Source of the DNA: Candidatus Kerfeldbacteria bacterium
GTDB lineage: Bacteria; Patescibacteriota; Patescibacteriia; UBA10025; JAHIVO01
Length of the DNA: 64,000 nt
Direction: 5' to 3'
Assembly: GCA_047946875.1 (NCBI GenBank)
Contig: CP181398.1
Location: 969,041 to 1,033,040 of the forward strand
Shown here: positions 1 through 64,000 of the stretch, piece by piece
Layout: every line of letters starts with the position of its first letter
Position numbering within the stretch: the stretch's first letter is position 1
Made by a program: the position numbers and the translations under genes
Notes under the pieces: generated by a model
Databases searched by the model: none
What the model saw: only the letters and a program-made list of their open reading frames with translations
What the model was told of the DNA's origin: nothing

Positions 1-3
1 ATC

Positions 4-270
4 TCAATCATACCATTCAGTTGATAAATCAATCCATTTATTATTCATACTTTCTACTAATTTAATCTTCTTTACTCGCGAACCTCCTTTCAACTGTTTC
101 TCTCGCATTATAGCATCATAAGGGCTATTAAACTCTTCAAAATATACTAACTTGTTTACATTGTACTTACTAGTAAACCCTAGAAATACTTTATCTTTGT
201 GTTGCAAAACACGTCCTTGTAGATTACTAGTTATGCCAATATACAAAACCTTATTTGTTTTATTAGTCAT
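4..270 (-). CDS. GIY-YIG nuclease family protein (small stand-alone)
   Basis: 88-aa ORF. Contains the motif VLYIGITSNLQGRVLQH, which matches the GIY-YIG consensus (GIY...YIG, Arg, downstream Glu/Asn). Confidence 0.7.
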   Translation of the reverse strand: MTNKTNKVLYIGITSNLQGRVLQHKDKVFLGFTSKYNVNKLVYFEEFNSPYDAIMREKQLKGGSRVKKIKLVESMNNKWIDLSTEWYD

Positions 271-343
271 AATGTATATATGATATATTCTAAATATAAA
301 ACTTCCCCTATTTAGGAGGAAATTTTATAACGTTTATCGCATA

Positions 344-1600
344 CTATTTTTTATTATAAGCCTTAGCTTTATTCTTTCCATTTCCAATATTTTTTTTTGA
401 TTTAGCTTTTATTTTTTTCTCTTTCTTTTCTTCAACTACTTCCGATTCTGTTATATTTCCCTTCAATTCATCTACAATCTGCTGTCTCATCTTTTCTTCT
501 TTATCTTTCTCTTTAGCTTCACGTTTACCTTTTCGCATTCTTCTAATTATTACAATAATGATAATAATCAGTATTATTGTTCCTAAAATTATCAAAATCT
601 CAACTAATGGAATAATCCAAAATGAAATTTCTTTTTGCACTGGACGTAATGGGTCACCATACAGTAGAGTAATCTTGGCTCGATATTTACCAATCATCAA
701 GCCCGTGCCATAACTAGGAACTTCAAACGTTCTATCTGTACCAGGTAAAATAATTTTATTAACTTCATTGACCTGAATCTCCTCTGTTCGGGATCCCCAT
801 AGATCATTGATGATCTTAATATTACCATCTGGCTTCTGATGAGTATTCCCCTGGTTATCAATAGTGATTAAAAAATCTATTGGTGGTTTGAGGAAAAAAT
901 TCTTCGATTCAAAAAAATCCTTTTTATCAGCTGGTGATAATTTTGGATCTTTATTAGTAAAAACACCGGATTGAAAATCTACCTCAATATCATCTATAGT
1001 TGCTCCTAAAATTTTAATAAAAATATTGGTAGCTACATTGGAACCAACATAAACAGCTGCTCCATCAGAATCAGTTTCTTTAGAAGGCTTTAGCTGAAAT
1101 ACTAATGAAATAAGATGAGTACCCGGTTCAGCATCTCGTGGCACAACGATCTTATATGGAAAATCAACTAAAGTACCTTCGGCTGGCATAGTAATTGGTA
1201 TTTCTTCCTGGCCGTAAACTATATCAATATCTTCTTCAGTCTCCTCGACGTCTACTTCATCAGCATCAACGTTCTCTTCAGTCTCCTCGGCAGTAATTGG
1301 TACATTTGCCCATTGAATCCAAGATCGATCTGGCTTCAAATCCTGAGGGTCAGTCAGAATAAGAACAGCTCCTTCCTTTTCAGGTGATTCTGTAAAATTA
1401 TAAACTACTGGATATACAGTAGCACCAGAAAAAGACTCATCATAAAGCTGTACCAATTGCTCATCAATTGTTTCACCCGGTCTAGCTACAATTTCTAAAT
1501 TAAGTTGAGAAATTGTAACTGCCTCAGCTGGCTGGCTAATAAAAATAGAAGCCATAAGAATTATAGCAACGGCAATTATTGACAAAAAAGATTTTTTCAT
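344..1600 (-). CDS. Secreted protein with C-terminal transmembrane anchor and Lys-rich cytoplasmic tail, function unknown
   Basis: N-terminal signal peptide MKKSFLSIIAVAIILMASIFISQPAEA. After ~330 aa, a hydrophobic helix IIPLVEILIILGTIILIIIIIVII is followed by RRMRKGKREAKEK and a K/E-rich tail. Co-directional with the adjacent surface-protein genes. Confidence 0.6.
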   Translation of the reverse strand: MKKSFLSIIAVAIILMASIFISQPAEAVTISQLNLEIVARPGETIDEQLVQLYDESFSGATVYPVVYNFTESPEKEGAVLILTDPQDLKPDRSWIQWANVPITAEETEENVDADEVDVEETEEDIDIVYGQEEIPITMPAEGTLVDFPYKIVVPRDAEPGTHLISLVFQLKPSKETDSDGAAVYVGSNVATNIFIKILGATIDDIEVDFQSGVFTNKDPKLSPADKKDFFESKNFFLKPPIDFLITIDNQGNTHQKPDGNIKIINDLWGSRTEEIQVNEVNKIILPGTDRTFEVPSYGTGLMIGKYRAKITLLYGDPLRPVQKEISFWIIPLVEILIILGTIILIIIIIVIIRRMRKGKREAKEKDKEEKMRQQIVDELKGNITESEVVEEKKEKKIKAKSKKNIGNGKNKAKAYNKK

Positions 1601-1738
1601 AAATTTATTATATTTATTTTAATAGTAATATTATACCATTTTGCTAAATTATCCTCAAATAACTAACTCAACTAAGATATAACAAAAAGAGTCTCCTTAA
1701 TCGGAGACTCAATAATTGAATAATTTTAAAAATTAATT

Positions 1739-2767
1739 TTAGAAGTCTGCAGCAGCAGTATAGGTAACCGTGTGTGAGTGAGATCCTGCCGCAACTGAAG
1801 AATCAACCGCCACTTTATGTGTCACCGTGATATCATTACCACTTTCAGCAATAGCAGCACCCGAGGAAGCTAGTGCAATAGATGCTTCAATAGGCGAATC
1901 ATTATCCAAATATATAGTACCAAAAGTCCAAGTTCCACTTGTAGCTACCGAAATACCATATTCATCTGTACCGGCAGTAATAGCACCACTATCTTCCACA
2001 AAATCCGTAATACTGCCTAAATCACCGGATTCAGCAATAGAAATAGTTGCTCCACCACTCGCATTAGTACCCACATTAATATCGTAGTTACCAGAAGCAA
2101 CAGTGGTAGTAAGTACTACGCCAAGATTACAAGTTACAACCGGTGTACCAGTACAATAAGTGCCGTCCGCGTTATCAAGCAACATTGAAAGATTTGGTAA
2201 CACTGTAACTGAAACATTTACATCGTTGGCGTTACCGACATAAACCACACCAGCACCAGCGTCATCATTAGTTACCACAGATACGGTATATATATCTGCC
2301 CCAGCCGGATTATATAAACTGTCAGTACCACTTGTCCCTATAGTCATGGTCAATGAACTAGTATCTCCACCAGAGGCTACATCACAGCTAGCTGATAATC
2401 CAGCAGTGGCCGTAGCATCGGTCTGCACATAAGATCCAAATGTCGCACCGACCTGAGCACAAGTAATATCAGTGGAATCAATAGTACCATCCGTATCAAC
2501 CCATGGGTCACCGCCTGAATTCTCACCAATATATACAGTAATAGTGTCACCAGTCGTTATTGCAGTTGTCGGCGAAAAAACAATAGTAATTTGTGACTCA
2601 GTGTTTATAGCTTCACTAGTAACTAGGGTGGTAGTCACTATATCAATACCAGCTGCTTGTGCATCTCGTCCAGCAGAAAACTGGCTCATTACAAATACGA
2701 GAGTAATGATACTGATAATTGCTCCGGATTTTTTTAATAGATTAAAAAACCGCCTCCATTTGAACAT
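1739..2767 (-). CDS. Secreted Thr/Gly-rich surface protein, short paralogue of the giant protein downstream; shares the C-terminal module ending TYTAAADF
   Basis: The ORF runs to 2854. The likely start is M30, with the signal peptide MFKWRRFFNLLKKSGAIISIITLVFVMSQFSAG; alternative starts lie at 2824 and 2854. The C-terminal ~60 aa (TAGTDEYGIS...HTVTYTAAADF) align with the C-terminus of the 1709-aa protein. It shares the internal motif VSVTVLPNLS with the 104-aa protein. Confidence 0.6.
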   Translation of the reverse strand: MFKWRRFFNLLKKSGAIISIITLVFVMSQFSAGRDAQAAGIDIVTTTLVTSEAINTESQITIVFSPTTAITTGDTITVYIGENSGGDPWVDTDGTIDSTDITCAQVGATFGSYVQTDATATAGLSASCDVASGGDTSSLTMTIGTSGTDSLYNPAGADIYTVSVVTNDDAGAGVVYVGNANDVNVSVTVLPNLSMLLDNADGTYCTGTPVVTCNLGVVLTTTVASGNYDINVGTNASGGATISIAESGDLGSITDFVEDSGAITAGTDEYGISVATSGTWTFGTIYLDNDSPIEASIALASSGAAIAESGNDITVTHKVAVDSSVAAGSHSHTVTYTAAADF

Positions 2768-2979
2768 ATTGATATTGTGGAAATAGTGTGTATAAACCCT
2801 ATTTTTATGATTTTTGTTTTTCATTTTGTCCCTTATTTTAAAGGATATTTTCATTTTATTATATTCTTTCCCGCGTCTAAACAGGTAGTATATATATCTA
2901 TAATAGCATATATTCAGAAACTAGTCAATAATAAATCCAGTAATATTAAATGAACACATTATTGACTCACCTATTATTA

Positions 2980-5900
2980 TTAAAAATCTCCGGCGCAGGT
3001 ATAAGTAACAATATGCGAAAAAATAGCGCCTGCCGTAATAGCCGCTGCAGCCGCTTCGTAGGTCATAGCTGTAGCACTGGCAGTAACTCGTCCTGCATTA
3101 GATGCTACAGTAAGTGGCGCACCAGTAATAGCAACATCGTTAGCTCCTAATTGACAATCTGCTCCAGTACAACTAATGCCATATTCTTCACTACCGGCTG
3201 TCACCGTATTATCAACTACATCATCTATATCATCGGCTCCATTTCGAATATTACCATCCTCCACCACACTGCAGGTATAACCATTCGGAGCGTTGGTTGT
3301 AACTGTTAAATTATGATTATCACTTCCAACTGTTAGAGTATTAATAACTCCCAAATTCATCACATTAGCACTTAAAGAAAAACCTAAATTATCGCTCCAG
3401 TCCACGACAGCCCCGCTATTTTCTTGATCATATGCTTCACCTCCTTTATTTCCATCCCACCAAAGAAACTTCCAATAAACACCTGCACCGATTGCATCAA
3501 CATTAAAATCAACAATAGAATCTATCCCATCCCCATTATCATCAAATATAACATTCCTAAATATATCATCAGAAGTGATGCCATCCGCAACAATATACCT
3601 GGAATCAACTCCATCTCCGGCATTGTCAAAACTTCCATCAGATAGCTCTGTTACCGTTGCTGTAGTATGAATATACAACCCATCATTATCAATATAGTCA
3701 AAATCATAATATTGTGCGTTGATAGTGCCATTTATATCCATTGCATAGTTGCCCGTACTATCCCGAGTAATAAGTGTTCTATTTGAGGCGGCATTTTGGC
3801 CTTTTATTTCAAGGGTTTCACCATTATCTACAGTCATGGACGCTCCAGGAGCAAAGCGTACGTCTGCCTGACGGGTTACTGCCGCGCCGTCTTCAAAATC
3901 CTTGGCATAGCTCCAATACTCGTTGGTGCGGGAATTGCACGTACCATAGATATTAAGCCGGCCGGCACTGCCAGCGTGATCCTGAGAAAACAGGCAGCCG
4001 CCAGAATCAATGGTAAACGTAGTAGCTACAGAATCCCACATGACTATGTCTTCTGATGCCCCAATACGCAAGGTAATAAAAGTGTCTCCGAGATGCGTTT
4101 TATTATTAATGTTGTACATACCACCGGAGCCATTAAGATACAGAGTTGATCCAGTCCAGGTAGTATTAGCTCCGGCCACACTTAAGTCAAAATTACCCCC
4201 TACCTCCAAAACAACACTTGCTACAGAAAATGCGCTGGCTGCGGTCAATGTAAGGTTACTGCTTGTTGTCATATTATCGGTCTGTACAGTCCAGTCACCT
4301 GAAGCATGATTAAAAACAACTGTACCAAAACTTTGAGAGCCCGCCTCTACTGTTTCACTACCAGCATCTGAATCAAATGTCACCGTACCCGAGTTTGAAG
4401 TAAAGGTACCGTTGTTATCCCAGGAACCAGCCACATTGAATGCACTGGAATCTGATGCGTTCAACTCTGCTCCAGAAGTTATGGAAACGTTACCAGCTAC
4501 GTCAGTCACCGGATCATTGATTGTGAGATCCAACTCGCCGTCATTCACGGTCAACGCACCATCGACGGTAAATGCGCCGGAGATAATTACATCGTCAACA
4601 TCATCTGATGCCCCAGCGTTATTTGAATAAAAATTATAAAATGCTTTACTGCCCGTGGTGACAGTTTGATCAGCAGTACCATCCGGCTCTACAATTGAAT
4701 TTGTAAACGGAATAAACGTACCAGTACCAGACATAGTCCAGTTACCGCCGAATGTTACTGTGGTAGGATCTGCGTCAGCATTTGGCGCATCATCCTGTAA
4801 ATCAAAAGCACCAGTTCCCTGCACATCTATGGCCCCTGAAATATCTACTTCCCAGCCGTGTGTTTCAAGCCTATCACCCGTAGCTATAGTTAAACTACTG
4901 GCAGAAAAATCACTTTTTAATTTAGTAGTGCCGGGACTCTGGCCAATCTGCACAATACCCATATCTTGCTTAGCACCAGTGCTTTGATCATCAAACCACT
5001 GGTCATCCAGCACACCATCCAAAATAAGCTTACCTGTACCAGCTCCGGAAGAATCAAATGTACCCCCATCAGTAATGACAAAAGAAGTCTCTCCATCTCC
5101 AGTAGCAATAAAATCAACGTTATTACCGTGTGAAAAATTGGCGCTGGCACCAATACTAAAATCTGCCGCCACGGCTAGCTGATCAGCATTTGAAACATCA
5201 CCAGTGCCGGTAACAGACAAACCTTGAAATGTATTTCCGTCAGAAGTAATAGTCTTAGACGACCCGTCCATCTGGAAAGTATTACCACTGGTAAAAGTAA
5301 CGCTACCACCAGTAAAGTCAATATTACCCGTAACCGTCCAGGCACTTATTCCTGTGTTAAGTGTAGGCGTACCGCCTCCACCATAATTAGTAATTAGATC
5401 GCCGGTGATATTTATTATTGGATCATGTCCTACACCAGTTAAAATCGTAGTACCACCTAATGTATCATCAGTTACCTCCAAATTTCCAGAAAAAGTCAAC
5501 GTTTGACTACCCACCGTGCCAAGAGTAGCCGTATACGTATTTGCACCACTATTATTATAAATTTCTACATTATCACCATATGTTCTTTGGGGAATATTTG
5601 TATCACCTGATTCACTAATAAAAAACCTCAGAGGTGCTGAAATAGTCCCTGATGTAGGGAAAATATTTGATGACTGGTAATCCAGCAACCCCGTACCATC
5701 AATAGTGCCATTCAACGTAATAGATGATGAAGTGTCCATAGTTAACGTAACAGTATCAATAGTAAAAGTATCATCAGTCACTACAATTAAAGTACCACCA
5801 ACAGTCAGGCCACTCGTCTGCAAAGTAATAGTACCAGTTGAAGATGGATCGATTGTTAAGTTATTTAGAGTTTCATTACCGCCGACAATACTGTTTGACG

Positions 5901-8004
5901 TGCCGGTCATAGTTACCGCCGATGTGCCAGCAATAATAATACTACCAGTCATATTCAAATCACCCGCTACTGTATGAGTAGCATTAGCCAAAGTAATAGT
6001 ACCACCAGAGAGCGTTAAATTCTGTAGCGTATTGCCGGCCGTGGTTAATAAACCACCACCATCCATAACTAGCGTATTACCGGCGGTGGCAGTATAAGAT
6101 CCATCCGAAAAATTGACATTGCCGGAAACTGTCCAAGTGCCCGTGCCAGAAATAATATTTTCAGCACTAGTCCCCGCTCCAGTGAAATCCAAATCTCCCC
6201 CGATCGTAACAGTCGGATTGTTAGTAACCCCAGTCAAAGTTACATCACCAGGAGTATCTCCAGCCGCTATAACATAAAGATGAGAAGACGCTCCAGCCAA
6301 AGTATATGTCCCGGAGGCAAATGTAACCGTCCGACCTGTCGCACTATTAGAATATATCTCTACTAAACCACTGTATGTCCGAGCATCAAAAGTAGTTGAA
6401 GCTATATTACCAGCCGAAGTATCGAAACGTGTGATAGCGCTCAGTGTCCCAGCTCCCGCACCTGGACCACCAGAAGCATCAGTAAAGCATAGTCTGCCGG
6501 CACCCGTAATGTCCCCATCCAGCGTCATGGTCGCCCCAGTATGTGTAATAATCCGACCTGTATCAATAGTAAAAATATCACTGGTATCAACATCTACCGT
6601 ACCGCTAACCGTAAAATCGTTAGTCTGAGCTGTCCACGTACCACTACCATCACTGCCTATAAATGTCAGATTGTTAAAACCAGAACTACCCGCTTCTATA
6701 ATATTATCGGTGTCAGCCGCGTCAAAAGTAATTGTAGAAGATGAGGCCGTATAAGTACCGGTATTCACCCAATCTCCTGACACGGTAATGGACTCTGATG
6801 ATCCAGCCGTGTAAGTACCTACAATTTTTATATCATCAAAAACTGTCGTTCCGCCAGGCACGAATTCATCCCCGGTCCAAACATAAAATATCCTCGCATC
6901 ACTGACCGTCAGCGTACCGGCATTTGACGTGAATCCAATCTCAGTATCAATGCAGTTAGTACCGGAATCATTATCACAGTCAGCGAGATCAGCATTAGTT
7001 ACCGTAGTGGAATTTTCATCCCTAACAATAACCCGATCCTGATAAATTGACAGGCCGGTACAATTAGGCGAACCCGTACAGGCCGCCCCGTAAGTTACTA
7101 CCAGCGTGCCATCAGCCGTAGCACCATCCAGCCATATCACCAGCTCATCACCGTTGGAGGGCTCAGTAATGTTGACTGTCCAATTCCCTGATCCGTCCGT
7201 GCCGTCGGCATCCGAAGCCGTAGCACCAGTAGAACTATTTACTATTTTAATTGCTCCTCCGCTGTTATTCAGCGTGGCTACTCCTTCGTTAGTATAAGCA
7301 ATTCCAGAAATAGTGCTGGTTGCAGGTACACTGGCAATCACCCCAGGAATAACCGTATACGTATCCGACGGACTGGCCCGAAAACAATACGTTTCTGAAT
7401 CTGAGGCATTACTGGTAAAGGCCACCGTATATTCCATTTCCGTATAATAAGTTGTTAAGAGCGCTTTTTTGGGATCGGAAGTATTGGACGGATCCTCGGC
7501 CATATCACCGGTCTGAAATAACGAATTTTCATCAGCCAAAGTACAGCTTGTAACCGATGTACAATTTGTTGACTGATCATTATCTGCGTAATAACTAGTG
7601 GTGGTCATTTCCACCGGCTCGGTAGTAGGAGTAACGGGCACATTGGCAAAATTACCATCAGCCACACTTGTACACACACCTGCCCCGCCAAGAGCTGCAT
7701 ACTGCAAAATAAAAGAAGTGGTAGTGCTGGCAGCAGTCCCCTCATTTGACAGCTCAAAACGAATACGAAAATTAGTGCCGACTGTTACGCCATTAGAAGA
7801 ATCAGCGTCAACAGATGACAGGTCAGTATTAAGAAATGAAGCAGCAGTCTCCGAGCCATCATCATCACGCAACGAGTAGTGTATCTGGATAACATTAGGA
7901 CTGCCTGATTCATGGGCCAATGCAAAATCAACATATGTAAACAAACTTGCCGAGATTACAACAATTAATACAATGATATATTTTAATAATAAACTAAATT
8001 TCAT
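2980..8004 (-). CDS. Giant (~1675 aa) secreted Thr/Gly/Ser-rich beta-helix-like repeat surface protein (adhesin-like, PATR-like GxxTLxLSGGTITL repeats)
   Basis: Signal peptide MKFSLLLKYIIVLIVVISASLFTYVDFALA. The ORF track extends to 8109; the start was trimmed to the ATG at 8002-8004, with an alternative at 8031. The sequence is extremely T/G/S/N-rich with reiterated GT.T..G and NTL.NLTLSGGTITL motifs. The C-terminus (AGSEEYGIS...SHIVTYTCAGDF) is homologous to the 371-aa neighbour. Confidence 0.7.
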   Translation of the reverse strand: MKFSLLLKYIIVLIVVISASLFTYVDFALAHESGSPNVIQIHYSLRDDDGSETAASFLNTDLSSVDADSSNGVTVGTNFRIRFELSNEGTAASTTTSFILQYAALGGAGVCTSVADGNFANVPVTPTTEPVEMTTTSYYADNDQSTNCTSVTSCTLADENSLFQTGDMAEDPSNTSDPKKALLTTYYTEMEYTVAFTSNASDSETYCFRASPSDTYTVIPGVIASVPATSTISGIAYTNEGVATLNNSGGAIKIVNSSTGATASDADGTDGSGNWTVNITEPSNGDELVIWLDGATADGTLVVTYGAACTGSPNCTGLSIYQDRVIVRDENSTTVTNADLADCDNDSGTNCIDTEIGFTSNAGTLTVSDARIFYVWTGDEFVPGGTTVFDDIKIVGTYTAGSSESITVSGDWVNTGTYTASSSTITFDAADTDNIIEAGSSGFNNLTFIGSDGSGTWTAQTNDFTVSGTVDVDTSDIFTIDTGRIITHTGATMTLDGDITGAGRLCFTDASGGPGAGAGTLSAITRFDTSAGNIASTTFDARTYSGLVEIYSNSATGRTVTFASGTYTLAGASSHLYVIAAGDTPGDVTLTGVTNNPTVTIGGDLDFTGAGTSAENIISGTGTWTVSGNVNFSDGSYTATAGNTLVMDGGGLLTTAGNTLQNLTLSGGTITLANATHTVAGDLNMTGSIIIAGTSAVTMTGTSNSIVGGNETLNNLTIDPSSTGTITLQTSGLTVGGTLIVVTDDTFTIDTVTLTMDTSSSITLNGTIDGTGLLDYQSSNIFPTSGTISAPLRFFISESGDTNIPQRTYGDNVEIYNNSGANTYTATLGTVGSQTLTFSGNLEVTDDTLGGTTILTGVGHDPIINITGDLITNYGGGGTPTLNTGISAWTVTGNIDFTGGSVTFTSGNTFQMDGSSKTITSDGNTFQGLSVTGTGDVSNADQLAVAADFSIGASANFSHGNNVDFIATGDGETSFVITDGGTFDSSGAGTGKLILDGVLDDQWFDDQSTGAKQDMGIVQIGQSPGTTKLKSDFSASSLTIATGDRLETHGWEVDISGAIDVQGTGAFDLQDDAPNADADPTTVTFGGNWTMSGTGTFIPFTNSIVEPDGTADQTVTTGSKAFYNFYSNNAGASDDVDDVIISGAFTVDGALTVNDGELDLTINDPVTDVAGNVSITSGAELNASDSSAFNVAGSWDNNGTFTSNSGTVTFDSDAGSETVEAGSQSFGTVVFNHASGDWTVQTDNMTTSSNLTLTAASAFSVASVVLEVGGNFDLSVAGANTTWTGSTLYLNGSGGMYNINNKTHLGDTFITLRIGASEDIVMWDSVATTFTIDSGGCLFSQDHAGSAGRLNIYGTCNSRTNEYWSYAKDFEDGAAVTRQADVRFAPGASMTVDNGETLEIKGQNAASNRTLITRDSTGNYAMDINGTINAQYYDFDYIDNDGLYIHTTATVTELSDGSFDNAGDGVDSRYIVADGITSDDIFRNVIFDDNGDGIDSIVDFNVDAIGAGVYWKFLWWDGNKGGEAYDQENSGAVVDWSDNLGFSLSANVMNLGVINTLTVGSDNHNLTVTTNAPNGYTCSVVEDGNIRNGADDIDDVVDNTVTAGSEEYGISCTGADCQLGANDVAITGAPLTVASNAGRVTASATAMTYEAAAAAITAGAIFSHIVTYTCAGDF

Positions 8005-9571
8005 TGTTTGGTTCAAATAAATAAAATTCATATCCAAAATCTTCCAACGTAACATTACGTCCATATACAATAGTCGGGATATCCAGCGTATAGGAAGGAT
8101 TATAGTCATCGGTAAATATTGGTAATTCGCTCAATGTAAAATGATTCTCCAGTAATTCTCTGCCAAAAAAATTTGGTATCATCCCCCGGAAATCCTGCTC
8201 AACAAATTCACGGTCACTCGCAAAGTACACAATAGATCCATAGCCATCAGGATTAGACACAGAAAATTTCACCATAGAGAAAACACTTGCCAGCGTATTA
8301 TAAACAATGGGTTGCTGGTCTTCGGATTTTATCCATCCCATGGCATTCGTACTCAGGATACCATTGGGTTTGAGGATACTTTTTCCTTCAGTAAAAAACT
8401 CTTCAGTCACCATGTGGATCGATGGTTCAGATCCAATAACTATATCAATCATTATTAAATCATACTTTTTGTCAGTATGACGAACATAGTAACGTGCATC
8501 CTGTACGATATACGTAAAATTATCAGTGGTTGGCAAATCAAAAAATTCAGTACTGAGCTCAATAATGCGTGGATTTATCTCTACGATATCAACATTATGC
8601 GTGGTATCGCTTAACTCTTTGACTACGGCACCTCCGCCCAATCCAAGAATTAGGATATCAAGCTTTTGATCCTCCGGAAAAGCATTAATCGCTCCTCGAA
8701 AATACCGCGTATAAGGCCAGGCGGATGAATTAATATCATAATTCCAACAACTTTGGCTGGACGTATCAATCAGCAGACACCTGATGTTTTGGTTCACTGC
8801 CCGTAGTTCATACAGTTTAATATCCCCAAAATAACTTTGCTCCTTATAGATAATTTTTGCCTGAGCGGGTTGTGACACTACATGTGAAGGTAATAAAAAT
8901 TGGATAATTATCAAGAGAACAATTGTAATGATCGACGTGAATCCTCCTCGTTTCGCAAATAACCAGCCAAGAGCTAATATAATAAGCAATGCTCCGGTTG
9001 TACTAAAAATAACTGACAAAGAAAAATTTGGTATTAGAAAAAATCCGCTTGCAAGCGCGCCCACCAAAGAACCGACAGTGGCTATGGCAAAAATTCTTCC
9101 GCTCTGCATGCCTACTGTCCCGATATCCTTAGTTTGGTACCGAATAGCTATTGGGGAAATAGTACCGAGTAAAAATAATGGGATTGAAAACATAATTACC
9201 GAAGCAACCAAAGGACCAAAACGAATTCCAAAAGAATCCGTCCAAATAAGAATAATGCTGTCTAATTTTGGAATTATTAAAAAAATAATACCGGCTGAAA
9301 AAAGGATAGACACGAATAAATCAGTTATTTTTTTTACTTTGAATATTTTCAGGTCAAACTCTTTATCGTGTAATCTGTCGACAGCTTTGCCTCCAAGCCA
9401 ATACCCTAATGCAAGAAAAGCAAGTGCAGTAGAGATAAGCGAAGACCAAACAAAAATCGTTGAACCATAAAATGGAGAGAGGATCCTAGTACCCAAAATT
9501 TCCAAAACCATGACTGCTGCTCCATTAATAAGCAGTGTAACAACAAGCCAAATTTTATTAAATTTATTCAT
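7994..9571 (-). CDS. Membrane-fused spermidine synthase-like protein (polytopic N-terminal domain + aminopropyltransferase/SAM-MTase fold)
   Basis: About 7 N-terminal hydrophobic helices. The C-terminal domain has LDILILGLGGGAVVKEL (glycine-rich SAM/dcSAM motif), VDIVEINPRIIELS and YDLIMID, typical of SpeE-family enzymes. Starts with an ATG (9569-9571). Confidence 0.65.
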   Translation of the reverse strand: MNKFNKIWLVVTLLINGAAVMVLEILGTRILSPFYGSTIFVWSSLISTALAFLALGYWLGGKAVDRLHDKEFDLKIFKVKKITDLFVSILFSAGIIFLIIPKLDSIILIWTDSFGIRFGPLVASVIMFSIPLFLLGTISPIAIRYQTKDIGTVGMQSGRIFAIATVGSLVGALASGFFLIPNFSLSVIFSTTGALLIILALGWLFAKRGGFTSIITIVLLIIIQFLLPSHVVSQPAQAKIIYKEQSYFGDIKLYELRAVNQNIRCLLIDTSSQSCWNYDINSSAWPYTRYFRGAINAFPEDQKLDILILGLGGGAVVKELSDTTHNVDIVEINPRIIELSTEFFDLPTTDNFTYIVQDARYYVRHTDKKYDLIMIDIVIGSEPSIHMVTEEFFTEGKSILKPNGILSTNAMGWIKSEDQQPIVYNTLASVFSMVKFSVSNPDGYGSIVYFASDREFVEQDFRGMIPNFFGRELLENHFTLSELPIFTDDYNPSYTLDIPTIVYGRNVTLEDFGYEFYLFEPNNEI

Positions 9572-9621
9572 AAATTACAGTCATATTATACTAAAAATCA
9601 ACTTTTTTGTAAAAATTTCCT

Positions 9622-9936
9622 CTAATAATCTGCTGTGGCAGTCCAATATATTTCATTCTCACTGATTATATCCTTTCTTAATGTGGCCCCAAAAGGCCAG
9701 TTGGTAGTATATATTGGCAATCCATTATCTATTGATAAAGACAAATTTGGGAGAACAATTACTGACACATATACTTCCTTTTCTACGGATGCAAAACCCC
9801 CACTATCAATGGATTGAGCATTAGTTCCGTTATTAGGCGATAAAAAAATCAATATAAAAATTACTAAAACTAATACTATATTAGCTGTTACCAGCCATTT
9901 TTTTGAATCAATAAAATTTCTCAACATTAAAATCAT
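9622..9936 (-). CDS. Small secreted/membrane-anchored protein, short member of the VLPNLS/C-terminal T-A-x-A-D-[FY] family
   Basis: N-terminal hydrophobic segment LVTANIVLVLVIFILIFL. Carries VSVIVLPNLSLSIDN (compare VSVTVLPNLSMLLDN in the 371-aa protein) and ends YWTATADY (compare TYTAAADF and TYTCAGDF). Its start overlaps the stop of the upstream HTH gene by 4 nt. Confidence 0.5.
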   Translation of the reverse strand: MILMLRNFIDSKKWLVTANIVLVLVIFILIFLSPNNGTNAQSIDSGGFASVEKEVYVSVIVLPNLSLSIDNGLPIYTTNWPFGATLRKDIISENEIYWTATADY

Positions 9937-10100
9937 AAATTAGAATTATTCTTTAAGAATTTCTTAAGGTCTTTGCTGCCAATCCTCCACTGGCCAATAT
10001 GATAAGCACGGAGTTTTTTGGTTTTTATATAACGAAAAAGAGTCCTCTCACTTACGCGTAAGTATTTGGCGACCTCATTTAAGGTATATAACTTTTCCAT
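9933..10100 (-). CDS. Small helix-turn-helix DNA-binding protein (excisionase/MerR-like HTH)
   Basis: LYTLNEVAKYLRVSERTLFRYIKTKKLRAYHIGQWRIGSKDLKKF fits the HTH_17/excisionase-type fold. The ORF runs to 10145; the likely start is MEKLY at 10098-10100. Confidence 0.6.
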   Translation of the reverse strand: MEKLYTLNEVAKYLRVSERTLFRYIKTKKLRAYHIGQWRIGSKDLKKFLKNNSNL

Positions 10101-10160
10101 GCCTTTATGATAATAAGAGAAATTGTGTCTGTCAAGTTTTGTCAAGTTTTGTCAAAGAGG
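10101..10160 (-). promoter_or_regulatory. Three tandem 10-bp direct repeats TTGACAAAAC (minus strand) immediately upstream of the HTH gene; putative promoter/operator
   Basis: The plus strand at 10131-10156 reads gtcaagttttgtcaagttttgtcaa, which is TTGACAaaacTTGACAaaacTTGACA on the minus strand. Possible -10 elements lie downstream (TATTAT with a 14-nt spacer, or TATCAT with a 17-nt spacer, from the last repeat), ending ~10 nt before the ATG. Confidence 0.5.
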
Positions 10161-10355
10161 GAAGTGGACTATTTTTCTGCTAATTATAGCTATTTATATT
10201 CTATTTATAATGGTATTTTTTATAACGTAAATTTACAAAAAATTAATTTCCATTTTTCATTATTATTAATAGCAATCCCCTCACTTCTATAATAACTTGT
10301 AATTATTTTTTTAAAATAAAAAAACCGTTTGAATTTCTTCAAACGGTTTATTTCT

Positions 10356-11819
10356 TTAATCTTTCTTTTCAAGAAGGATTTTACATGGAGCACCGAAACA
10401 TGTCCGGCAATAATCAGAGGCATCTCCCCCACCTTCGACGATCACCCGATCAAGCCACTTAAGTGGCAAGTAGAGCAGTGAAGCGATATCTAATTCCTGA
10501 CGAATTTCATCTTCCTTGATTTTAGCAGCAATCAACTGATCATGTGTTTTCATGTCAATCCCAAAGAAACAAGGATCTGTAATCATGGGAGCGCTGATAC
10601 GGAAATGAATCTCTTCATATCCGGCCTGACGAATTTTTTTCGCCAATACCTTGGCTGTAGTCAGTCTAACAATACTGTCGTCACAGACTATCACCTTTTT
10701 CATGGGTTTAATAAGTACATTACCCTCAGCATCATAGACACCATTTGGGACATCTCTCAAAACCGTATATTTCCTGATAGCTTTCAAACGACGAGCTGCC
10801 TGACCAGGAGAAATAAACGTTCGGCCGGTATAAGCATCTTTCATAATGCCATTACGCATTATAATTTTGCTTTGCCATGAGTAACCATCGGTAAAATAAT
10901 CACCGGATTGAGGAACGCTGACAACACAATCAGCTTCAGGAAACTGACCATTCCTTTCTAATTCATATTTAGCCGTGGCGATACCTAGACGACGACGAAA
11001 TGACGCACCAGTCTCATTGCCAAAAACGATACTATCCGGACGAGAGAAATAAATAGCCTCGAAGATACATTTGGCCAAGGGACCAGGATCCATAGCAATA
11101 ATAGATCTGTATTCACCATTTGGTGCAACAGCAATTATCTCTCCTCCTTTTACTTCTCGCTCGATGGTAGCTCCGATCAGATCAAAGACGCCTGTTTCTG
11201 AAGCGGACACAAAAGTACCATTCTTCTGACCGATAAAAAGCGGTCTATTTTCATAACGATCACGAAATACATACATCTGCGTACCGGTTAATAAACCACC
11301 GGAAAAAGTTGCAGTCAGTGTCCGCATAACCTTTTCAATCGCGTAGATATAATCCATTTTCCAATCCGGATTATCAGCCGCGATGATAGAAAATATCATC
11401 TTCAGAATGAATTCAGCATCGTTCTCGTTGTGGAATACCGCACCAGAACTATCAAATAATTCGATCTTCCGCTGATCCAAATTTGGAACATCACCATTGA
11501 GTGCTATGGACACACGACCCTTTTGATTTTCCAACCATTGAGGTTGAGCATTTTTTCTAGCACCTTCACCAGCGGTCGCATAACGAGTATGACCAATGAT
11601 CATAGATGGTTTGTGTTTTTCAATTCGGTCAAGCATGGTCATATCTAAAAGCTGACTGACCAAACCCATACCTTTAGTTCCATGAACCCTTCCATGTGAA
11701 TCAGTCCATGAACCGCCAGCACTTTCCGGACCACGATGTTGTAATCTTGGTAAAGCTAAAGCAAATGATTTCACTAATTCCGTAGAATCTCCACCTGCTA
11801 ATCCTAAAAAACCACACAT
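10356..11819 (-). CDS. purF: Amidophosphoribosyltransferase (glutamine PRPP amidotransferase)
   Basis: N-terminal MCGFLGL (Ntn Cys of a class II glutamine amidotransferase; the start was trimmed to the Met before Cys). PRTase motif VIVCDDSIVRLTTAK. A C-terminal CxxC (CRTCFGAPC) plus an internal Cys suggest the [4Fe-4S]-containing type. Confidence 0.85.
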   Translation of the reverse strand: MCGFLGLAGGDSTELVKSFALALPRLQHRGPESAGGSWTDSHGRVHGTKGMGLVSQLLDMTMLDRIEKHKPSMIIGHTRYATAGEGARKNAQPQWLENQKGRVSIALNGDVPNLDQRKIELFDSSGAVFHNENDAEFILKMIFSIIAADNPDWKMDYIYAIEKVMRTLTATFSGGLLTGTQMYVFRDRYENRPLFIGQKNGTFVSASETGVFDLIGATIEREVKGGEIIAVAPNGEYRSIIAMDPGPLAKCIFEAIYFSRPDSIVFGNETGASFRRRLGIATAKYELERNGQFPEADCVVSVPQSGDYFTDGYSWQSKIIMRNGIMKDAYTGRTFISPGQAARRLKAIRKYTVLRDVPNGVYDAEGNVLIKPMKKVIVCDDSIVRLTTAKVLAKKIRQAGYEEIHFRISAPMITDPCFFGIDMKTHDQLIAAKIKEDEIRQELDIASLLYLPLKWLDRVIVEGGGDASDYCRTCFGAPCKILLEKKD

Positions 11820-11935
11820 ATATTTTACCTCCATGTGTATATTATGTTAAATATCTATTTTTTTATTTGTTAGAAGTCTTTTATCTTACAATTAATAGAA
11901 TGATATGTCAAAAATATTTATGCTATACTATAAGT

Positions 11936-12352
11936 ATGAAAAAGGTACTTATAACAGGTACATTTGATCACATTCATCCAGGACATATTGATTTCCTTAA
12001 GCAAGCCAAAAAACTTGGTGATTTTCTAATTGTGGTTATTGCTAGAGACAAAACTGTCACTAAAATAAAAGACAAAACCCCCCTAAAAAATGAATATCAA
12101 AGACAAGATGAAATAAAGAAATTGAAGATCGCTGATCGAGTTATCTTAGGGAAGATTGGAGATAAATTTGAGGTAATTGAATTGCAAAAACCAGATATTA
12201 TTTGCTTAGGATATGACCAAAAATCTTTTACCAAAGGGCTAAGGGTAGAATTAAAAAAAAGAGGTTTAAAGCCAAAAATAGTTAGACTGAAATCATTCAA
12301 GCCTAATTTATACAAATCATCTATTATTAAAAAAGCACTAAAAAAGACTTGA
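11936..12352 (+). CDS. Cytidylyltransferase-like nucleotidyltransferase (TagD/RibL-like, HxGH motif)
   Basis: MKKVLITGTFDHIHPGHIDFLKQAKKLGDFLIVVIARD is a classic (T/H)xGH nucleotidyltransferase N-terminus. Size ~139 aa. The start was trimmed from 11867 to the ATG at 11936. Confidence 0.65.
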   Translation: MKKVLITGTFDHIHPGHIDFLKQAKKLGDFLIVVIARDKTVTKIKDKTPLKNEYQRQDEIKKLKIADRVILGKIGDKFEVIELQKPDIICLGYDQKSFTKGLRVELKKRGLKPKIVRLKSFKPNLYKSSIIKKALKKT

Positions 12353-12393
12353 TTAATAAATAAAAGCCTGCTAAACTAATTTCATTATAAAAT

Positions 12394-12442
12394 TCCGGCA
12401 ATACCTGCCCTACTTAGGCAGGCCGGATCAGGCTCTGCCTGA
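12394..12442 (+). terminator. Two adjacent GC-rich hairpins between the cytidylyltransferase gene and rpsT (terminator and/or rpsT leader structure)
   Basis: tCCGGcaatacCTGCCctacttaGGCAGgCCGGa followed by CAGGCtctGCCTG. There is no long T-tract, so intrinsic-terminator status is uncertain. Confidence 0.35.
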
Positions 12443-12467
12443 AATTAATATTTAAAATAGAAAAAAT

Positions 12468-12731
12468 ATGCCAATCAAAAAATCAGCTATCAAATATCTA
12501 AGGAAAACGAAAAAAAGAACTTCCCGCAACAAGGCAGCTAAGAGTATTACTAAGGATGTCGTGAAGAAAACTCGTGAGATTATCTTAGGGAAAGATAAAA
12601 ACAAGGCTTCCGAATCTCTAAAAAAAGCTATCAAAACTTTGGATAAGGCTGCTCAGAATAAGAGGATCAAAAAAAATAAAGCTTCTCGACTTAAATCAAG
12701 ATTAACAAAACAAGTTAATAAATTAAGTTAA
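12468..12731 (+). CDS. rpsT: 30S ribosomal protein S20
   Basis: 87-aa Lys/Arg/Ala-rich protein: MPIKKSAIKYLRKTKKRTSRNKAAKS...KAIKTLDKAAQNKRIKKNKASRLKSRL. Typical bS20 composition and length. Confidence 0.8.
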   Translation: MPIKKSAIKYLRKTKKRTSRNKAAKSITKDVVKKTREIILGKDKNKASESLKKAIKTLDKAAQNKRIKKNKASRLKSRLTKQVNKLS

Positions 12732-12732
12732 T

Positions 12733-13704
12733 TTATTTAACTTTACAAACGCTAGTAATAAATAAATCAAACAGTAGACGAGGATCGTCACTGGTTGATT
12801 TTATTTTTGTATCTATATTCAATAACTGACGATAAATTATTTTTAACTCCTCAAGAGTAAATTGGTTAGCATCTCTGATTGCCTTCTGAGCAACAAATGG
12901 ATGTAATTTTAATCTAGAAGCAATAGTAAAATGATTTGGTTCTTTATCCATCACTTCTCTGGTCTGTAATAAAATACGAAACTGACGGATCAACATAGTC
13001 AAAATATATAACTCATGTGCTCCAGCTGCTAACTGCTCATACAATAATTTGAAAGAAAGTTTTGCATCTTTTGCAGCTAGAGCATCTGTCAGGTGAAAAA
13101 TATTTTCATCAAATTTTGCTTTTACCATTAGACGAACATCATCAGCTGTTATTGGCTGACCACTTTTATAATTAATTAATTTTTCTACCTCTGTAGACAT
13201 GCTCCATAAATCAGACCCGACCAAACTCGCCAACTCCAATACCGCCGGTGGCTCAATATTACCACCTCGCTCTTTTACTTCCTGACGAATCCATTGATTT
13301 AATTGTTCTCCTGACAATAAATTAAATTCTTCTGTTTTTTCTTTTGACAACCTTTTTAATAATTTTGAAGTTACCTTTTTACCATACTTTGTTTTTTCAG
13401 TCTCTTCCATAAAAACAAGTACATTATCATCTGACCATTCTTTGTCTAGATATTCAACCATTTCATCTTGAATAGTTTTCTTTTTATTTTTACCAACCAA
13501 TCCCTCTATAACTATAAATCTTTTCTCAGCTAGAAATCCCATCTGACCAGTATGCTTACGAATTTCTTCCATAGTCATCTTCTCACCATCTAGTCGAACA
13601 ATATTCAAACCAGACTGATCATATTTCTTGATAAATCCAGCTTGATAATAATTTAGTTTTTTTCTTGCCCGATAAATATCAGAGCCATAGAGTAAAATAA
13701 TCAT
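12733..13704 (-). CDS. holA: DNA polymerase III delta subunit
   Basis: 323 aa. N-terminus MIILLYGSDIYRARKKL...IVRLDGEKMTMEEI and overall length match HolA. The stops of rpsT (ending 12731) and holA (ending 12733) are convergent and 2 nt apart. Confidence 0.65.
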   Translation of the reverse strand: MIILLYGSDIYRARKKLNYYQAGFIKKYDQSGLNIVRLDGEKMTMEEIRKHTGQMGFLAEKRFIVIEGLVGKNKKKTIQDEMVEYLDKEWSDDNVLVFMEETEKTKYGKKVTSKLLKRLSKEKTEEFNLLSGEQLNQWIRQEVKERGGNIEPPAVLELASLVGSDLWSMSTEVEKLINYKSGQPITADDVRLMVKAKFDENIFHLTDALAAKDAKLSFKLLYEQLAAGAHELYILTMLIRQFRILLQTREVMDKEPNHFTIASRLKLHPFVAQKAIRDANQFTLEELKIIYRQLLNIDTKIKSTSDDPRLLFDLFITSVCKVK

Positions 13705-13967
13705 ATAACTATAATATAACTATTCGCTGATTAAAACAAATTTTGGATTATTCACTATTTAGTTAAACCACTTTTTAACATATCTTATGTTGAAGCGGTT
13801 TTATTTTTGACAACCATCGATATATAATCTAAGATTATTAAATTGATCTTTATCATTTGTCCGTCTATAATTTACGGGCAACAACATTTAACCTTTACTG
13901 AATGCGCGACTAATGTGTACACCAAAAAACACGTAAAAAGTTGAGCGCATAGCAAAAGGAGGACTCT

Positions 13968-14513
13968 ATGTCCACCAAACTATTACAGGTATTACCTGTA
14001 ATATTCACCAAAGATACTGCTCTCTATGGAGGGGATCCGATTTTCATCGGGGCACACTACCCAATTACTGAAATTCAAGAATCAGGTGGGTACGGCTACA
14101 TTGATGATCAAAAGATTTGCCAAGGTCCACTCAAGCTCATGCCATCATTTGTAAAAGGTTCTGGCATCGAACTGAAAGCGGAATGCAGCGTGTGCGGATT
14201 GAAAATCGAACCATCCCAAGCTGTATTTAAAAGCAAGCGCGACTGGTATGGTGCACTCAACCGTTGGATTATCTCAAAAGTTGAACGGACACATTATTCA
14301 GATTTATCTTGTCCAACAGCGTCTCTCTCAATCAATCGTAATCTTAATCCAGCAGCACCCTTACTTGACCTGCCTCCCGTTATGCTGGCACTATTACATT
14401 CACCCGAAATACACGAGCATGCGAACGAAGCATACTCAATGATAATAAGGCGGTTATTAAAAATAACCAGAAATGCATCTAGCGATGTAAAGCGAGAAAT
14501 AGGATACAAATAG
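13968..14513 (+). CDS. Hypothetical protein (possible CxxC zinc-ribbon element)
   Basis: 181 aa. Good RBS aaaaggagg 6 nt upstream. Contains ...C-x(n)-CSVCG. No recognisable family. Confidence 0.5.
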   Translation: MSTKLLQVLPVIFTKDTALYGGDPIFIGAHYPITEIQESGGYGYIDDQKICQGPLKLMPSFVKGSGIELKAECSVCGLKIEPSQAVFKSKRDWYGALNRWIISKVERTHYSDLSCPTASLSINRNLNPAAPLLDLPPVMLALLHSPEIHEHANEAYSMIIRRLLKITRNASSDVKREIGYK

Positions 14514-14521
14514 TATATTCA

Positions 14522-14556
14522 ATACCACGACTGACAACGGTCGTGGTATTTTTTTC
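14522..14556. terminator. Bidirectional intrinsic terminator between the convergent hypothetical gene and polA
   Basis: 10-bp perfect stem ATACCACGAC / GTCGTGGTAT with an 8-nt loop, followed by ttttttt. The flanking A-run on the other side also makes it usable on the minus strand. Confidence 0.75.
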
Positions 14557-14565
14557 TTAATAAAT

Positions 14566-17340
14566 TTATACTTCTTTTAACTCTCCCCAGCTATTACCAA
14601 TCGCGATATCTGTTTTGATTGGAACTTTTAACTTATAAACATTATTCATCTCTTCGGCTATAAACTTAGCTACTTTATCAACTTCTTTCTCAGGAACTTC
14701 AAAAACTAATTCGTCATGCACCTGTAAAATAATTTTTGTTTTATTACTTATAGCGGGAAGTTTTTTATATATATTTATCATCGCAATTTTTAATAAATCA
14801 GCCGCGGTGCCTTGGACTGGCATATTTACTGCCATTCTTTCTGCCGATGCACGCATCTGTGGCATACTTGCATTTATTTCTGGCAAATATCGACGTCGTC
14901 CAAACAATGTCTCAACATACTCTTGGTCTTTGGCCGTGGCAATAGTTGTTGCTAAATATTCTTGGATTTCTTGATGAGTAAAAAAGTATTTTTCTATAAA
15001 TGCTCGAGCTCTTTCTCGAGTCATGCCTTGACGCGTAGCCAGACCCCAAGCTCCCATCCCATACAGAATCCCAAAATTCACTTCCTTAGCTTCATAACGC
15101 TGTTGTTTTGTTACCTCTTCGAGTTCAATGCCGTGTATATCCGCCGCGGTACGTTTATGAATATCCTCATCTTTATTAAATGACTCTATCATTTTTACAT
15201 CTCCGGCTAGAGAGGCTATTATTCTTAGCTCAATCTGAGAATAATCCGCAGCGATAATCTTATAACCTGGTTCCGCCACAAAAGCATTCCTTATTTTTCG
15301 TCCTTCTTCCGTACGAATAGGAATATTTTGTAAATTCGGATCAGATGAAGATAGTCTACCTGTGGCCGTTACTGTTTGATTAAAGCTTGTATGTACTCGC
15401 CCTGTCTTTGGATGAACTAATTTTGGCAGTGCTAATAAATAAGTAGACTGCAGTTTTGCTAATTCACGATAATCAGTTATAAAAGGTATTATCTCATGTC
15501 TATTTTTTAATTTATCCAATTCCGCAGCCGCAGTTGATAGTCCTGTTTTTGTTTTACTTATGCCTTCGGTACTAATTTCCAGTTTTTCGAATAATATTTC
15601 CTTTAGTTGCTTAGGAGAATTAATATTAAAAGTAACTCCTGCTGCTTTATATATATCCTGTTCTAGTTTTTCTAGAGTAGCGCCGGTTTGTTTAGATAGT
15701 TTTTCTAAAAATTTTACATCGATCTTAACCCCATTTTTTTCAATGTCTGCAATTACCTTAACTAGAGGCATTTCAATCTCCCTCATTAATTTTAATAGCT
15801 GCTTCTCCTCTAACTCTTCTTTGAAATAATTACATAAACGCCATGTGTAGTCAGCATCTTCCGCTGCATACCAAGCTAACTTATCTAGAGGTACTACTTC
15901 CATCGGTATTTGATCTTTTCCTTTACCAATTAAGTCAACGATTGGTTGCATGCCATAGTTAAAATTTTCTAAAGCTAAATTATCCAAACTATGACCTCGA
16001 GACCCAGGGTTCAATAAATATGAAGCTATCATACTATCAAAGCTCATAGGATTAAGTATTATGCCAGCTTCTCGTAATATCTCATAATCATATTTCAAAT
16101 TATGCCCACATTTTTTTATTTTTTCATTCTCTAGTAAAATCTTCAAGCTTTTCAACCATGTTTTATTATCCTTGATATTTATATAATATGCTTGATCATC
16201 TTTCCAAGAGAAGCTGACACCCAATAATTTTGCAGACCACGGAACTAGACTAGTCGTCTCTGTGTCTATCGCCATGTACTTCTGCTTGTTGGCCAAAGCT
16301 ATAAAATCTTCAAAGTCTTTATCATTATTAATTAATTTGTATTTAGAATTAGATTTTTTTTCTTCTACAACTTCTTGTTCTACTATCTCCTCTTTAACTT
16401 CTTCTGTTTTCTCAACAATCTTGGCTGGAGCTTTCAGATTTTTTTTTGGTTCTATACCAAATTCCGGCAACCTAGATAACATTGTTTTGAATTCGTACTT
16501 ATTAAACAAATCAAAAATTACCTGACGATCATACGGACGCAATAAACATTCTTCAGGATCAAAATCAATCGGCACGTCCAGGACTATAGTCGCCAATCTT
16601 TTGCTTAACAATGCTTCCTTCTTTTGTTCTGTCAGTAGTTTATATTGTCTTGCTTTGATATCTACATCTTCTCCCTGTTTTTCAATCGCTTCATATATAC
16701 CTTCCAAGCTACCAAACTTTTGTAATAAATACGTAGCACCTTTATCACCTATACCGCGTACCCCAGGAATATTGTCGGAAGGATCACCAGCAATACCTTT
16801 GAGGTCTATAATCTGCTTAGGCTCTAGTCCATATCTTTCACGAAACGCTTCTTCGTCATAAGTAACTGTATCTGACATTCCTTTACGCAAAGTATAAACT
16901 TTTGTTTTTGGAGTAATTAATTGAAATGCGTCTTTATCGCCTGTTACTATAATAGTCTCTAAATTATTTTTTTCATTAATGGTTGCTACTGTACCAATAA
17001 CATCGTCTGCTTCAAATCCTACTTTAGTAAAAACTGGGATATTAAATGCTTTAAGCACTTCTTTAGCCATAGGTATCTGATCATAAAATTCATCAGGTGC
17101 TTTTACTCGACCTGCCTTATACTCTTTGAACTCTTTGTGGCGGAATGTTTTTTCTTTCAAATCAAAAGCGACAGCCATATAAGCAGGCTTTATCTCTTTG
17201 TAAACTTTTAGTAATACATTAGTAAAACCGTAAACAGCATTAATTAGTACTCCTTTTTTAGTAGCAAGAGGTGGTATCGCATGAAAACTTCTATGCAATA
17301 ATGCATTTGCATCTATAATAATAAATTTTTTTGTAGCCAT
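14566..17340 (-). CDS. polA: DNA polymerase I (5'-3' exo, 3'-5' exo and polymerase domains)
   Basis: 924 aa. N-terminal 5'-3' exonuclease MATKKFIIIDANALLHRSFHA. Polymerase motifs RRxxK, DYSQIELR (motif A) and QVHDELV (motif C). Confidence 0.9.
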   Translation of the reverse strand: MATKKFIIIDANALLHRSFHAIPPLATKKGVLINAVYGFTNVLLKVYKEIKPAYMAVAFDLKEKTFRHKEFKEYKAGRVKAPDEFYDQIPMAKEVLKAFNIPVFTKVGFEADDVIGTVATINEKNNLETIIVTGDKDAFQLITPKTKVYTLRKGMSDTVTYDEEAFRERYGLEPKQIIDLKGIAGDPSDNIPGVRGIGDKGATYLLQKFGSLEGIYEAIEKQGEDVDIKARQYKLLTEQKKEALLSKRLATIVLDVPIDFDPEECLLRPYDRQVIFDLFNKYEFKTMLSRLPEFGIEPKKNLKAPAKIVEKTEEVKEEIVEQEVVEEKKSNSKYKLINNDKDFEDFIALANKQKYMAIDTETTSLVPWSAKLLGVSFSWKDDQAYYINIKDNKTWLKSLKILLENEKIKKCGHNLKYDYEILREAGIILNPMSFDSMIASYLLNPGSRGHSLDNLALENFNYGMQPIVDLIGKGKDQIPMEVVPLDKLAWYAAEDADYTWRLCNYFKEELEEKQLLKLMREIEMPLVKVIADIEKNGVKIDVKFLEKLSKQTGATLEKLEQDIYKAAGVTFNINSPKQLKEILFEKLEISTEGISKTKTGLSTAAAELDKLKNRHEIIPFITDYRELAKLQSTYLLALPKLVHPKTGRVHTSFNQTVTATGRLSSSDPNLQNIPIRTEEGRKIRNAFVAEPGYKIIAADYSQIELRIIASLAGDVKMIESFNKDEDIHKRTAADIHGIELEEVTKQQRYEAKEVNFGILYGMGAWGLATRQGMTRERARAFIEKYFFTHQEIQEYLATTIATAKDQEYVETLFGRRRYLPEINASMPQMRASAERMAVNMPVQGTAADLLKIAMINIYKKLPAISNKTKIILQVHDELVFEVPEKEVDKVAKFIAEEMNNVYKLKVPIKTDIAIGNSWGELKEV

Positions 17341-17750
17341 AGTAGATGTATTGTATCAATTTTTTCTTCATCTGACTATCAATTATATCATATTTTTTGA
17401 CAAATTTTTTCGTATATAATAAGATAGAGCCCTGAACATTGTCATTATATAAAAGAAGTACGAATATGAAGATCGAGATGTGGTTTTTTGTTTAGACCGT
17501 TCTAGCAAAGCTCCAAGTCCAAGGACGCGGAGGCCTGCCAAATAGGCTATTCAGAGGGTTGTTCTCGACAGCTCTTATTTTCCTTTCGTTATGTTTCATG
17601 CCAAGAAATATAATTTATGAATGAAGAATGGTTAATGGAAGAGTTAACCAATGGCGAATTCCCACTTCAGGGTCTGGCTAGACTTTTATATAATGATACC
17701 TACTTCAACTATCAATCCAAATAGTTGAGGTATTTTTTATCATATTATAC

Positions 17751-17779
17751 TTGACAAACTTGTTTTTTTGTGCTAATAT
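17751..17779 (+). promoter_or_regulatory. Consensus sigma70-type promoter (TTGACA - 17 nt - TAATAT, with TGn)
   Basis: The sequence reads ttgacaaacttgtttttttgtgctaatat. The spacer is exactly 17 nt and carries an extended -10 TG. Confidence 0.6.
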
Positions 17780-17786
17780 TAAGATG

Positions 17787-17903
17787 TTAGTAAAAATAAA
17801 AATAAAAAGTAAACAAAAAGCTCTTTATATTATGGAGCAATCGCTTACCAATATCTCTTTAACCTCTTTAGAGGGATGCTGGTAGCGATTGCTCCTATTT
17901 TTT
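17787..17903 (+). ncRNA. Candidate ~115-nt small RNA (promoter-to-terminator unit), function unknown
   Basis: It starts ~7 nt after the -10 above. It ends at a 16-bp perfect hairpin, GGAGCAATCGCTTACC (17834-17849) paired with GGTAGCGATTGCTCC (17881-17895), followed by tattttttt. The only internal ORF is 17 codons (MEQSLTNISLTSLEGCW), with no SD sequence. Confidence 0.4.
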
Positions 17904-17908
17904 TACCC

Positions 17909-17937
17909 TTGACATTTTACCTATAACAATCTACTAT
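17909..17937 (+). promoter_or_regulatory. Sigma70-like promoter for the 18010 gene (TTGACA - 17 nt - TACTAT)
   Basis: The sequence reads ttgacattttacctataacaatctactat. It sits directly after the sRNA terminator, ~70 nt upstream of the RBS aaggagg of the 18010 CDS. Confidence 0.45.
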
Positions 17938-18009
17938 TACAAATTATATTTGATAGCTATTTTAAATTGCAACTTAAAAAACCGTCAAATTCCAAGGAGG
18001 AATTAAAAA

Positions 18010-18483
18010 ATGGCAAGTAAAAAGGATTGTAATCGTACAACATCAATTGAAACTCTTCACACCATTACCGAATATTCGAGTGGAAAAGCTAGAATTGCTC
18101 GTAACAGAGTTATTCATCTCAATAATCTATTGAACGTTCTTCTAGAACCGACATTCAATGAAGGAGAGGCCGCTCGCATTATTGATGGTCTAAAAAAACT
18201 TCGTTGCCCAAGTCAGATGATTCAAACTCGAGTACTGAGTGTCTTAGCTTTTCACGAAGCTATGGATCCAGATAAATGGTCAAACTGCCGCGGTGAATGG
18301 ATAAAAGCTTGCGGTAGATTGGAAATTTCTGAATTCGCCACCGGTCAAGCCATCAGTGTCGGACAAAGTATTCGAGCTCAATTGTACCTTGAAAAAGCAA
18401 ATAAAAAGAATTTCCAAGTTGAAATTCGAAAAGAAGTCCAAAAAGTTTTCTTTGGTGCTAAACGAGTCATCAAACAACTATAA
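18010..18483 (+). CDS. Hypothetical protein (157 aa), elevated GC relative to the surroundings
   Basis: Strong RBS ccaaggaggaattaaaaaATG. No recognisable motifs. GC is about 40% against roughly 30-33% in the flanking housekeeping genes. Confidence 0.55.
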   Translation: MASKKDCNRTTSIETLHTITEYSSGKARIARNRVIHLNNLLNVLLEPTFNEGEAARIIDGLKKLRCPSQMIQTRVLSVLAFHEAMDPDKWSNCRGEWIKACGRLEISEFATGQAISVGQSIRAQLYLEKANKKNFQVEIRKEVQKVFFGAKRVIKQL

Positions 18484-18494
18484 CAAAAAATTAT

Positions 18495-18528
18495 CCCCCG
18501 CATATGAAATACTATGCGGGCTTTTTTT
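18495..18528 (+). terminator. Intrinsic terminator after the 18010 gene
   Basis: CCCGCATAtgaaatacTATGCGGG followed by cttttttt. Confidence 0.75.
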
Positions 18529-18576
18529 AATAAAAAAATCCCCTAATCATACTATAATGACTAGGGGGGGTTATTA

Positions 18577-19932
18577 TTATCGTTTGCGAGTTAAGGCTCT
18601 GTGAGATGTTATTTTATCTCCTTTGCCACGCTTATGCTTAACGACAAACGTCTCGCCTTCTTGGAGCTCTATACCAAACTCTTCGAATGCTAACAATCTT
18701 GCAGCAGGCGAAGCTTTATGCCCTTCAGGAAGTCTCCGAATATGTTCAGTAACTTCATGACGTCGCTTAATACTCATACGTCGTTCTGTTTCCTGAACAC
18801 CCTCTTCTACCTCCCGGGAGAGCATATCATTTATTCTAGACATATTGTCCAATGAACGAATTCTTGGAACAACAAGATCAGAAATCGATGATAGCTTTTT
18901 TCTCGTTACTACATTTATTGCACGTTCCGACCAAGTTGGTTTTGGTCCAGTTATCGAAGGAATTGTAGCAACAACTTCAATAGGTGCAATGAGATCATAC
19001 AGACAGAACATCAATTGCATTCGTAACGCATGATATTCTAGTTCACGTCCTTCTTGTTCAAAAATACGACGTACTAGACTTTGATCAAAACCGGCGGTTA
19101 AATCTAAGTTACCCTGCCAGTTCATGCTCCAAACAAATTTCCCATCAAATGGTAATTTAACCCAGTTAACTTCAGTGGAACCAACACCGGTTTCATGATG
19201 ATATTGTGGGCGAAGATCTATCAACCCTCTTTTCCCAGCTAATGCAATCTGAGCGACATAGTTGTCAGATGTAGCTGGGCCACCAGGAAAAGTTTTGCCC
19301 ATGAAATCTCTGTACCCCCAGAAAACCCAGGCATCATTTGGTGATGTCATTTTTTGAAGCTCAAAAAATGAAGGCTTCACACCATATTTACGAATTTCTC
19401 GAAGCTTCTCCATCATCTCGATCATATATCGATCGATCTCGGTAATGGAAGATTCAATAGTATCACGTAAATGTAAGCCGGCGGGGATCTTCAGACCATT
19501 AACATACGAACGGGTTTGTCTAGTCTGTTCGATGGCTTGTTTTAGAATCAATAATTTCGGATAAAACCAAACCGTCCGCTTATCTTCACTATCTTTAATT
19601 TCTCCGATGGTTGTTTTGAGTTGTTTCTCAGCTTTATCTGCTTCAGTTATATCCAAAGCAAACTGATAAGCAAGGGCTCGAATGATAGGATTACTCATCA
19701 CTGTAGTAGCTTTGAACCCAATTGCTTTGATTTTTGCTTGGTCAATACTATAACAAAGTCCAAGAAAAGTTTGCAATGAATCATCAAAATTTTTACCAAA
19801 CATGAAGCGTTTATAAATCGATTCAGATAAGGTTAAAATTTTATCAACTGATGCTCTGGTTCTAACAATTATGCCAACTTGACTCTCAAACTGCTTAAAC
19901 CCTGCAATCTCTCGGATATACATCTCAGGCAT
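18577..19932 (-). CDS. Hypothetical protein (451 aa), basic C-terminus, no recognisable family
   Basis: Long ORF with balanced, non-low-complexity composition. Ends ...VKHKRGKGDKITSHRALTRKR. Elevated GC. A hairpin (cccctaatcatactataatgactaggggg) lies just downstream of the stop. Confidence 0.55.
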   Translation of the reverse strand: MPEMYIREIAGFKQFESQVGIIVRTRASVDKILTLSESIYKRFMFGKNFDDSLQTFLGLCYSIDQAKIKAIGFKATTVMSNPIIRALAYQFALDITEADKAEKQLKTTIGEIKDSEDKRTVWFYPKLLILKQAIEQTRQTRSYVNGLKIPAGLHLRDTIESSITEIDRYMIEMMEKLREIRKYGVKPSFFELQKMTSPNDAWVFWGYRDFMGKTFPGGPATSDNYVAQIALAGKRGLIDLRPQYHHETGVGSTEVNWVKLPFDGKFVWSMNWQGNLDLTAGFDQSLVRRIFEQEGRELEYHALRMQLMFCLYDLIAPIEVVATIPSITGPKPTWSERAINVVTRKKLSSISDLVVPRIRSLDNMSRINDMLSREVEEGVQETERRMSIKRRHEVTEHIRRLPEGHKASPAARLLAFEEFGIELQEGETFVVKHKRGKGDKITSHRALTRKR

Positions 19933-20037
19933 CTAAAAACCTCCTTGTTTTTTAATATACAATTTTTATTTTTCATTAGACATTAGCAAAAAGAAAGTAT
20001 TTTGTCAAGCCCTAGGAAGAAATAAAATATATAAATT

Positions 20038-20077
20038 AAAAACCCCATTTCATATGATCTGGGGTTTTGTTTTTTTG
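20038..20077. terminator. Bidirectional intrinsic terminator downstream of the 20082..20636 gene
   Basis: aAACCCCAtttcatatgatcTGGGGTTttgttttttt, with A-rich sequence on the other side. Confidence 0.65.
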
Positions 20078-20081
20078 TCTA

Positions 20082-20636
20082 TTATTTTGGATTGGCGGCT
20101 ACCCATACTTTCCATAGGGGGGCAAAGTACGGATTGGAGCTTATCGAAACATATTCTTTTGCTTGCTCCAGAGTGATCCAATCAAAATATACTGCCAATA
20201 CAAGGCACAGAGCCTCATCAGCCAATTCCGGAAGTCCAGAGAATGATACGGCAAATTCCCCGCACCATACGGCACCACCGAATTGATTGGAACTTTCGTT
20301 ACGTGATTGCCATGATAATACATGACCTTGTTGAGCCATTAGGATAAGTCGCTTGGCTTTTTCCTGCGAACACCATAGAAATTTACGGGCCCGGGTTGTG
20401 TGAATAGAATCAGAAGTTATAACGTGTAAGATTGTACCAATACGACAACACAGTAGTAATTCTTCTGATGATTTTAGGCGAATGGTGAGATATCCACCTT
20501 TACGAATCTCTTGGAATTCCGGAAAACCGTTCAGTAACTGCATAACCTCCTCTGCCGCAGATAGAATTACAGGTAATGCAAAGTTTGTACTTTGGCTGAC
20601 ATCGGTTTTCGTGAAATCAACGTTTACGTCTGTCAT
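20082..20636 (-). CDS. Hypothetical protein (184 aa)
   Basis: ORF with elevated GC (about 42%). Cys/Trp/His content is unusual for this genome. No recognisable motif. Confidence 0.5.
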   Translation of the reverse strand: MTDVNVDFTKTDVSQSTNFALPVILSAAEEVMQLLNGFPEFQEIRKGGYLTIRLKSSEELLLCCRIGTILHVITSDSIHTTRARKFLWCSQEKAKRLILMAQQGHVLSWQSRNESSNQFGGAVWCGEFAVSFSGLPELADEALCLVLAVYFDWITLEQAKEYVSISSNPYFAPLWKVWVAANPK

Positions 20637-20810
20637 ATTTCCTCCATAAAATAGTTAATGAAAAGAACTGTTTTATTTTTTGTAATTAAAGTAGCTTAAC
20701 CACTTTTCGTTTTATTGTCAAGGATATATTGTGACCAAAAAAAGTAAAAATAATAAAATTATTTAATATAAAAATTAAACATTCACATTAATTAATAAAG
20801 AGATAAATAT

Positions 20811-21338
20811 CTAAAATGCATTATATAAAAATAATACTACACCGACTGAACCGACTAATAACAATAAAGTATCAACTATCCCACCTGTTTTAACTCTCAA
20901 TGCCTTAGGTAACAATCCTAAACGTTTTTTAATTGGCCAAAAAAATTCAATTCCTGATTTTGTTAAGGCATCAAGAACTAAATGACTAACATAACCTAGC
21001 ATTATCACTAAGGTAATTACAGAGTAAGTATTAGGAATCGCTGACATTAGGCCGACTGACAACAGTATCAATATTAATAAAGAATGCATTACACCTCGAT
21101 GACGAAATATGGATGAAATAACAAAAGCAATAGGTAAAAATGGTTTGAACCAAATTTTAGTTCCTCCGATATATCCACCTACTTTCAAATTTTTAATTTT
21201 TGATTCCGAAGCATCCAAATCTGGTAACAAGGCAGCCAAAGCACCAACAGCTACAAGCCAAGGATCAACCACAGTACCAACTAAAAAAGGGATCCAAACT
21301 ACATTGGCTCCGATTATTGCATGTGTCTTACCTTTCAT
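20811..21338 (-). CDS. Membrane-bound metal-dependent hydrolase, YdjM/DUF457-like
   Basis: 175 aa, with 4-5 transmembrane helices. Carries the HRGxxHS motif (FRHRGVMHSLL) and HLVLD, characteristic of the YdjM family. Confidence 0.55.
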   Translation of the reverse strand: MKGKTHAIIGANVVWIPFLVGTVVDPWLVAVGALAALLPDLDASESKIKNLKVGGYIGGTKIWFKPFLPIAFVISSIFRHRGVMHSLLILILLSVGLMSAIPNTYSVITLVIMLGYVSHLVLDALTKSGIEFFWPIKKRLGLLPKALRVKTGGIVDTLLLLVGSVGVVLFLYNAF

Positions 21339-22460
21339 TTATTTTTTTTCTAATGTTATTTCTACTATCTCTGGAAAGTTACCAATCCGCATTGGCGGTC
21401 CCCAAGTACCAACCCCATTAGATGTATATATAGTAAAATCATTATCTGTGTGTAATCCATAATAATAATCACCATAAACTAATTTTGCTATCCAACCAAA
21501 TGGCCACATCTGTCCTTTATGTGTATGGCCAGATAACAATAAATCTACTCCCGCTTCTTTAACCATTTTCCATACCTGTTCTTTCGGTTCATGGTATAAA
21601 ACTATACTGGGACGACTATTATCCAGTTTATTCAAAACGGGCTTCAAGTCGTGCTCAGCTCCTGGCATTGGATAATCTATTCCTAATATTTGTAATCCTT
21701 CAATCTCAATCAACTCATCACGCAAAGTTATCGCACTTGTTTCACTTACTGCTTTTAATGCGGCTTCCAAACCAATATATGTTTCATGATTACCATCAAT
21801 ATAATATGTCCCATGTGTAACCTTGAAATCATTAATTGGCTCTGCAAGATGATTTAGTTTTTGACCTGCTCCATCAAATAAATCTCCGGTCAGAAAAATA
21901 ATATCAGGATTTAATTCATTAACCTGCTTAACCAACTTATTCATGAATCCTCTATGATAGATAGTTCCTAAATGAATATCTGAAAGTTGAATAATTTTCT
22001 TTCCCTGCCAATAATCTGGCAAGTCTCTTATACTGACATTTATGCTTTTAACTCTTGGGTGAAAAGCATTCCATATACCATAGCTAGAATATGCTACTGC
22101 GGCAACCAATAATACAATTGAAATTGCCATTATCGGGAACTTAATATCTGCATATCTACCCAACCAGATAAACCCCCAAGTAGCTGAAACTGACAAAGCT
22201 ATATACCATACCATCCCTAACCAAACTGCAGAAATCAAATATAAATTACTTATAAATGGTGTTTCGTGCCAGTGAACCAACCCCATCCCAACAATAAAAC
22301 TAATAGACATAATTCCAAGAAATATGCCTAATATTTCTTTGACCATCAAACTATTAATACTAAAAAATTTAATAAAAGATATCCAAAGACCAGCATGACC
22401 AGTGACCATCATAACTAAAGATAGTAAAACAAAGATTATTATAAAAAGTTTTATATACAT
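21339..22460 (-). CDS. Membrane-anchored metallophosphoesterase (calcineurin-like phosphoesterase)
   Basis: N-terminal transmembrane helices are followed by the motifs QLSDIHLG, FLTGDLFDG, IDGNHE and LLSGHTHKGQ (the metallophosphatase signature DxH...GDxxD...GNH[DE]...GH.H). Confidence 0.8.
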   Translation of the reverse strand: MYIKLFIIIFVLLSLVMMVTGHAGLWISFIKFFSINSLMVKEILGIFLGIMSISFIVGMGLVHWHETPFISNLYLISAVWLGMVWYIALSVSATWGFIWLGRYADIKFPIMAISIVLLVAAVAYSSYGIWNAFHPRVKSINVSIRDLPDYWQGKKIIQLSDIHLGTIYHRGFMNKLVKQVNELNPDIIFLTGDLFDGAGQKLNHLAEPINDFKVTHGTYYIDGNHETYIGLEAALKAVSETSAITLRDELIEIEGLQILGIDYPMPGAEHDLKPVLNKLDNSRPSIVLYHEPKEQVWKMVKEAGVDLLLSGHTHKGQMWPFGWIAKLVYGDYYYGLHTDNDFTIYTSNGVGTWGPPMRIGNFPEIVEITLEKK

Positions 22461-22511
22461 GGTATATAGTATAATTGTTTCGAAATAAATAGCAAACCAA
22501 CAATTTTTAAC

Positions 22512-23495
22512 TTATTTATTCATGGCTAGCTTGATTTGTTGAGAAAGAAACTCTCCAAAACTTAACCCAATAGCTTTAGCCTCTTTTGGGCAAATACTTT
22601 CTTCTGTGATCCCAGGAATAGTATTAATTTCTAGAAAATAATATACATTGTCCTTCAAAATAAAGTCGGTCCTTGTAAGGCCATCACCACCTATCAATAA
22701 ATGAATTTGTTTTGACAGCTCTTGTACCTTTTTCGTCTGACCTGAAGTTATTTTTGCCGGGCATATCTCATCAACCCAATCATCATCATACTTAGCTTTA
22801 AAATCAAAAAATTTATTTTTGGGGACTATCTCTACTGGCGGTAATATAACTATTTTACCCTTTTCAGAATTTCCTAATACCCCACAAGTTATTTCCCGAC
22901 CATCTATGAACTCTTCTACCAAGACAGTATTATCTTCTTTGAAAGCAAGTTTTAAAGCCTTTGGTAGCTCTTTTAGACTTTCTACTCGACTTATGCCAAG
23001 ACTTGATCCAGATTTATTTGGTTTAACAAAGCATGGATAAGTCAAAACGTTTTTTAATGACTTAACATCTTTAAAACTTTTTTCAATTACTAGTTGTTTC
23101 GGAACAGCAACTCCTGATAATTTAACAAGTTCGCTGGTCTTAATTTTGTCCATTGCCAGAGCACTAGCCAAAACGCCAGAGCCCGTATACGGCAATCCAA
23201 TAATATCTAATAAAGCTTGGATTTTCCCATCCTCTCCAAACTGTCCGTGTAATGCTATAAATGCAACATCGAATTTTTTTAGCTCAGATTTTTTATAACC
23301 AGTTTTTGAATCGTATAATTTTAACGGTTTTTTATTATTATAAAGCCAACGACCATCCTTGGTAATATTAATTAAGATTGATATGTATTTGTCTTCAGGC
23401 AAATTATCATATACCTGCTTCGCCGATTTTATTGATACACTCCTCTCACTTGAAGTACCTCCGCTGATAACGGCTACTTTGATTTTCTTAGACAT
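22512..23495 (-). CDS. ddl: D-alanine--D-alanine ligase
   Basis: 327 aa. Motifs KVAVISGGTSSERSVSIKSA, DVAFIALHGQFGEDGKIQALLDIIGLPYTGSG and an ATP-grasp C-terminal half. Confidence 0.85.
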   Translation of the reverse strand: MSKKIKVAVISGGTSSERSVSIKSAKQVYDNLPEDKYISILINITKDGRWLYNNKKPLKLYDSKTGYKKSELKKFDVAFIALHGQFGEDGKIQALLDIIGLPYTGSGVLASALAMDKIKTSELVKLSGVAVPKQLVIEKSFKDVKSLKNVLTYPCFVKPNKSGSSLGISRVESLKELPKALKLAFKEDNTVLVEEFIDGREITCGVLGNSEKGKIVILPPVEIVPKNKFFDFKAKYDDDWVDEICPAKITSGQTKKVQELSKQIHLLIGGDGLTRTDFILKDNVYYFLEINTIPGITEESICPKEAKAIGLSFGEFLSQQIKLAMNK

Positions 23496-23581
23496 AAATT
23501 AATCCTTTCTTTAATTATTATATATCTAATTCAATAAATAAAAAAGTACTCAAGTTGCCTTAAGTACTTTATCTTTACTTT

Positions 23582-24211
23582 CTAATCGAAATCTCTGTTT
23601 GTATTGACATCCAAAGCGATATCTATCACTTGGTGCTCATTGGGATACTTTTTATAAAGCATCTCTTTTAGATCAGGCGAATCTTTATCAGATCCATCTT
23701 TTATCTTCGTCTTGCGATGGGTGAAGGCATCAACAAAATCACAAATTGATACAATCATTGCAATATCAAGTAGTTTTTTTATTGTTGCCAAGCCCCAGTC
23801 TTTTGGAAAATCTTCGATGGTCAGACCATAGCCTGCATCATACATAGCATGATGAAGACCAGCACAAAGCGCAGTAAATAAATGATGACCCTGAAGAGCA
23901 AGGAGACCATTTAGTGCATGTGTCTTTATTTCAGCATATTCTTCACCAGAAATGTCGTGACCATCAAACAATTCATATGGTAAAACCAATTTACCAATAT
24001 CATGAAGTACTCCAGCAAAAAATGCAGCCTTGCTGTCTTTCTCCAACCTTATTGCCACTCTATCAGATAGCAATGCTACCCTTTCAACGTGACCTTTAAC
24101 TGAACCATGGTTAATAGAGCTAAGAATCAGAAAAAAATTAGCCGTATGCTCCAAGTCACCCTGAGGCTTATACAATTTAATTCCAGTTTGAACTAGTATG
24201 GACGCGTCCAT
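23582..24211 (-). CDS. HD-domain phosphohydrolase
   Basis: H...HD motif: GVLHDIGKLVLPYELF preceded by a conserved His, with downstream LHHAMYD. Confidence 0.6.
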   Translation of the reverse strand: MDASILVQTGIKLYKPQGDLEHTANFFLILSSINHGSVKGHVERVALLSDRVAIRLEKDSKAAFFAGVLHDIGKLVLPYELFDGHDISGEEYAEIKTHALNGLLALQGHHLFTALCAGLHHAMYDAGYGLTIEDFPKDWGLATIKKLLDIAMIVSICDFVDAFTHRKTKIKDGSDKDSPDLKEMLYKKYPNEHQVIDIALDVNTNRDFD

Positions 24212-24330
24212 ATATCGCCTTCCTTCATTTTAAATGTTCTATTTTATTTCATAATAATTTAACACCTAATCTATAATAAGTCAATAAATAAAAAAGGACT
24301 GAAATTAACTTTCAATCCTTTGTAAAATAT

Positions 24331-25179
24331 TTAAGGTACGTAATTAACAGAATCTGCATTGACCATAAACCAATGCGATCCTTTTAAGAAATCGTGACAT
24401 TGAGGACTCGCCACCTTACCATAGTATGGCGCGGTAAACTTTATCACAATTTCAGCATTAGCCGGTACCTCCATAGGACCGACCCAAATCATAAGGCTTT
24501 TCTCACCATAAACTTGAAAAAAGATCTCTTCTCCGTTTACGAATATAGCTGGCTCGACATCACTTGGCTTATTGCCTAATGTTATCCGATCAAAACCCAA
24601 TAGAACTCTCTGAGAGTATGGATTATTTAGATTGACAGTGTCTGCCCACTTCTCCCATTCAAGTTTCCATGGGCTACATTCATAATACACAAGATCATGA
24701 ATTGGAATATACACTGTATCAGTCTCAGTAATAATCTGGATAACTGTATCCGGAGGCAACTCCACAAACGTGGTGTCAAAGATTGTGACTGTATCTGGTG
24801 GAAGTTCCACGAATGTAGTATCAAATATTGTTACTGTATCCGGAGGCAGTTCTATTAATATAGTATCAACACGATCTATATATAGAGTATCAATTCTATC
24901 AACAAAAGTTGTATCATAATGATTCACAATTACCATATGTATTTCTATAATAATTGTTGTATCATAAACATATTCAACAACCGTATCAATTTCTACAACA
25001 ATTGTTGTATCGTAATGATCAAAAACTAAAGTATCAACCTGAACAACAATTGTTGAATCATACTCAACGACTGTGTCCGTATCAACATCTGACCCACTTA
25101 TGTCCATCGGATCAGAACAGTTGATAGATAGTAATAGACTCATTAACCCAAAAAAGCAAAGTAAGATTGGCCGCTTCAT
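24331..25179 (-). CDS. Secreted (possibly lipo-)protein with tandem D/T/V-rich repeats
   Basis: Signal peptide MKRPILLCFFGLMSLLLSINC. Contains 15-aa tandem repeats LPPDTVTIFDTTFVE (three copies) and degenerate (V/I)DT(V/I)VEY-type repeats. Confidence 0.6.
   Translation of the reverse strand: MKRPILLCFFGLMSLLLSINCSDPMDISGSDVDTDTVVEYDSTIVVQVDTLVFDHYDTTIVVEIDTVVEYVYDTTIIIEIHMVIVNHYDTTFVDRIDTLYIDRVDTILIELPPDTVTIFDTTFVELPPDTVTIFDTTFVELPPDTVIQIITETDTVYIPIHDLVYYECSPWKLEWEKWADTVNLNNPYSQRVLLGFDRITLGNKPSDVEPAIFVNGEEIFFQVYGEKSLMIWVGPMEVPANAEIVIKFTAPYYGKVASPQCHDFLKGSHWFMVNADSVNYVP
24740..24880. repeat. About three tandem 45-bp coding repeats inside the 24331..25179 gene
   Basis: actgtatccggaggcaactccacaaacgtggtgtcaaagattgtg, then actgtatctggtggaagttccacgaatgtagtatcaaatattgtt, then actgtatccggaggcagttc... 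Confidence 0.6.
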
Positions 25180-26126
25180 TTTTCACCTCCGAAAAAAAGG
25201 TTATAAGAGACGGAAATCAACCATTGATTTTTTTTGGATACAGCATAATCTCGGTCCATTTCTGCCAACCTTTGCTTATTAGGAAAATATTTTCCTTCAA
25301 GCTCAAAGTTTTCAAAAAATTGAAACCGTATACCCATAGTCAAACCTTCTGACATTAGAGCATACTTATAATGATGCTGCGAAATTTCTTCCAAGCGAAT
25401 CCAACCGGCAGAAAAACCTACCGTCTTTTTTTCAAATGGAAAAATTACTAACTGACCACCAGTAAACCGGGACCAAGTATCATGAGATTTACCAGCTACA
25501 TCCCGACTATCTGACCAAAATGTATGACCGAACAATCCTTCTATATACAGCCATTTTTTATAAACGACCGCACCAGAAACAAACGGAATAATACCAGATG
25601 GAGTGCTGGTAACACCTAGTCCAAGCTTCAGACCAAATTCATCATTATAATAATTATGATGAATCTCTTTTACCTGAATTTGTGGCACCAGATAAACTGT
25701 ATCTGCTTTTGGCATTGGTAATGGCAATTCTCTTCTGACGCGAATACTAGAATAACGATATTCATCACCTTTTACTTTGACATCCGTTGACTGAATAATT
25801 AACTGTGTAGAATCTACACAAAATTTTTCAATCATTAACTGCTTTAACACATGGGCTCTACCCAAGGCTAGGCCAGGATTTTTTGTGTCATTGTTTTTAT
25901 GATATTTATAGCCATCAGCTACACCTGTAATAATGCCATCGGCAGTCGGATTCTGATTAAGAACATCAGCAACTTCTTGCAATTGGCTATAAACAGGTTC
26001 GAAAAAATCATTGCTGACACTACCAGCTACCCCTTTTGGGTATCCAGCAATTACGACTTCCTGCGACCACCCATGTGCGGTCATTAAGAAAATCATTACC
26101 AGCAAATAACAAATAGGTTTCTTCAA
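25176..26126 (-). CDS. Secreted protein with an N-terminal OmpA-like motif and a beta-strand-rich C-terminal half
   Basis: Signal peptide MKKPICYLLVMIFLMTAHGWSQE. NPGLALGRAHVLKQLM resembles the OmpA_C N...LS..RA..V motif. The C-terminal half shows alternating hydrophobic residues. Overlaps the upstream gene by 4 nt. Confidence 0.5.
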   Translation of the reverse strand: MKKPICYLLVMIFLMTAHGWSQEVVIAGYPKGVAGSVSNDFFEPVYSQLQEVADVLNQNPTADGIITGVADGYKYHKNNDTKNPGLALGRAHVLKQLMIEKFCVDSTQLIIQSTDVKVKGDEYRYSSIRVRRELPLPMPKADTVYLVPQIQVKEIHHNYYNDEFGLKLGLGVTSTPSGIIPFVSGAVVYKKWLYIEGLFGHTFWSDSRDVAGKSHDTWSRFTGGQLVIFPFEKKTVGFSAGWIRLEEISQHHYKYALMSEGLTMGIRFQFFENFELEGKYFPNKQRLAEMDRDYAVSKKNQWLISVSYNLFFGGEK

Positions 26127-26426
26127 AACTACTCCTTTGGTTAATTGAATTTATTGTATAAACTATCCTTGTTTTTAAAGTTCTATCCTTTCTCCTATAT
26201 TTTATGTTCATTTTATGAATTAACTATTCTAGTACACGTTATGATATATGTCAAGCTTATTTATACAAAAAAAGAACACCTTATTAAAATGTGAATTTAC
26301 AAAGACAGTCAGGAAAAGTGAAATTAGAATTGGTGTTGGCAAAAATCCGGAACACTTGCTATTATTGGATATTTCGACAAATAAAAAAAGAGTTCTGACA
26401 AAATGACAAAACCCTTATTATTGAAG

Positions 26427-26648
26427 CTACATACTTCGACAAACGTTACCGCAAAAACTGTTACGGAACAATGCTCCGAAATAATACTGGAAACCTTTCC
26501 GAAAACTATTCTCAGAAATAATAGCTGACGGAAACCATCCACCACTTAGGCTAAATAGAAACCAATTGATTTGCTGTGTAGCAAGAGAGATTATCCCTCC
26601 AACAACAGCAACGACTAAGTAGGTCCACAAAAAATAATTCCATTTCAT
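26427..26648 (-). CDS. Small hydrophobic membrane protein (2 TM)
   Basis: 73 aa. Strong RBS: AGGAGG sits 9 nt upstream of ATGaaATG on the minus strand. Two hydrophobic segments. Confidence 0.5.
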   Translation of the reverse strand: MKWNYFLWTYLVVAVVGGIISLATQQINWFLFSLSGGWFPSAIISENSFRKGFQYYFGALFRNSFCGNVCRSM

Positions 26649-26775
26649 AATGAAATTCCTCCTACGATAGTTAAAGAACTACGTTTAGATTATCAATATA
26701 TTCTAAATTCAGCAAATAAAAAAGTCCATTAGATTATTATCTTCCAACGTCCGAGTTATCATCAATTATTTTTAT

Positions 26776-27135
26776 TTACCTTAAAATATTTTCTAAATCT
26801 ATTTGCAATTTACCAACCCAACTATCTAGCTCATCAAATGTCGCGTCACGATTTTTAAATTCATTAAAAATCTTATTAATTTCACTGGGTAACATTTTTT
26901 CTGAATACTCCTTTACCTCTTTAACTTCTTCTGTTTCTAATGCTAAGGCTGTCTCAATCGGCAACTTCATTTCTTCATGCACCCCTAAAACCATTGGCAT
27001 AGATTTGGTAATCTCTACAACCACGGTTGGTTTATTTATTTCTGTACTGTAATACCAAAAAAAACCAGTACTAGAAATACCGACTACTACTATTATGGCA
27101 AGGTATGCTATCTCATTAGACCAACGTTGAATCAT
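26776..27135 (-). CDS. Small membrane-anchored hypothetical protein
   Basis: 119 aa, with the N-terminal transmembrane helix IAYLAIIVVVGISSTGFFWYY. Confidence 0.5.
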   Translation of the reverse strand: MIQRWSNEIAYLAIIVVVGISSTGFFWYYSTEINKPTVVVEITKSMPMVLGVHEEMKLPIETALALETEEVKEVKEYSEKMLPSEINKIFNEFKNRDATFDELDSWVGKLQIDLENILR

Positions 27136-27190
27136 AAATTTATTCCTTAATACAACATTATATCCATTTACCCTACTTTGTCAATGAAAG

Positions 27191-29455
27191 TTATATGTCG
27201 TCCTTTTCTAAATGGTCGTCTGATTTACTATTATTTATGTAGAATTTTTTTATTAACAAACCTCCAATTATTATTATTAAAAAACCGACTGTAATATATA
27301 GATATAATTTTACCTGTTTATCTTTGTTATTAGGCATAAATTCATATGTCTCAGTTTCATCAATATCAACTCCTAAAACCTTAGTAGAATTAGGCTCAAT
27401 TTGCCTTTTTGTAATAGAAATATCCTCCTCTGTACGAGGTAATAAACGTAGCCCAGCTGAAGTTTTGTCCAACAATCCAACTACAGTCATCTTATCTCCA
27501 GGCTCAACATCTGGCTTATTAATATTGGTCTTTTTTTGTATATAAACACGTAATAAATGACCAGCTTCATCCATTAAATATATGCTCAAACTTTTAATAC
27601 TTTCTACCTCACCAGTAACAATCAATACCCTTCCTAATAATGTTTCATTAACATTACTAATATTTATTTCCATCGGGCTTAAATTTTCCAGTTCTTCTTG
27701 TGCCATTTCAACTTCGTTGTCAATTTCACTGAAGACAATTATATTTTCATTACTTGGTGTTATTTCTTCTGTCCAGCTCCATTGGTTATTATTCCTATCA
27801 TAAGAAAATGATAAATCTGATTTTGCATCCTTATATTCTACTCCGTTAATAATTTTATCCCTCGGATCTATTAGATAAATTACATCACCAGAATTATTCA
27901 AAGTTATTTTACTTTCTTTTCTATCAACAACTAAATAGTCACCTTGTTCAATTATTTCATTCGGGAAAAAATATTCATTTTTTAGATCGGTTAACTTCCA
28001 TCCTGCCAAATTTATCTCTCGACCATCATCATTATAGATCTCTATAAACTCGCAATCAGCATCTGCTCCTTCGCATGATGGTAAAATTTCGGATAAAATT
28101 ATTTTATCTGAATAATCATAATCAGTCACATGAATAATTTGTTCTATAATATCTTCAGCTCCCAACTCATCTATTACAGTCAGAGAAATTACATAGTCAC
28201 CAACCTGTTTATAACTATACTCAACTTCAGGTGTTTCAAGAAAATCCTCATTACCAAAATTCCATCTAAATAATAATTTATCCTCATCTGGATCACTTGA
28301 AGATGAGGCATCAAGCTGAATAATTTGTCCCACTCTAACGTTTATCTCTTCCAATTCGAACTTGGCAACTGGCGGATTGTTATCAATAACGAAATTATTT
28401 GCCCTCCCAGGAGTGTAATCACTTGACCAAATCCATTGTTCACTTATTAGGCTGTAGGACTTATCTTCTTGGCTTTTTTCATATTCAATTTTTTCTACCA
28501 GCGTACCATTAGCATCGTAAAGATAAGCTGCGTCTGTTGTATTGTTTAAACTAATTTTTGATATTTCTTTCTCAATTACTATATATTGATTTGGACCAAC
28601 AAAAGTAGTATCAAAATCGTCTATACTTATTATATATCTCCGCGTACTATTATCTCCCAACTGCCAGCCAGCTAAATTTATTTCTTTTGTATCATTATTA
28701 TATAGCTCTATAAACTCACTATCGTCTGATCCTAGAGGATTTGGAAATAATTCTGTTATTATAATATCCCCAAATCCTCCTTCCATTATTGGATTATCAG
28801 AATTATTGTCTGGAATTACTATTTCTAGGTACTCAACTTCCGAGCTTGAATTCTGAGGCGTAAGCTGTGAGCTTATAATAAAATCATTTGCATTATTATC
28901 AGTATCTTCACTATTACCTAAAAAATAATCCTTGCCTCCTTCCACCATACTATCTGAGTCAGAAGTACTTTTTGCTTTTCGCTCTATACTTTTATTACTA
29001 CCTGGATTGCTCGTTGCCTCTCCTTCATAATCAGAGGACGCCCCCATGCCCACCTTATCAACTTCTTCGCTCATGTCATTTAATAGTATTACCGAATTAT
29101 TGCTTGAAATTGAATTTGTTGTTGAATAATATATATCTGGGTTAATTTCTCCGCTGTAACCAGCTGGGTGCGCTATTAATATGAATGCGTGAGCTTTAAT
29201 AAGTTTCTCGTTGAAATTTTCTACCAATATATATTCATTCCCAGCAGCGGTCTGTTTTATCAAACTCCAGTTAGCTAAGCTGACATCCTGATCAGTCGGA
29301 TTATATAACTCTAAAAATTCGTCTGTACTAAATCCACTCCCACCAGTTATTTTAATTTCACTGATCACAATATGTTCTGCTTCTGCCGAAACAAAATTTA
29401 TACTAACTATTATAATTACAATTATTATAATAAAATATTTTTCTACTTTTAACAT
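27191..29455 (-). CDS. Cell-surface protein with three lamin-tail (LTD) domains and a PKD domain, C-terminal TM anchor
   Basis: Signal peptide. LTD motifs: ISEIKITGG..DEFLELYNPTDQDVSLANWSL, ITELFPNP..SEFIELYNNDTKEINLAGWQL and LSEILPSCEG..CEFIEIYNDDGREINLAGWKL. PKD-like segment FRWNFGNEDFLETPEVEYSYKQVGDYVISLTVIDELG. C-terminal transmembrane helix LYLYITVGFLIIIIGGLLIKKF. Confidence 0.75.
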   Translation of the reverse strand: MLKVEKYFIIIIVIIIVSINFVSAEAEHIVISEIKITGGSGFSTDEFLELYNPTDQDVSLANWSLIKQTAAGNEYILVENFNEKLIKAHAFILIAHPAGYSGEINPDIYYSTTNSISSNNSVILLNDMSEEVDKVGMGASSDYEGEATSNPGSNKSIERKAKSTSDSDSMVEGGKDYFLGNSEDTDNNANDFIISSQLTPQNSSSEVEYLEIVIPDNNSDNPIMEGGFGDIIITELFPNPLGSDDSEFIELYNNDTKEINLAGWQLGDNSTRRYIISIDDFDTTFVGPNQYIVIEKEISKISLNNTTDAAYLYDANGTLVEKIEYEKSQEDKSYSLISEQWIWSSDYTPGRANNFVIDNNPPVAKFELEEINVRVGQIIQLDASSSSDPDEDKLLFRWNFGNEDFLETPEVEYSYKQVGDYVISLTVIDELGAEDIIEQIIHVTDYDYSDKIILSEILPSCEGADADCEFIEIYNDDGREINLAGWKLTDLKNEYFFPNEIIEQGDYLVVDRKESKITLNNSGDVIYLIDPRDKIINGVEYKDAKSDLSFSYDRNNNQWSWTEEITPSNENIIVFSEIDNEVEMAQEELENLSPMEINISNVNETLLGRVLIVTGEVESIKSLSIYLMDEAGHLLRVYIQKKTNINKPDVEPGDKMTVVGLLDKTSAGLRLLPRTEEDISITKRQIEPNSTKVLGVDIDETETYEFMPNNKDKQVKLYLYITVGFLIIIIGGLLIKKFYINNSKSDDHLEKDDI

Positions 29456-29562
29456 AAAATTAATTTTAATTCTTACTCCCTATCTATCCAACCTTATCGA
29501 GACCTTCCCCAAGAACGATAAGGTCAGAAGATAAGGAGTAATCTCCTTATCTACCCACCTTT

Positions 29563-29973
29563 TTATTTTCCCGCCTTACTAACGTCAATTTCCTCAACCA
29601 CAATTTCATCATTTACTTTATCCGTTTGCTTATCTTCTTTATCCTTTGCTCCACCAAGCATAATAAGATTGGTCATAACGATCTCTGTCTTATAATGCTT
29701 GATTTTTTCTTTATCCTCCCAATTACGTGTGCGCAATCTCCCTTCAAGATAAACACGATCACCTTTTTTTAGATACTCACCTACTACATCACCTAATTTG
29801 CCCCAAGCAATAACAGAATGAAACTCTGTATTTTGCTGTTTTGCTTTGGTTTTTGCATCTTTCCAAGTATAGTTAGTTGCTACTCGAAAATCTGCTACCG
29901 ATTGCCCTGAAGACAACGATTTTACTACTGGATCAGCAGCTAAATTGCCGATCAACTCTGCTTTATTAAGATT
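29563..29973 (-). CDS. ssb: Single-stranded DNA-binding protein
   Basis: MNLNKAELIGNLAADPVVKSLSSGQSVADFRVATN...HSVIAWGKLGDVVGEYLKKGDRVYLEGRLRTRNWEDKEKIKHYKTEIV is a canonical OB-fold SSB. The start was trimmed from 30051 to the MNLNK ATG. Confidence 0.85.
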   Translation of the reverse strand, partial: NLNKAELIGNLAADPVVKSLSSGQSVADFRVATNYTWKDAKTKAKQQNTEFHSVIAWGKLGDVVGEYLKKGDRVYLEGRLRTRNWEDKEKIKHYKTEIVMTNLIMLGGAKDKEDKQTDKVNDEIVVEEIDVSKAGK

Positions 29974-30280
29974 CATAACTTTATCCTTTCTCTTTTTGGT
30001 TAGTTTATTATTCATAACTATAGTTTTCCACACCGACGATTGGGCTAGCACCGATCAAAGCTGTTTCCAACTAAATTATTTTTTTAATATTGGCTAATGT
30101 TAGTTAATTAATAAGTTATTGACTTTAATATTTAAAGAGTTAAAATGAAAATAAGCTCTTAGAGAATGTCTTTACTAAATAAGCTTTTCTTATCTGAACT
30201 CTCCTACACGTTAGGATGCTTAAGATGAAAAAGACCGTAATAGAAATTTTCTATATAAAAATACACAGCTTCCAAAATTT

Positions 30281-30330
30281 GGACGACCGGCCTTTCAAAA
30301 CTAAGGTCGTCTTTTTGGGTTTAGATTATA
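30281..30330. terminator. Hairpin with flanking T/A runs downstream of the 30362..30952 gene
   Basis: gGACGACCggcctttcaaaactaagGTCGTCtttttgggttt. Confidence 0.5.
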
Positions 30331-30361
30331 AAAACTCGAAACTTTCTAACATATTATTTAT

Positions 30362-30952
30362 TTAAAATTTAATTGGTATGGCATCTACTCCTAAAGAAAT
30401 GTCTAACAAATATTTATCTTCACCTACTAACAATGTAAGTGTTTCATTTTCAACATCAATTAATTCAGTGGATAGTGTAAAAACATTATTAATATCCGTA
30501 TAAACTATCTCCGTAAGAGCATATGGATCATAATCACTAGAATCAATATAAAAAAGTGTTATATAATCCCGATCTTCATTTTTAGAAATAAAATATATTC
30601 GAGAATTATTATCATTCCAAATAAACCCAGTGTATTGATGGTTTATTTCACCGTAACCCTGAACAATACTTGAACCTAAATCTCTTTTAGTTTCATCTCC
30701 AAGATTTTTCATTTTTAATCTTTGGGTATTATCGTCATAAGATTCAACATCTAATTCAAATATACCTCCGCTAAAAGTGTAAGATTCCGTATTTAAAATT
30801 GATTTGGTATTACTATTTACAATATTGGTATTTAACTTAATGTTGGTATCCACTTCATTTTTGGGTGAAACAAATATTATAATTGCAATTATTACTCCAA
30901 TAGTTAACAAACCAACTAAATAATTTTTTTTAATTTTTAAATTTTTATTCAT
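30362..30952 (-). CDS. Membrane-anchored/secreted hypothetical protein
   Basis: The ORF track extends to 31195 but overlaps the M23 gene. It was trimmed to the ATG at 30950-30952 (MNKNLKIKKNYLVGLLTIGVIIAIIIFVSP, an N-terminal TM/signal anchor). Confidence 0.55.
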   Translation of the reverse strand: MNKNLKIKKNYLVGLLTIGVIIAIIIFVSPKNEVDTNIKLNTNIVNSNTKSILNTESYTFSGGIFELDVESYDDNTQRLKMKNLGDETKRDLGSSIVQGYGEINHQYTGFIWNDNNSRIYFISKNEDRDYITLFYIDSSDYDPYALTEIVYTDINNVFTLSTELIDVENETLTLLVGEDKYLLDISLGVDAIPIKF

Positions 30953-31013
30953 ATATTTTTTAAATAATTGGGGAGAGATTATTCTCTCCCCAATAATATG
31001 TAGGCTAAATAGC

Positions 31014-31745
31014 TTACCACCAATAAAAAAAAGTGGCGCAGCTATACCATTCAGGACTGCATACAGATGGAATAATGGGATTACCGTTATTATGAACCAC
31101 ATTCTCATATGCAACGAGGTGTAAATGTTCCGTGAATCCCCCAGGCGAATTACCAAGCCAACCAATATGTTGACCAGCTCTAACGTATTGACCAACTCCT
31201 ACTACACTTGCTAGGATCAAATGTGCATAACGAACCGCTACATGACGTCCAGCATCATAAATCACAACGCAATTACCATAGCCTCCTGAATTACCGGCTT
31301 TCACAACCTTACCGCTTATTCCTGCATAAATTGGCTTAGCCCATTGTGATCCATCATAACGACTGAAATCTCGAGCATGCCAATCAGCACCAGTATGTGA
31401 ATTTAATCTGCGCCCACATGCAGTAATAGTGCCGCCACCTGTTTTCCAGCCTTCATCACCTCTCCACCAATTTGGATGTTCATATCTACCAAATGGCCAA
31501 GCAATACCTAGAGCAGCGTATCTTTTTGCTGCACCTCCCTCAATATCAACATCCCCTATTATGGCGCCTGAATCAATCGAAATTGTGTCAGCCTGAAACG
31601 CCATATCATCGGGATAAACTGGTAAATCCAAACTAATCTCGGATGACTCAATCGGATTCTCATTTTCACTGCAACCCTGCACCAAAGCAAGGGTCGCGAC
31701 CATTGCGATCACGCTTAACGCAATCAATAATTTCTTAAGTAACAT
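31014..31745 (-). CDS. M23 family (LytM-type) peptidoglycan peptidase lipoprotein
   Basis: Lipoprotein signal MLLKKLLIALSVIAMVATLALVQGC. M23 motifs HTGADWHA (HxxxD), YAGISGKVV and TEHLHLV (HxH). Confidence 0.8.
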   Translation of the reverse strand: MLLKKLLIALSVIAMVATLALVQGCSENENPIESSEISLDLPVYPDDMAFQADTISIDSGAIIGDVDIEGGAAKRYAALGIAWPFGRYEHPNWWRGDEGWKTGGGTITACGRRLNSHTGADWHARDFSRYDGSQWAKPIYAGISGKVVKAGNSGGYGNCVVIYDAGRHVAVRYAHLILASVVGVGQYVRAGQHIGWLGNSPGGFTEHLHLVAYENVVHNNGNPIIPSVCSPEWYSCATFFYWW

Positions 31746-31938
31746 TTCTGTTACCTCCTTTGATAAGTTTAAGTTAAATTATACAATTTCTGTGAGCTTA
31801 AACGTTAATCATTAAGGAGTAGCCCACGCAACTCCCAAATAACTATTGATAACATAGCACCTGCCTTTCTACTCTTTTTTAAGATTTAAAGAACTGTTTT
31901 TTGTTTGGTTAATTATTTTATATTTTATATAAAACCAT

Positions 31939-32313
31939 TTACTTAATATAAATATCTTTTTTCACTCCACAAAATTCAATAATAATATTTTCTTTTTTTG
32001 GAAACAAGACCCCATATTCTAAATTTGAATCAAGTGATAAGGTAATATTTACAGTATCTGATTTTATAGCCACACTACATTCTTCTTGACTACTATTTTT
32101 TAGTATTGCAGATACATCTGTCCATTTGCTTATATTTTTTTCAAAAAGATCCTTTGGATCTGTTACAATATCTAGTCCTTCCGTTGTATAAGTAATATCA
32201 ATATAATTAAATTCATCTACAAAAAAACTTGGTATCCAGAACATAAAAAAAGCTAATAGCCCCATAAAAATTACTGCCACAGAACCAATTAATAAGTTTT
32301 TTTTATTTTTCAT
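31939..32313 (-). CDS. Small membrane-anchored hypothetical protein
   Basis: 124 aa, with the N-terminal TM LLIGSVAVIFMGLLAFFMFWIP. Confidence 0.45.
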   Translation of the reverse strand: MKNKKNLLIGSVAVIFMGLLAFFMFWIPSFFVDEFNYIDITYTTEGLDIVTDPKDLFEKNISKWTDVSAILKNSSQEECSVAIKSDTVNITLSLDSNLEYGVLFPKKENIIIEFCGVKKDIYIK

Positions 32314-32384
32314 AAATAATTTACAATAAATTTAATTAATATAGATTAGGTGAATTGAAATTTAAAGAACTGTTTTTTGTTTAA

Positions 32385-32690
32385 TTAATTGTTTTCCCTG
32401 TCTAAATAATTATTATCTTTATTTGCTTGTTTAATTAATTTTCTAAATAATATTTGATAAATAATCATTACTGTTGAATACACTCCAATAACAACATAAA
32501 TCATACTTTTTGAATTCGTTAGATCTGAAAGATTCGACACAACTAAAAAAAATATTATAGTTACTAAAAATCCAAAAATTATCAATATAGCAAGTTTATT
32601 ATTTTTAAACTTTGCGTATGTCCGTAACAATGCAAACAAAACAAATGTATAGATGATTATAATTCCTAAAATTGACCAAAAATCTAACAT
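32385..32690 (-). CDS. Small integral membrane protein (3 TM), hypothetical
   Basis: 101 aa, almost entirely hydrophobic helices. Confidence 0.45.
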   Translation of the reverse strand: MLDFWSILGIIIIYTFVLFALLRTYAKFKNNKLAILIIFGFLVTIIFFLVVSNLSDLTNSKSMIYVVIGVYSTVMIIYQILFRKLIKQANKDNNYLDRENN

Positions 32691-32796
32691 ATTTTTAAAC
32701 TAATTAATTTTTTTAAAATAATATATACATATATATATTATATAGGGAGCAAACTTACGTTTGCCCCCTAGAGAGTAAAGTGATTAGCATTTACAA

Positions 32797-33411
32797 TTAA
32801 TATTTGCATATAATAAATGCACAGAGCCAAGCAGAAAAACCACAAATGCCAGTAACACATGGGTACCAAAATGGTCCAGCATAAATGCAACCAATGGCAC
32901 CACCTCCACATTTATCAAGAACACATAGCCAGAAGCAGCTCCACCAAGACGAAGCTGCCGCTTTGGACATAATGCCTTTCTTTGACACATTATAAGTCGT
33001 GCCTACAGCAGTCTCACTATCAATAACATTTACTTCAGTTACATCAACCGATACTACTTCATTCTCTTCAATGAAACGTAACAGATAAAAACTACTATCA
33101 TTTTTTCCCTTAAATGGAATAATAATACCAGTAATACCTTCCGACTGACCACCAATTGCCTGATCATAGTTCACCTCATAACCACGATCACTTAATTCTT
33201 TCACAGCAACTATTGTCATTTCATTTGCTTTTACATACGCTATTGCGTCACTAAGCTGTTGTTCATCTAACAACCCATCATATTGTGAAGCAATAGGATT
33301 ATGTTGAGATGAATCATTGTCAGAACAACCAACAGTCATTAGTATCATAGAAAACATCGCCAGTGTCATGAAACCCATGGCGAACTTTTTAAAAACAGTA
33401 TTTGTCAGCAT
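32797..33411 (-). CDS. Lipoprotein with a C-terminal Gly/Cys/Trp-rich hydrophobic tail
   Basis: Signal peptide with lipobox (LMTVGC). C-terminal CGGGAIGCIYAGPFWYPCVTGICGFSAWLCAFIICKY. Confidence 0.5.
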   Translation of the reverse strand: MLTNTVFKKFAMGFMTLAMFSMILMTVGCSDNDSSQHNPIASQYDGLLDEQQLSDAIAYVKANEMTIVAVKELSDRGYEVNYDQAIGGQSEGITGIIIPFKGKNDSSFYLLRFIEENEVVSVDVTEVNVIDSETAVGTTYNVSKKGIMSKAAASSWWSCFWLCVLDKCGGGAIGCIYAGPFWYPCVTGICGFSAWLCAFIICKY

Positions 33412-33716
33412 GACAATACTCCTTAAATAAAAACATTTACCGTAGGCTCTTTATTTTTAAATATCATTCGTAAGAAGCGACCCACGTTATCTTCTTACTA
33501 ATTAAAAATAAATTTTAGCACCACACCTCTCTTTCTTCACTTTTTTAATGATCATTTTTGGTTTTATTTGTTGCTATCCACAGATTTTTCCGACGGCAAT
33601 TTCATGCGACGGCTCATTTTATCGTTGAAATAATATTTTGTTTCATTGATTTTTTTTAGCTTCACTTAATTACCTAGCCGTCTCTTTTTTATTTCTCAAT
33701 GTTCATTTCTACCTTT

Positions 33717-33745
33717 ATTTTAGCACAAAAAACGACCTTAGTAAA
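33717..33745 (-). promoter_or_regulatory. Copy 3 of the recurrent promoter cassette (minus strand: TTTACT - 17 nt - TGcTAAAAT)
   Basis: The plus strand reads ...atttctacctttattttagcacaaaaaacgaccttagtaaa. The reverse complement gives TTTACTaaggtcgttttttgtgcTAAAAT. It lies ~60 nt after the stop of the last metalloprotease gene and ~300 nt upstream of the 33411 start. Confidence 0.45.
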
Positions 33746-33805
33746 TTATACAAGGATAAAATAAATTACTTTTTTTATTAAATACTAGTTAGTAATAATA
33801 AAATA

Positions 33806-35953
33806 TTATAAGTTTTCTTGATACCATGCTTCATATTCCCCTTGCGTCCAATCAGTTCCAACTGGAGAATATGCGGCTGGAGGATCACATGGATCCGGTC
33901 CACCAAGAAAAAGAGACGCAACAAGATAGGTAAGGTCCGCAACCGACACTCGTGTATCCAAATCAACATTTGCAGCTGCATAAGGGTAAGGCGCTATTCC
34001 TCCTGTAAATAAATACGAAACAAGGAACGTAACATCAGCAATATTAATACTCCCACTATTATCTACATCACCGCACATGATGTTATTATTGACGATCATG
34101 TTGGTAAAAATAAAACTGGAATTATTAGGCGCGCCGTAAGGAGCACCTGCATTATCATATACGCGTGCCTGTACAAATTCCAAACCATTCAAGACCTCGC
34201 GAGAATCAAAAACTCCCTCATAGGGTACGATAGCATCCGTACCAAGAGAAACTAATCCGCTACGAAAAAAATCCACTTTTTCTATTCCTGAAAGATCGGA
34301 TGCAGAAACAACCAGTGGAACCAAACCAGATACTTCTGTTCCCATTTTCGGAGATGTGAATAACGCTGTTGGTGGATCAAAATCTGTTTTACCGATAATA
34401 ACAGTAACATTCATATACGAATTTTCCGGATTTCCGGAATCTTCAAAAACTTCATCAACTTGAACGACAGTACCGGTAACCGGATCAGTAAATGAAAACA
34501 GTTCCGGTAAAATCTCCGGGCACCCAGAATCACCAGGAGTTATATCCAAAAGCCAGGAACGTGCCGGATCAACCAACCCGTACTCACGACCATTAACATG
34601 TAACAAAGCACCGCCAAGTATGGAACAACTCAAATCACTGTCCGTGCCGTACGGCTGGCGAAATTCGAGATACAAATAATCTCCGGGAGTCCGTGGAATC
34701 TTTAATGCTTTAATTTCCTGTGCGCCGCCTGTCACCGGTGTTTCAATCGGCTTTAAAGTGAAAGTGCCGCTCTCTGATGCTTCATGAATTTGATAGGTAT
34801 CATTAAACCAACCCATATATTCTTTGTGTACTGAATTGAAATGGCCCGAAAATCCTCTTCCCATAATATCGTACCAATCTCCATATTCTGAAAGTTCACA
34901 ATTTTCATAATCAAGTGTAATAATTTCTTCACCACAATCAATAAAACTTGCATGACGAGCTCCGAGCCCATGTCCAAGCTCATGGCCCGGAACGTAATAA
35001 CTCGTATACGTCATATACACCGAACGGACCACCTGTATTGAAAATGGCGTAACACCGTCATCTGTAGGATGAGGGGATTTACCGATAGTTGATAAACCCG
35101 CCCACGCACAACTGGATTCTACGGGCACAACAATCATTACGTGGTCATACTGCGTAAAATCAACATCAGGATCCACTAAATTTATTGTTGCATCATATAT
35201 CTCATTAAAACCACATGTATGATTAATCGGAAGTGTGGACCATCCTTCCGCCAGACCCAAGAGTGTCTCACCACTCAGATTCATCTGATTGAATGACACT
35301 TCCTGATAATATTCATTTATTGATCCAAAAACTACCTGATCTATCTCTGCGTTCGTAATGCTTGGCAGTTCTGTATCTTGAAAATTCGCCGGTATTACCA
35401 AAACCCGCTGTTCACCAAGCACGGAATCTCGTTCACCGGATTTTAATTGAGCTATGCCGGTTTTACTCTCTTCATTTTCATCTATAATATTCTCAATCAA
35501 AAGCGTGTTGTTCCCCACATCATACCCAGTAACCAACATAGTGGTTCCGGATATTAATCCTGGTTCTGATTCACTTGTAAAAAAGAGTTGATATTTAACG
35601 CCGTCATCAGTATGTAAGAAAAATTCACTCCACGCTGTATTCTTATCAAAATCATCATAAGCAACTTCCTGTAATATTCCTTGTAATGTGATAATACTAC
35701 CACTACATTCTTCCATATCTACAGTTTTGTATGACTGGTCAATTATATCTAAACGTATATTGCTGCTAGCCCACTGATCCGTATTTACAGAAGGACACCT
35801 GCTGATTTCTTGATTCACGTGATCAATCCGACTGCTGAACATTCCAATAATTATTCCCGCCGCCAAACACAAAGATGTAGCCATCATAACTGCAATAATA
35901 ATTTTTTCTTCAATGGAAACTTTAGTTTTTACCTGCATTTGGATTAATTCCAT
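33806..35953 (-). CDS. Membrane-anchored reprolysin-like zinc metalloprotease (metzincin) with a C-terminal dockerin-like domain; paralogue g of the array
   Basis: N-terminal signal anchor QVKTKVSIEEKIIIAVMMATSLCLAAGIIIGMF. Zinc motif VPGHELGHGLGARHAS (HExxHxxGxxH). C-terminal CGDVDNSGSINIADVTFLVSYLF...ANVDLDTRVSVADLTYLVASLF is a duplicated dockerin-type Ca-binding repeat. Confidence 0.75.
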   Translation of the reverse strand: MELIQMQVKTKVSIEEKIIIAVMMATSLCLAAGIIIGMFSSRIDHVNQEISRCPSVNTDQWASSNIRLDIIDQSYKTVDMEECSGSIITLQGILQEVAYDDFDKNTAWSEFFLHTDDGVKYQLFFTSESEPGLISGTTMLVTGYDVGNNTLLIENIIDENEESKTGIAQLKSGERDSVLGEQRVLVIPANFQDTELPSITNAEIDQVVFGSINEYYQEVSFNQMNLSGETLLGLAEGWSTLPINHTCGFNEIYDATINLVDPDVDFTQYDHVMIVVPVESSCAWAGLSTIGKSPHPTDDGVTPFSIQVVRSVYMTYTSYYVPGHELGHGLGARHASFIDCGEEIITLDYENCELSEYGDWYDIMGRGFSGHFNSVHKEYMGWFNDTYQIHEASESGTFTLKPIETPVTGGAQEIKALKIPRTPGDYLYLEFRQPYGTDSDLSCSILGGALLHVNGREYGLVDPARSWLLDITPGDSGCPEILPELFSFTDPVTGTVVQVDEVFEDSGNPENSYMNVTVIIGKTDFDPPTALFTSPKMGTEVSGLVPLVVSASDLSGIEKVDFFRSGLVSLGTDAIVPYEGVFDSREVLNGLEFVQARVYDNAGAPYGAPNNSSFIFTNMIVNNNIMCGDVDNSGSINIADVTFLVSYLFTGGIAPYPYAAANVDLDTRVSVADLTYLVASLFLGGPDPCDPPAAYSPVGTDWTQGEYEAWYQENL

Positions 35954-36011
35954 AAATTTTTATCATCATACAAATAAAATTCTGCTTAATATCAATCTAC
36001 AGACTATTTTA

Positions 36012-38339
36012 TTATCTATACACTGGTCTTGGACAACATGGATGACCATCATTCGCAGGATTATCACAATTAACAGCACATTCACAAGAACGATTTACAG
36101 TATCACATTGATAATCACTAGGACAGCCACAATCAGTACAATCTGTTTCAGTTAGTTCACCGTCAATACATATCTTCCCAGTATCACCCGGTATATTACA
36201 TTCTCCTGGTAAAACACCATCTTCACAAATTTGTTCACAATAACCTTCATCAGTACATACATCTCCCGCGTCTACACAGAGTCCTTCATGATCTCCACAG
36301 GCAAAACAATGAGCCCAAGAATCAAAACCACACGTACGATCACCACAGCTACTTACAGCTGGCACACTTTCACAATAAGCATCAGCTGTACCGGCACCAA
36401 CGCAAGTATCTACGGTACACCAATCATCATCAGCACAATCTTTATTGACTTTACAAAGAAATTCTACTTCTACGGTCAGTTTTCTTTCTTCCATTGGTAC
36501 ACTATCATCGGAAACAGATAGAGGTGTAATTACTACGCCTGTTTCTAAATCGGTCCATGAGTTATTAAGTTGAAGGGCTACATTTTTACTTGCACCATGA
36601 TACCAACCTCCACAACCACCATAAGGAGGATCGCAAAGATCAAGAAGAAATGATTTATGGCTATATGGATAATCAATTCCCATTGAACGTTCTGTGGTAT
36701 GAATAAGTGCACCTGTAAGAAGATTAGAACTAGTAACTGAGGTTTCATCAAAACCAATTGGCTGGCGATACTCAACATATATATAATGATTATCCCCACG
36801 GGGTATTTTTAGTGCTTTGAGTTTTAATCTGTCAGCAATCTCAATTGGATATAGTTCATATGTTCCACTATTAGTAATAGTCTGAATTTCAATAACGTTC
36901 ATCCAGCCCGTTGCATCTTTATGAAGCGCGTTGTAATGAGACATTGTGACATAACCCATTGCATCGTGGAGATCTAAGGCTTCGTCAATACCACCAGCAA
37001 AAACACATTCACTTAATGGCGTTGTAAATGTATTACAGCGAAGAACCGCTGCATGTTTATTACCAAGATTGTGTCCAAGTTCATGACCTAAATAATGAGC
37101 ACTTTTTCTAAAATCATAATCATAACCAACCGCACCTTCTGCAACAGGAAAATCAAGCGCCCTAACTGTTACACGGCCTATTTGATACTCATCACCAGGC
37201 TCTGTACCAGGTATAGTAATAGCATCTTGATCAACTGACCCAATACTTGCCATTCCAGCCCAAGTACATGAATCTCCATTACTCTTTCGCCATGGTGCAA
37301 TAATTACCAAATGATCATATTCCGTAAAGTCAATACTATCATCAGCATCATAGGCTTCTTGCATGGACTGCTCATAAAAAGATATATAAACTTCACATGA
37401 TACATCCAAATCAATCTTGTACCTAGAATTTGGATTTGTGGGATAAATATCAGCTGAGGCTGTAGGGTTTGCTATTCCAGCAAAGTGCAGTTGATCATAT
37501 GAGTTTTCTACATAGTAATCATTAATATTGTCCATTACTTTTCCAATAGTTTCATGTTCAGGGCTTGTTTCAGAGGTATTAGCAAAATCAACTTTCAAGA
37601 TTATTGTTTTACGCTCACCAGTAACTGACTTGTCGGATTTCTCTAATGTTACCCTATAACCTGAGAGGTTCTCTGAAGACTTTTCAGCTAGGTTATTTGC
37701 TCCGTCAAATAATAGCTTGTCATCCAATACATAACCAACAATTTGAGCGATGGTTCTTGAGGTTGTAATATACTTTGGTGATACTGATGGAAAGAGGCTT
37801 ATTGAACTGTCATCATCTGTAACAAAGGTATATGAGTCTTTACTGATGCCTTCTTCAAAATTATCAAAAGTATTTATATAAACCTTTCCGTCATACGTAG
37901 TTAATATTTCTGAACAATTAGTAGCATAGGTATTTACTTTATCAAGCTCTGCTTTGGTAAATACTGATTCTAAAGCTGCAGATGAATCCATCTGCATTAG
38001 ATCTGATAAAAGCTGTTTTCTGATAATAATAAGGGATTGGATTGTACTGACATTCTTCCCTGCTGCCAAGGCTGCTCTGAGATCAGTATTTACTTTGTTC
38101 ATTGAGCTTATCATCTCCTTAATATCAGTACTGTCTACTACTGGTTTTTCTAATATCAATGGTTTTGACTCAGCACACGTTACTTTTACTATCCTTTGTT
38201 CAACAGTTGTAATTGGTGAACTAAAAAACCCTGCAATAATCCCTGTTGCCAAACACAAAGACGCTCCCATCATTACGGCAACAACAATTTTTTCTTCAAT
38301 AGAAACTTTGGTTTTTACCTGTTGTTGATCTAATTTCAT
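36012..38339 (-). CDS. Membrane-anchored reprolysin-like zinc metalloprotease with a C-terminal ~150-aa Cys-rich module; paralogue f
   Basis: Signal anchor QVKTKVSIEEKIVVAVMMGASLCLATGIIAGFF. Zinc motif YLGHELGHNLGNKHAAVLRCN (HExxHxxGxxH). The C-terminal module CADDDWCTVDTC...GDRTCGFDSWAHCFACGDHEGLC...PCCPRPVYR has about 30 Cys. Confidence 0.8.
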   Translation of the reverse strand: MKLDQQQVKTKVSIEEKIVVAVMMGASLCLATGIIAGFFSSPITTVEQRIVKVTCAESKPLILEKPVVDSTDIKEMISSMNKVNTDLRAALAAGKNVSTIQSLIIIRKQLLSDLMQMDSSAALESVFTKAELDKVNTYATNCSEILTTYDGKVYINTFDNFEEGISKDSYTFVTDDDSSISLFPSVSPKYITTSRTIAQIVGYVLDDKLLFDGANNLAEKSSENLSGYRVTLEKSDKSVTGERKTIILKVDFANTSETSPEHETIGKVMDNINDYYVENSYDQLHFAGIANPTASADIYPTNPNSRYKIDLDVSCEVYISFYEQSMQEAYDADDSIDFTEYDHLVIIAPWRKSNGDSCTWAGMASIGSVDQDAITIPGTEPGDEYQIGRVTVRALDFPVAEGAVGYDYDFRKSAHYLGHELGHNLGNKHAAVLRCNTFTTPLSECVFAGGIDEALDLHDAMGYVTMSHYNALHKDATGWMNVIEIQTITNSGTYELYPIEIADRLKLKALKIPRGDNHYIYVEYRQPIGFDETSVTSSNLLTGALIHTTERSMGIDYPYSHKSFLLDLCDPPYGGCGGWYHGASKNVALQLNNSWTDLETGVVITPLSVSDDSVPMEERKLTVEVEFLCKVNKDCADDDWCTVDTCVGAGTADAYCESVPAVSSCGDRTCGFDSWAHCFACGDHEGLCVDAGDVCTDEGYCEQICEDGVLPGECNIPGDTGKICIDGELTETDCTDCGCPSDYQCDTVNRSCECAVNCDNPANDGHPCCPRPVYR
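37815..38150. repeat. About 330-bp near-identical direct repeat (copy 1) shared with 47395..47730
   Basis: Compared by eye, the stretch from ggtatatgagtctttactgatgcc through tggtttttctaatatcaa matches the second copy with only 1-3 mismatches. It encodes the identical ~100-aa N-proximal segment (MISSMNKVNTDLRAALAAGKNVSTIQSLIIIRKQLLSDLMQMDSSAALESVFTKAELDKVNTYATNCSEILTTYDGKVYINTFDNF) of paralogues f and c. Confidence 0.7.
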
Positions 38340-38366
38340 ATTTCTTTTCTTTTCTTCATATGAAAA

Positions 38367-41300
38367 TTAATCCATTCCTCCAGCTGGATCTGTACCTGCA
38401 CAAGCTGGATCAGGTTTACGTGGATTATAGTTACTACACTCTGGATCATCTGGTTGTGGTGTTGGTGCTTCACACTGACCACTAGCACATGAGCCCATGC
38501 ACTGTAGTGGTACTCCAACACATTCATCCCATCCCGGATGATATTGATCACTACAATAATATTCCATATATTGAGTTGAATTTACACATGTTATTTCATT
38601 ATATTCATCTTTATCATAACATTTACCAAATTCTGTAGGATTAAATCCTCCACAATCTCCTCCATCACACCAATTATCAGAATCATAACAAACACAGTTA
38701 GAACCAGCACAACCAATTGCACATGTCCAAAGTTCTGCTGGTTCACAGCCACTTGTACCACATTGATAGCCTTGGACATTACCTGCATTACATGTTTGAG
38801 AATGGTAACCAGCTAAATCAGTACAAGATGTTACAACGCTTTGTAAATCTGGGTCACGATAATCAATCCAACCGTCACAATCATCATCAAGATAGTTTAG
38901 GCACACTTCGTTATCGCTGCAATCCCAATCGTGATAAAAGTAAATATCATCATTATCGTTACCATTCACCCCATATGCATTCCACACTATTCGATTTTCA
39001 GAAATTGCCATATATCCCAAAGATATATATGGATCTGATGATCCACTCATTAATTCAGTAAGTCCTGCTGCTGTATTATCAAGATCATATAAATACAGTG
39101 GATTATCATCATTAAAATAAGAAGCTTTTAACAATATAATCTTTGAACCATCAATATCTAGTGCTTCTATATGGCCCTCGGGAATGCTATAAATCAATTG
39201 TTGGCCTGCTGTAGGGTTTGACAAATCATATAGATAAAGTTTGTTATAATTCTTCCAAATGATAGTATTGCCAGAAATTCTAGCAAACGCACCATCAGAT
39301 TCGGCTATCAGCTGCTTACCGGCAGCGGGATTGGATAGGTCAAACATATATATATACGGATTTTCGTCTCCCCAATCAACCCACACTATCTTACCTTCAT
39401 CGATATCTAATAAGTGTCTCTCTGCTTCAGTTCCAGGGAGTTGTTGGACTCCAGCAGCGGGATTGGATAGGTCGTAGTGGTAAATAAAATAGACTTCCCA
39501 CAAACCAGTTTCCGACCAAATGATATTATCACCTGATATTTCAAGTACATCAAGCTCATACAAATTAGAATCAGCTATCTGTTGAACACCAGCTCCTGGA
39601 TTAGATAGATTATAATAGTAAATAAAACCAGCTGTAGTCCACACTACATTATCACCCGAAATAGATAAATTAGTAACATACCAATCGGCGGATAAAGCAA
39701 TACTTTGAATTCCCTCTTGCGGATTATCAAAATCAAAGGTGTCTATATAGGTATCATCATAATTATATCTAGCCCACACTGCACGACTACCCGATATATC
39801 TGGCTTGATGTTATGTTCCCAGTCCCCATCAACTGTGTAGCCATATCCATGCGTTAATTTTGCTGGACCACGAGATGCAAGCTGTATCGGCGTATCATAT
39901 ACAAATCCCCCTATTGCAGAATTGACTGATAAACGAATTGTGTAGTCACCAATTGGCACATTCAATATATTCCATTCACCAAGAATGCCATCTATTACTG
40001 GTGTTGTGACTAGACCTCCTATTGCTACCCAATCATCTTTGCCTGTTTCGCTATATAAAAGCTGATATGATGTTTGAGGAAAACCAACTGTGGCAGCATG
40101 TGCTGTTCCCGTGATAGTTATTGTATCCAGCAGCAATTCCTGCGGATACAGATATGTATACAAAGCTGGACTAGTAATTTCAGCAACCTCAGTGACAGGG
40201 AATGGATATAATCCATTTACTTCAGCAGCGGCCTGAATTTCTGCAAAATGTGGTGTGCCATTAATAATAATTCCGTCATCATCGTCAAGTACTATAAGGT
40301 CAAATAATGCATAAGGGATATTAGGTGAATTTGCAAGTACGGTCGACATTACCAAACTCTCTGCTATATCTACACCAAGCATTTGACGTAACTGCCATGC
40401 AAAACCAACCCATGCCTGTCCCAGCCTATGAACTTCATCAACTCCGCCCTGGGGGTATTGATAATCATTTTCAGCAGTACGAATGTAAGTATCTTCTCCG
40501 AAAAAACCTTCACCAATAATCGGCTGATCAGTTGCATAAGTAGCAAAAATATCTGCCCACCCTTCTGATAAACCAATTCCTGCGTTAGTATCTGGTATGC
40601 CACCGGCCATATGGTCAATAAAATGACCGTATTCATGATATAGTATTGTATCATACGCACTATATATACAGCTTTGACCTAGCCATTGATCATATCCTGC
40701 GCGATAAAAACCTATTTCCTGGTCATCGTCGTTGTATGCAAAATATGCATTACATAATGTACTGCAACAACCAGACGTTCTATTTACTAACGCCCGTAAA
40801 GGAATATCTATTCCCGTCAATGGCACTGGCAAATGTTCCTGTGCCCAATCATGTATATATGTCGTGTGGTAATAGGCATTCACCTGCGACGTTAAAGACT
40901 CGTTATTACCATCTGGATTAAATGGTAGGTCAATTGATACACCGGGATCAGCCGACTCATCAAATTCAATGTTTTCTGCGCCACTCAAGGAATACACAGC
41001 AGCCCATTGACCAAATAATTGTGCCTGTACGTTTGTTGGACTCGTTTCAGTCGGGAATATAAAGCTACCATCGTCATTGGTAAACTGCTCACTCCCTGAT
41101 GTTGTTGAAACGGTTAAATCATCGAGTTCAAAATTCGTCAGATCGTCTAACGTCACTAATGGATCAAATAAAACGCCGCGGCCATGAACAGAACCCTGGA
41201 TAGTGGCGTACAGACGCTTATCACGGACTCGGGCAGCGCCAGTGTGTTTATCTACGAATACTGTTTCAACTGCTTCTTCATACTGTACTTTTTGCAACTT

Positions 41301-42224
41301 TCTCCAACGTCCATCCATATATTTAATTATTTCTTCTGAACCCTTGGGGATCAATCGACTGGCCTCCAAATTTAGGGATGTCGCAGCAGCTCGCTGAATA
41401 GATATATCATCCCGTTCCACTGCTTTCGGTAAATCAAGATCTGGGTATACTTGAGCGCTTGCATATACAACCGTGCTCTTATCTTTCCATTGTTTTATCG
41501 CAAAGTGTACATATGAACCCACCACATCAAGCCCATCGTGCATCTGAATAAAATCTACGAATACAGTTGATGGTTTATTTACCTCGCCCGGTATTGTAAC
41601 AATATAAGTATGCTTCATTTCCCCCGCTTTGATTCCACCGATGAAGTCAGTATTACTTACTAAATAATTCTCAAGTTCATCAACAACCGCAGCTTCTGTT
41701 TGAGGGTTCCCGCGCAGATCAACAGATCCAATGCTTTTTCTAACCGCATGCTGAGGCATTTCACTTTGTTGAATACCAAGATTCCATTCTTTAATTACAT
41801 TCGATAGTCTAGAATCTGGTAACCGTGTAGTCATTGTAGCAACAATTCCAAATGAAATTCCTGCTATTTCTTCATATGCCTCCAACTTTGGAACGGCTGA
41901 ATACGGAATCTGTGCAATAAATGCACCAGCGTCATAAACGCGTCTAATCATTCCGCCTTCGCGTTCAATAATATTCTTCACAGAATCTATGTCTTCATAT
42001 GCAGTCTCAGATACGATAACAAGTGCTTCCTGGTTAGCTTCTTCCTGTATGGTTGGTAATACGGCAGGTTGGGTAACAGTCGTGGTATCTTTCGATGCCA
42101 GCGTTAACAGGAATATTCCAAAAGCAACTCCAACACAGGACACCGCGATCATACCTACTCCAAGCGTTATCTTGGTCGCGTTGATTTGTCGTACCTTTAC
42201 TACGGTGTCTTGTTGGTTTTCCAT
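38367..42224 (-). CDS. Membrane-anchored thermolysin-like (HExxH...ExxxD) zinc metalloprotease with PD40/TolB-like beta-propeller repeats and a C-terminal Cys-rich region; paralogue e
   Basis: N-terminus MENQQDTVVKVRQINATKITLGVGMIAVSCVGVAFGIFLL. ILYHEYGHFIDHMAGG plus GLSEGWADIFA 20 aa downstream (compare thermolysin HELTH...NEAISDIFG). Five to six ~48-aa repeats of ISGDNIIW...IYxYDLSNPAAGxQQL. C-terminal ~200 aa with more than 30 Cys. Confidence 0.75.
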   Translation of the reverse strand: MENQQDTVVKVRQINATKITLGVGMIAVSCVGVAFGIFLLTLASKDTTTVTQPAVLPTIQEEANQEALVIVSETAYEDIDSVKNIIEREGGMIRRVYDAGAFIAQIPYSAVPKLEAYEEIAGISFGIVATMTTRLPDSRLSNVIKEWNLGIQQSEMPQHAVRKSIGSVDLRGNPQTEAAVVDELENYLVSNTDFIGGIKAGEMKHTYIVTIPGEVNKPSTVFVDFIQMHDGLDVVGSYVHFAIKQWKDKSTVVYASAQVYPDLDLPKAVERDDISIQRAAATSLNLEASRLIPKGSEEIIKYMDGRWRKLQKVQYEEAVETVFVDKHTGAARVRDKRLYATIQGSVHGRGVLFDPLVTLDDLTNFELDDLTVSTTSGSEQFTNDDGSFIFPTETSPTNVQAQLFGQWAAVYSLSGAENIEFDESADPGVSIDLPFNPDGNNESLTSQVNAYYHTTYIHDWAQEHLPVPLTGIDIPLRALVNRTSGCCSTLCNAYFAYNDDDQEIGFYRAGYDQWLGQSCIYSAYDTILYHEYGHFIDHMAGGIPDTNAGIGLSEGWADIFATYATDQPIIGEGFFGEDTYIRTAENDYQYPQGGVDEVHRLGQAWVGFAWQLRQMLGVDIAESLVMSTVLANSPNIPYALFDLIVLDDDDGIIINGTPHFAEIQAAAEVNGLYPFPVTEVAEITSPALYTYLYPQELLLDTITITGTAHAATVGFPQTSYQLLYSETGKDDWVAIGGLVTTPVIDGILGEWNILNVPIGDYTIRLSVNSAIGGFVYDTPIQLASRGPAKLTHGYGYTVDGDWEHNIKPDISGSRAVWARYNYDDTYIDTFDFDNPQEGIQSIALSADWYVTNLSISGDNVVWTTAGFIYYYNLSNPGAGVQQIADSNLYELDVLEISGDNIIWSETGLWEVYFIYHYDLSNPAAGVQQLPGTEAERHLLDIDEGKIVWVDWGDENPYIYMFDLSNPAAGKQLIAESDGAFARISGNTIIWKNYNKLYLYDLSNPTAGQQLIYSIPEGHIEALDIDGSKIILLKASYFNDDNPLYLYDLDNTAAGLTELMSGSSDPYISLGYMAISENRIVWNAYGVNGNDNDDIYFYHDWDCSDNEVCLNYLDDDCDGWIDYRDPDLQSVVTSCTDLAGYHSQTCNAGNVQGYQCGTSGCEPAELWTCAIGCAGSNCVCYDSDNWCDGGDCGGFNPTEFGKCYDKDEYNEITCVNSTQYMEYYCSDQYHPGWDECVGVPLQCMGSCASGQCEAPTPQPDDPECSNYNPRKPDPACAGTDPAGGMD

Positions 42225-42271
42225 ATATTTATTATTGGATAAATTAGATATTTATTTAGTAAGTATATGTA

Positions 42272-45200
42272 TTATCTATACACTGGCGTTGGACAACATG
42301 AATGATCATCATTTTCAGGCCTGCTACAATCAACATTACACTCACAAGTACGACTTACAGTATCACATTGATAACCACTTCTGCAGTCACAATCCATACA
42401 ATCTGTTTCAGTTAGTTCACCATCAATACATATTTTCCCGGTATCACCTGGTATATTACATTCTCCTGGTAAAACACCGCCCTCACAAACTTGTTCACAA
42501 TATCCTTCATCAGTACAAACATCTCCGGCTTCCACACATAGTCCTTCATTGTCTCCACAAGCAAAACAATGTGCCCATGAATCAAACCCACACGTACGAT
42601 CACCACAACTGCTTACAGCTGGAGTACTTTCACAATAAGCATCAGCCGTTCCTGTATCAACGCAAGTATCTACTGTGCAAGGATCATCATCAGCACAAGT
42701 TCTATTTTCTATACACGTAACACACTCGTTAATTGCTGTATTACAAATATAATCACTCTCACATCCACACTTGATACAGTCATTTGCTAAATAACGACCA
42801 TCACAATACTGACGGCTAGCATTGCAACTATAAGGATCCGTACCATCATCACAACCATCTCCAACATCAACATCAATTGTAGTTATTCCATAATTAGGTC
42901 CCGGACCTGCTATTGCAGGAATTGTTACATTAATATATTGCTCACCAACTATCGTCAGAAAAACTTCATGTTCATAATAGGGGTATCCAAATACTTCCAG
43001 CTTATGGACTCCTTCGGTAATAGAGATACGAACGGATGATGTTCCTTCAGAACTCTTTATATCTCTTTGAGCTTGAGCTTGAGGTTGATCATCTATATAT
43101 ACATACACTCTTCCATCTAGGCCTTCCGGATTGTTAATATTAATTTCAAGTATATCAGTATCCCCCCAGCCAATTTGGGCCATAGTATGCCAATCAAACA
43201 TAGGTTCTCCGAGATCATCACAGAAATGACCACAATCACTCCAAGCGCCATTCTTCATGAGACTATCAATTTGGTATGGACTGCAAATAATATCATTTTC
43301 ATTAGTCTTGGCTGAATTTCCTCCTGCAGCAATGACCCGATTAGCAGCTGTAGCACGTGCGTTGCATCCAATACTGTCTGTACGCCCATATTCATCCTCG
43401 GCAAAAAATACATGTGCTGATTCGTGAGCAGCAACACTTGAATCTCGGCGAAGATCACGCGCTCCCTCAAGAAAAATACCTATCTCATTATCACCAAACA
43501 CAGTGCCACCTGAACCGGAGTCTAAACGATAAATAGCGGAGCCAACTAACCTATAGTAACTATTACTTAGCGAATCTACGACTATACTCCCTGAGTATAA
43601 GGCATCTGCACTTTCAATATTATCACCAAACGTTGTTCCTCCTGTGCCAGAATCAAAGCGATAATCGTAAAACATATTAAACCCCGAAACATACACTTTA
43701 TCATGCACCGTATCAATAGCAATATCTTGAGGAATACTAATTCCTATGGTGTTCCAATTATCACCAAACACAGTGCCACCTGAACCGGAGTCAAAAAGTA
43801 CAACACGACCATTCATTTCATCAGCTACATAAACCTTATTACCCACACTATCAATGGCAATGCCTAATGGATTCCAAAAACGATTAGTTCCGCCCCATCC
43901 ATAGGATCCAAATGTTTCCCAATTATCACCAAATACCGTCCCGCCAGAACCCGAGTCAAAACGGGCAACACGATTATTAGATGTATCAACAACATAGACT
44001 TTATTATTAATATCATCAATAGCAATTCCTTTTGGACCATTAAATTGACCAACGCCGGATCCAACAGTTCCAAATTGTTCAATATTAAAACCAAGTGTAG
44101 TCCCGCCTGAGCCGGAGTCAAAACGTACAACACGGTTATTAGACGTATCAGCTACATAGACTTTGTTATTACCCGAATCAACTGAAACGCCCCACGGTGA
44201 TGAAAGTCCTAATCCCAAAGTCATACTCTCTTGATTCTGCCCGAATGTTGTCCCTCCTGAGCCGGAGTCAAAACGGGCAACACGATTATTGAATTTATCA
44301 ACTGTATATAATTTATTATTAATCTGATCAATCGCAAGGCCAGTTGGTTCATCCAAATTATTCATTCCATAAGACCAATTAAGAATAGCAAAGTGCCCCA
44401 GATATGCTTGAGGCCAATAATTATCGCCATTCACCGCTGGACGTAATTCATCCTTAACTACAAAAATAACAAAAGCTGTTTGTGCATTAAAATAATCAGC
44501 CATTTCTTGAGAGTATTTATCTACCTCGGATTGAAAACTATTTACAGTATCAAAACAAATATCAAAGTCAGTAGTACCAAATACACACACATTACGATTC
44601 CGCATTAATTGGTGCACCCAATACTTATTCTCAACATTTGTTGAAGGTTCATATTCAGTTTGTTGATCTGAATCAGCAGGATTTTCATAAAGTACATGAA
44701 ATGAAAGATTTTTACTCTCTGGAGCAGCATCGGCTAATCCATAAAGACCGTATAAAGTATTTAACGAGTGATCAATATATTGATCGTATGTCCAATTTTC
44801 ATCACCGGATCCACTGGCTGCACTCTCAACATAAATAAGATCAACGTAAATCAATCCGTGCATGCCACTTGCTCCCGGTGTAGAGCTTTTTTCTCCTCCG
44901 TCCATCTGTGATTCATAATAATCCTGGTGTATCTGAATTTCTCCTTGTCGCTCCTCTTTTGTTAGCGATGAATCATTATTAACATCTTCAATAATCATCT
45001 CTAATGCTTCTTCATCGGTTATTGTATCTTTTCCTAAATCTAAAACCTCTTTACGATCACTAACTACCACCTCACTATAAACTATTTTTTTATATGAATT
45101 GAGAAACTCCTGGGTTACAGCACTATACTCATCAAGTGAATCTTTGGCTAATATATCATTACTTGTGATAAGCTCTGTTACTAATGCGTTTTCACGAATC

Positions 45201-45598
45201 ACTTCATAATTATCCTCTGCTATCCGACCAATAAAAAGGTGCTCTGACTCAAGACTATTTAACTCCTGATTTTTTCTTTTGGATAAAATGAGAAATATTC
45301 TATCCCCTCTATTCTCAATTTCTTCTTTGAACGCAGCAATATCCGACTCCGGTTTATCTGAATTGACCACAAGAGCTGTTAAATCAAAATTCTCCACGAC
45401 AACCATGCGAAAATTTGGTCCTTCCTCAACAACTGGTAAAGGCTGTACAATAGGTGCTGGTTGTTCAGTTTTTGTCATAAGTGATCCAAGCACTCCAACA
45501 AAAGCCAACCCCACAAAAAACGCTGCTATCATCCCAACCGTAATTCCTACGGCTAGACGAGTTTCGGTAGCTACTTTTGTGACTTGTTTATTCTCCAT
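42272..45598 (-). CDS. Membrane-anchored HExxH metalloprotease-like protein with NHL beta-propeller repeats and a C-terminal Cys-rich module; paralogue d
   Basis: The ORF runs to 45643; the start was trimmed to the MENKQVTKV ATG (45596-45598) by analogy with the MENQ starts of the paralogues. TM LAVGITVGMIAAFFVGLAFVGVL. NHL repeats YVADTSNNRVVRFDSGSGGTT (about five copies). AAHESAHVF (HExxH). The C-terminal Cys module ends SCCPTPVYR. Confidence 0.7.
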   Translation of the reverse strand: MENKQVTKVATETRLAVGITVGMIAAFFVGLAFVGVLGSLMTKTEQPAPIVQPLPVVEEGPNFRMVVVENFDLTALVVNSDKPESDIAAFKEEIENRGDRIFLILSKRKNQELNSLESEHLFIGRIAEDNYEVIRENALVTELITSNDILAKDSLDEYSAVTQEFLNSYKKIVYSEVVVSDRKEVLDLGKDTITDEEALEMIIEDVNNDSSLTKEERQGEIQIHQDYYESQMDGGEKSSTPGASGMHGLIYVDLIYVESAASGSGDENWTYDQYIDHSLNTLYGLYGLADAAPESKNLSFHVLYENPADSDQQTEYEPSTNVENKYWVHQLMRNRNVCVFGTTDFDICFDTVNSFQSEVDKYSQEMADYFNAQTAFVIFVVKDELRPAVNGDNYWPQAYLGHFAILNWSYGMNNLDEPTGLAIDQINNKLYTVDKFNNRVARFDSGSGGTTFGQNQESMTLGLGLSSPWGVSVDSGNNKVYVADTSNNRVVRFDSGSGGTTLGFNIEQFGTVGSGVGQFNGPKGIAIDDINNKVYVVDTSNNRVARFDSGSGGTVFGDNWETFGSYGWGGTNRFWNPLGIAIDSVGNKVYVADEMNGRVVLFDSGSGGTVFGDNWNTIGISIPQDIAIDTVHDKVYVSGFNMFYDYRFDSGTGGTTFGDNIESADALYSGSIVVDSLSNSYYRLVGSAIYRLDSGSGGTVFGDNEIGIFLEGARDLRRDSSVAAHESAHVFFAEDEYGRTDSIGCNARATAANRVIAAGGNSAKTNENDIICSPYQIDSLMKNGAWSDCGHFCDDLGEPMFDWHTMAQIGWGDTDILEININNPEGLDGRVYVYIDDQPQAQAQRDIKSSEGTSSVRISITEGVHKLEVFGYPYYEHEVFLTIVGEQYINVTIPAIAGPGPNYGITTIDVDVGDGCDDGTDPYSCNASRQYCDGRYLANDCIKCGCESDYICNTAINECVTCIENRTCADDDPCTVDTCVDTGTADAYCESTPAVSSCGDRTCGFDSWAHCFACGDNEGLCVEAGDVCTDEGYCEQVCEGGVLPGECNIPGDTGKICIDGELTETDCMDCDCRSGYQCDTVSRTCECNVDCSRPENDDHSCCPTPVYR

Positions 45599-45669
45599 GT
45601 TTTTATCATTAAATGTATTAGATGATTTATTTTGTTGAGCCATATTTAATATATATTAATAAATATTTT

Positions 45670-47919
45670 TTAATAATACACGGGAGCTTCTGGTATACAA
45701 CATTTCCATTCAATATGAGAACAATAATATTTAACACCACTAGCATCATAAAGATCGTAATCATCACATTCATTTATAAATTTATTAATACACGTACCAC
45801 CCTCATCTTCGCATGTACTTGTGCTACATTGTCCGCTCATACAATAACTTCCTGCTTCGCACTCACCACAATCAAAACATCCATCAACACTTTGACCACA
45901 CACTTTATCACCGCACGAGTTTTGTATTAATTCATTAGAGCAATTCGCATCAGCAGTACCAACATCAGCACATATATCGGTCGTACACCTATCTCCATCG
46001 TCACATTCGCTGTTAGTACTGCAGAGATAAAGATATTCTATTTCAACTGTCAATTTTCGTTCTTCTGTGGGAACACTGTCATCAGAAACTGATAGTGGGC
46101 TAATTTTTACATTTGCCTCTATATCAGTCCATGAATTCCCGACTTGTAATGCTACATTCCTACTGGCGGCGTTAAACCAATTTCCACACTCGCCATATGG
46201 AGGTCCACAAAGATCAATTAAATATGATTTAGCACTATTTGGGAAATCTACTCCTGCTGAACGTTCTGTAGTATGAACAAGTGCACCTGTAATAAGATTA
46301 GACCAATTAACTGAAGTCTCATCATAGCCAATTGGCTGGCGGTACTCTACATATACATAATGATCATCTCCACGTGGTATTTTAAGAGCTTTTAACTTTG
46401 ATCTGTCTGCAATTTCAATCGGATACAACTCATATATTCCATTGGCATCAACTGTTTGAATTTCTGTGCCGTCAATAAACCATCCTGTTACATCTTTATG
46501 GAGAGCATTATAATGAGACATTGCTGTATTGCCCATAATTTCATGGCTATCGCGATATTCATCGCCACTATCAAAAACACATTCACTTAATGGTGTTGTA
46601 AAGGCGTTACACCGAAGAACCGCAGCATGACGATTGCCAAAATTATGCCCAAGTTCATGTCCGGAATTAATTGAAATTTGCCTAAAATATGAATCATAAT
46701 TTGGTACACCTTCATAGGCTGGATAATATCTAGATTGAAGTGTTACACGTCCTATTTCATATTCATCACCCGGGTTCGTACCTGGTATTGTCATTTCATC
46801 CTGATCAGCAGACCCAAGACTTGCATATGCAGCCCACCAACATGGACTACCATCACTCTCCTGCCAAGGTGCTACGACAACTACATGATCGTATTCCGTA
46901 AAATCAATGTCATCAGCATCATAGGCTTTTTGCATAGATTGTTCAAAAAATGTTTTTAAATATGTTTCATAATCACAAGTAGTATTGAAATCAACCTTAT
47001 ACCGTGAACTTGGATTGCTAGGATAAATATCAGCTGTTTCTCCAGGATTTACTACTCCTCTAAAGCTTAATTGGTTATATGAGTTTTCTAGATAGTAATC
47101 GTTTGTATTATCCATTACTTTTCCGATAGTTTCATGCTCTGGGCTTGTTTCAGATGTATTGGCAAAGTTAACCTTTAAGATTATTGTTTTACGTTCACCA
47201 AGATATGATGTATTAGATTTGTCTTGTGTCACTAAATATCCCGATATGCCATCAGCAGGATTTTCAATTAAATTCCGCGCCCCGTCTAATAATAACTTAT
47301 CATCAAGCACATATCCAATAATTTCAGCCGTGGTACTTGAAACTGTAATATCTTTTGGTGGTACGGATGGGAACAGATTTATTGAGTTATCATCATTTGT
47401 AATAAAGGTATATGAGTCTTTACTGATGCCTTCTCCAAAATTATCAAAAGTATTTATATAAACCTTTCCGTCATACGTAGTTAATATTTCTGAACAATTA
47501 GTAGCATAGGTATTTACTTTATCAAGCTCTGCTTTGGTAAATACTGATTCTAAAGCTGCAGATGAATCCATCTGCATTAGATCTGATAAAAGCTGTTTTC
47601 TGATAATAATAAGGGATTGGATTGTACTGACATTCTTCCCTGCTGCCAAGGCTGCTCTGAGATCAGTATTTACTTTGTTCATTGAGCTTATCATCTCCTT
47701 AATATCAGTACTGTCTGCTACTGGTTTTTCTAATATCAACGGCTTTGATTCAGTACACGTTACTTTTACTATCCTTCGTTCAATAGATGACGTTGGTGTA
47801 CTAAAAAATCCAACAACAATCCCTGTCGCCAAACACAAAGACGCTCCCATCATAACCGCAATAATGATTTTTTCTTCAATTGAAACTTTGGTTTTTATTT
47901 GTGGTTGATCTAATTTCAT
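45670..47919 (-). CDS. Membrane-anchored reprolysin-like zinc metalloprotease with a variant C-terminal Cys-rich module; paralogue c
   Basis: The start was trimmed to MKLDQPQIKTKVSIEEKI (47917-47919). Zinc motif SGHELGHNFGNRHAAVLRCN. The C-terminal Cys-rich module ends KCCIPEAPVYY. Confidence 0.8.
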   Translation of the reverse strand: MKLDQPQIKTKVSIEEKIIIAVMMGASLCLATGIVVGFFSTPTSSIERRIVKVTCTESKPLILEKPVADSTDIKEMISSMNKVNTDLRAALAAGKNVSTIQSLIIIRKQLLSDLMQMDSSAALESVFTKAELDKVNTYATNCSEILTTYDGKVYINTFDNFGEGISKDSYTFITNDDNSINLFPSVPPKDITVSSTTAEIIGYVLDDKLLLDGARNLIENPADGISGYLVTQDKSNTSYLGERKTIILKVNFANTSETSPEHETIGKVMDNTNDYYLENSYNQLSFRGVVNPGETADIYPSNPSSRYKVDFNTTCDYETYLKTFFEQSMQKAYDADDIDFTEYDHVVVVAPWQESDGSPCWWAAYASLGSADQDEMTIPGTNPGDEYEIGRVTLQSRYYPAYEGVPNYDSYFRQISINSGHELGHNFGNRHAAVLRCNAFTTPLSECVFDSGDEYRDSHEIMGNTAMSHYNALHKDVTGWFIDGTEIQTVDANGIYELYPIEIADRSKLKALKIPRGDDHYVYVEYRQPIGYDETSVNWSNLITGALVHTTERSAGVDFPNSAKSYLIDLCGPPYGECGNWFNAASRNVALQVGNSWTDIEANVKISPLSVSDDSVPTEERKLTVEIEYLYLCSTNSECDDGDRCTTDICADVGTADANCSNELIQNSCGDKVCGQSVDGCFDCGECEAGSYCMSGQCSTSTCEDEGGTCINKFINECDDYDLYDASGVKYYCSHIEWKCCIPEAPVYY
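47395..47730. repeat. About 330-bp near-identical direct repeat (copy 2) shared with 37815..38150
   Basis: See copy 1. The duplicated antisense ORFs 37954..38328 and 47534..47908 (both MVNTDSKAADESICIRSDKSCFLIIIRDW...) are a by-product of this identity. Confidence 0.7.
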
Positions 47920-47990
47920 AGATTTATTATTATACGATTTTTTTAGTTGAATGGGCATTAGTACAAAATATTATGAACGGATAGTATATT

Positions 47991-50900
47991 TTATCTATGC
48001 ACTGGCGTTGAACAACATGCATGATTTGGATAGTTTGCACAATTAACAGAACATTCGCAATAATAATCTCCTTGGCCATTATCCCAACAGGAATACCCGC
48101 CACTACATCCGCATACTCGGCAATCCGTATCAATTAGTTGGCCATCTTCGCATAACAGAGCGCCATTACCCACTCCATTACATGCTCCGGCGGGAGTACT
48201 TCCACAATCTGAATAACAATAGTTATCAAGACATGTATTACCTCCTACACACGATCCATTATAATCTCCACATACGGAACAATGTTTCCATGTATCCCAA
48301 CCGCATTCATAATCACCACATTCACTTGCTACAGGAGCGTTTGTGCAATATGAATCAACCCCAGTTCCAACACAAATATCATTCGTGCATAAATTACTAT
48401 CATAACAATCTTCATTAACACTACACGTTATAACCGTAAGCGTCATTGATACTGTGTTGAACTTCTCTGGATTTGCTACTTCCCTCACACCAAAGGTGAG
48501 ATCATAACTGCCAACCTGTTCTATAGTAGGTGTCCACATAAATACTCCATTGGCAGAAAGAAGGTTAGCTCCAGCTGGCAGATTGTCCACATAATATTCT
48601 ATCGCATCACCATCAAAATCCATGCCTTTCAAAAGAAGATTAAAGGAAGAACCAGCAATTACTTCTCGATCATCGATAGCACGGATAACTGGATCGTTAT
48701 TGATATATGTCCAATAAATATCCCAATTAGACCCGCCAGCTCGATTATCCATCCAAACAACTTTATCTCCTGATATTGCTGGATTTGTTTGTCTGTCTGT
48801 ATCAAAAGTCAACTGTACTCCACTTAAAGTGGGATTAGCTAAATCATAGAAATAAATATCATCATTGCCACTTCGTGTGTCCATAAATACAATATAATCT
48901 CCATCAATCGAAGGTTGTTGTTGATCTGCTGGATGATCAAATACTCTTTCCATTGTCTGACTAGTAATATTATAGATAAACAGATTATAATTATATGTAT
49001 CCCATACTATATTACCATCCGAAAAATCAAGTTCTCTAAGCCAAGTAGCCTTGCTAACAGCCAACTGTGCCCCAAGCTCTGGCTTATCAAGTTGGTAATA
49101 ATAAATATCATCATCATCTAGAAAATCACGCGGCGTAGAAAAAAACACAATTGTATCACCATCCATACTTGCATCATATGACTGTATTGAAGAATCATCA
49201 GTTAACTGTTGTATACCTAAACCCGGATTAATAATATCAAACAAATATATTTCTTTCGGACCTGTCCCCTCATCATGAAATACGATTTTGTTATTCGCCA
49301 TATCCATTTTAGAATTACAACACCCAATAAGTCCGGTAGCAGCTAACTGCTCTCCTGCAACCGAATTATTAAGATCATAGTAATATATTTCTTTTTTAGT
49401 ATAATCAAGCCAGACGATATAATTTTGATCTACAATAGGATACCTCTGAAAATCTGAATCAAATGTAATTCTTTGTTCTCCGGCCCCAGGATTATTCAAA
49501 TCATAATAATAAATATCATAACCATTACGCTCATCTTGCCAGACGATTATATCACCACTAATTTGTGGTCTATTTTGACTACCTAAATCCGTCGTAAGCT
49601 GAATAGGCGGAATTATACCAATGCTAACTGTTTGTGTATCAATAAAATAACCCACCGATGTGCTCACTATAAGCTTCAGAGTATAAACACCTAGTTGTAA
49701 ATTATGTACATCCCACTCACCAATCACTCCGTTATCAACATCTGTAAAACCCTCTATAATCTGTGTCCAAGTATCTGGATTTGTACCTTCCCCATAATAT
49801 AATTTATAATCATCTAGCTCTGCCACAATTCCCAGTGCATTTGCATTACCCATAACTGAAACAAAGTTCTCGCCAGCCAAGAAAAGTTCTGACAAATATA
49901 TTGTCTCAACTGGTTGTGTAATCAACGCTACAGTATCAAGATGGAATGGATATAAATTATGATTTTCAGCTGCATTAATGATAGCGCCTAGATGTGGTGT
50001 GCCATTTCCCAAGTTAGCATCATTATCATCAATAATAAGTAAATCAAGCACAGCACTAGGAATATCAGATGAATTAGCTAATATAGTTGGTAATACAATA
50101 TCTTCGGCTGTTTCCGCGCCAAGTGCTCGCCTAAGATCCCAAGCTAAACCAACCCATGCTTGTCCTAGATCATGCTCATCAACACCCTCGGGATTTTCAG
50201 GATACTGGTAATCATTATCCGCTGTTCGTATATGTTCACCCATTGCCCAGTAATTTTCTCCAATTAATGGTTGGCCAGTAGCAAATGTTGAGAAAATATC
50301 AGCCCATCCTTCAGATAAACCTTTATTAGTAATGCCCCCAAGTTTATGATCCACAAAATGACCATACTCATGATAAATTATTGTGTCATAAGCAGGATTT
50401 AAACAAATCCCGTCGCCAGAGAGATAAAATTCAATATGGAAAAAATAGCGATCATATGATGCATTACATATATAATCTGGATCAGGGTTATTTACATGCA
50501 ACCGAACTGGATAATCAAGCCCAAAAAAAATTTCATTAATAACAGACACTTGGCTGCCCAATTCTGACTCTATCCAGTCATGAATAAAAGAACCATGATA
50601 GTAAGCATTTACCTGAACTGTAGAATGTTCATCATTACCCGTGGGATTCAAATGTATTATCTCATCAATACTTTCTGTCGCATTGTCATTTTCATAATAT
50701 ACCCATGGTTCGCTCCAAGTTCCACTAAAAAGATGTTCTCCTCTCATAGCAGCTGTAATACCAATTGGTGTAGTGCTAACATCAAGTGAGAAATCGCCTG
50801 ATTCATCAGTGTAAGCTACATCATTATCATCAGACCAAACTTTCATATTTTTTAATGGTGCTTCGGTCAAACTATCTCCTGTTGTCCTTGGATCAAATTC

Positions 50901-51989
50901 TACAAAACGTCCCGTTACATTGCCTTGTATCTGAGCAAAGATAAGGCCATTTTCCCGGAACACTTCACCGTTATCACGGTCTACTATTGCGATATCCGTA
51001 GAACCTTTAAAGGCATAAATATTAACTCTACGCCAAGCATTATCAATGTATCTAACTGATGATTCAACTATTGGTGTTTCATAATTACTATCATCAAGCG
51101 TGAGTGCTCCAACTATCGAAGCTTTATCTGTACTATCATCAATTCCCAGTACTTCTGTTGCTCGTTGTTCTAGTATTCTTTCTAACTGAGGCGTTGCTGT
51201 AACAAGTGACAATTCTGGATAAACATTACTTGACGCGTATTGGATGACACTTTCGGTGTCAGTCATTTTAATAGCGAAATGAACATAGGTGTCTTCAACC
51301 GGTAAACCGTCTTTCATTTGTACGAAGTCAACAAAGGCTGTAGCTGCTCTACTTTCTGTAGCTGGGATTATGACACTGTATGTTTCTTCAAAATTATTGA
51401 CTGATAGACTTCCAATTAAGTCAGAACTTAATTGGGACTGTACTGCATCAACAATAGCTTGTTTCTCTGTAATCTTAGTGGTCGCAATTAGTTCAGTTCC
51501 ACTCTTTCCGGCTAATAGTGCAGGCGGCTGCTGTTTGTTAAATTCACTTGTATTCCATTGATCAATGACCTCCTCATAATATGCCTGCTCTTTCGGATCA
51601 TATTCCGACTGGATAGCACCAAAAAAGACATCCTTCACACTGTCGTCAGCTCTTAGTGCTTCAATGCTTGAATATGGAATTGTTGCGTACAAAGCAACCT
51701 CTGATGATTGATCGGCAATTATTCCACCGCTTTTTTCAATAATACTGATAAGAGAGGTGGTATCGACATCAGTAACTAAGAGTATCATTGCATCCCTGTT
51801 TTGATCTACGGCAACTAAGGTATCTTCTGGTGGTGGTTGAATTGCTTCTATATCCTGATCAAGCTTTGAAAAAAGCAGCAATCCAAAAGCAGCACCAACA
51901 CATAATACCGCGATCATGCCTATTCCAAGCATTATCTTAGTCGCGTTGATTTGTCGTACCTTAACTTTAGTATCTTGTTGGTTTTCCAT
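47991..51989 (-). CDS. Membrane-anchored thermolysin-like zinc metalloprotease with PD40-like beta-propeller repeats and a C-terminal Cys-rich module; paralogue b
   Basis: The start was trimmed to MENQQDTKVKVRQINATKI (the ORF runs to 52007). IIYHEYGHFVDHKLGG plus GLSEGWADIFS. Repeats DIYYYDLNNPGAGEQ. The C-terminal Cys module ends ACCSTPVHR. Confidence 0.75.
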   Translation of the reverse strand: MENQQDTKVKVRQINATKIMLGIGMIAVLCVGAAFGLLLFSKLDQDIEAIQPPPEDTLVAVDQNRDAMILLVTDVDTTSLISIIEKSGGIIADQSSEVALYATIPYSSIEALRADDSVKDVFFGAIQSEYDPKEQAYYEEVIDQWNTSEFNKQQPPALLAGKSGTELIATTKITEKQAIVDAVQSQLSSDLIGSLSVNNFEETYSVIIPATESRAATAFVDFVQMKDGLPVEDTYVHFAIKMTDTESVIQYASSNVYPELSLVTATPQLERILEQRATEVLGIDDSTDKASIVGALTLDDSNYETPIVESSVRYIDNAWRRVNIYAFKGSTDIAIVDRDNGEVFRENGLIFAQIQGNVTGRFVEFDPRTTGDSLTEAPLKNMKVWSDDNDVAYTDESGDFSLDVSTTPIGITAAMRGEHLFSGTWSEPWVYYENDNATESIDEIIHLNPTGNDEHSTVQVNAYYHGSFIHDWIESELGSQVSVINEIFFGLDYPVRLHVNNPDPDYICNASYDRYFFHIEFYLSGDGICLNPAYDTIIYHEYGHFVDHKLGGITNKGLSEGWADIFSTFATGQPLIGENYWAMGEHIRTADNDYQYPENPEGVDEHDLGQAWVGLAWDLRRALGAETAEDIVLPTILANSSDIPSAVLDLLIIDDNDANLGNGTPHLGAIINAAENHNLYPFHLDTVALITQPVETIYLSELFLAGENFVSVMGNANALGIVAELDDYKLYYGEGTNPDTWTQIIEGFTDVDNGVIGEWDVHNLQLGVYTLKLIVSTSVGYFIDTQTVSIGIIPPIQLTTDLGSQNRPQISGDIIVWQDERNGYDIYYYDLNNPGAGEQRITFDSDFQRYPIVDQNYIVWLDYTKKEIYYYDLNNSVAGEQLAATGLIGCCNSKMDMANNKIVFHDEGTGPKEIYLFDIINPGLGIQQLTDDSSIQSYDASMDGDTIVFFSTPRDFLDDDDIYYYQLDKPELGAQLAVSKATWLRELDFSDGNIVWDTYNYNLFIYNITSQTMERVFDHPADQQQPSIDGDYIVFMDTRSGNDDIYFYDLANPTLSGVQLTFDTDRQTNPAISGDKVVWMDNRAGGSNWDIYWTYINNDPVIRAIDDREVIAGSSFNLLLKGMDFDGDAIEYYVDNLPAGANLLSANGVFMWTPTIEQVGSYDLTFGVREVANPEKFNTVSMTLTVITCSVNEDCYDSNLCTNDICVGTGVDSYCTNAPVASECGDYECGWDTWKHCSVCGDYNGSCVGGNTCLDNYCYSDCGSTPAGACNGVGNGALLCEDGQLIDTDCRVCGCSGGYSCWDNGQGDYYCECSVNCANYPNHACCSTPVHR

Positions 51990-52044
51990 ATATTTATTAT
52001 TAGACATATTAGATATTTATTTAGTAAATATGTGAAATTTATTT

Positions 52045-54399
52045 TTATCTATACACTGGTGTTGGACAACATGGATGATCATCATTAGCGGGATTATCAC
52101 AATTAACATTACATTCACAATAACGATTTTCTGGGTCCGTGAAGTTACATTGATAACCGCTTCTACACCCACAATCTAAACAATCTGTTTCAACTAATTC
52201 ACCATCAATACATATTTTTCCAGTATCGCCCACTATATTACATTCTCCTGGCAGAATACCACCTTCACAGATTTGTTCACAATAACCTTCATCAGTACAT
52301 ACGTCTCCATCATCAACACATAGTCCTTCATTATCTCCACAAGCAAAACAATGTGCCCATGAATCAAAACCACAAGTACGATCACCGCAACCACTTACAG
52401 CTGGAGTACTTTCACAGTGTGCATCGGGTGTCCCAGCGTCAACACAAGTATCTACTGTACACCAATCATCATCAGCACAATCTCTGTTAACTTTACAAAG
52501 AAATTCTACTTCTACTGTTAGTTTTCTTTCTTCCATTGGTACACTATCATCAGAAACAGATAGAGGCGTAATTACTACACCTGTTTCTAGATCAGTCCAT
52601 GAGTTATTAAGCTGAAGTGCTGTATTTTTGCATACACCACCCCAAGGTGAACAATTTCCGCAACCACCATAAGGAGGTCCACAAAGATCAAGAAGGAATG
52701 ATTTATTTCTATGAAAATCAATTCCAGCTGAACGCTCTGTGGTATGAATAAGTGCGCCAGTCATAAGATTAGACCAATTAACTGCAAACTCATCAAAACC
52801 AATTGGTTGACGATACTCAATGTATATATAGTGATCATCTCCTCGTGGTATTTTTATGGCTTTAAGTTTTAATCTATCAGAAATTTCAATAGGATATAAT
52901 TCATATGTTCCACTATTGGTAATAGTTTGAATTTCAATACCATTCATCCATCCTGTTACATCTTTATGGAGAGCATTATAGTGAGACATTGAATAATAAC
53001 CCATAATATCATGAGCATCTTTATATTCATCACTACTATTAAAAACACATTCGCTCAATGGAGTTGTAAGTGCGTTACAGCGAAGAAGTGCTGCATGTTT
53101 ACTACCAAGATTATGTCCGAATTCATGTCCAACAATCCTTGAAGAATTATTAAGATCAAATTCATAATTTGGATATTCCGGATCTTCATAAGGAGGGAAG
53201 TATTCTGAAATAGCTGTCATATAACTTATACTATACTCGTCACCAGACTCCGTACCAGGCACGGTAATAGCATCTTGATCATATGATCCAAGGGTTGCCG
53301 ATCCAAGCCACCCACACGAATCTCCGTCACTATGTTGCCATGGTGCTATTGCTACCACATGATCGTATTCCGTAAAATCAATACCATTAGCATCATAAGC
53401 AACTTGCATAGATTGTTCAAAAAAAGTTTCCCATATTTGATCCTCTTCCCCATGATCACATGTTTTATTCATACTAATCTTATACCGTGAATTTGGATTA
53501 ATAGGATAAATATCAGCTGAGGCTGTAGGGTTTGCTATACCTGCAAAGTGTAGTTGATTATATGAATTTTCTACATAGTAATCATCAACATTATCCATAA
53601 CTTTTCCGATAGTTTCATGCTCCGGGCTTGATTCAGAAGTATTGGCAAAATCAACTTTTAATATTATGGTCTTGCGCTCACCAAGGTATGCTCTACTAGA
53701 CTTTTCTAGAGTTACTCTATAGCCTGAAAGACTATTTGCAGACTTTTCAGCAAGGTTGTTTGCTCCATCAAATAATAGTTTATTATCAATAGTATAGCCA
53801 ACTATTTGAGCTACTGTTCTGGAAGTTGTTATTTCTGGTGGTGGTGTTGAAGGGAATAAACTTATTCTATTATTATTTGATACAAAGGTATATAGTTCTT
53901 TACTTATGCCTTCTTCAAAACCATCAAAAGTAGTTATATAGACTTTTCCATCATAAGTATTTAATATTTCTGTACAATTATTAGAGTAGGTATTTACTTT
54001 ATCTAGCTCTGCTTTGGTAAATACTGAATCCAAAGCTGCGGATGAATCTACCTGCATCAGATCTGATAAAAGCTGTTTTCTTTCAATAATGAGTTCTTGT
54101 ATTAAACTGACATTCTTGCCTACTGAAAGTGCTTGTCTGAGATCAATATTTAATTTACCCATAGAGTTTGTCATCTCTTCAATGTCAGTACTATCTGCTA
54201 CTAGTTTTTCTAATACCAGTGGCCTTGATTCAATACAAGTTACTTTTACTATCTTTTGTTCAACAAATGATATTGGTGTACTAAAAAACCCAACAACAAT
54301 CCCTGCTGCCAAACACAAAGACGCTCCCATCATCAGAGCAACGCCAATCTTTTCTTCAATTGAAACTTTAGTTTTTACTTGTACTTCGTTTGATTCCAT
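52045..54399 (-). CDS. Membrane-anchored reprolysin-like zinc metalloprotease with a C-terminal Cys-rich module; paralogue a (first gene of the array)
   Basis: MESNEVQVKTKVSIEEKIGVALMMGASLCLAAGIVVGFF. RIVGHEFGHNLGSKHAALLRCN (HExxHxxGxxH). The C-terminal module ends PCCPTPVYR. Confidence 0.8.
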   Translation of the reverse strand: MESNEVQVKTKVSIEEKIGVALMMGASLCLAAGIVVGFFSTPISFVEQKIVKVTCIESRPLVLEKLVADSTDIEEMTNSMGKLNIDLRQALSVGKNVSLIQELIIERKQLLSDLMQVDSSAALDSVFTKAELDKVNTYSNNCTEILNTYDGKVYITTFDGFEEGISKELYTFVSNNNRISLFPSTPPPEITTSRTVAQIVGYTIDNKLLFDGANNLAEKSANSLSGYRVTLEKSSRAYLGERKTIILKVDFANTSESSPEHETIGKVMDNVDDYYVENSYNQLHFAGIANPTASADIYPINPNSRYKISMNKTCDHGEEDQIWETFFEQSMQVAYDANGIDFTEYDHVVAIAPWQHSDGDSCGWLGSATLGSYDQDAITVPGTESGDEYSISYMTAISEYFPPYEDPEYPNYEFDLNNSSRIVGHEFGHNLGSKHAALLRCNALTTPLSECVFNSSDEYKDAHDIMGYYSMSHYNALHKDVTGWMNGIEIQTITNSGTYELYPIEISDRLKLKAIKIPRGDDHYIYIEYRQPIGFDEFAVNWSNLMTGALIHTTERSAGIDFHRNKSFLLDLCGPPYGGCGNCSPWGGVCKNTALQLNNSWTDLETGVVITPLSVSDDSVPMEERKLTVEVEFLCKVNRDCADDDWCTVDTCVDAGTPDAHCESTPAVSGCGDRTCGFDSWAHCFACGDNEGLCVDDGDVCTDEGYCEQICEGGILPGECNIVGDTGKICIDGELVETDCLDCGCRSGYQCNFTDPENRYCECNVNCDNPANDDHPCCPTPVYR

Positions 54400-54541
54400 A
54401 AGCCTATATTTCTATATATTTAAAATATTAAATTTAATATTAAAAAGCGGAGGAAATTCAAATAATATATTTCACCCCCACCCAACTATTAATTACCAAA
54501 CGATCTATTATTATTTTTTTGTTGAGTTCATTTCTACCCTA

Positions 54542-54570
54542 ACTATGGCACAAAAAATCCCTTTAGTCAA
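54542..54570 (-). promoter_or_regulatory. Copy 2 of the recurrent promoter cassette: TTGACT - 17 nt - TGcCATAGT (minus strand), 140 nt upstream of the first metalloprotease gene
   Basis: The plus strand reads tttctaccctaactatggcacaaaaaatccctttagtcaa. The reverse complement gives TTGACTaaagggattttttgtgcCATAGTtagggtagaaa. It is the only promoter-like element between the subtilase stop (54737) and the 54399 start. Confidence 0.55.
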
Positions 54571-54736
54571 TCTCTTTGAAATTAATAAACTAATAAATTA
54601 AAATATTATGAATTGCCAATTAATATTATAAAAACTATTTACCTATATACCAAAACACCACGGATATATATCCGTGGTGAAATGGTTACCCCTAAATTTA
54701 ATGATTTAAGGAATCATATTATATTCTATGAAAAGA

Positions 54737-57700
54737 TTACTCTATTCCTGCCGCTGGCTGTGACTGCAAACCGCCACACTGCCATGAACCACCTAATTTT
54801 TTGCAACACTCTCCCCCCATACATGTATATCCTGTGGAACACGCTACTCCGCATAAACCACATTGATTTATATATTGCCCACTCTCATTACAATAATCAC
54901 TTCCATTACACTCGCCAGAGGGTGTGCCATCATAACATTGAACATCATTGAATGAATAATTACTCGTGTTTAAAAAATCATGGTACCGTTTTGGCCAGTC
55001 AGACCTATAATCAACACCGTCAAAACTAACAACAAACAACAGCCCATAGTCGCCTGGTACTACTAAATTTGCATATCCATCGTCATCGGCATCAGCTATT
55101 ACCGGATTAACAAACCTACTTACAAGATTAATTGGAAAATCTGGTAGCATGTTTCCATCTTTATCAAAAGCATAAACATAGCCAAATTCATTCATCCCGC
55201 AAATTATTTCAGAAATTCCATCTCCTGTAATATCCCCGATCACTGCTCCGCTCGCTAAGCCTAATTCACCAAAATCGTTAATGAAAACATCTTTTGGAAC
55301 TTTAAACCGTAACGTGGCATTGCCATTAGCATCAAGATCCCACACCGACAAATCATGGCCAGTATATACGATTTCTAAAGTACCGTCATGTTCTAAATCT
55401 GTCACTACCGGAGCTGCCTTTACAGTTGAAAAGGGGCTGTAATATGGATCAACTGGAACACCATACGGAGAATTACCAATATGATTACCAGAAGAATCAA
55501 GGATACTCATTCCTCCCTGAAAACCGAGAATAAGCTCTTCTGATGCATCTCCTGTTATATTTGCTAACGTTACCTCGGATAATTCCGGAAAGGTCATAGC
55601 ATACGAACCGACTGGGAAATTAACAATATTGTCATTGGTAGTTATGTCAATCGCGTGTATATCAGCCCAACGCTCGGAAGCAGTAGGTGCATCATAATGT
55701 AAAACTGTATGAATAATTTCTTTATTCCCGTCACCATTCAGATCTGCTACAGATGGAGTGGATTTTACTTTTATATCACCAGGTATTGCATAGGGTGCTA
55801 AAAAATCAGATCCATCATCGTTTAAAACATATCGTGTAATTCTGTCGCTCATTACAATAATTTCCAAATCACCATCACCATCCAGATCACTAACTACCGG
55901 TTGCGGTCCAGCAACAAAACCATAATAAAAATCTGAATAGCTTATACCATCACGTTGCCAAAGTATGGATCCGTCATCGTTATAGACATAAAAATTACCA
56001 TCCAAAGCCGCCACAAGCAATTCAAGATCTCCATTTTGATCCAAATCAACCACTACTGGCGAACCCCAGTAACCCCATTCATTTTCAACCGGCCAACCTA
56101 CTAAATCATTTCCTAAATGGTCAAAAGCGTAAATTTTTCGTACCGTTAATCCGCCTCCTTCAGAACACATTTTACAAGGTCCTGATGCAATAATATAATC
56201 CGTAACGCCATTCTGATCAAAATCAACCACCAACGGCGTAGTAATAAAAACTTCACCATCTCCAGTTAATTCATATATTATTTCAACATCCATGTTAGTA
56301 GTATTAGAATATGAATCTTCTATATGCCAAACATTTATTTTATCAACACTCTTTTCACCAGTATATGATTGAACTGTAAGCCGGATAGTAGAAGAAGATC
56401 CATGGTTTAATAACCTTGAATCATCTATTTGAGCTAATAATCCATTGGTTACCGCAGTAGTTGATTCAGTAACTAGTGTCCATGAATCAGGATAAGCATA
56501 ATTGCCATATTCAACCTTATAGCTAATAAAATCAGTTCCTCCAGCTGATCCCTCAATATTAATAACTTCACCTGAACCATCTATATGAAAATTTTTAAAA
56601 TACCTATCATCATAGTCGGGGCTTAAAAAAGCTAATGGTGGAGAATCAATCTGTAGCGCCTGATAAAGATTTATCCGACCGGTCCCAACATAGTCACTTC
56701 GTTGGCCAATTAATATATCATTTACTCCTGTATGCAGGATATTTTTAACATCTTGGGCATCCAAACTTGGATCTTTAGATAAAATTAAACCCGCTAAACC
56801 AACCACTTGTGGTGTGGCCATGCTGGTACCAGACCAAGAAGCATAATTATTTCCCGGCAAAGCACTTAATATCTCATGTCCCGGTGCTGCAACATCCACC
56901 CATGAACCATAAGTAGAAAAATAAGCCCTAGTATCATTACTATCAGTTGCTGCTACTGAAATAACAGCGTCATAAGCGGCGGGATAGTTTTGGGTGATTA
57001 TAAAATCATTTCCCGCAGCTGCAACTAAAACAACTCCCTGATCAGCTGCATAATCAATAGCTGCCTCTTCATCCGAATTATATGGACCACCATAGCTCAT
57101 ATTTATCACACTTGCTCCATTATCAGCAGCATAATGCAATGCCTGAATTGTATCACTTTTCAATAATGCCGCATTTCCATTAGTTCTCTTCCATCCTGCC
57201 CGTAACGGCATAATACTACAATCCTGACATACGCCGGCAATGCCTATTCCATTATTAGTTACTGCGGCTGCAATACCGGAAACATGCGTGCCGTGACCAT
57301 AAACATCCATTGGATCGCTATCCTCAATAGTACAATCCTCATCAGCCGCACACAACTCTAATGCAGTCGTTCCTTCCAGATTAACAAAGTCATAACCTGC
57401 CATCATATTAGCAGACAAATCTTCATGGTTATAATCAACGCCAGTATCAATAACCGCAATAATAACTGACGAGTTACCTGTTGTAATTCCCCAACCTTGC
57501 TCAGACTCCATTACTTGGTGAGACCACTGGTCAGAAAACATAGGATCATTAGTCAAGACATAAGAGTAATAATTTGGTTCTACATTTTCAATACTGGCAT
57601 CCTTTTCAAACTCCTTAATAATATCAACAATATTTTCATCTGCATCTTGGTCAAATTTAATCAAGAAGAGACCTTCCCAATTATGCTCTCCACGATCATT

Positions 57701-58132
57701 TGCATTAGGAACTAGTTGCTCAATGTTAGTCTCAAGTACCGGTGGCAAAGAACGGTTTAACTTAGATAGTGATAACAATTTTTGAGCAACTTCCTTTTCC
57801 GTATCAATGCCAGAATTTTTGGTAAAACGGACCAACAACTGACCTAATGCATAATTTTTTACTAATTCCTCACCGCAAGAGACAATTTCGCCATTTGAAT
57901 CCTTTTTTGAAATACACGGTATTTCATAATCAATAACTTCTTTTTCTTCTACAACATCAGGTATAGGTTGTAAAACACTTTTTTCTGTTTTATCGGTTAA
58001 ATCACCAATTGTTGTTATTAACGCAATTCCAAGTAGAGCTGCTGCTACCACACCAAACGCCAAACCTACAATAAGGCGTGTTTTGGTAGTTGACTTGGTA
58101 ATTGTTTCTTGTTTGTCAGGTTGATTTTCCAT
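54737..58132 (-). CDS. Membrane-anchored subtilisin-like serine protease (S8) with FG-GAP/VCBS-type repeats and a Cys-rich C-terminal tail
   Basis: N-terminus MENQPDKQETITKSTTKTRLIVGLAFGVVAAALLGIALI (signal anchor). Catalytic triad motifs VIIAVIDTGVDYNHEDL (Asp), YGHGTHVSGIAAA (His) and GTSMATPQVVGLAGLIL (Ser). Repeats DLDGDGDLEIIV, DLNGDGNKEII and DLDQNGDLELLV. C-terminal CGLCGVACSTGYTCMGGECCKK. Confidence 0.85.
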   Translation of the reverse strand: MENQPDKQETITKSTTKTRLIVGLAFGVVAAALLGIALITTIGDLTDKTEKSVLQPIPDVVEEKEVIDYEIPCISKKDSNGEIVSCGEELVKNYALGQLLVRFTKNSGIDTEKEVAQKLLSLSKLNRSLPPVLETNIEQLVPNANDRGEHNWEGLFLIKFDQDADENIVDIIKEFEKDASIENVEPNYYSYVLTNDPMFSDQWSHQVMESEQGWGITTGNSSVIIAVIDTGVDYNHEDLSANMMAGYDFVNLEGTTALELCAADEDCTIEDSDPMDVYGHGTHVSGIAAAVTNNGIGIAGVCQDCSIMPLRAGWKRTNGNAALLKSDTIQALHYAADNGASVINMSYGGPYNSDEEAAIDYAADQGVVLVAAAGNDFIITQNYPAAYDAVISVAATDSNDTRAYFSTYGSWVDVAAPGHEILSALPGNNYASWSGTSMATPQVVGLAGLILSKDPSLDAQDVKNILHTGVNDILIGQRSDYVGTGRINLYQALQIDSPPLAFLSPDYDDRYFKNFHIDGSGEVINIEGSAGGTDFISYKVEYGNYAYPDSWTLVTESTTAVTNGLLAQIDDSRLLNHGSSSTIRLTVQSYTGEKSVDKINVWHIEDSYSNTTNMDVEIIYELTGDGEVFITTPLVVDFDQNGVTDYIIASGPCKMCSEGGGLTVRKIYAFDHLGNDLVGWPVENEWGYWGSPVVVDLDQNGDLELLVAALDGNFYVYNDDGSILWQRDGISYSDFYYGFVAGPQPVVSDLDGDGDLEIIVMSDRITRYVLNDDGSDFLAPYAIPGDIKVKSTPSVADLNGDGNKEIIHTVLHYDAPTASERWADIHAIDITTNDNIVNFPVGSYAMTFPELSEVTLANITGDASEELILGFQGGMSILDSSGNHIGNSPYGVPVDPYYSPFSTVKAAPVVTDLEHDGTLEIVYTGHDLSVWDLDANGNATLRFKVPKDVFINDFGELGLASGAVIGDITGDGISEIICGMNEFGYVYAFDKDGNMLPDFPINLVSRFVNPVIADADDDGYANLVVPGDYGLLFVVSFDGVDYRSDWPKRYHDFLNTSNYSFNDVQCYDGTPSGECNGSDYCNESGQYINQCGLCGVACSTGYTCMGGECCKKLGGSWQCGGLQSQPAAGIE

Positions 58133-58179
58133 ATTTTTTATAATTTTATTAATTATGCTAAATATTAAATTTCTACCTT

Positions 58180-58208
58180 AACTATAGCACAAAAAAGCCC
58201 TTTAGTCA
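58180..58208 (-). promoter_or_regulatory. Copy 1 of the recurrent promoter cassette: TTGACT - 17 nt - TGcTATAGT (minus strand) ~45 nt upstream of the subtilase start
   Basis: The plus strand reads tttctaccttaactatagcacaaaaaagccctttagtcaa. The reverse complement gives TTGACTaaagggcttttttgtgcTATAGTtaaggtagaaa, a consensus extended -10 promoter. Confidence 0.6.
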
Positions 58209-58247
58209 ATTTGAAACTAAATATTTTTTTTATTTATTTAGATAATT

Positions 58248-58754
58248 TTATGGCACTGCTATTCCATCCGGATTTGCTACATGCATCCCCGGATTAATAT
58301 CATTAACTCCAACTTCAAGAGTATAAGTCATGTCATAATACATATATGGACTTGCTCCTATTCCCGTATAATTATATTCTGTTCCATTCAAAGAAGGATC
58401 TGTGGGAACTATTTCCATATAATCTGGTACCAACCCTTCAAAATTATCTGGATAATTTCCATTATTATCTTTATAATTTTCCAAAGCTTCCTGCATTTTT
58501 TTAATATCAGTAAGTCTTGTCTCATCTCTATCTGATGCTTCGTTACTTTCTTCTTCAGTTAACTCTTTGGCTGGTTCACCAATCGTTTCTTCGTTAATAG
58601 CAGTTGGTTGAAAAGATGTTTCTGGTCCAGTATTAACGATAGCTCCCTGATTACTTTCTTCCTGCCACAAAGCAAAACCAAACAGAATTAACAATGCAAC
58701 GACTGCAATGATTATAATAGTTGGAAATCTTTTTTCACTATTAATAATTTTCAT
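58248..58754 (-). CDS. Pseudopilin/type IV pilin-like protein (GspG-like C-terminal domain) with an atypical N-terminal anchor
   Basis: LTDIKKMQEALENYKDNNGNYPDNFEGLVPDYMEIVPTDP matches the GspG/PulG signature (AL..Y..DNG.YP...GL..L....P.DP). The N-terminal hydrophobic segment KRFPTIIIIAVVALLILFGFAL lacks the canonical G/FTLIE prepilin site. The ORF track starts at a TTG (58775); the first ATG is at 58754. Confidence 0.45.
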   Translation of the reverse strand: MKIINSEKRFPTIIIIAVVALLILFGFALWQEESNQGAIVNTGPETSFQPTAINEETIGEPAKELTEEESNEASDRDETRLTDIKKMQEALENYKDNNGNYPDNFEGLVPDYMEIVPTDPSLNGTEYNYTGIGASPYMYYDMTYTLEVGVNDINPGMHVANPDGIAVP

Positions 58755-58821
58755 ATTAGATAAATTATACCGCAAATAAAAAAGACTGTCGATATAATCA
58801 ACAGCCTTAAGTCAATTTCTT

Positions 58822-59835
58822 CTAGTTGAACATCCCATCAATAGCACTAATAGAATCATTAATATGAGTACGATAAATTGCTTCGCCAATGAGCTCACCG
58901 CATGGCACGATTGTTACCAAATCAGATGGCAAATCACCATTGCTCCGTCTAATAGAATCTGTCACATAGACATGTTTCAAGGCGCCTGATTTCTGAGCCG
59001 CTAATAATTTTTCGACACACTGTCCCGAAAATTGACCATGTGTAATAAATACATATACACCAATAACGCCCATTTCTACAAGTTTATCGATAAGTGCAAT
59101 CAACGTTCCGCCTGTATCCAAAATGTCATCAAAGATAGCAGCAATCTTGCCTTTAACATCGCCATGTATCTTCCGGATAGTTACTTTACCAGTAGTTGGG
59201 TGGCGATGTTTATCACCAACCACATAATCAAGCTGAAGATGCTTAGCATATGATTCTGCGATTGCACCGGCACCGATATCTGGGGCAACAGGAACCACAA
59301 GTGATATATCATCACCTAGCTGTTGTTTCAAAGCCCGAATGAATATATCTCTTGGGTAAAGTAAATCAGATGACGCATCCGAAAATACAGCTTGAACCTG
59401 TGGAAAATGCGGTTGCATTATCATGATATGACGTTCGGGCACACCACGCATTGCGTTTTCAATTTCTTGAACATTCATCTGCGCTGTTATTGGTACTCTT
59501 GGCTTATCTTTACGATCCTGCCTAAGCCCGGCCATAAATGGAAAGACTGCTGTAATACGACGCACAGATGAACCGGCTGCTCCTTTTGCAAGTAACTTCA
59601 TATATTTAAAGTTTTCTTCGGGAGAATTTGTTGGCTGTACTACATAAAAATCAGATCCTCTTACACTATCTAGAATCTGGGGTAAAAAATCTCCATCAGG
59701 AAATTTCTTGTCATCCCATTGAGTAAAATCAAATAATTCATCCCCTGACATTTCAATGATTTTACGCTTAATTCCTTGTTTCAAAGTCTCAGCACAAGCT
59801 GGTCCTGCAATTACTTTAAGTTGCACTATACACAC
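58822..59835 (-). CDS. prs: Ribose-phosphate pyrophosphokinase (PRPP synthetase)
   Basis: RRITAVFPFMAGLRQDRKDKPRVPITAQ (PRPP synthase signature region) and the PRPP-binding loop DYVVGDKHRHPTTGKV...AAIFDDILDTGGTL. Confidence 0.85.
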   Translation of the reverse strand: MCIVQLKVIAGPACAETLKQGIKRKIIEMSGDELFDFTQWDDKKFPDGDFLPQILDSVRGSDFYVVQPTNSPEENFKYMKLLAKGAAGSSVRRITAVFPFMAGLRQDRKDKPRVPITAQMNVQEIENAMRGVPERHIMIMQPHFPQVQAVFSDASSDLLYPRDIFIRALKQQLGDDISLVVPVAPDIGAGAIAESYAKHLQLDYVVGDKHRHPTTGKVTIRKIHGDVKGKIAAIFDDILDTGGTLIALIDKLVEMGVIGVYVFITHGQFSGQCVEKLLAAQKSGALKHVYVTDSIRRSNGDLPSDLVTIVPCGELIGEAIYRTHINDSISAIDGMFN

Positions 59836-60036
59836 TCCTTGTTTATTATATTAATGTTCTATATTTACTATATATTTTAATAGTTATATATTTTAACTCT
59901 GCCACCAAAAACTGTCAAACTTACTTGCAAAATTGCATTATTTCTATATAATAGTTAGAATGTTATTAATACAAGCTGGGATGGTGGAATCCCGCATAAT
60001 ATTGCGGGACAAGCTGGCATATAGTATTAATATCAT

Positions 60037-60123
60037 GCCGAGGTGGTGAAATTGGTAGACACGCTAGCCTTAGGAGCTAGTGCTTGTAAAAGCATGGGAG
60101 TTCAAGTCTCCCCCTCGGCACCA
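60037..60123 (+). tRNA. tRNA-Leu (anticodon TAG), class II long variable arm, CCA encoded
   Basis: GCCGAGGTGGTGAAATTGGTAGACACGCTAGCCTTAGGAGCTAGTGCTTGTAAAAGCATGGGAGTTCAAGTCTCCCCCTCGGCACCA. The 7-bp acceptor stem GCCGAGG pairs with CCTCGGC. Anticodon loop CTTAGGA. Long variable arm. T-loop GTTCAAGTC. Confidence 0.85.
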
Positions 60124-60326
60124 CTAATTTAATATTCTAAATAAACTAACCAGTCTTCCCAGCACCAAAAAATTGACTATTTACATATAATAGTCTTTTT
60201 TGATTTACAAATACTCATGAATATTATAAAACTCACATTCAACTTGAAAGAAGTTATGCGCTAAAGAAGAAAAACAAGTCATTCATAAATCAAATGACTT
60301 TTATTTTTTAAATATTGCAAGTACTT

Positions 60327-60355
60327 GACATCCTTTTAGTTTTATATTATATATA
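60327..60355 (+). promoter_or_regulatory. Sigma70-like promoter upstream of the 60436 gene (TTGACA - 17 nt - TATATA)
   Basis: The sequence reads ttgacatccttttagttttatattatata. Confidence 0.35.
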
Positions 60356-60435
60356 ATTACTAGCTCATTAAACATTTAAATACTTTTGTAACTAGCCATA
60401 GCCTCAAGATACTCTATTTAGGGTATTTTAAGACT

Positions 60436-61152
60436 ATGGCTACAAAAAGTGGTCCTCTAGTACTAACCTATTCAAAAAGAAGGAGACTAATGATGGGACT
60501 AATCTCAACAGACCAATCTTATCAGGTCATTGCCACTCTTCTTGCCAATACCGATTGGAATAAATTGGATTTCAATCTAAACGCATTGCAAGAATTAGTT
60601 GTTCGTAGCCCAAAAGAGGCTGGACGACATTTTACAGCCTTTCTAAAAAATGGTGGTCGAATGAACTTTCCAGTTTGGAAAATTATCCAACTTGGTAAAA
60701 ATCATAATACTGTTAATGATTATCTTAGATTAATCAGAGACAATTCTAGTGGCACCGCTGAGATATTAGATTTCATGCTAAATCATGATTCTTTCACCAT
60801 AGAAGATACGCCCACATATGTAAATTTAGTTTTACTATCTGTTGCCGATCTTGGCTTCCCACACGGAGCTAAATATGAAGAAGTCTGTGAAAGAGCCTTT
60901 AAGTATGGACTTGAACTCTGTCCAGCAGAAGTGGGACCACAATATGTTTTACAATATGGAAATCAAATAGAAAACGATGATTTTTCGATAGCAATGGAAC
61001 CAATTCATGATACCATCATCTCATATCTATTTAGTATTTCATTTGAAGACAATATTCCCAGGCTCACATGGAATAATGGTCACAAAAACTGCAATTATAA
61101 TGCTAAAAGCAAACTTGCATTCGTCAGCCGTAAGAAATTAGTTTTGTCCTAA
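60436..61152 (+). CDS. Hypothetical protein (238 aa)
   Basis: ATG start. No recognisable motifs. Followed by the terminator at 61168-61203. Confidence 0.5.
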   Translation: MATKSGPLVLTYSKRRRLMMGLISTDQSYQVIATLLANTDWNKLDFNLNALQELVVRSPKEAGRHFTAFLKNGGRMNFPVWKIIQLGKNHNTVNDYLRLIRDNSSGTAEILDFMLNHDSFTIEDTPTYVNLVLLSVADLGFPHGAKYEEVCERAFKYGLELCPAEVGPQYVLQYGNQIENDDFSIAMEPIHDTIISYLFSISFEDNIPRLTWNNGHKNCNYNAKSKLAFVSRKKLVLS

Positions 61153-61167
61153 GTATTTATATAACAC

Positions 61168-61203
61168 AACAACCTATACTAATATGGGTTGTTTTATTTT
61201 TTC
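61168..61203 (+). terminator. Intrinsic terminator
   Basis: AACAACCtatactaatatgGGTTGTT followed by ttattttttt. Confidence 0.65.
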
Positions 61204-61247
61204 CAATAAAAAAACCGCCTCACAATAAATGTAAGACGGTGCGCTGG

Positions 61248-61469
61248 CTATTTCTTGTCAGCTATTTCCTTCCTTAGAAAATTTTTAACAAACGATAATC
61301 CCCTGAGTCTGTCTTCAACAGTAACATTTGCCTCAATTGAATCTTGGACATCTTCCGGAAGATCAGGAAACCGATCTTTTCCACTTTCCTCAATTGCATT
61401 TAACAGTAGCTGTCCGGAAAGCAATTCTTGCTTTTCCATAATCATCCTTTCTTTTTGAATTTCAACCAT
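61248..61469 (-). CDS. Small acidic hypothetical protein (73 aa)
   Basis: ORF only. Its start overlaps the end of the upstream membrane protein gene. Confidence 0.35.
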   Translation of the reverse strand: MVEIQKERMIMEKQELLSGQLLLNAIEESGKDRFPDLPEDVQDSIEANVTVEDRLRGLSFVKNFLRKEIADKK

Positions 61470-62062
61470 ATAACCAAAGTGATCATCATAATTGATATGG
61501 AAACAGAATTAAAAATCATCAAAACCAAATCATTGATGGTAAATACATAGCTCAGCCAAAAAATCCCAGCTAAAATATAAACTATAATCATTCTGATATC
61601 AACCACTCCCGAATCCCGATTTCTCCAAATTTCAATTGGTTGTAAGGCCATGGTTCCAAGTACGCCCCAAGAAAAAATGAAAAAATACCATTCAATCCAA
61701 GGAATGATTAGGGATGTACAAACTGCAACGAAAATTAAAACCGTACTTATTTTTTCGATTTTATTATACCCCTTGAACTTCCAGAGGCCGATTAAAATAG
61801 GTATTAAGAAAAACCCTCGTGACAAACCATTAATTACCATGGTTAAACTTTTTATTTCAAACCCATAAACCACTCCGATTAATTGATAGCCGGCAAAATA
61901 AGCAAACCACACAATTGAAACAGAAGTTCCTTTCTGCTTCGACCAAATTAGCTTATTTTGTTTTAACATAGCCCAAACATTCCACCCGACAAAAACAAGA
62001 ATTCCAACAGCCCCAATGGTTTGAGCGTTCCAGCCAAAATTATTTATTTCAATCCAGTTCAT
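61442..62062 (-). CDS. Polytopic membrane protein (6-7 TM), Trp-rich, function unknown
   Basis: 206 aa, highly hydrophobic with many Trp residues at helix ends. Confidence 0.5.
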   Translation of the reverse strand: MNWIEINNFGWNAQTIGAVGILVFVGWNVWAMLKQNKLIWSKQKGTSVSIVWFAYFAGYQLIGVVYGFEIKSLTMVINGLSRGFFLIPILIGLWKFKGYNKIEKISTVLIFVAVCTSLIIPWIEWYFFIFSWGVLGTMALQPIEIWRNRDSGVVDIRMIIVYILAGIFWLSYVFTINDLVLMIFNSVSISIMMITLVIWLKFKKKG

Positions 62063-62073
62063 TTTATAACTCC

Positions 62074-62137
62074 ATTTTCAAAGTACATTTTAATAAAAGG
62101 AGAAAAAATTAATCTTCTCCTTGCGAAAAATGTGCTT
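62074..62137. repeat. Intergenic repeat element copy 1 (hairpin AAGGAGAA...TTCTCCTT), also present at 62941..63003
   Basis: ttttcaaagtacattttaataaaaggagaaaaaattaatcttctccttgcgaaaaatgtgctt compared with ttttcaaagtacattttaataaaaggagaagggtttaatcttctccttacaaaaaatgtgctt. Identity is about 90%. Confidence 0.6.
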
Positions 62138-62187
62138 TTGACTTAACGTTTTCAGCTTTCAACTAATTTGTTTTTAAGAAAGAAGAT

Positions 62188-62922
62188 TTATTTTAATCTT
62201 AGCTCATCAATATACAATAAACCTTGTTGAATTCCATTTAGTGAATTGTGCGTCCATTTTCTTTTAACGTCATAACCAAATTTTGGAGCTACGCTCATGG
62301 GATCGTTAAATTCTCCACCAAGGCTATAAGAAGGTATAACAACTACACCGCCTGATTTGAGATATTTTTTTGAATCGATTAAAAATCTTTCAAACAATTC
62401 TGGAGGTATTATCATGCTGGCAGCAATTGTATCTCCTTTTGGTGGTGTTCCAGGGAAAAATGGAATATTCCATAAAATCATATCTACTATCTCACTAATG
62501 TTCTCAAATAAATCTCCTTGGACAACGTGAATATTTTCTTCGAGTCCGAATTTTATTGCATTATCTATTGTATTTTGACAGGCAAGGAGAGATATATCAC
62601 TTGCTATTACTTTTTTGGCTCCATATTTAGCCATTACGATATCCATAAGGCCTGTTCCGCAACCCATCTCTATGGCAGTTTTTCCATAAAATAAATGATT
62701 ATTGTAGAATAAATATCTTGCATGATATCTCCCAGAAGCTAAAAAAGGATCCCATACTCCTTCGCCTACAATAAATCTATTTATGACATCTCCTTCTCCA
62801 CTAACATTAAAATCTATTTCATAGGTTTCATGTTGATGTTTTTGCCATTGTGTTAGAACTATTTCTTTTTGGATGTCGTCCATTAAAGTGAGATTCTTCT
62901 CTGTAAGTGTATTTTTTTTCAT
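62188..62922 (-). CDS. Class I SAM-dependent methyltransferase (methyltransferase-small/RsmC-like)
   Basis: Motif I IEMGCGTGLMDIV. Acidic motif II VIASDIS. Motif IV-like ILWNIPFFPG (NPPF-type). Confidence 0.65.
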   Translation of the reverse strand: MKKNTLTEKNLTLMDDIQKEIVLTQWQKHQHETYEIDFNVSGEGDVINRFIVGEGVWDPFLASGRYHARYLFYNNHLFYGKTAIEMGCGTGLMDIVMAKYGAKKVIASDISLLACQNTIDNAIKFGLEENIHVVQGDLFENISEIVDMILWNIPFFPGTPPKGDTIAASMIIPPELFERFLIDSKKYLKSGGVVVIPSYSLGGEFNDPMSVAPKFGYDVKRKWTHNSLNGIQQGLLYIDELRLK

Positions 62923-62940
62923 CTTAATTCTCCCATTTTA

Positions 62941-63003
62941 TTTTCAAAGTACATTTTAATAAAAGGAGAAGGGTTTAATCTTCTCCTTACAAAAAATGTG
63001 CTT
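62941..63003. repeat. Intergenic repeat element copy 2
   Basis: See copy 1. It overlaps the stop codon of the 63002.. gene and lies ~20 nt upstream of the methyltransferase start. Confidence 0.6.
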
Positions 63004-63580
63004 ACATCGGAATCTTGAAATGTAATAGTACCGCCGCAGTCGGATTGTCCGTAATCCCTGCCCATAACGATATTTTATTCAGACTCCCAGACCCAAGCTT
63101 CAGGTCTACTCGTGGTCCGAAGACCCACTTTTGAACATTATTAATATGATAATGTTCAAAATTCATCCCCATTGAGAAACCATCAGTGATTTCTGGCACG
63201 TCTACCAAAACGAAACCTTCTTGAAAAACATTATTAAAAGAAATTTTTTCCAGATTGAAATCATTAACGCTCAGACACGTAAACCTACCTTGTCTAAAAA
63301 ATAGATTTACGGAACCGTTTCCATTAACCGTACTATCAGCGACACGCCAATCGCCACCAATTTTTGTCGTTACAGTTAAAGGTCCAAACTTGAATCGTGG
63401 TCCAATCGCGATCTTTAGATTAGCATTCTTTAGTACGAACACTTCAAGATGAGATGTCCGATACCAAATGTTAATCTTGTCAGTAGAGGTACGAGATTCA
63501 TACTCTCCATGAATATTTCCCGCTACAGACATTGAGGTAGTAGCCAGAACCATCATTAGAACCAACATTACTGTTCTCAT
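63002..63580 (-). CDS. Secreted beta-strand-rich hypothetical protein
   Basis: The start was trimmed to MRTVMLVLMMVLATTSMSVAG (signal peptide). The ORF extends to 63646. Confidence 0.5.
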   Translation of the reverse strand: MRTVMLVLMMVLATTSMSVAGNIHGEYESRTSTDKINIWYRTSHLEVFVLKNANLKIAIGPRFKFGPLTVTTKIGGDWRVADSTVNGNGSVNLFFRQGRFTCLSVNDFNLEKISFNNVFQEGFVLVDVPEITDGFSMGMNFEHYHINNVQKWVFGPRVDLKLGSGSLNKISLWAGITDNPTAAVLLHFKIPM

Positions 63581-63690
63581 TTGAGACTCCTTTGTTATTG
63601 TTTCAATGTACTCTCTCCTCTTCTTTAACAAATAATCATATAACATAATTGATTTTATGTCATTTATGTCGTCATAGTATTGAAAATATT

Positions 63691-63719
63691 GACTTTTACT
63701 AAGAAATATGCTAATATTA
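63691..63719 (+). promoter_or_regulatory. Consensus sigma70-type promoter (TTGACT - 17 nt - TGcTAATAT)
   Basis: ttgacttttactaagaaatatgctaatat sits ~30 nt upstream of the ATG at 63752. Confidence 0.5.
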
Positions 63720-63751
63720 TGTTGACGAATAATCCGACATAAATCAGCAAA

Positions 63752-64000
63752 ATGCCAGATAATAAACTTATCAACACACTTATAAACCTTGGCTTAAGCG
63801 AAAACGAAGCTAAGGTTTATTTTGCTTCCCTATCACTTGGTCCTACCACTATCCTAAATATCGCCAGGGCCTCCGAAACCAAAAGGACAACAGTTTATTC
63901 GGTTGTAGAGTCATTGAAAGAAAAAGGATTGATGAGATTGAATATAAAAGGATTCAAACAATTTTATGTTGCGGAAGATCCAAACAAATTGGAATCAATT
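63752..64000 (+). CDS. TrmB-family HTH transcriptional regulator (3' end truncated by the window edge)
   Basis: MPDNKLINTLINLGLSENEAKVYFASLSLGPTTILNIARASETKRTTVYSVVESLKEKGLMRL is a typical TrmB N-terminal winged-HTH. It is not in the ORF track because no stop codon falls within the window. Confidence 0.65.
   Translation, partial: MPDNKLINTLINLGLSENEAKVYFASLSLGPTTILNIARASETKRTTVYSVVESLKEKGLMRLNIKGFKQFYVAEDPNKLESI

Follow-up and report, generated by a model that had tools for sequence, protein, structure and literature searches.

A candidate small RNA unit in the polA intergenic gap

The window, the whole stretch of 64,000 nucleotides of Candidatus Kerfeldbacteria DNA that was analysed, carries polA on its minus strand (14566-17340), and a gap of 670 bp separates this gene from an orphan open reading frame of 157 amino acids on the plus strand (18010-18483). 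The gap holds a candidate small RNA unit, all parts of which lie on the plus strand. Its promoter (17751-17779), which was read directly in the sequence and also returned by a promoter scan, consists of a -35 box TTGACA (17751-17756), a T-rich spacer of 17 nt and a -10 box TAATAT (17774-17779), with the TG of an extended -10 at 17771-17772, just as an earlier note made from the sequence alone had described it. The pattern TTGAC-N13-TGYGCTAWWNT has seven occurrences in the window where 0.05 are expected, and promoters of this pattern also drive protein genes there; it is a genuine local strong promoter type.

From promoter geometry only, the RNA is predicted to start near G17786. Its 5' leader (17786-17833) would contain an A-rich (AAN)n tract, AAAAAUAAAAAUAAAAAG, at 17792-17809, which equals (AAN)6 and has no other copy in the window at up to two mismatches, and a GCUCUUU box at 17820-17826. 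A possible weak 5' hairpin within the leader, P1 (17802-17828), was set aside, its covariation support being too weak. The leader is followed by a 62-nt imperfect hairpin (17834-17895), to which the fold, the covariation and the covariance-model score all point. The stem had been taken for a perfect one of 16 bp; it is instead built of three helices of 12, 4 and 11 bp, about 27 pairs, with a bulged U between the first and the second and a 1x1 internal loop between the second and the third. The lower stem holds a CAAUC/GAUUG box and the upper stem an invariant U·G plus C-G step, and the apical loop is variable. The hairpin has a folding energy of -37.6 kcal/mol (z = -9.5), which none of 200 shuffles equalled, and the entire predicted RNA one of -42.1 kcal/mol (z = -8.3). 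Directly 3' of it comes the U-rich tail UAUUUUUUU (U A U7, 17896-17904). The terminator-like hairpin with its U-run (17834-17904) was thus found after the promoter as previously claimed, and we infer that the two form an intrinsic terminator that would set the 3' end of the RNA.

A second promoter (17909-17937), with TTGACA at 17909-17914, a 17-nt spacer and TACTAT at 17932-17937, had likewise been seen ahead of the 18010 gene and was returned by the promoter scan. Next come AAGGAGG at 17994-18000 and, at 18010, the start codon ATG. This promoter is that of the 157-aa gene and lies outside the small RNA. Within the unit there is a 17-codon open reading frame (17832-17885, plus strand) which was judged non-coding; it lacks a Shine-Dalgarno sequence, as had been said, and it is not the only internal one, since a 16-codon frame begins at AUG 17876. 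On the opposite strand of 17780-17908 no credible gene is present, which does not fit a cis-antisense RNA, and in the related genome L095 the overlap with the end of a convergent gene is limited to the last few bases of the unit.

Conservation of the unit in related genomes

Relatives were reached through homologues of the 157-aa protein (L083) and through closer polA relatives from a large protein collection. The 157-aa and polA proteins of the window are identical to proteins of the Candidatus Kerfeldbacteria MAG GCA_008633345.1. The full unit was found in eight genomes, namely that of the window, L083, L088, L090, L092, L093, L094 and L096. Among the carriers with polA on the contig, polA has 59-74 % identity with that of the window (74 % in L088, 70 % in L090, 66 % in L092 and 59 % in L096, which is a Kerfeldbacteria genome). 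A covariance model built from five sequences regained all of these with 108-137 bits and further matched L093 (71.7 bits), L094 (52.5 bits) and L096 (74.7 bits). Over the eight genomes the scores range from 52 to 137 bits, with one copy per scanned locus (one per genome), and the hairpin is conserved in the relatives, the covariance model having matches in seven further genomes. Other polA loci (682 kb), which served as negative control, all scored at most 29 bits, and when 29 sources were scanned, about 376 kb with the window and the carrier loci among them, the non-carrier loci gave nothing above 23 bits. The GTDB representative genomes reached through polA, the nearest of which is 56 % identical, showed neither synteny upstream of polA nor a copy of the RNA. 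The only match of the exact-stem pattern in JGI metagenomes (L086) is an unrelated terminal palindrome. The first of two scans of viral contigs gave no match, and the match in the other (L097) lies in a coding region and was rejected by the covariance model.

A ninth genome, L095, has kept the promoter and the A-rich leader, and its terminator hairpin is shorter, different and without the conserved boxes. Between the window and L083 the promoter-to-terminator unit is about 93 % identical, with 61 of 62 positions in the hairpin, whereas the 157-aa homologues are 60 % identical and their coding sequences 65 %. The second promoter and the 5' UTR have diverged between these two; a TTGACA promoter nonetheless lies again 3' of the terminator in L083 and in L090. 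Since change at four-fold degenerate sites has reached saturation in the neighbouring genes (32-47 % identical), the conservation of the unit reflects selection and not recent common ancestry, and because it is conserved in other genomes the unit is far beyond chance.

Mean pairwise identity over seven genomes is 0.29 in the 51 nt upstream of the -35 box, 0.79 in the 29-nt promoter, 0.73 in the A-rich leader, 0.67-0.69 in the stem arms, 0.48 in the upper stem and loop, 0.67 in the U-tail and 0.32 in the 60 nt 3' of the tail. By these boundaries the conserved object is exactly one predicted transcription unit, from the -35 box to the U-run. The 29-nt promoter architecture precedes every homologue, the leader tract is nearly invariant over the eight genomes, the GCUCUUU box is conserved in six of the eight sequences, and all homologues have the U-run, with tails of U7-8.

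In all eight genomes with polA on the contig the unit is located upstream of this gene, at a distance of no more than 5 kb, and is oriented divergently; the contig of L083 starts at the promoter of the unit and covers the downstream side. The unit directly adjoins polA in L090, L092 and L096, and it is kept in L093, L094 and L095, where 1-3 kb of genes lie between the two.

Several other elements were observed in this interval. The species of the window, and no other, seems to have acquired an insert of about 330 bp (approximately 17405-17734) that separates polA from the small RNA promoter; in L090, L092 and L096 this promoter is less than 100 nt from the polA start. The insert is flanked by a direct repeat with a copy of the -35 box (TTATATCATATT..TTGACAAAT at 17383-17405 and TTTTATCATATT..TTGACAAAC at 17735-17759). 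It holds a perfect 14-bp inverted repeat (17442-17455 / 17683-17696), a 35-codon open reading frame (17619-17726) and a terminator-like hairpin (17701-17732), its fold has a z of -4.2, and possible readings are a MITE-like element and a further small transcript. In L088 (about 9660-9890, corresponding to 1381-1599 of L089) an open reading frame for a cysteine-rich protein of 72 amino acids, with CxxC repeats and zinc-finger-like, lies between polA and the small RNA. A different promoter-to-terminator unit is found directly upstream of polA in L093 (5818-5925, minus strand), with a C-rich terminator loop, CCCUCCCUCCUU, that is anti-Shine-Dalgarno-like, and with a TTGACA promoter at once after it. 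As the family member of this genome lies 2.3 kb away, the L093 unit may be an unrelated sRNA in the ancestral slot.

Covariation of the hairpin and comparison with known RNAs

Covariation in genomes of the lineage, which the earlier note had named as a check on the structure, was assessed in an alignment of eight sequences with 34 modelled pairs, 27 of them in the main hairpin, and was found. Changes on both sides occur in 19 of the 34 pairs overall and in 17 of the 27 hairpin pairs, counts that include inherited changes because only eight or nine genomes of one clade contribute. Paired cells amount to 92.9 % overall and to 95.3 % in the main hairpin, compared with 39-48 % when the partners are slid, and none of 500 shuffles reaches the observed covariation values. 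An independent RNAalifold run was also made. The outer stem reads GGAGCAAUCGCU/AGCGAUUGCUCC in the window, GGGACAAUCGUC/GACGAUUGUCCC in L088 and GGGGACAAUCACU/AGUGAUUGUCCCC in L092. Inside the covarying helices the CAAUC/GAUUG box is constant, save for a change from C-G to U-A at its first pair in L094, and the U·G plus C-G step of the upper stem is invariant. The covariance-model score for the window is 132 bits on the plus strand and 33 bits on the minus strand. Because of this difference and of the invariant G·U pairs the fold is placed on the promoter strand, which argues for an RNA over a double-stranded DNA site.

At gathering thresholds, Rfam 15 gave only a tRNA at 60037 in the window. 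A permissive search of the unit gave best scores of 19-22 bits against gathering thresholds of 48-56, and the L090 and L096 copies each gave different sub-threshold chance matches. The unit matches no described RNA family in Rfam 15. The Rfam/Infernal scan that had been suggested for it was thus run and assigned no family, and it was the covariance model of the unit itself that found homologues.

Class II Hfq-binding sRNAs of Proteobacteria, of the ChiX and MgrR type, have an (ARN)n stretch, a terminator hairpin and a U-tail, and act in trans. The leader and U-tail of the unit resemble this layout, (ARN)n with a U-rich tail after the terminator hairpin being present, and the likeness would extend to a stand-alone gene of about 100 nt with A-R-N repeats and a long U-tail. 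However, the hairpin of the small RNA is far longer (27 bp) and has conserved boxes, no complex seed is visible and there is no sequence homology in Rfam. A literature search for Hfq in CPR bacteria returned nothing relevant. Like ctRNA_pT181 and RNAI/CopA, the small RNA is also short, has an A-rich 5' part and ends in a U-tail after a long and stable hairpin, and ctRNA_pT181 was among the best Rfam matches, at an insignificant 21.6 bits (gathering score 56, E = 3.8). Unlike these plasmid countertranscripts it is chromosomal and single-copy and has no gene on the opposite strand, and the apical loop, the functional part of countertranscripts, is its least conserved part.

With 4.5S/SRP and 6S RNA it has in common the single copy, a strong promoter, a conserved position and one long imperfect helix. 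It has, however, neither a GNAR tetraloop nor domain IV loops and no Rfam match to SRP RNA at any threshold, and for a 6S RNA it has no central bubble, is too short and gives no Rfam 6S match at any threshold. Unlike both, the family is confined to a narrow clade. It represents a previously undescribed RNA family of an ordinary type, seen up to now in one clade of Kerfeldbacteria only.

Interpretation as a probable trans-acting small RNA

Taken as a whole, the unit is best read as a stand-alone, trans-acting, non-coding small RNA of about 120 nt, with a probability of roughly 0.65. An independent sRNA was one of the two readings offered by the earlier note, and it is supported by a conserved block with the -35 box at one end and the U-run at the other, by the covariation of the hairpin and by the single copy per genome; the interpretation given in that note is overall partly supported. 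We infer that a strong housekeeping-type promoter would start transcription near 17786 and that the long hairpin and the U-run would end it near 17903, giving a single-stranded A-rich (AAN)n leader joined to a very stable 27-bp hairpin. The product would act in trans and not on the neighbouring gene. Its likeliest mode, less certain than the small RNA reading as a whole, would be that of a protein-bound RNA, the hairpin doubling as terminator and as protector or stabiliser of the 3' end. The leader would offer no specific base-pairing seed because its complexity is too low. Sequence-invariant boxes in covarying helices are the usual signature of protein recognition, and they therefore suggest that a protein reads the hairpin at these boxes. 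Even L095 has retained the leader.

Some observations count against this interpretation. Compositional or promoter-proximal constraints, and not a binding surface, could account for the A-rich leader, the conserved boxes are not indispensable since in L095 the hairpin has been replaced by a shorter one without them, and the constant linkage to polA is also a point against it.

A tentative extension of the small RNA reading is that in these ultra-small CPR bacteria the RNA would either form the scaffold of a housekeeping ribonucleoprotein specific to the lineage or sequester proteins as a global regulator. In that case a protein would recognise the CAAUC/GAUUG box together with the U·G wobble, and a second factor would bind to the (AAN)n leader. 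If true, it would rank with the earliest regulatory RNAs to be defined in Patescibacteria and might have a functional tie to polA. CPR bacteria have tiny genomes and are mostly unculturable, and a literature search for regulatory or small RNAs in them found almost nothing published. The unit adds a covariation-supported small RNA family from CPR with a clear promoter, terminator and invariant boxes, with a covariance model that is usable on all CPR genomes, and the family may serve as a defined bait for RNA-binding proteins in these bacteria.

It is doubtful that the RNA would instead be a base-pairing antisense sRNA, blocking the ribosome binding sites of its targets with the anti-Shine-Dalgarno-like apical loop AACCUCUUUAG or with the GCUCUUU box. 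The loop CCUCUUU of the window and L083 is able by its sequence to pair with AAGGAGG, and the GCUCUUU box is kept in the six sequences counted above, but the sequence of the apical loop is not conserved in L088, L090, L092, L093, L094 or L096. The leader of L090 can pair over 14 bp (-19 kcal/mol) with the adjacent 88-aa gene at codons 2-7, a match that is absent in L088 although the leader there is the same, and duplexes with adjacent 5' UTRs are no better than those with shuffled targets (p = 0.07-0.15).

An element without RNA function, acting at the level of DNA or transcription as an insulator by polA or as a protein-bound palindrome, is unlikely. It would agree with the divergent position within 5 kb of polA wherever polA is on the contig, with the CAATC...GATTG boxes, which form a DNA palindrome, and with L095, where the promoter and leader are combined with a different terminator. 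However, compensatory changes keep the pairing over 27 bp, which a double-stranded DNA site would not require, and the opposite strand would have A·C mismatches in place of the G·U pairs. Conservation also extends to the leader between the promoter and the hairpin, and the unit persists in L093, L094 and L095 despite the insertions of 1-3 kb of genes toward polA.

The other reading of the earlier note, a cis-acting leader or attenuator whose hairpin stops or releases transcription and so controls the 157-aa gene together with the island that follows, is very improbable. As in attenuators and leader RNAs, a promoter is followed by a terminator within about 120 nt, and both lie directly upstream of a co-directional gene in four genomes (the window, L083, L088 and L090). 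This reading fails because the downstream genes differ or are convergent. The next gene 3' of the unit encodes 157 amino acids in the window and in L083, 88 in L090 and 774 in L088, and the 157-aa and 88-aa proteins are unrelated, without BLASTP similarity and with an insignificant hhalign result (probability 0.35 %, E = 0.17), by which the L090 protein was ruled out as a homologue. In L092, L093, L094, L095 and L096 (five of nine genomes) the next gene is convergent, and therefore there is nothing downstream to control. A separate promoter follows the terminator in the window, L083 and L090. Moreover, no conserved antiterminator structure of the kind that attenuators have is visible, and the only candidate for such an alternative pairing, GCUC (17820-17823) with GAGC (17835-17838), picked out by eye in the window sequence, is not kept in L088 or L090. 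The leader itself is a 50-nt low-complexity A-rich tract and not aptamer-like. As for the island, which had been described as GC-elevated, its GC content is indeed 0.39-0.41 at 18000-19500 compared with about 0.33 nearby, though the elevation is modest only, and its 451-aa and 184-aa genes are a later insertion; by synteny they are absent in L082 and L083, which run straight to YdjM.

A small-protein gene has next to no probability, since the 17-codon frame and the hydrophobic 16-codon frame in the hairpin, though present, and though the one position at which the hairpins of the window and L083 differ is a synonymous change in the first of these frames, have no Shine-Dalgarno sequence, the AUG of the 17-codon frame is ACG, UAG, AAG or CAG in L088, L090, L092, L096, L093 and L094, an indel between the window and L083 shifts its upstream frame, the length of the other frame differs between the window (16 codons) and L083 (11), and the substitutions track base pairing and not codon position.

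The genes and elements around the small RNA were also described. The 451-aa and 184-aa orphan genes of the window (18577-20636, minus strand) lie between the 157-aa gene and YdjM only here, and neither has a match in Pfam, PADLOC or NCBIfam. The interval from YdjM to polA is a variable hot spot, with other gene sets in L088 and L090. The 157-aa family has four members in 5.8 billion proteins. The protein itself has no Pfam, PADLOC or NCBIfam match, and its model is all-helical (mean pLDDT 79, pTM 0.79) with no match to PDB folds at E < 0.9. Its gene is inconsistently linked to the RNA, as L082, L084 and L085 have no RNA upstream of it. In L085 (333-401, corresponding to 543-611 of L084) an unrelated long hairpin, GGGTCGGGGAGTTCC...GGGAACTCC...TCCCCGACCC, which the covariance model does not recognise, precedes the most distant 157-aa homologue (53 % identical).

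The terminator after the 157-aa gene (CCCGCATATGAAATACTATGCGGGCTTTTTTT, 18497-18520 of the window) is 100 % identical in L083 (about 775-810), where the coding sequence beside it is only 65 % identical, and a similar terminator, ...ATGCGGGCTTTTTT, follows the unrelated 88-aa gene of L090 (about 9400-9440). A 5' UTR motif, AACCGUCA(N3-7)CAAGGAGGAA, is common to the window, L083 and L090 and has diverged in L084 (AACCGUCU...AAGGAGG). The UTRs of the 157-aa and 88-aa genes thus look conserved while the coding sequence has apparently diverged or been replaced.

Elsewhere in the window, three near-identical units of promoter and initial transcript lie on the minus strand (33717-33745, 54542-54570 and 58181-58209), with the sequence TTGACTAAAGGGnTTTTTTGTGCYATAGT-TARGGTAGAAAT... 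and long A/T-rich leaders. They are near the three large repeated gene copies, direct repeats that lie between about 35.8 and 54.4 kb. In their initial transcribed sequence these units are similar to the small RNA of L093 and L096, and the leader at 54542 has a possible G-rich/C-rich hairpin.

Follow-up and report, generated by a model that had tools for sequence, protein, structure and literature searches.

A tandem array of predicted surface zinc metallopeptidases with exchangeable terminal modules in a Candidatus Kerfeldbacteria genome

Background

Clustered genes for paralogous secreted proteases have already been described. In the spl operon of S. aureus, six tandem, co-directional genes encode the paralogous secreted serine proteases SplA-F, and the cluster is variable between strains (PMC5061998, PMC8765433). 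Among zinc metallopeptidases, family M11 is placed in the metzincin subclan MA(M), possesses a Met-turn and consists of proenzymes (PMC7518263). The third zinc ligand of thuringilysins is an Asp, and igalysins (M64, with the IgAse of Thomasclavelia ramosa) display the motif HExxHxxxGxxD together with a Met-turn, the IgAse also bearing Cys-rich metal-binding modules (PMC12237041).

Here we analyse a stretch of 64,000 nt (the window) from Candidatus Kerfeldbacteria (GCA_047946875.1, contig CP181398.1, 969,041-1,033,040, forward strand), a member of the CPR / Patescibacteria with a tiny genome. A preliminary description, made from the sequence alone, had proposed that it harbours an array of seven paralogous, membrane-anchored zinc metalloproteases.

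Results

Gene content of the array

Seven co-directional minus-strand ORFs lie back to back between 33806 and 54399, and their coordinates match those of the preliminary description exactly:

52045-54399, minus strand: gene A, type I, 784 aa; class-1 anchor, ~190-aa N-terminal domain, M11/M6-like metzincin domain (HEFGHNLGSKH at aa 425), 150-aa Cys-rich tail
47991-52007, minus strand: gene B, type II, 1338 aa, probable start 51989; class-2 anchor, thermolysin-type propeptide, M36/M4-like catalytic domain (HEYGHFVDH...GLSEGWADIF), beta-propeller (TIGR04275), He_PIG Ig domain, Cys-rich tail
45670-47958, minus strand: gene C, type I, 762 aa, probable start 47919; HELGHNFGNRH
42272-45643, minus strand: gene D, type III, 1123 aa, probable start 45598; class-3 anchor, N-terminal region, putative catalytic domain interrupted by an NHL propeller, HESAHVFFAEDEY at aa 740, SLMK at ~aa 793, beta-sandwich-like region, Cys-rich tail
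38367-42224, minus strand: gene E, type II, 1285 aa; HEYGHFIDH...GLSEGWADIF, propeller, Cys-rich tail of its own
36012-38339, minus strand: gene F, type I, 775 aa; HELGHNLGNKH, Cys-rich tail
33806-35953, minus strand: gene G, divergent type I, 715 aa; HELGHGLGARH, Big_7 Ig domain, dockerin-like tail

The gaps measure 26-58 nt when the longest ORFs are taken. Alignments of paralogues imply later starts in B (Met7, 51989), C (Met14, 47919; the NCBI call for this gene has 749 aa) and D (Met16, 45598), with which the spacing of 27-71 nt given earlier is recovered. All seven proteins possess exactly one N-terminal hydrophobic segment (Kyte-Doolittle score >1.6) and exactly one HExxH, every zinc-binding motif quoted before being present; by chance an HExxH is expected in any single array protein at 1-3%. 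The claim that the seven genes are paralogous holds only in part, since three catalytic families, not one, occur in the array. F is closely similar to A (75% aa, 79% nt identity), E shares 35% identity with B across ~1100 aa, and the aa identity of G to A, C and F is about 29%.

Six of the seven proteins could be assigned to a family and are credible as zinc metallopeptidases. Five of them (A, C, F, B and E) stay under the curated Pfam/NCBIfam cut-offs for every named peptidase family. The dN/dS values among A, C and F range from 0.25 to 0.34, and these genes are therefore not pseudogenes; the catalytic core is under purifying selection, with dN/dS reaching 0.84 in diversifying loops beside the active site.

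An eighth protease gene adjoins the array:

54737-58132, minus strand: S8 subtilase, 1131 aa; FG-GAP repeats, D-type N-terminal anchor, short Cys-rich tail sub-module

The subtilase reported immediately upstream is thus confirmed (Pfam Peptidase_S8 4.8e-52, FG-GAP_3 8e-16). Its N-terminus shows 29% identity to that of D, and its tail is similar to those of P0079 and L084_690, proteins from related loci elsewhere, and to a tail sub-module of A, F and D. Nearby genes encode further candidates for the cell surface, namely lipoproteins, an M23 peptidase, a protein with LTD/PKD domains and a T2SSG-like ORF. The supposed pilin-like gene reaches only a sub-threshold T2SSG match (19.5 vs 21 bits).

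Type I: metzincins between M11 and M6

The extended zinc motif of metzincins, HExxHxxG/NxxH/D, is present in A, C, F and G in the four HExxHxxGxxH forms that had been read from the sequence before, and these proteins are predicted to adopt the metzincin catalytic fold. Across 26 sequences of the type I family, which comprises 8626 representative clusters, the H, E, G, H and H of the motif are invariant, as is the Met of D-x-M-G located 41 residues past the first His. The closest solved fold is that of InhA2 (M6, 4YU5/4YU6; PDB title 'immune inhibitor A2 peptidase zymogen'), likewise a secreted zymogen in which an N-terminal propeptide is followed by a metzincin domain and then a beta-domain. 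Its sequence identity to type I is only ~15%, however, and InhA lacks an N-terminal signal-anchor, has neither a Cys-rich nor a dockerin tail and is not encoded in a tandem array.

Profile comparisons point to M11. Gene G exceeds the cut-off of Peptidase_M11 (Pfam PF05548; 27.8 bits against 21); A, C and F gave no PF05548 match in the Pfam search and are homologous to G by blastp (8e-51 to 2e-57). The same profile is matched in 15 of the 26 close homologues (best E 8e-24), and P0004 and P0079 match it as well. Membership in M6 (thuringilysins) was rejected: the NCBIfam M6 domain TIGR03296 is hit at E 3e-6 to 4e-10, yet with 27-40 bits against a cut-off of 110.8, and the third zinc ligand is His instead of Asp; strong similarity to M6 is confined to the fold. 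Equally rejected was M12B (reprolysin/adamalysin), in which all matches to Reprolysin_2/3/4/5 fall under the Pfam gathering cut-off and PDB matches cover the zinc helix only; the expected assignment of A, C, F and G to Reprolysin families consequently failed (Reprolysin_5 20.3, 14.5 and 25.3 bits vs 27). In profile searches the type I family resembles M11, in its fold M6 (InhA2). Its HExxHxxGxxH is shared with gametolysin (M11, PF05548) and with OgpA-type bacterial proteins annotated as M11. Characterised gametolysin is a cell-wall lysin of Chlamydomonas, from which substrate information is not transferable to the type I proteins.

In addition to the Ig domain (Pfam Big_7, 1.7e-8), G has a tail in which two D-x-D/N-x-x-x-x-x-x-x-D-like loops are visible and which scores just under the Dockerin_1 cut-off (PF00404; 21.3 vs 22.9 bits); Dockerin_1 is matched in 5 of the 26 homologues (up to 6.4e-9). 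A duplicated dockerin-like Ca-loop module, as in cellulosome display, ends both G and the gene upstream of P0079. Unlike in cellulosomes, no cohesin partner is seen within the window, and the remaining tails are Cys-rich, with a fold lacking a known match.

Type II: M36/M4-like gluzincins

B and E share the string HEYGHF[VI]DH...GLSEGWADIF...VDExHxLGQAW, i.e. the gluzincin arrangement of HExxH, a Glu ligand ~20 residues on and a downstream catalytic His. Across 17 type II sequences there is no variation at H, E, H and E and hardly any at D and H; these positions align to Mep residues. The type II profile matches the fungalysin Mep structures 7qp3 and 4k90 (6e-6) at HEYxH...EGWGD...H, as well as pro-thermolysin (6.9e-8), in which the propeptide is covered (5a3y residues 31-231, domain E 4.4e-6). 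Pfam M36 (PF02128) is matched in 7 of the 17 homologues, and FTP and PepSY in one each; B and E themselves do not reach the Pfam cut-offs of M36 (PF02128, cut-off 23.3; E 13.6 bits, B no match) or M4 (PF01447/PF02868). Of the thermolysin-like character proposed earlier, HExxH...EGWAD and the thermolysin-type propeptide stand, but the proteins are nearer to M36 than to M4, with the Pfam cut-off missed. We classify B and E as divergent gluzincins of M36/M4-like type that carry both a thermolysin-type propeptide and a beta-propeller. The propeller repeats, described before as PD40/TolB-like, match TIGR04275 (147.8 bits in B) and TolB only weakly. EGWAD corresponds to EGWGD of fungalysins, and the downstream His and an FTP/PepSY-type propeptide are shared with the fungalysin/thermolysin group, whereas classical M36/M4 enzymes lack the signal-anchor, the extra domain behind it, the TIGR04275 beta-propeller, the Ig domains and the Cys-rich tail of B and E.

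Type III: a putative zincin with an inserted propeller

The NHL repeats that had been noticed in D form a propeller:

43484-44356, minus strand: NHL propeller of D with six blades (aa ~430-720), inserted after ...ILNWSYG and ahead of the HExxH segment

It consists of six RFDSGSGGTxFG units at aa 457-717 (PF01436, 3.8e-22, 77.6 bits). The homologue L084_690 from another metagenome is collinear with D (blastp 2e-30 and 1e-21; 32% identity overall) and shares HExxHVFxxxDxY, RVIAAGG, S[IL]MK and DWHxMAQIGWGD, but is devoid of the propeller, which is therefore an insertion just ahead of the putative active-site helix. The non-NHL parts of D and L084_690 have no match among Pfam, NCBIfam, PDB or hhalign profiles beyond the five-residue motif, and the single-sequence structure model of D is unusable (pLDDT 35). 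Its motif has a Phe at the Gly/Asn position of metzincins. The earlier reading of D as a zinc metalloprotease thus keeps the support of an HExxH conserved in one homologue and gains none from profile or fold; we regard D as a putative zincin of an unclassified family. Reminiscent of igalysins and other Asp-ligand metzincins (snapalysins), D and L084_690 possess HExxH with an Asp six residues on, then x-Tyr, and their downstream S[IL]MK could be a Met-turn; the spacing is, however, off by one residue from that of igalysins, the Gly/Asn is missing and no sequence or profile similarity is detectable, so that the resemblance is a lead only.

Exchange of heads and tails

Several long stretches of high identity connect members of the array:

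37856-38136, minus strand: tract of gene conversion in F (281 nt), without a single mismatch to 47436-47716 in C
47436-47716, minus strand: partner tract in C, 281 nt
51882-52497, minus strand: duplicated boundary-spanning block, made up of the tail of A from aa 635 on, the spacer and the first 42 aa of B (head)
42117-42715, minus strand: partner block, made up of the tail of D from aa 977 on, the spacer and the first 36 aa of E (head)

The C/F tract stands in a background of 65-80% identity, and the two tail-spacer-head blocks share 81.8% nt identity over 616 nt. The Cys-rich tail of F has 85% nt identity to that of D; over its first 40 codons, G matches the A, C and F heads at 78-79% nt identity. 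Together, the identical tract, the duplicated block and the shared heads strongly support the notion of a mosaic, recombining array. Heads and tails thus swap independently of the catalytic cores.

Related arrays occur on two other metagenomic contigs. The same head and tail classes recur in other combinations in P0079/L083 and in L084, whose array includes a papain-like C1 protease that bears them as well; the divergent Cys-rich tail of C is of the type seen in L084_800 and P0090. Pattern scans of Pfam, PDB and JGI metagenomes revealed no recognisable relatives of the Cys-rich tail, which makes its proposed targeting role a guess. Elsewhere, type II homologues are solitary genes, and in 80 genomes no more than two type I genes were found together within ~20 kb, so the array is not a widely conserved operon.

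Anchors and propeptides

In all eight proteases a hydrophobic segment of ~23-30 residues follows a polar leader of 12-28 residues. The remaining exported proteins of the window bear a signal peptide of ordinary type or a lipobox, and the long-leader anchor is accordingly specific to the eight. The leaders of B, D, E and S8 carry a weak positive charge, whereas those of A, C, F and G are close to neutral, which leaves the N-in topology uncertain. Between anchor and catalytic domain, B and E contain a propeptide recognised by profile; the corresponding N-terminal region of S8, D and A/C/F gave no profile match and is presumed to be a prodomain. The single N-terminal hydrophobic anchor claimed for each enzyme is present, but the anchored state is probably confined to the zymogens.

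Transcription signals

A conserved promoter-like cassette occurs in three copies, and a terminator-like hairpin follows S8:

58170-58209, minus strand: copy 1, TTGACT-17-TATAGT with TG, then GGTAGAAA; 38 nt upstream of the S8 start
54531-54570, minus strand: copy 2, TTGACT-17-CATAGT with TG, then GGTAGAAA; gene A starts 132 nt downstream of it
33706-33750, minus strand: copy 3, TTTACT-17-TAAAAT, then GGTAGAAA
54656-54679, minus strand: terminator-like hairpin with a 10-bp stem (6 GC pairs) and T-run; 58 nt past the S8 stop

In the window the 29-nt cassette pattern has exactly two occurrences and the core TTTTTTGTGC-N9-GGTAGAAA three (0-0.1 expected for either). They are located before S8, before A and just past G only, with none in the array interior. 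Copy 3 begins 56 nt past the G stop and 295 nt upstream of a lipoprotein gene (32797-33411), and it appears to mark the downstream end of the array unit. The promoter-like site at 54542-54570, previously called strong, does exist and belongs to this recurring cassette, but by consensus score alone it is not strong (9/12 matches plus TG; 9-10/12 for the cassette in general). A scan of 51900-61000, which holds that site, gave 60 promoter-like sites against a shuffle mean of 42.3 (sd 7.1); that of the array (32500-52400) gave no enrichment over shuffles. None of the terminator-like sites detected is located in an internal array gap. These signals would fit a single operon of seven genes, with the S8 subtilase as a transcription unit apart under the same promoter-like cassette.

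Discussion

We consider it probable that the locus is an extracellular proteolytic arsenal, made by tandem duplication and recombination of interchangeable modules. The array would supply seven large precursors, i.e. four M11/M6-like metzincins, two M36/M4-like gluzincins and one putative NHL-propeller zincin, probably from one transcription unit starting at the promoter cassette, which would likewise drive S8 and the gene past the array. Each product would be inserted by the Sec machinery via its long-leader signal-anchor, with the N-terminus in the cell, and since a prodomain would sit between anchor and catalytic domain, the precursor would be a membrane-tethered zymogen from which removal of the propeptide would free the mature enzyme. 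The C-terminal modules (propeller, Ig, Cys-rich or dockerin-like tail) may then position the freed enzyme at the surface of the cell itself or of a host or substrate, and degradation of proteins there could provide peptides for a biosynthetically poor cell or serve an attack on a host envelope. In the course of evolution, gene conversion would homogenise heads and tails while catalytic cores and the loop adjacent to the active site diverge.

Two components of this model have a competitor that we judge improbable but of some weight. The seven genes might form several units, each transcribed from a weak AT-rich promoter within its own spacer, as in L084 with its per-gene promoter-plus-anchor cassette, where a 268-nt promoter-plus-head block is duplicated ahead of two adjacent genes with a hairpin and T-run between them. 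Promoter-like hexamers in or near some spacers (e.g. 47997-47970, 52120-52093) and the absence of a Shine-Dalgarno sequence ahead of all seven genes would agree with such a division, but spacers of just 26-71 nt hold no terminator-like site, promoter-like matches across the array do not exceed those in shuffles, and the conserved cassette is found at both ends of the array and not inside; we therefore prefer a single unit. With a comparable degree of doubt, D may not be a peptidase but an NHL-propeller binding protein (an adhesin or substrate-recruiting subunit) that carries the head and tail of the array, with HExxH as a relic or coincidence. This would accord with the unusable structure model, with the profile searches of D and its homologue, with the Phe/Tyr in place of the metzincin Gly/Asn, and with the failure of the D motif to match PROSITE PS00142, a pattern that is failed by the good metzincins F and G, too. 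On the other hand, HExxH arises in just 1.5% of shuffles of D, the motif, the downstream Asp-x-Tyr and S[IL]MK are kept at only 32% identity, and the type III gene neighbours proteases at both loci, all of which favours a putative zincin.

Regarding the arsenal as a whole, the enzymes could act on the cell's own envelope or secretome, for example by maturing, shedding or turning over its surface proteins, its pili or an S-layer, and not in feeding or host attack. InhA is a modulator of the Bacillus anthracis secretome, and the closest solved fold of type I is InhA2; moreover, the surface-protein genes nearby include a lipoprotein gene with the same promoter cassette. We nevertheless think this unlikely: with four catalytic classes among eight large proteases, loops that diversify and targeting tails that are swapped, the set is better suited to a range of external substrates than to fixed housekeeping. 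Far less probable still are catalytically dead pseudo-proteases serving as adhesins: large proteins of the cell surface that combine propellers, Ig domains and a Cys-rich tail often serve as adhesins, but here the zinc ligands, the catalytic Glu, the invariant Met of type I and the M36 Glu and His of type II are all kept, and purifying selection acts on the core.

More speculative, and in our view rather doubtful, is the idea that Kerfeldbacteria-like CPR possess a lineage-specific cassette system for the surface display of degradative enzymes. If so, gene conversion would transfer a small stock of interchangeable long-leader anchors (sometimes with their promoter) and of C-terminal tails, Cys-rich or dockerin-like, to catalytic domains from at least five unrelated families (M11/M6-like, M36-like, type III, S8 and C1), yielding a surface 'multi-protease' apparatus that could be re-assorted rapidly and would be used against a host cell, in attack or feeding. 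In that case, type III would represent a metallopeptidase family not classified before, and the active site of D would be gated by its NHL propeller.

The array had been put forward as not matching any described system, a statement that holds for its particular modular form only, because clustered secreted proteases are on record with the spl operon. Both consist of tandem co-directional genes for secreted proteases. The Spl proteins, however, are small and single-domain, belong to one catalytic family and have ordinary signal peptides, whereas the array proteins are multidomain, 700-1300 aa long, equipped with exchangeable heads and tails, and drawn from three metallopeptidase families, to which the wider system adds S8 (adjacent) and C1 (in L084). 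The locus is thus an unusually modular case of a known theme, the clustered secreted-protease arsenal.

Results

Genes of the array and their setting

The seven minus-strand open reading frames (ORFs) claimed in the preliminary description at 33806-54399 are present at exactly these positions, and are here termed genes A to G.

Genes of the array
52045-54399, minus strand: gene A, 784 aa
47991-52007, minus strand: gene B, 1338 aa
45670-47958, minus strand: gene C, 762 aa
42272-45643, minus strand: gene D, 1123 aa
38367-42224, minus strand: gene E, 1285 aa
36012-38339, minus strand: gene F, 775 aa
33806-35953, minus strand: gene G, 715 aa

Measured between the longest ORFs, the spacers from A to G are 26-58 nt; paralogue alignments favour later starts for B (Met7), C (Met14; 749 aa in the NCBI annotation) and D (Met16), and once these are adopted the gaps of 27-71 nt reported earlier are reproduced. 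All seven proteins contain exactly one HExxH motif and one N-terminal hydrophobic segment; when the proteins are shuffled individually, an HExxH arises by chance in 1-3% of the versions. Within the window, a long polar leader followed by a ~25-residue hydrophobic segment is confined to these proteins and the product of the upstream subtilase gene (S8; 54737-58132, minus strand); the remaining exported proteins carry ordinary signal peptides or lipoboxes. The array and S8 together account for ~24 kb of the ~1.3-Mb contig (~1.8%) and encode eight giant exported proteases.

A, C and F are identical to NCBI proteins ACNFW9_04955, _04945 and _04930 (MAG: Candidatus Kerfeldbacteria bacterium, 1,309,938-nt contig), from a member of the Patescibacteria/Parcubacteria group. 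The window is bacterial, as judged by its PolA, HolA, Ddl and SSB genes, has a GC content of ~36% and is coding almost entirely on the minus strand; GC within the array (0.36-0.41) lies slightly above that of the adjoining 2-kb windows (0.31-0.34). From a collection of 5.8 billion proteins A, C and F were retrieved, and B, D and E never, even with B/E as query.

Type I proteins (A, C, F, G)

Protein identity is 75% between A and F, 70% between C and F and 62% between A and C, and ~28-30% between G and the others. When 1.84 billion representatives were searched exhaustively with HMMER, a catalytic-region profile returned 8626 clusters at E <= 1e-3, of which 834 reached E <= 1e-30. Members of the family are present in CPR, Gammaproteobacteria, Chloroflexota, Actinomycetota, Myxococcota, Bdellovibrio and one Methanosarcinales MAG. 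Peptidase_M11 is matched by 15 of the 26 close homologues (best E 8e-24), among which Big_7 and dockerin domains are common, and G itself passes this Pfam model (27.8 bits, cut-off 21 bits). Against the NCBIfam M6 domain model, E-values lie between 3e-6 and 4e-10, at scores far under its cut-off. Residues 235-640 of A, modelled by AlphaFold on an alignment of 26 sequences, reached a pLDDT of 85.4 and a pTM of 0.88; all 26 sequences retain the three His, the Glu and a Met further downstream. The type I proteins are best described as predicted metzincins whose profile and motif are M11-like and whose fold is M6-like. The motif HExxHxxxxxH is common to M11 and M12; no M11 structure had been solved by the time of the 2020 OgpA paper (PMC7518263). 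A reprolysin identity was rejected, since the Pfam Reprolysin matches of A, C and F are all below threshold and similarity to PDB entries is restricted to the zinc helix; a PDB sequence search with A as query gave nothing meaningful.

Type II proteins (B, E)

B and E share 35% identity over ~1100 residues. A profile search yielded 19 homologues, among them Pfam M4+M36+FTP proteins and one annotated M36 peptidase. A 17-sequence profile of this family matches both the pro-thermolysin propeptide (5a3y residues 31-231, E 4e-6) and fungalysin Mep structures at HEYxH...EGWGD...vHxxG (6e-6), and seven of the 17 match Pfam M36; B and E themselves fall under the cut-off, and a PDB sequence search with E as query gave nothing meaningful. 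The analogy with thermolysin drawn earlier was right in kind; the nearer family is M36. The repeats of both proteins correspond to the TIGR04275 beta-propeller repeat (147.8 bits in B), and B has a He_PIG Ig domain besides; PD40/TolB propellers, to which they had been compared, were rejected because the TolB match is weak and the repeats fit TIGR04275.

Type III protein (D)

D contains six RFDSGSGGTxFG blades at residues 457-717 (Pfam NHL, 3.8e-22), outside which no match was found in Pfam, PDB or a word-index protein search. The list of type I matches led to the ENA contig L084, on which a 690-aa gene (L084_690) directly precedes the homologue P0090. Its product aligns to D in two blocks that flank the propeller (residues 22-451, E 2e-30; 726-963, E 1e-21), so that the two proteins are collinear, at 32% identity, after removal of the propeller. 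Conserved blocks include V-x-A-H-E-x-x-H-V-F-x-x-x-D-x-Y, RVIAAGG, S[IL]MK and DWHxMAQIGWGD. This comparison argues that D is a member of a genuine family in which HExxH is conserved, here based on two sequences, and that its propeller is an insertion ~20 residues ahead of the putative active-site helix.

Whether D is itself a peptidase has to be weighed on mixed evidence. Like Asp-ligand metzincins (compare PMC12237041), it has an equal His-to-Asp spacing, and S[IL]MK could be the Met-turn; unlike them, its motif lacks the Gly/Asn. No profile or fold support for D as a zincin was obtained: when D, alone or with its homologue, was compared by hhalign with the profiles of types I and II, the match was limited to the HExxH helix, a PDB sequence search with the HExxH region gave nothing meaningful, a single-sequence AlphaFold run on aa 240-935 was unusable (pLDDT 35), and a JGI metagenome pattern scan for type III found no relatives. 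On balance we regard D, with fair confidence, as probably a metallopeptidase.

Shared heads and tails

The N-terminal anchor modules (heads) fall into three classes, and the C-terminal modules (tails) are likewise shared among proteins whose catalytic parts (cores) differ.

Heads and tails of the array proteins and S8
Anchor class 1, ...KTKVSIEEKI..AVMMGASLCLAAGI...: A, C, F, G
Anchor class 2, MENQQDTxVKVRQINATKI...: B, E
Anchor class 3, ...TRLAVGITVGMIAAFFVGL...: D; more distantly S8
Tail, 150-aa module with 24 Cys: A, F, D (81-86% aa identity mutually) and B (about 47-50%)
Tail, variant of the 150-aa Cys module: C
Tail, own module: E
Tail, short sub-module: S8
Tail, dockerin-like: G

The Cys-rich tail has no relatives in Pfam, PDB or a JGI metagenome pattern scan. 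At the DNA level, the segment comprising the A tail, spacer and B head shares 81.8% identity over 616 nt with that comprising the D tail, spacer and E head, and the tails of F and D are 85% identical. The first 40 codons of G share 78-79% nt identity with A, C and F, compared with ~29% protein identity for its remainder. A tract of 281 nt is perfectly shared between F (37856-38136) and C (47436-47716), within surroundings that are 65-80% identical, and along the alignments of A, C and F dS varies between 0 and about 1.9. For these three genes dN/dS is 0.25-0.34 overall; between A and F it reaches up to 0.73-0.84 at residues 359-448, a region that includes a variable low-confidence loop before the active-site helix.

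Related arrays of differing composition occur on two other metagenomic contigs. On the JGI contig L083, a type I enzyme (P0079) combines a class-3 head with a short Cys tail; the gene upstream of it ends in a G-like dockerin tail, and 41 nt downstream lies another class-3 head. On L084, class-1-like heads are found on a papain-like C1 protease and on the type III homologue, and, taken together with ~80 nt of promoter-like sequence ahead of them, these heads match each other at 93% over 268 nt.

Duplicated block of L084
5340-5604 and 7879-8146: promoter-like TTTACA-17-TATACT and first ~61 codons (anchor)

The block precedes two adjacent protease genes that differ in catalytic class, with a hairpin and T-run between them, and C-type tails occur on the C1 protease and on P0090. 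The swapped combinations in the window, L083 and L084 argue that heads, cores and tails are independent, recombining modules that five or more catalytic families of this lineage have in common.

Transcription signals

The promoter site proposed earlier (TTGACT-17-CATAGT with TG) matches the consensus at 9 of 12 positions, and promoter-like matches in a scan of the array are not enriched relative to shuffles. The site is, in addition, part of a ~44-nt block repeated ahead of S8, whose core, TTTTTTGTGC-N9-GGTAGAAA, occurs in exactly three copies in 64 kb (0.1 expected).

Copies of the cassette core
Before S8
Before A
From 56 nt past the G stop, upstream of the lipoprotein gene 32797-33411

Behind S8 lies a GC-rich hairpin (10 bp) with a T-run. 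The array spacers contain none of the terminator-like sites listed, and there is no copy of the cassette in the interior of the array. Shine-Dalgarno-like sequences are absent before all seven genes, whose spacers are AT-rich throughout; AAGGAG precedes the gene that follows downstream (start 33411). These features fit three units with one promoter type, which we infer to be S8, A-G (~20.6 kb) and the lipoprotein gene.

The third cassette is followed by a ~295-nt leader of the lipoprotein gene (minus strand; leader region 33412-33750), which contains a weak hairpin with a T-run (33486-33469) and whose first bases, GGTAGAAATGAAC, equal the start of the gene A leader. A regulatory RNA in the leaders was rejected on folding z-scores of 0.10 and -1.0 (the latter, for the lipoprotein leader, not significant), and the sole match of an Rfam scan was a tRNA.

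Neighbouring genes

Secretome genes are abundant near the array. They include a 754-aa exported protein with three lamin-tail domains and PKD (27191-29455, minus strand) and an M23 peptidoglycan-hydrolase-type lipoprotein (31014-31745, minus strand), whose gene is overlapped over 182 nt by the ORF 30362-31195. The ORF 2980-8109 (minus strand; 1709 aa) has an N-terminal signal-like segment and no Pfam match even at E <= 1; its product is a large orphan and probably a surface protein. The ORF 58248-58775 (minus strand), preceded by a strong terminator-like hairpin (58808-58782), had been called pilin-like; its T2SSG match is sub-threshold (19.5 vs 21 bits) and it is without the canonical prepilin G/F-T-L-I-E cleavage motif.

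Two direct repeats were also found. One of 64 nt (62074-62137 and 62940-63003; 90.6% identical) is intergenic, lies upstream of two adjacent minus-strand genes and may be another shared regulatory cassette; the other, of 36 nt (31884-31919 and 32360-32395; 91.7% identical), adjoins the small membrane-protein ORFs 31939-32313 and 32385-32690. An HD-domain gene (L084 3133-3726; window 23579-24172; 65% nt identity) lies 2-10 kb from the protease array in both contigs, which hints that the two arrays are in related genomic neighbourhoods, with differing gene order.

Discussion

The genomes of CPR/Patescibacteria are tiny, and these bacteria are presumed to depend on host cells; to our knowledge, little has been established on how they acquire amino acids or act on the surfaces of their hosts. 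Six of the array proteins keep complete zinc-peptidase active-site signatures inside recognisable peptidase homology, and, judged from sequence, the array probably serves to degrade proteins outside the cell, whether to acquire peptides, to act on a host surface or both. M4/M36, M6 and S8 enzymes are produced as proenzymes. In B and E the region that separates the anchor from the catalytic domain is propeptide-like, by its profile match with the thermolysin propeptide; the corresponding regions of S8, D and A/C/F have no Pfam match and are presumed prodomains by position. M11/M12 enzymes, too, are proenzymes (PMC7518263), and entry 4YU5 is a zymogen. Because the related families are made in this way and such regions are present or presumed here, the anchored form is probably a tethered zymogen. 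Removal of the propeptide would free the enzyme, and the propeller, Ig, Cys-rich or dockerin tails might then set its site of action. A reliance on peptidases has been argued for CPR genomes without amino-acid biosynthesis (PMC6851277).

The share of the contig given to eight exported proteases points to proteolysis as a major component of lifestyle, and the array enzymes offer a set for substrate profiling. The head/tail pair, which recurs across catalytic classes and in no fewer than three metagenomic sources, may determine the way in which enzymes are displayed or targeted by these cells, and the unclassified type III HExxH family, with and without NHL propeller, is worth a structure. The array also illustrates clearly how gene conversion shapes a set of paralogues in a reduced genome.

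Since the type II homologues P0005 and P0012 are solitary genes, and type I genes in 80 genome loci occur in pairs at most and never beside type II, the array is not a widely conserved operon. Literature searches gave no description of a CPR genome with a mixed-family array whose heads and tails are shared and swapped, nor of the Cys-rich tail module, the type III family or its NHL-inserted member; on these weak negatives, all of them are apparently new. The enzyme families themselves (M11/M6-like, M36-like) are already known, as are tandem arrays of secreted-protease paralogues, and current views are thus not overturned: in its clustering of secreted proteases the array resembles the spl operon of S. 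aureus (PMC5061998).

Follow-up and report, generated by a model that had tools for sequence, protein, structure and literature searches.

What is the cysteine-rich segment that closes most members of a row of protease genes in a Candidatus Kerfeldbacteria bacterium, and do its last residues act as a signal for sorting or attachment? The genes lie in a 64,000-nucleotide window of contig CP181398.1 (positions 969,041 to 1,033,040), the whole stretch of DNA analysed here, whose proteins are recorded under the name 'MAG: Candidatus Kerfeldbacteria bacterium'. The contig also carries bacterial housekeeping genes, with PolA read off the sequence directly and both SSB and the Pol III delta subunit identified through Pfam. 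CPR bacteria are believed to depend for building blocks on other cells, to which they live attached, and to our knowledge hardly any of their surface proteins have been characterised. Our literature search on the module, or on Kerfeldbacteria surface proteins, found nothing specific.

The protease array and its cysteine-rich modules

Seven consecutive protease genes, in the order g-f-e-d-c-b-a, occupy positions 33806 to 54399 of the minus strand with spacers of 26-58 nt: g (52045-54399), f (47991-52007), e (45670-47958), d (42272-45643), c (38367-42224), b (36012-38339), and a (33806-35953). They probably form one transcription unit. Promoter-like sites are present upstream of g, beyond a terminator-like hairpin (54656-54679, minus strand; 10 pairs, 6 GC, T-run) that follows h, the gene for a subtilase (54737-58132; S8 domain). 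All seven array products contain the zinc motif HExxH, which takes the metzincin form HExxHxxGxxH in a, b, e, and g and stands in other contexts in c, d, and f. Pfam matches of the array proteins to Reprolysin_2-5 all fall under the curated cutoffs, and NCBIfam detects a weak M6 domain. Protein f is a c/f-type protease with an HEYGH motif and beta-propeller repeats, and a faint M36 match is seen in its paralogue c only. Each array product has an N-terminal signal anchor, and a polar stretch followed by a hydrophobic helix of about 22 aa begins 13 of the 13 proteases compared. An N-terminal lipobox was considered and rejected on inspection, as ASLC lies outside the lipobox consensus. A search with full-length g returned its own paralogues and one 28%-identical fragment, and nothing else; as far as sequence comparison reaches, databases contain practically no true orthologues of b, e, and g.

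The initial annotation described an acidic C-terminal module of about 30 cysteines with invariant spacing on six of the seven proteases. It is present on five, as a full-length module in b, d, f, and g and a short form in e. The full-length module comprises about 147 residues (144-150 aa) with exactly 24 cysteines, and forms the C-terminus of g (52045-52497; aa 635-784; ending CCPTPVYR), d (42272-42715; aa 977-1123; CCPTPVYR), b (36012-36455; aa 629-775; CCPRPVYR), and f (47991-48425; aa 1195-1338; CCSTPVHR), in each case on the minus strand. Proteins b and d have the same cysteine spacing throughout, which differs at one gap in g and departs by 1-3 residues at a few gaps in f. The acidity stands, with D+E against K+R at 30-32 to 7 in b, d, and g and 19 to 3 in f. 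The consensus string originally drawn up fits b, d, and g. The shortened variant in e (45670-46023, minus strand; aa 646-762, 117 aa) has 18 cysteines, keeps units A and B (defined below), and carries a tail of the type 'YYC...CCIP' ('YYC...CC[IL]P'), ending in APVYY. The core signature C-x-D-x(3)-C-T-x-D-x-C of the Pfam family Dicty_CTDC, a cysteine-rich repeat of about 24-35 aa, is represented by CADDDWCTVDTC and its variants across b, d, e, f, and g.

Protein c ends differently, in a cysteine-rich tail of about 187 aa (38367-38930, minus strand; final residues AGGMD) with 22 cysteines within its last 200 aa. This tail was rejected as a homologue of the module: it is matched by no unit HMM, and hhalign gives a probability of 0.2%. 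In a, the position that the cysteine module holds in the paralogues is taken by a dockerin-like segment (33923-34072, minus strand; Pfam Dockerin_1, E 3e-4), a hint of a binding role at the equivalent C-terminal position.

The modules of b, d, and g are mutually 82-86% identical in protein and 83-85% in DNA, the latter value being 85% between d and b, whose protein bodies are unrelated; f shares 48-51% identity with the three. Invariance within the array is thus partly a product of recent paralogy. Homologues from other organisms, at 39-51% identity to g, nonetheless keep almost all cysteine columns, so the constraint on the module is real.

Units, relatives and shuffling

Rather than adopting one fold, the module strings together small beta-hairpin mini-domains. 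Unit A (about 36 aa; CxxNxDCxDxxxCTxDxC...G....C...P; 52390-52497 in g) resembles the Pfam family Dicty_CTDC. It is followed by unit B (about 40 aa; CGDxxCG....CxxCG...C.....C.....C; 52267-52389) and unit C (about 50 aa; CxxGxxPGxCN.....C.DGxL...DCxxCGC.xGYxC.....C; 52114-52266), and then by a cap, CxVxC...NxHxCC, with 6-8 free residues (tail and stop codon at 52045-52113; all on the minus strand). AF2 modelling from only five sequences stayed at pLDDT 61, too low to be of use. The model of the g module, from an alignment of only 10 sequences, reached pLDDT 79.7 and pTM 0.51 and consists entirely of short beta-hairpins. Its structural echoes are faint, and are confined to EGF, HER2 furin-like, and follistatin-type disulfide-rich repeats.

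Units also occur outside this order. In d, an additional stand-alone unit C (42728-42853, minus strand; aa 931-972) lies upstream of the module, matching the unit C HMM with i-E values of 2.1e-5 among window ORFs and 4.8e-6 among retrieved proteins, and it accounts for the 32 cysteines in the last 200 aa of d. The C-terminal tail of subtilase h contains a weak unit-C-like piece (54821-54940, minus strand; hhalign E 0.0023; 41% identity across 37 columns).

Neither the g module nor the 10-sequence alignment retrieved relatives by word-index homology searching; these were recovered only by exhaustive HMMER search. Profile searching across 1.84 billion proteins placed the A+B core, or the entire module, in only about nine other clusters, borne by metallo- and papain-type proteases. 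Unit A alone is far more widespread, with 449 occurrences across 73 retrieved proteins, most of which begin with a signal-like hydrophobic stretch. One relative, P0009 (locus tag ACNFW9_04595), is a paralogue from the same MAG. Pattern matching in species genomes with one module alignment gave 600 matches, none confirmed by tblastn.

The carriers of the module are diverse: M6/M11-like metzincins (b, e, g, P0009, P0020), the c/f-type protease f, NHL-propeller HExxH proteins (d, P0011), and C1A cysteine proteases (P0005, P0080). Separate unit HMMs revealed the order C-x-A-B-C in P0003 and P0009 and a unit C preceding A-B in P0020, while unit C alone is found in a 690-aa protein (L002) and two subtilases. 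On crossing the module boundary, DNA identity between b and d climbs from about 50% to 80-95%; conversely, b and e have bodies that are 75% identical and modules that are only 42% identical. Modularity, anatomy, and rarity are thereby established for a module of about 150 residues that is real and uncatalogued. We propose that its units have moved as cassettes between unrelated protease bodies, with homogenisation inside the tandem array.

The terminal peptide and the cysteines

The terminus CC-x-[TS]-P-V-[YH]-[RY] had been put forward as a new C-terminal sorting or attachment signal, through which a dedicated enzyme would anchor or secrete the proteases. The endings had been read correctly: PVYR in b, d, and g, PVHR in f, and PVYY in e, so the pattern is kept in five neighbours, the diverged e and f modules included. 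A less strict form, P-x-x-[RK]-COOH, is also seen in P0003, P0005, and P0011 and, being common to four module lineages with that of the window, points to a possible constraint on the extreme C-terminus. PVYR itself, however, ends none of the homologues found. The same-genome paralogue P0009 ends PDTGIN, and the remaining modules close with PTPTDR (P0003), LHDIPALK (P0005), IPSETPLDR (P0011/P0079), IPASLNIE (P0020), and LPASSGID (P0080/P0059). Within the window, PV[YH][RY] closes none of the other stop-to-stop segments of 50 aa or more. Degenerate DNA scans of 185,579 species genomes and a metagenome collection for CCPxPVYR or HxCCxxPV[YH]R ends yielded no real protein, only chance matches in short spurious ORFs, and the tail was never seen apart from the module.

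The layout of the terminus also argues against the sorting signal. After the last cysteine there are only 6-8 polar residues, with no hydrophobic helix and no basic tail, and the module end shows none of the LPXTG/sortase, PEP-CTERM, PGF-CTERM, GlyGly-CTERM, MYXO-CTERM, or T9SS CTD arrangements. NCBIfam sorting-domain models do not match the proteases at E<=1, the window holds no sortase- or exosortase-like gene, and a cognate sorting enzyme is absent from the window and from the fetched flanks of the 1.31 Mb MAG. The proteins are, besides, already anchored N-terminally. Finally, one and the same set of rare codons, CCA GTG TAT AGA TAA (GTG makes up 14% of Val codons), is found in all five tails, indicating common descent or gene conversion. 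PVYR is peculiar to this locus and gives way to other endings in every relative, the outcome that the initial annotation had itself named as telling against its proposal. The sorting-signal idea, a tempting false lead now removed, is close to refuted, and PVYR would instead be an unconstrained domain end inherited by local paralogues.

The cysteines are probably disulfide-bonded, a reading drawn from their pattern in the alignment. Counts are even in all ten aligned modules (24, 24, 24, 24, 18, 24, 24, 22, 26, and 18), a parity that favours disulfides, and P0009 has lost cysteine columns 148 and 177 together. These even, paired changes, together with the N-terminal signal anchors, are those of the general class of disulfide-bonded extracellular proteins, and the module is accordingly predicted to be exposed outside the cell. 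That an oxidative folding system is needed, as the initial annotation supposed, is a reasonable expectation; no Dsb, VKOR, or thioredoxin-like gene was found in the window or fetched flanks. The lack of Dsb/VKOR genes there could suit an organism with no oxidative folding pathway, in which the cysteines bind Zn, Fe, or Cu in metallothionein- or zinc-ribbon-like clusters. The CxxC, CxC, and CC motifs of the module fit such clusters, as does the Cu-binding_MopE motif of some related multi-repeat proteins. We nevertheless regard metal binding as improbable: strictly even counts and paired column loss across ten modules weigh against it, the predicted location is outside the membrane, and apart from one conserved His, before the CC pair in the tail, cysteine is the sole conserved candidate ligand. 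Zinc-ribbon and metallothionein models find no match, and the structural echoes are limited to disulfide-rich extracellular repeats.

Proposed function and comparison with known systems

On balance we lean, by a little, towards a shuffled, non-catalytic accessory domain on CPR surface proteases, extracellular and probably disulfide-bonded, with a probable role in binding or targeting. As a rigid, protease-resistant tip, the module would occupy the C-terminus of type II proteases (those anchored N-terminally), the end farthest from the membrane, where it may bind a ligand: a substrate, the cell's own envelope, or a host cell surface. A tip shared in this way could direct proteases of several classes to one site. 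The role in binding or targeting is a prediction from sequence and gene context.

The same position at the free end, on proteins amid many other proteases, would also suit an inert stalk or cap that binds nothing and shields the proteases from self-digestion, and the predicted hairpins are dense in likely disulfides. This is unlikely, however, since surface residues beyond the cysteines (GxxPGxCN, DGxLxxTDC) are conserved at 39-51% identity to g, and because repeated recruitment of one cassette by unrelated proteases suggests more than stability. That recruitment, by neighbouring genes for at least four protease classes, could instead reflect a docking domain of the cohesin-dockerin kind, assembling the proteases into a multi-protease complex on one scaffold or host-surface receptor. 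The dockerin-like segment at the matching position in a and the near-identity of the b, d, and g modules are in keeping with docking, but the Dockerin_1 match in a scores 21.3 bits, just under the 22.9 cutoff, recent gene conversion explains the near-identity equally well, and no candidate partner or scaffold was identified; we consider docking distinctly unlikely. More speculative is a lineage-specific docking or adhesion cassette, by which an episymbiotic CPR bacterium would mount a battery of M6/M11-like metzincins, c/f-type HEYGH, NHL-HExxH, C1A, and S8 proteases on a common scaffold or host receptor, much as in a cellulosome, and so feed on its host. The CC pair near the terminus might then exchange disulfides with a partner. 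We give this little weight. We also consider it very unlikely that the module is a knottin- or Kazal-like inhibitor built into the protease, keeping the enzyme latent by occluding its active site for as long as it is attached. One unit A copy matches a carboxypeptidase inhibitor model (E 0.0096), and Foldseek echoes of follistatin/Kazal-type and toxin-like folds exist, but all of the latter have E >0.5 and no structural match is significant. The presence of the module on metallo-, cysteine-, and (for unit C) serine proteases is moreover hard to reconcile with a class-specific inhibitor.

Neither Pfam nor NCBIfam has a model that matches the accessory domain we favour, and solved structures give no match to it either. 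In layout the proteins resemble ADAM and snake-venom reprolysin proteins, as the initial annotation remarked: a predicted zinc metalloprotease, carrying HExxHxxGxxH in b, e, and g, precedes a C-terminal cysteine-rich, non-catalytic region, which in ADAMs mediates targeting to substrate and adhesion. The likeness is architectural only. Membership of the disintegrin or ADAM_CR families was rejected, there being neither a sequence nor a structural match: Disintegrin (PF00200) and ADAM_CR (PF08516) gave no hit to full proteins at E<=0.1 or to isolated modules at E<=10, bearing out the earlier comment that the cysteine pattern does not obviously correspond to disintegrin, and no significant fold similarity to solved disintegrin or cysteine-rich domains was detected. 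Unlike ADAMs, which have a C-terminal TM segment, the array proteases are anchored N-terminally, and the module is also found on cysteine proteases. Among the latter, P0005 and P0080 are C1A papain-family enzymes, recalling the RD21-type plant papain-like proteases, whose granulin is likewise a cysteine-rich, disulfide-knotted C-terminal accessory domain. Granulin differs from the module in cysteine pattern and size, and is among the Pfam families without a match to it at E<=10. Dockerin type I is also a small C-terminal module that directs enzymes to a partner, and a has its dockerin-like segment where others have the cysteine module; dockerin, however, is a Ca-binding, EF-hand-like duplication without cysteines.

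In sequence, unit A resembles Dicty_CTDC (PF00526), for which we know of no established function. The two share CxDxxxCTxDxC....G...C...P, and both are extracellular, tandemly reusable cysteine-rich units, though the family has no counterpart of units B, C, or the tail. Dicty_CTDC matched 29 of 74 unit A copies at E<=1 (best E 9.4e-6); the copy in P0064 scored 20.8 bits against a gathering threshold of 27. The window modules gave no Dicty_CTDC match at E<=10, and for unit A of g only DUF7107 was returned (E 0.026). Dicty_CTDC is a Dictyostelium extracellular-matrix repeat, annotated as well in the variable extracellular parts of teneurin-like proteins from bacteria (bioRxiv 10.1101/2025.11.11.687626), and is without a solved structure (PMC8078820). 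The Myxococcus cysteine-rich repeat (TIGR02232) and DUF4215 match none of the window proteins; Myxococcus-type repeats were seen only in the distant relative P0065, outside its A-B-C region.

Among CPR organisms, there is a parallel in Peribacteria, where clustered genes encode exported cysteine-rich proteins, some with FG-GAP repeats, for which roles in attachment and rigidity have been proposed (PMC4736985). The published account presents those as large, mostly unannotated proteins rather than as a delimited module at the end of proteases. Because such clusters in CPR genomes are already published, the advance made here is incremental. To the Peribacteria picture the present locus adds a limited set of small cysteine-rich units, exchanged between proteases of at least four classes and made alike across a seven-gene array, and a defined, very rare domain that is open to binding tests and disulfide mapping.

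The protease array and its surroundings

Eight consecutive genes for large proteases, all on the minus strand, occupy 33806-58132. Seven of them encode an HExxH zinc motif: a (33806-35953), b (36012-38339), c (38367-42224), d (42272-45643), e (45670-47958), f (47991-52007), and g (52045-54399). The remaining gene, h (54737-58132), encodes a subtilase with S8 and FG-GAP matches (Pfam/NCBIfam). Searches against the same two databases gave only weak M11, reprolysin, and M6 matches for a, b, e, and g, and a faint M36 match for c alone among the array members; Methanosarcina-type beta-propeller repeats are present in both c and f, and NHL repeats in d. The spacers between genes g to a are 26-58 nt long and, when scanned, contained no terminator-like sites. 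Between h and g, a strong terminator-like hairpin (CACCACGGATATATATCCGTGGTG then TTTT; 54656-54679, minus) follows h, and promoter-like sites (54653-54625 and 54570-54542, minus) lie ahead of g. This arrangement suggests that genes g to a probably form one transcription unit.

The GC content is about 36%, and the contig carries the bacterial housekeeping genes for PolA (from direct reading of the sequence), the Pol III delta subunit, and SSB (both from Pfam). The window proteins are on record under locus tags ACNFW9_04930-04955 and also on NCBI record SWBX01001786.1. Directly downstream of the array, a 204-aa ORF (32797-33411, minus) without a Pfam match starts like a lipoprotein (…MTVGC), and eight of its nine cysteines fall in a hydrophobic stretch at the C-terminal end (…WWSCFWLCVLDKCGGGAIGCIYAGPFWYPCVTGICGFSAWLCAFIICKY). 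A 754-aa protein (27191-29455, minus) with three lamin-tail domains (LTD), a PKD domain, and a hydrophobic C-terminal segment is probably a surface protein. Three minus-strand ORFs without Pfam matches, of 371 aa (1739-2854), 1709 aa (2980-8109), and 104 aa (9622-9936), have similar end peptides (...HTVTYTAAADF, ...HIVTYTCAGDF, and ...IYWTATADY, respectively) and lie to either side of a membrane protein (7994-9571) with a domain resembling spermidine synthase. The three may belong to one family of surface proteins that share a conserved strand at the C-terminus.

Anatomy of the cysteine-rich module

Proteases b, d, f, and g terminate in a module of 144-150 aa containing 24 cysteines each, rather than the approximately 30 given in the initial annotation. 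The cysteine spacing, described there as invariant, is conserved among the four except for a few length differences of 1-3 residues confined to f and g, and the module is indeed strongly acidic (D+E 30-32 versus K+R 7 in b, d, and g). The variant in e, of 117 aa and 18 cysteines, retains the first two units, and its tail differs. The module had been assigned to six of the seven metalloproteases; it is real, but the count is five, four of them full-length, with c excluded. The cysteine-rich tail of c was rejected as a homologue since no unit HMM matches it and its hhalign probability against the module is 0.2%. This tail (38367-38930, minus), for which no model reached threshold, starts with a CLNYLDDDCDGWIDYRDPD segment resembling the MopE-type 'putative metal-binding motif', followed by '...YYC...C...C..GxC' pieces that, judged by eye, are similar to the stretch separating unit C from unit A in P0003 and P0009, two proteins retrieved by profile search.

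Sub-profile searches resolved the module into a chain of separable units: A (CxxNxDCxDxxxCTxDxC...G....C...P), B (CGDxxCG....CxxCG...C.....C.....C), C (CxxGxxPGxCN....C.DGxL...DCxxCGC..GYxC....C), and a cap (CxVxC...NxHxCC) followed by 6-8 residues. The units are found singly and in alternative orders. An additional unit C lies upstream of the module in d, the order is C-x-A-B-C in P0003 and P0009, and unit C precedes A-B in P0020, while a 690-aa homologue of d has unit C without the others and P0065 carries A-B-C internally, not C-terminally. Unit-C-like pieces also occur in h (a weak match) and, seen by eye, in a second subtilase just beyond the window. This S8 paralogue of 1103 aa (L006 2397-5708, on the same contig past position 64000) ends in its unit-C-like piece and then ...GECCKKVSGQLICKDELEQQNESLPPAL, resembling the tail of h.

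Cysteine counts are even in all ten aligned modules (24, 24, 24, 24, 18, 24, 24, 22, 26, and 18). Two cysteine columns are missing together from P0009, namely the later C in 'CEC' and the leading C in 'CC'; this joint loss suggests a bond between the two and a place for the terminal CC pair in the structural framework. A usable AF2 model from ten sequences (pLDDT 79.7, pTM 0.51) is built of short beta-hairpins. At the opposite end, all 13 proteases compared (a-h, with the N-terminus of b at 38220-38339, L006 2397-5708, and those of L002, a locus in a second organism), spanning four catalytic classes and at least three organisms, have 15-30 polar Q/T/K-rich residues and then a Gly/Ala-rich hydrophobic helix of about 22 aa. 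This looks like a common signal anchor, everything beyond it in each protease being predicted to lie on the outer side of the membrane and the module to form the distal tip. Neither the window nor the fetched flanks contained a Dsb, VKOR, thioredoxin-like, or sortase gene.

Relatives and exchange of the module

Word-index searches with the module returned no relatives; when 1.84 billion representative proteins were searched exhaustively with a profile, 73 matched at E<=1e-3. The whole module, or at least A+B, is present in only about nine non-window clusters, which include C1A papain-type proteases (P0005, P0080), a d homologue (P0011/P0079), b/e/g homologues (P0020 and P0009, the latter encoded in the same MAG under ACNFW9_04595), and some fragments. 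In L002, three such proteases are again neighbours: a C1A enzyme, a d-like, and a b-like protein. The other matches have unit A alone in common with the module. Unit A occurs in 449 copies across the 73 proteins, with a maximum of 27 in one, and most of these proteins have an N-terminal signal-like hydrophobic stretch. Many multi-repeat proteins (P0006-P0071) of up to 6297 aa have the common start 'AADVAYIYKxxxxID' and a repeat period of about 100 aa, comprising unit A and a 'CGxDGFxG...C...NPGT..S.C' unit; they look like a large uncurated family of cysteine-rich surface proteins.

The bodies of b and d are unrelated, whereas the two modules share 82% protein and 85% DNA identity, the identity profile rising at the module boundary from about 50% to 80-95%. 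Conversely, the bodies of b and e are 75% identical and their modules just 42%. Judged from these contrasts, the module behaves as a cassette exchanged among array members.

Predicted role and known systems

Together, these analyses show a rare, composite, acidic, cysteine-rich module, cassette-shuffled and predicted to form the outer end of proteases that are anchored by their N-termini and represent several catalytic classes. A predicted set of approximately 12 disulfides would give a rigid, protease-resistant tip that probably binds a ligand such as a substrate, a host surface, or the envelope of the cell itself, and such binding would bring different proteases to one place. This predicted role is supported by non-cysteine surface motifs kept in homologues merely 39-51% identical to g, by repeated recruitment of the module by unrelated proteases, and by a dockerin-like duplicated Ca-loop segment at the equivalent position in paralogue a (aa 628-677; 33923-34072, minus; Dockerin_1 21.3 bits versus a 22.9 cutoff in Pfam). 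Protease a is M11/reprolysin-like with Big_7, its dockerin-like C-terminal end standing in place of the cysteine module.

Rivals to a binding or targeting tip are a metal cluster, an inert stalk, docking to a scaffold, an inhibitor, and a sorting signal. The last was proposed in the initial annotation, which correctly reported that five proteins end in PVYR, PVHR, or PVYY, an ending absent from all other open frames of at least 50 aa in the window. That proposal had been tied to the presence of PVYR in relatives, where it is absent: homologous modules end in PTPTDR, LHDIPALK, PDTGIN (same genome), IPSETPLDR, IPASLNIE, and LPASSGID. Degenerate DNA scans of 185,579 species genomes for CCPxPVYR-stop and of a metagenome collection for HxCCxxPV[YH]R-stop gave 18 and 32 matches, respectively, all within short spurious ORFs. 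No hydrophobic stretch follows the motif, and the tail was never found without the module. Four module lineages do have a looser P-x-x-[RK]-COOH end in common, though with so few sequences this is what plain homology of the final residues would produce. The five local tails use nearly the same bases (CCA GTG TAT AGA TAA), including the uncommon codons GTG (14% of Val codons in these genes) and AGA (27% of Arg codons); common descent or gene conversion best accounts for their invariance. A sorting or attachment signal is therefore unsupported.

Isolated modules matched no Pfam family even at E<=10, no NCBIfam repeat or sorting-tag model was matched, and a PDB sequence-profile search gave only noise. 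The closest curated family is Dicty_CTDC (PF00526), with the likeness limited to unit A: among 74 unit A copies taken from relatives, 29 match it, with E values down to 9.4e-6, whereas the window copy matches DUF7107 only (E 0.026). Dicty_CTDC is without a solved structure (PMC8078820) and has been annotated in bacterial teneurin-like proteins, within extracellular parts that are variable (bioRxiv 10.1101/2025.11.11.687626). Clustered cysteine-rich exported proteins in the CPR Peribacteria, for which attachment was proposed (PMC4736985), provide a precedent for an attachment-type role. The module is a real, uncatalogued domain arrangement from a poorly known bacterial group, and it belongs not to a new sorting system but with the known disulfide-rich extracellular accessory repeats of secreted proteases or surface proteins.

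Follow-up and report, generated by a model that had tools for sequence, protein, structure and literature searches.

A 281-bp identical tract in two diverged surface-protease paralogues of a Candidatus Kerfeldbacteria gene array points to recent ectopic gene conversion

Bacterial paralogues are known to undergo ectopic gene conversion and concerted evolution, for example the tufA/tufB genes of Salmonella, the rRNA operons and the babA/babB genes of Helicobacter, and gene conversion between bacterial paralogues was reportedly reviewed by Santoyo and Romero in 2005. A second group of systems, cassette antigenic variation (Neisseria pilE/pilS, Borrelia vlsE, Anaplasma msp2, Mycoplasma genitalium mgpB/MgPar and Treponema tprK), combines one expression site with silent, promoterless partial cassettes and generates high-frequency variation within populations. 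In the lpl cluster of S. aureus, every ORF contains a central conserved region, and rearrangements of the cluster have been documented by many strains (Tsuru and Kobayashi 2008, PMC2568036). Our search of the literature found no description of such paralogue conversion in CPR bacteria. The process that we describe here is a known one with a textbook footprint, and the tract is a fresh instance of it, of descriptive value.

The locus lies in a 64,000-nucleotide window (the whole stretch of DNA that was analysed) from an uncultivated Candidatus Kerfeldbacteria, a CPR bacterium with a genome of ~1.3 Mb (1.31-Mb assembly, locus tags ACNFW9_*). It is an array of eight genes, each of which is a complete ORF that has its start codon and encodes an N-terminal anchor; the genes, tract copies, modules and blocks given below by window position are on the minus strand. 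The array opens with z (54737..58132, 1131 aa), whose anchored product is an S8 subtilase that bears FG-GAP repeats. Next comes a (52045..54399, 784 aa, ACNFW9_04955), whose product is 75% identical to that of f and 62% to that of c at the amino acid level, and then b (47991..52007, 1338 aa), whose giant anchored product contains a He_PIG Ig domain and a diverged version of the Cys-rich module found in a, d and f. Gene c (45670..47958, 762-aa ORF, ACNFW9_04945) is paralogous to f and a and has a Cys-rich tail of a different kind; the NCBI call for this gene starts at 47919 and gives 749 aa, as compared with the 762-aa ORF from 47958. Gene d (42272..45643, 1123 aa) codes for an NHL beta-propeller protein with a C-terminal Cys-rich module of the a/f type (42272-42715), and e (38367..42224, 1285 aa) for a giant anchored protein that is an old paralogue of b (35% amino acid identity). 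In the product of f (36012..38339, 775 aa, ACNFW9_04930), an N-terminal membrane anchor is followed by a helical insert, then by a metzincin-like domain and, at the C-terminus, by a Cys-rich module, while g (33806..35953, 715 aa) is a distant paralogue (~30% amino acid identity) that has the architecture usual for the family, with a Peptidase_M11-like domain, Big_7 and a dockerin. Like lpl, the array consists of surface or host-interaction genes that lie in tandem and in one orientation, and a highly similar intragenic stretch could be a recombination site; it differs from lpl in the heterogeneity of its genes (proteases, an NHL propeller and giant proteins). The original prediction treated the array as a repertoire of surface proteases, a label that is reasonable for a, c, f, g and z and does not apply to b, d and e, which are not proteases.

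The products of a, c and f are predicted to be metzincin-like, membrane-anchored proteases. The zinc-binding motif HExxHxxGxxH is present (HELGHNLGNKH in f, HELGHNFGNRH in c), and H419, E420, H423, G426 and H429 are invariant in a, c, f, g and two distant homologues. In this motif and in their ~30% identity to g over ~600 residues, the three proteins resemble Peptidase M11 (gametolysin)-like/M12-like metzincins with Big_7 and dockerin. In contrast to these enzymes, they carry a ~150-aa module with 24 Cys in place of the Ig and dockerin tail, have a helical insert after the membrane anchor, and each fall below every Pfam threshold: Peptidase_M11 was matched by g (27.8 bits against a cut-off of 21), while a gave sub-threshold Reprolysin matches only and c and f gave none. 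Profile matches to solved structures were weak, nearly all of them to metzincins (best E = 7e-4). A profile search returned 6,937 relatives, and all of the top eight that were scanned carried Big_7, most of them together with M11 or Reprolysin-type matches. The AlphaFold model of f, built from a 6-sequence alignment, had a mean pLDDT of 36 and was unusable.

We examined the repeat shared by f and c by self-BLASTN of the window, sliding-window identity and an ungapped comparison at an offset of 9580. As originally predicted, identity was not uniform across the paralogues and the edges of the tract were sharp. The core of the tract is 281 bp long at 100% identity (37856..38136 in f, codons 69-161; 47436..47716 in c), and the two copies lie 9,580 bp apart in direct orientation and in the same reading frame. 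An extended tract of 336 bp (37824-38159 in f, 47404-47739 in c) contains two mismatches (99.4% identity), at 37855 and 38137 in f coordinates. The prediction of a ~330-bp near-identical repeat thus held, except for its count of one to three mismatches, as there are four between 37815 and 38150. Against its estimate of ~75-85% for the flanks, identity over the adjoining 150 bp was 72.7% towards the 3′ end of the gene and 85.3% towards the 5′ end; at this flank rate, the binomial probability of two or fewer mismatches in 336 bp is 5e-33. The remainder of the two genes is diverged by ~20-25%. The tract sits at the 5′ end of both genes, with ~12% of the gene homogenised, and codes for a segment, predicted to be helical, that lies after the membrane anchor and before the catalytic domain and is particular to a, c and f; gene g lacks most of this helical insert.

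Synonymous sites gave the same picture. Within the tract, f and c showed 0 synonymous differences over 59.7 sites, while pS was 0.56 (0.49-0.62) in the gene body (dS ~1.0) and 0.25 at the 5′ end. Since synonymous change is absent from the tract and extensive in the gene body, selection at the protein level cannot account for the identity. In a Sawyer-type test, 49 consecutive variable sites were concordant, as compared with a maximum of 12 in 10,000 permutations. Inside the tract, the site patterns grouped f with c at 45 sites, f with a at one and c with a at none; outside it, the patterns were near-equal in the middle of the gene and f=a was strongly dominant in the 3′ fifth, so that the grouping of copies in the tract conflicts with that in the rest of the gene. 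The third, more diverged copy that had been noted in a (53916..54196) is a homologous segment and merely that gene's counterpart region, outside the recent event: its identity to the tract is 82.6%, little higher than the DNA identity of the whole gene to f (79%) and to c (75%). That a is only 83% identical over this segment also indicates that the stretch is not universally constrained.

The same sequences were recovered from other assemblies. A second public assembly (GCA_008633345.1) was 100% identical to positions 26012-48339 of the window (22,328 bp), and database look-ups returned a third contig, of 181 kb, with the same c protein and three contigs with f, the a, c and f proteins being identical in contigs beyond the two assemblies. 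We found no structural variants of the array, the assemblies compared showing the same genes and proteins or identical sequence.

The zero synonymous differences, the sharp edges on both sides, the Sawyer-type run and the conflicting local grouping of f with c bear out the original prediction of recent gene conversion or recombination at this tract, and in our view it very probably reflects one recent ectopic gene conversion between the tandem, same-orientation protease paralogues c and f. With described cases of conversion between bacterial paralogues it has in common a short, fully identical patch that includes synonymous sites, diverged surroundings, boundaries on two sides and a shifted grouping of copies. 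It differs from tuf and the rRNA operons in extent, as those are near-identical over their whole length, while here ~12% of a gene was affected, once, in two of three or four paralogues. The event, intrachromosomal or between sister chromosomes, would have copied a patch of ~0.3 kb between c and f: a break or gap in one copy would have been repaired by homologous recombination with the other copy, 9.58 kb away, as the template, leaving a patch of at least 281 and at most ~336-373 bp with old divergence on both sides. We infer this repair mechanism, which would depend on RecA-type recombination; either copy may have been the donor, as no outgroup genome in the collections searched carries orthologues of c and f. 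No recombination genes were identified among the window ORFs scanned.

Other parts of the array point to exchanges older than that between f and c. Synonymous divergence differed by array segment (0.00, 0.25, 0.30, 0.35-0.45, 0.46-0.56 and 0.74), and one block of similarity spans a gene boundary. On the d/e side (42117..42715) this block, sharp at both edges, takes in d's Cys module, the spacer between the two genes and ~36 codons at the start of e; its a/b counterpart (51882..52497) takes in the corresponding module of a, the spacer and the 5′ end of b. The two blocks are 81.8% identical (85-94% in the spacer and 5′ part), and lpl likewise has a conserved unit that runs from the 3′ part of an ORF across the spacer into the 5′ part of the ORF that follows. 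The uneven divergence and the boundary-spanning block argue for older, repeated exchanges and against one duplication with uniform decay, suggesting that the eight-gene array is a mosaic in which the f-c event would be the youngest in a series of exchanges of differing age. Part of the unevenness in pS might come from constraints on codons or mRNA close to 5′ ends and not from older conversions. A single tandem duplication of a, b and c into d, e and f with uniform decay was ruled out by the range of segment pS (0.00-0.74), as was an exchange behind the N-terminal anchor common to g and a/c/f, where pS of 0.61-0.68 reflects protein-level constraint only. The conversion had been described as ongoing; the array holds one truly recent event, the f-c tract, and a range of older ones, from which we infer that the process may continue.

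The Cys-rich modules had been put forward as further evidence of recent conversion. Their high DNA similarity was confirmed: the module of f (36012..36455, 24 Cys in ~150 aa) has 85% DNA identity to that of d (85.2%, gap-free, between 36010-36455 and 42270-42715), and f and a are ~85-90% identical in this region. However, dS among the modules of a, d and f was 0.47-0.69, close to that of the a-f gene body (0.72), and dN was low (0.08-0.11), which does not fit a recent conversion. Judged from these substitution patterns, the similarity is mostly due to purifying selection and old module transfer. The domain shuffling that the original prediction envisaged is thus retained in an older form, in which the constrained module was acquired long ago by d, an otherwise unrelated NHL protein, and by the giant protein b, with no recent conversion of the modules.

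Apparent conversion at the f-c tract could also result from two successive unequal crossovers, or from recombination with DNA imported from a close relative, as in the model of Tsuru and Kobayashi. Direct repeats in a tandem array permit unequal crossing-over, and the cross-gene block (42117-42715 and 51882-52497) is the type of unit that the model predicts (PMC2568036). Nevertheless, we consider this origin clearly unlikely, as two crossovers within ~340 bp that keep gene order and copy number are less parsimonious than one short repair patch, and the assemblies compared contain no duplication or deletion variants. Imported DNA finds no related donor in the collections searched: a word-indexed protein search for orthologues returned only a, c, f and two distant M11 proteins, a scan of GTDB genomes gave one distant Omnitrophota match only, and neither protein patterns nor a wobble-degenerate DNA pattern from the tract had a match in JGI metagenomes.

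Phase variation of the surface proteins, which the original prediction had derived from the repeats, found no support. Under such a reading, the array would serve programmed phase or antigenic variation, with conversion or deletion between repeats switching the surface proteases on display. The proteins are surface-anchored, the array is a mosaic, the organism belongs to a group considered dependent on other cells, and a deletion of 9,580 bp by way of the 281-bp in-frame direct repeat could join the 5′ end of c to the body of f. Like the cassette systems, the locus would involve non-reciprocal recombination among paralogous surface-protein sequences, but its copies are all intact, full-length genes with their own start and anchor, with no silent or truncated cassettes. 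The array contains 0 inverted repeats, the 5′ portions of its genes lack homopolymer and simple-sequence tracts, and a scan of window ORFs turned up neither a recombinase nor a reverse transcriptase or mobile element. On this evidence, and with just one recent tract and no variant arrangement among the assemblies, which agree with one another, programmed variation is very unlikely. An invertible switch or simple-sequence phase variation was rejected on the same lack of a recombinase, inverted repeats and such tracts. A diversity-generating retroelement, in which a reverse transcriptase accompanies template and variable repeats that differ at adenines, was rejected as well, since the scanned ORFs include no reverse transcriptase and the repeat, which sits at the 5′ end of the genes, has only two mismatches (T/C and A/G).

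It is scarcely plausible that selection at the nucleotide level, on an embedded RNA, a regulatory site, an antisense gene or a conserved recombination site, has kept the f-c identity. The lpl cluster offers a precedent, as its conserved central region acts as a recombination site (PMC2568036), but there the conserved region is present in every ORF, while here the identical stretch occurs only in c and f, and b, d, e and z have unrelated sequence in this region. Identity falls to 83% in a and most of the segment is missing from g, which argues against nucleotide-level constraint. Antisense open frames do occur at homologous places in f (37954-38328), c (47534-47908) and a (54014-54601), although antisense open stretches of 100-148 codons are found in most long genes of the window, polA included, and an antisense gene was rejected since such frames are ordinary for this genome. 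An embedded RNA was likewise rejected, with no Rfam family at the tract (the only hit was a tRNA-Leu elsewhere) and an unremarkable fold z-score of -1.8. Promoter-like sites were not enriched, and the promoter and terminator scans, which showed no enrichment over shuffles, were uninformative.

Finally, an artefact of assembly or polishing, in which the paralogous segments were homogenised in silico, is highly improbable: the sequence is a metagenome-assembled genome and assemblers can pop small bubbles between near-identical repeats, which could lift ~99% identity to 100% within the tract, but such steps cannot create the contrast with flanks diverged by ~20%, whose reads would not cross-map, so that only a handful of differences could be hidden, and the edges of the tract lie within well-resolved unique sequence, the 1.31-Mb and 86-kb contigs of two assemblies agree base for base over 22 kb, and the 181-kb contig encodes the same c protein.

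For annotation, the 281-bp direct repeat is a place where misassembly or real deletions of 9.58 kb are likely, and trees of whole genes of the a/c/f family would mislead. We also give a small chance to a wider reading, in which the array is a recombination-driven diversification locus for the CPR cell-surface toolkit and identical intragenic tracts are repeatedly created and used. If this were true, such tracts would shuffle N-terminal, catalytic and Cys-rich modules and alter gene copy number in natural populations, such as by losing or duplicating 9.58 kb in frame between the two tract copies, and the cell would vary its interaction with other cells. The preferred reading, a recent conversion between c and f, suggests that paralogues in a small CPR genome undergo homologous recombination with one another, or did so until very recently, and that the large surface-protein genes of this lineage evolve as mosaics of exchangeable modules.

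The window forms part of a bacterial chromosome, encoding DNA polymerase I (14566-17340), the pol III delta subunit, D-Ala-D-Ala ligase and PRPP synthetase, with a G+C content of ~36% and nearly all genes on the minus strand. GC skew was negative throughout all 64 kb (−0.09 to −0.29) which, together with the strand of almost every gene, would fit a single replichore whose genes are strongly co-oriented with replication. The host belongs to the Candidate Phyla Radiation; the product of gene f was 100% identical to XOU94162.1 ('MAG: hypothetical protein ACNFW9_04930'), from a 1,309,938-bp contig of Candidatus Kerfeldbacteria bacterium. Outside the array described below, a 1,709-aa ORF (2980-8109) gave no Pfam match and had a local G+C of 0.40-0.45 versus ~0.34 nearby. 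Near the window end, two copies (90.6% identical) of a 64-nt element (62074-62137 and 62940-63003) each lay directly upstream of one of two adjacent minus-strand genes. The element contained a hairpin (AAGGAGAAG ... CTTCTCCTT), then a T-run and a TAAAAT-like box, had no Rfam match and may be a terminator-plus-promoter cassette.

The array at 33.8-58.2 kb comprises eight large minus-strand genes: z (54737-58132, an S8 subtilase with FG-GAP repeats), a (52045-54399), b (47991-52007, with a He_PIG Ig domain), c (45670-47958), d (42272-45643, an NHL propeller), e (38367-42224), f (36012-38339) and g (33806-35953, Peptidase_M11-like with Big_7 and dockerin domains). Spacers measured 26-58 bp, except for a 337-bp gap after z, and every gene product had a membrane anchor at its N-terminus, in which a hydrophobic helix follows a charged stretch. 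Self-BLASTN of the window showed that the protease genes f, c and a are paralogous over their whole length (f-a 79.2%, f-c 78.2% and c-a 74.7% identity). It also confirmed a near-identical f/c repeat within diverged flanks, as the original prediction had claimed: 37856-38136 in f and 47436-47716 in c were perfectly identical over 281 bp at a constant 9,580-bp offset, and only two mismatches occurred in 336 bp (37824-38159), while identity in the neighbouring 150 bp fell to 72.7% at one edge and 85.3% at the other. Were mismatches as frequent as in the flanks, two or fewer in 336 bp would have a probability of 5×10−33. The repeat is thus real, although the interval first proposed contained four mismatches rather than one to three, a trivial discrepancy. 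The proposed third copy in gene a (53916-54196) was more diverged, as stated (82.6% identical), and is merely the homologous part of that paralogue.

Synonymous differences were counted on a codon alignment by the Nei-Gojobori method. Within the tract (codons 68-161 of f), f and c differed at 0 of 59.7 synonymous sites, while pS was 0.25 in the first 67 codons and 0.56 over the gene body (bootstrap interval 0.49-0.62; dS ~1.0). Since selection at the protein level cannot remove synonymous differences, it is excluded as the cause of the identity. In a Sawyer-type test of the aligned a, c and f sequences, 49 consecutive variable sites had f=c, compared with a maximum of 12 in 10,000 permutations. 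Site patterns within the tract were f=c at 45 sites, f=a at one and c=a at none; outside it, the three were about equally frequent mid-gene and f=a dominated in the 3' fifth, so the grouping of the copies shifts along the gene. These results support the gene-conversion reading, and we consider it very probable that the f-c tract arose in this way.

Constraint on the nucleotide sequence itself could also keep the copies identical, but this is unlikely, as the segment is just 83% identical in paralogue a and mostly missing from g; an Rfam search of the tract gave no match and its predicted RNA fold was unremarkable (z = −1.8). An assembly artefact is likewise unlikely: the public assembly GCA_008633345.1 carries an 86-kb contig 100% identical to window 26012-48339, the same c protein occurs on a 181-kb contig and f on three contigs, and software could not make ~20% diverged sequence identical. 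Plus-strand antisense ORFs of 124-195 codons were present in f, c and a at mutually homologous positions (37954-38328, 47534-47908 and 54014-54601). An antisense gene in the tract was rejected, since these frames are no longer than those in other long window genes, most of which, polA included, have open antisense stretches of 100-148 codons; codon usage probably accounts for the frames.

Under gene conversion, one copy (c or f) would most likely have been repaired by homologous recombination with the other as template, on the same or the sister chromosome, leaving a short non-reciprocal patch; short-patch repair is inferred because the boundaries are two-sided and gene order is unchanged. The copies now form a 281-bp in-frame direct repeat, and a crossover between them is predicted to yield a 9,580-bp deletion or duplication together with a c/f chimera. 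The further proposal of phase variation was unsupported, as none of the defining features of known switching systems was found: the array had no silent or truncated cassettes, no inverted repeats and, in the 5' regions of its genes, no simple-sequence tracts; the window ORFs scanned revealed no recombinase, reverse transcriptase or mobile element; and the assemblies compared showed no variant arrangements.

The 3' ends showed the predicted DNA similarity (f-d 85.2% over 446 bp ungapped, d-a 81.8% over 616 bp), and the Cys-rich C-terminal module (24 Cys in ~150 aa) had protein identities of 81-86% among a, d and f, 44-48% for b and 36% for c. Recent conversion of these modules was not borne out, as their dS (0.47-0.69) is close to that of the a-f body (0.72); with dN at 0.08-0.11, purifying selection rather than recent exchange explains most of the DNA identity. 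The module is found on an NHL propeller (d) and a giant protein (b), and its homology in d begins abruptly at 42715, therefore indicating old domain shuffling. A cross-gene block of ~600 bp (42117-42715 in d/e, 51882-52497 in a/b), 82% identical with both edges sharp, runs from the Cys module of d or a past the stop codon and across the spacer between the genes into e or b, of which it takes in the first ~36 codons. Its spacer and 5' part were 85-94% identical; pS was 0.30 over the first 36 codons versus 0.74 for the b and e bodies (35% protein identity). With a and d, b and e, and c and f each offset by ~9.6-9.8 kb, the array may contain an old three-gene unit duplication. A single such duplication with uniform decay is incompatible with synonymous divergences of 0.00, 0.25, 0.30, 0.35-0.45, 0.56 and 0.74, and a mosaic built by repeated segment exchange fits better.

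By sequence, the eight anchors were of three types (a/c/f/g, b/e and d/z); that common to g and a/c/f had a pS of 0.61-0.68 and is therefore conserved only at the protein level. The N-terminal ~150 residues of d were 29% identical to those of subtilase z, so that d seems to be a chimeric gene that combines a z-type N-terminus with NHL repeats and an a-type Cys module. At the DNA level its NHL repeats (43487-44348) lie in tandem, one every ~132-165 nt; the 98% identity of two 40-nt stretches among them (43487-43526 and 43757-43796) hints at intragenic homogenization of the repeats.

The extended metzincin zinc motif HExxHxxGxxH was present in a, c and f (HELGHNLGNKH in f), which were ~30% identical to g across ~600 residues; g passed the Pfam M11 threshold. 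Against solved structures, the family profile gave weak matches, nearly all to metzincins and around the zinc motif. An exhaustive profile search recovered 6,937 relatives; all eight top relatives scanned carried Big_7 and most had M11 or Reprolysin-like matches, which is the architecture of g. In clustering at 50% identity, a, c and f formed their own cluster; among 5.8 billion proteins there was no other close member. The tract is located between the membrane anchor and the catalytic domain and encodes a predicted helical segment (low confidence, pLDDT 36) that is largely missing in g; most matches to other family members start no earlier than about profile position 70-105.

Exchange of the f-c kind is an ordinary phenomenon among bacterial paralogues, namely ectopic gene conversion or concerted evolution. 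The nearest documented parallel found is the lpl tandem paralogue cluster of Staphylococcus aureus, in which recombination at a conserved stretch inside the ORFs reassorts their halves but keeps together a unit that joins one ORF's 3' part, the spacer and the following ORF's 5' part (PMC2568036). Like lpl, the array has a cross-gene unit (d/e versus a/b); unlike lpl, it has no conserved stretch common to all ORFs. Our literature search found no paper on gene conversion in Kerfeldbacteria or Patescibacteria, and the f-c tract adds a new case of a known process, from a lineage that has been little studied.
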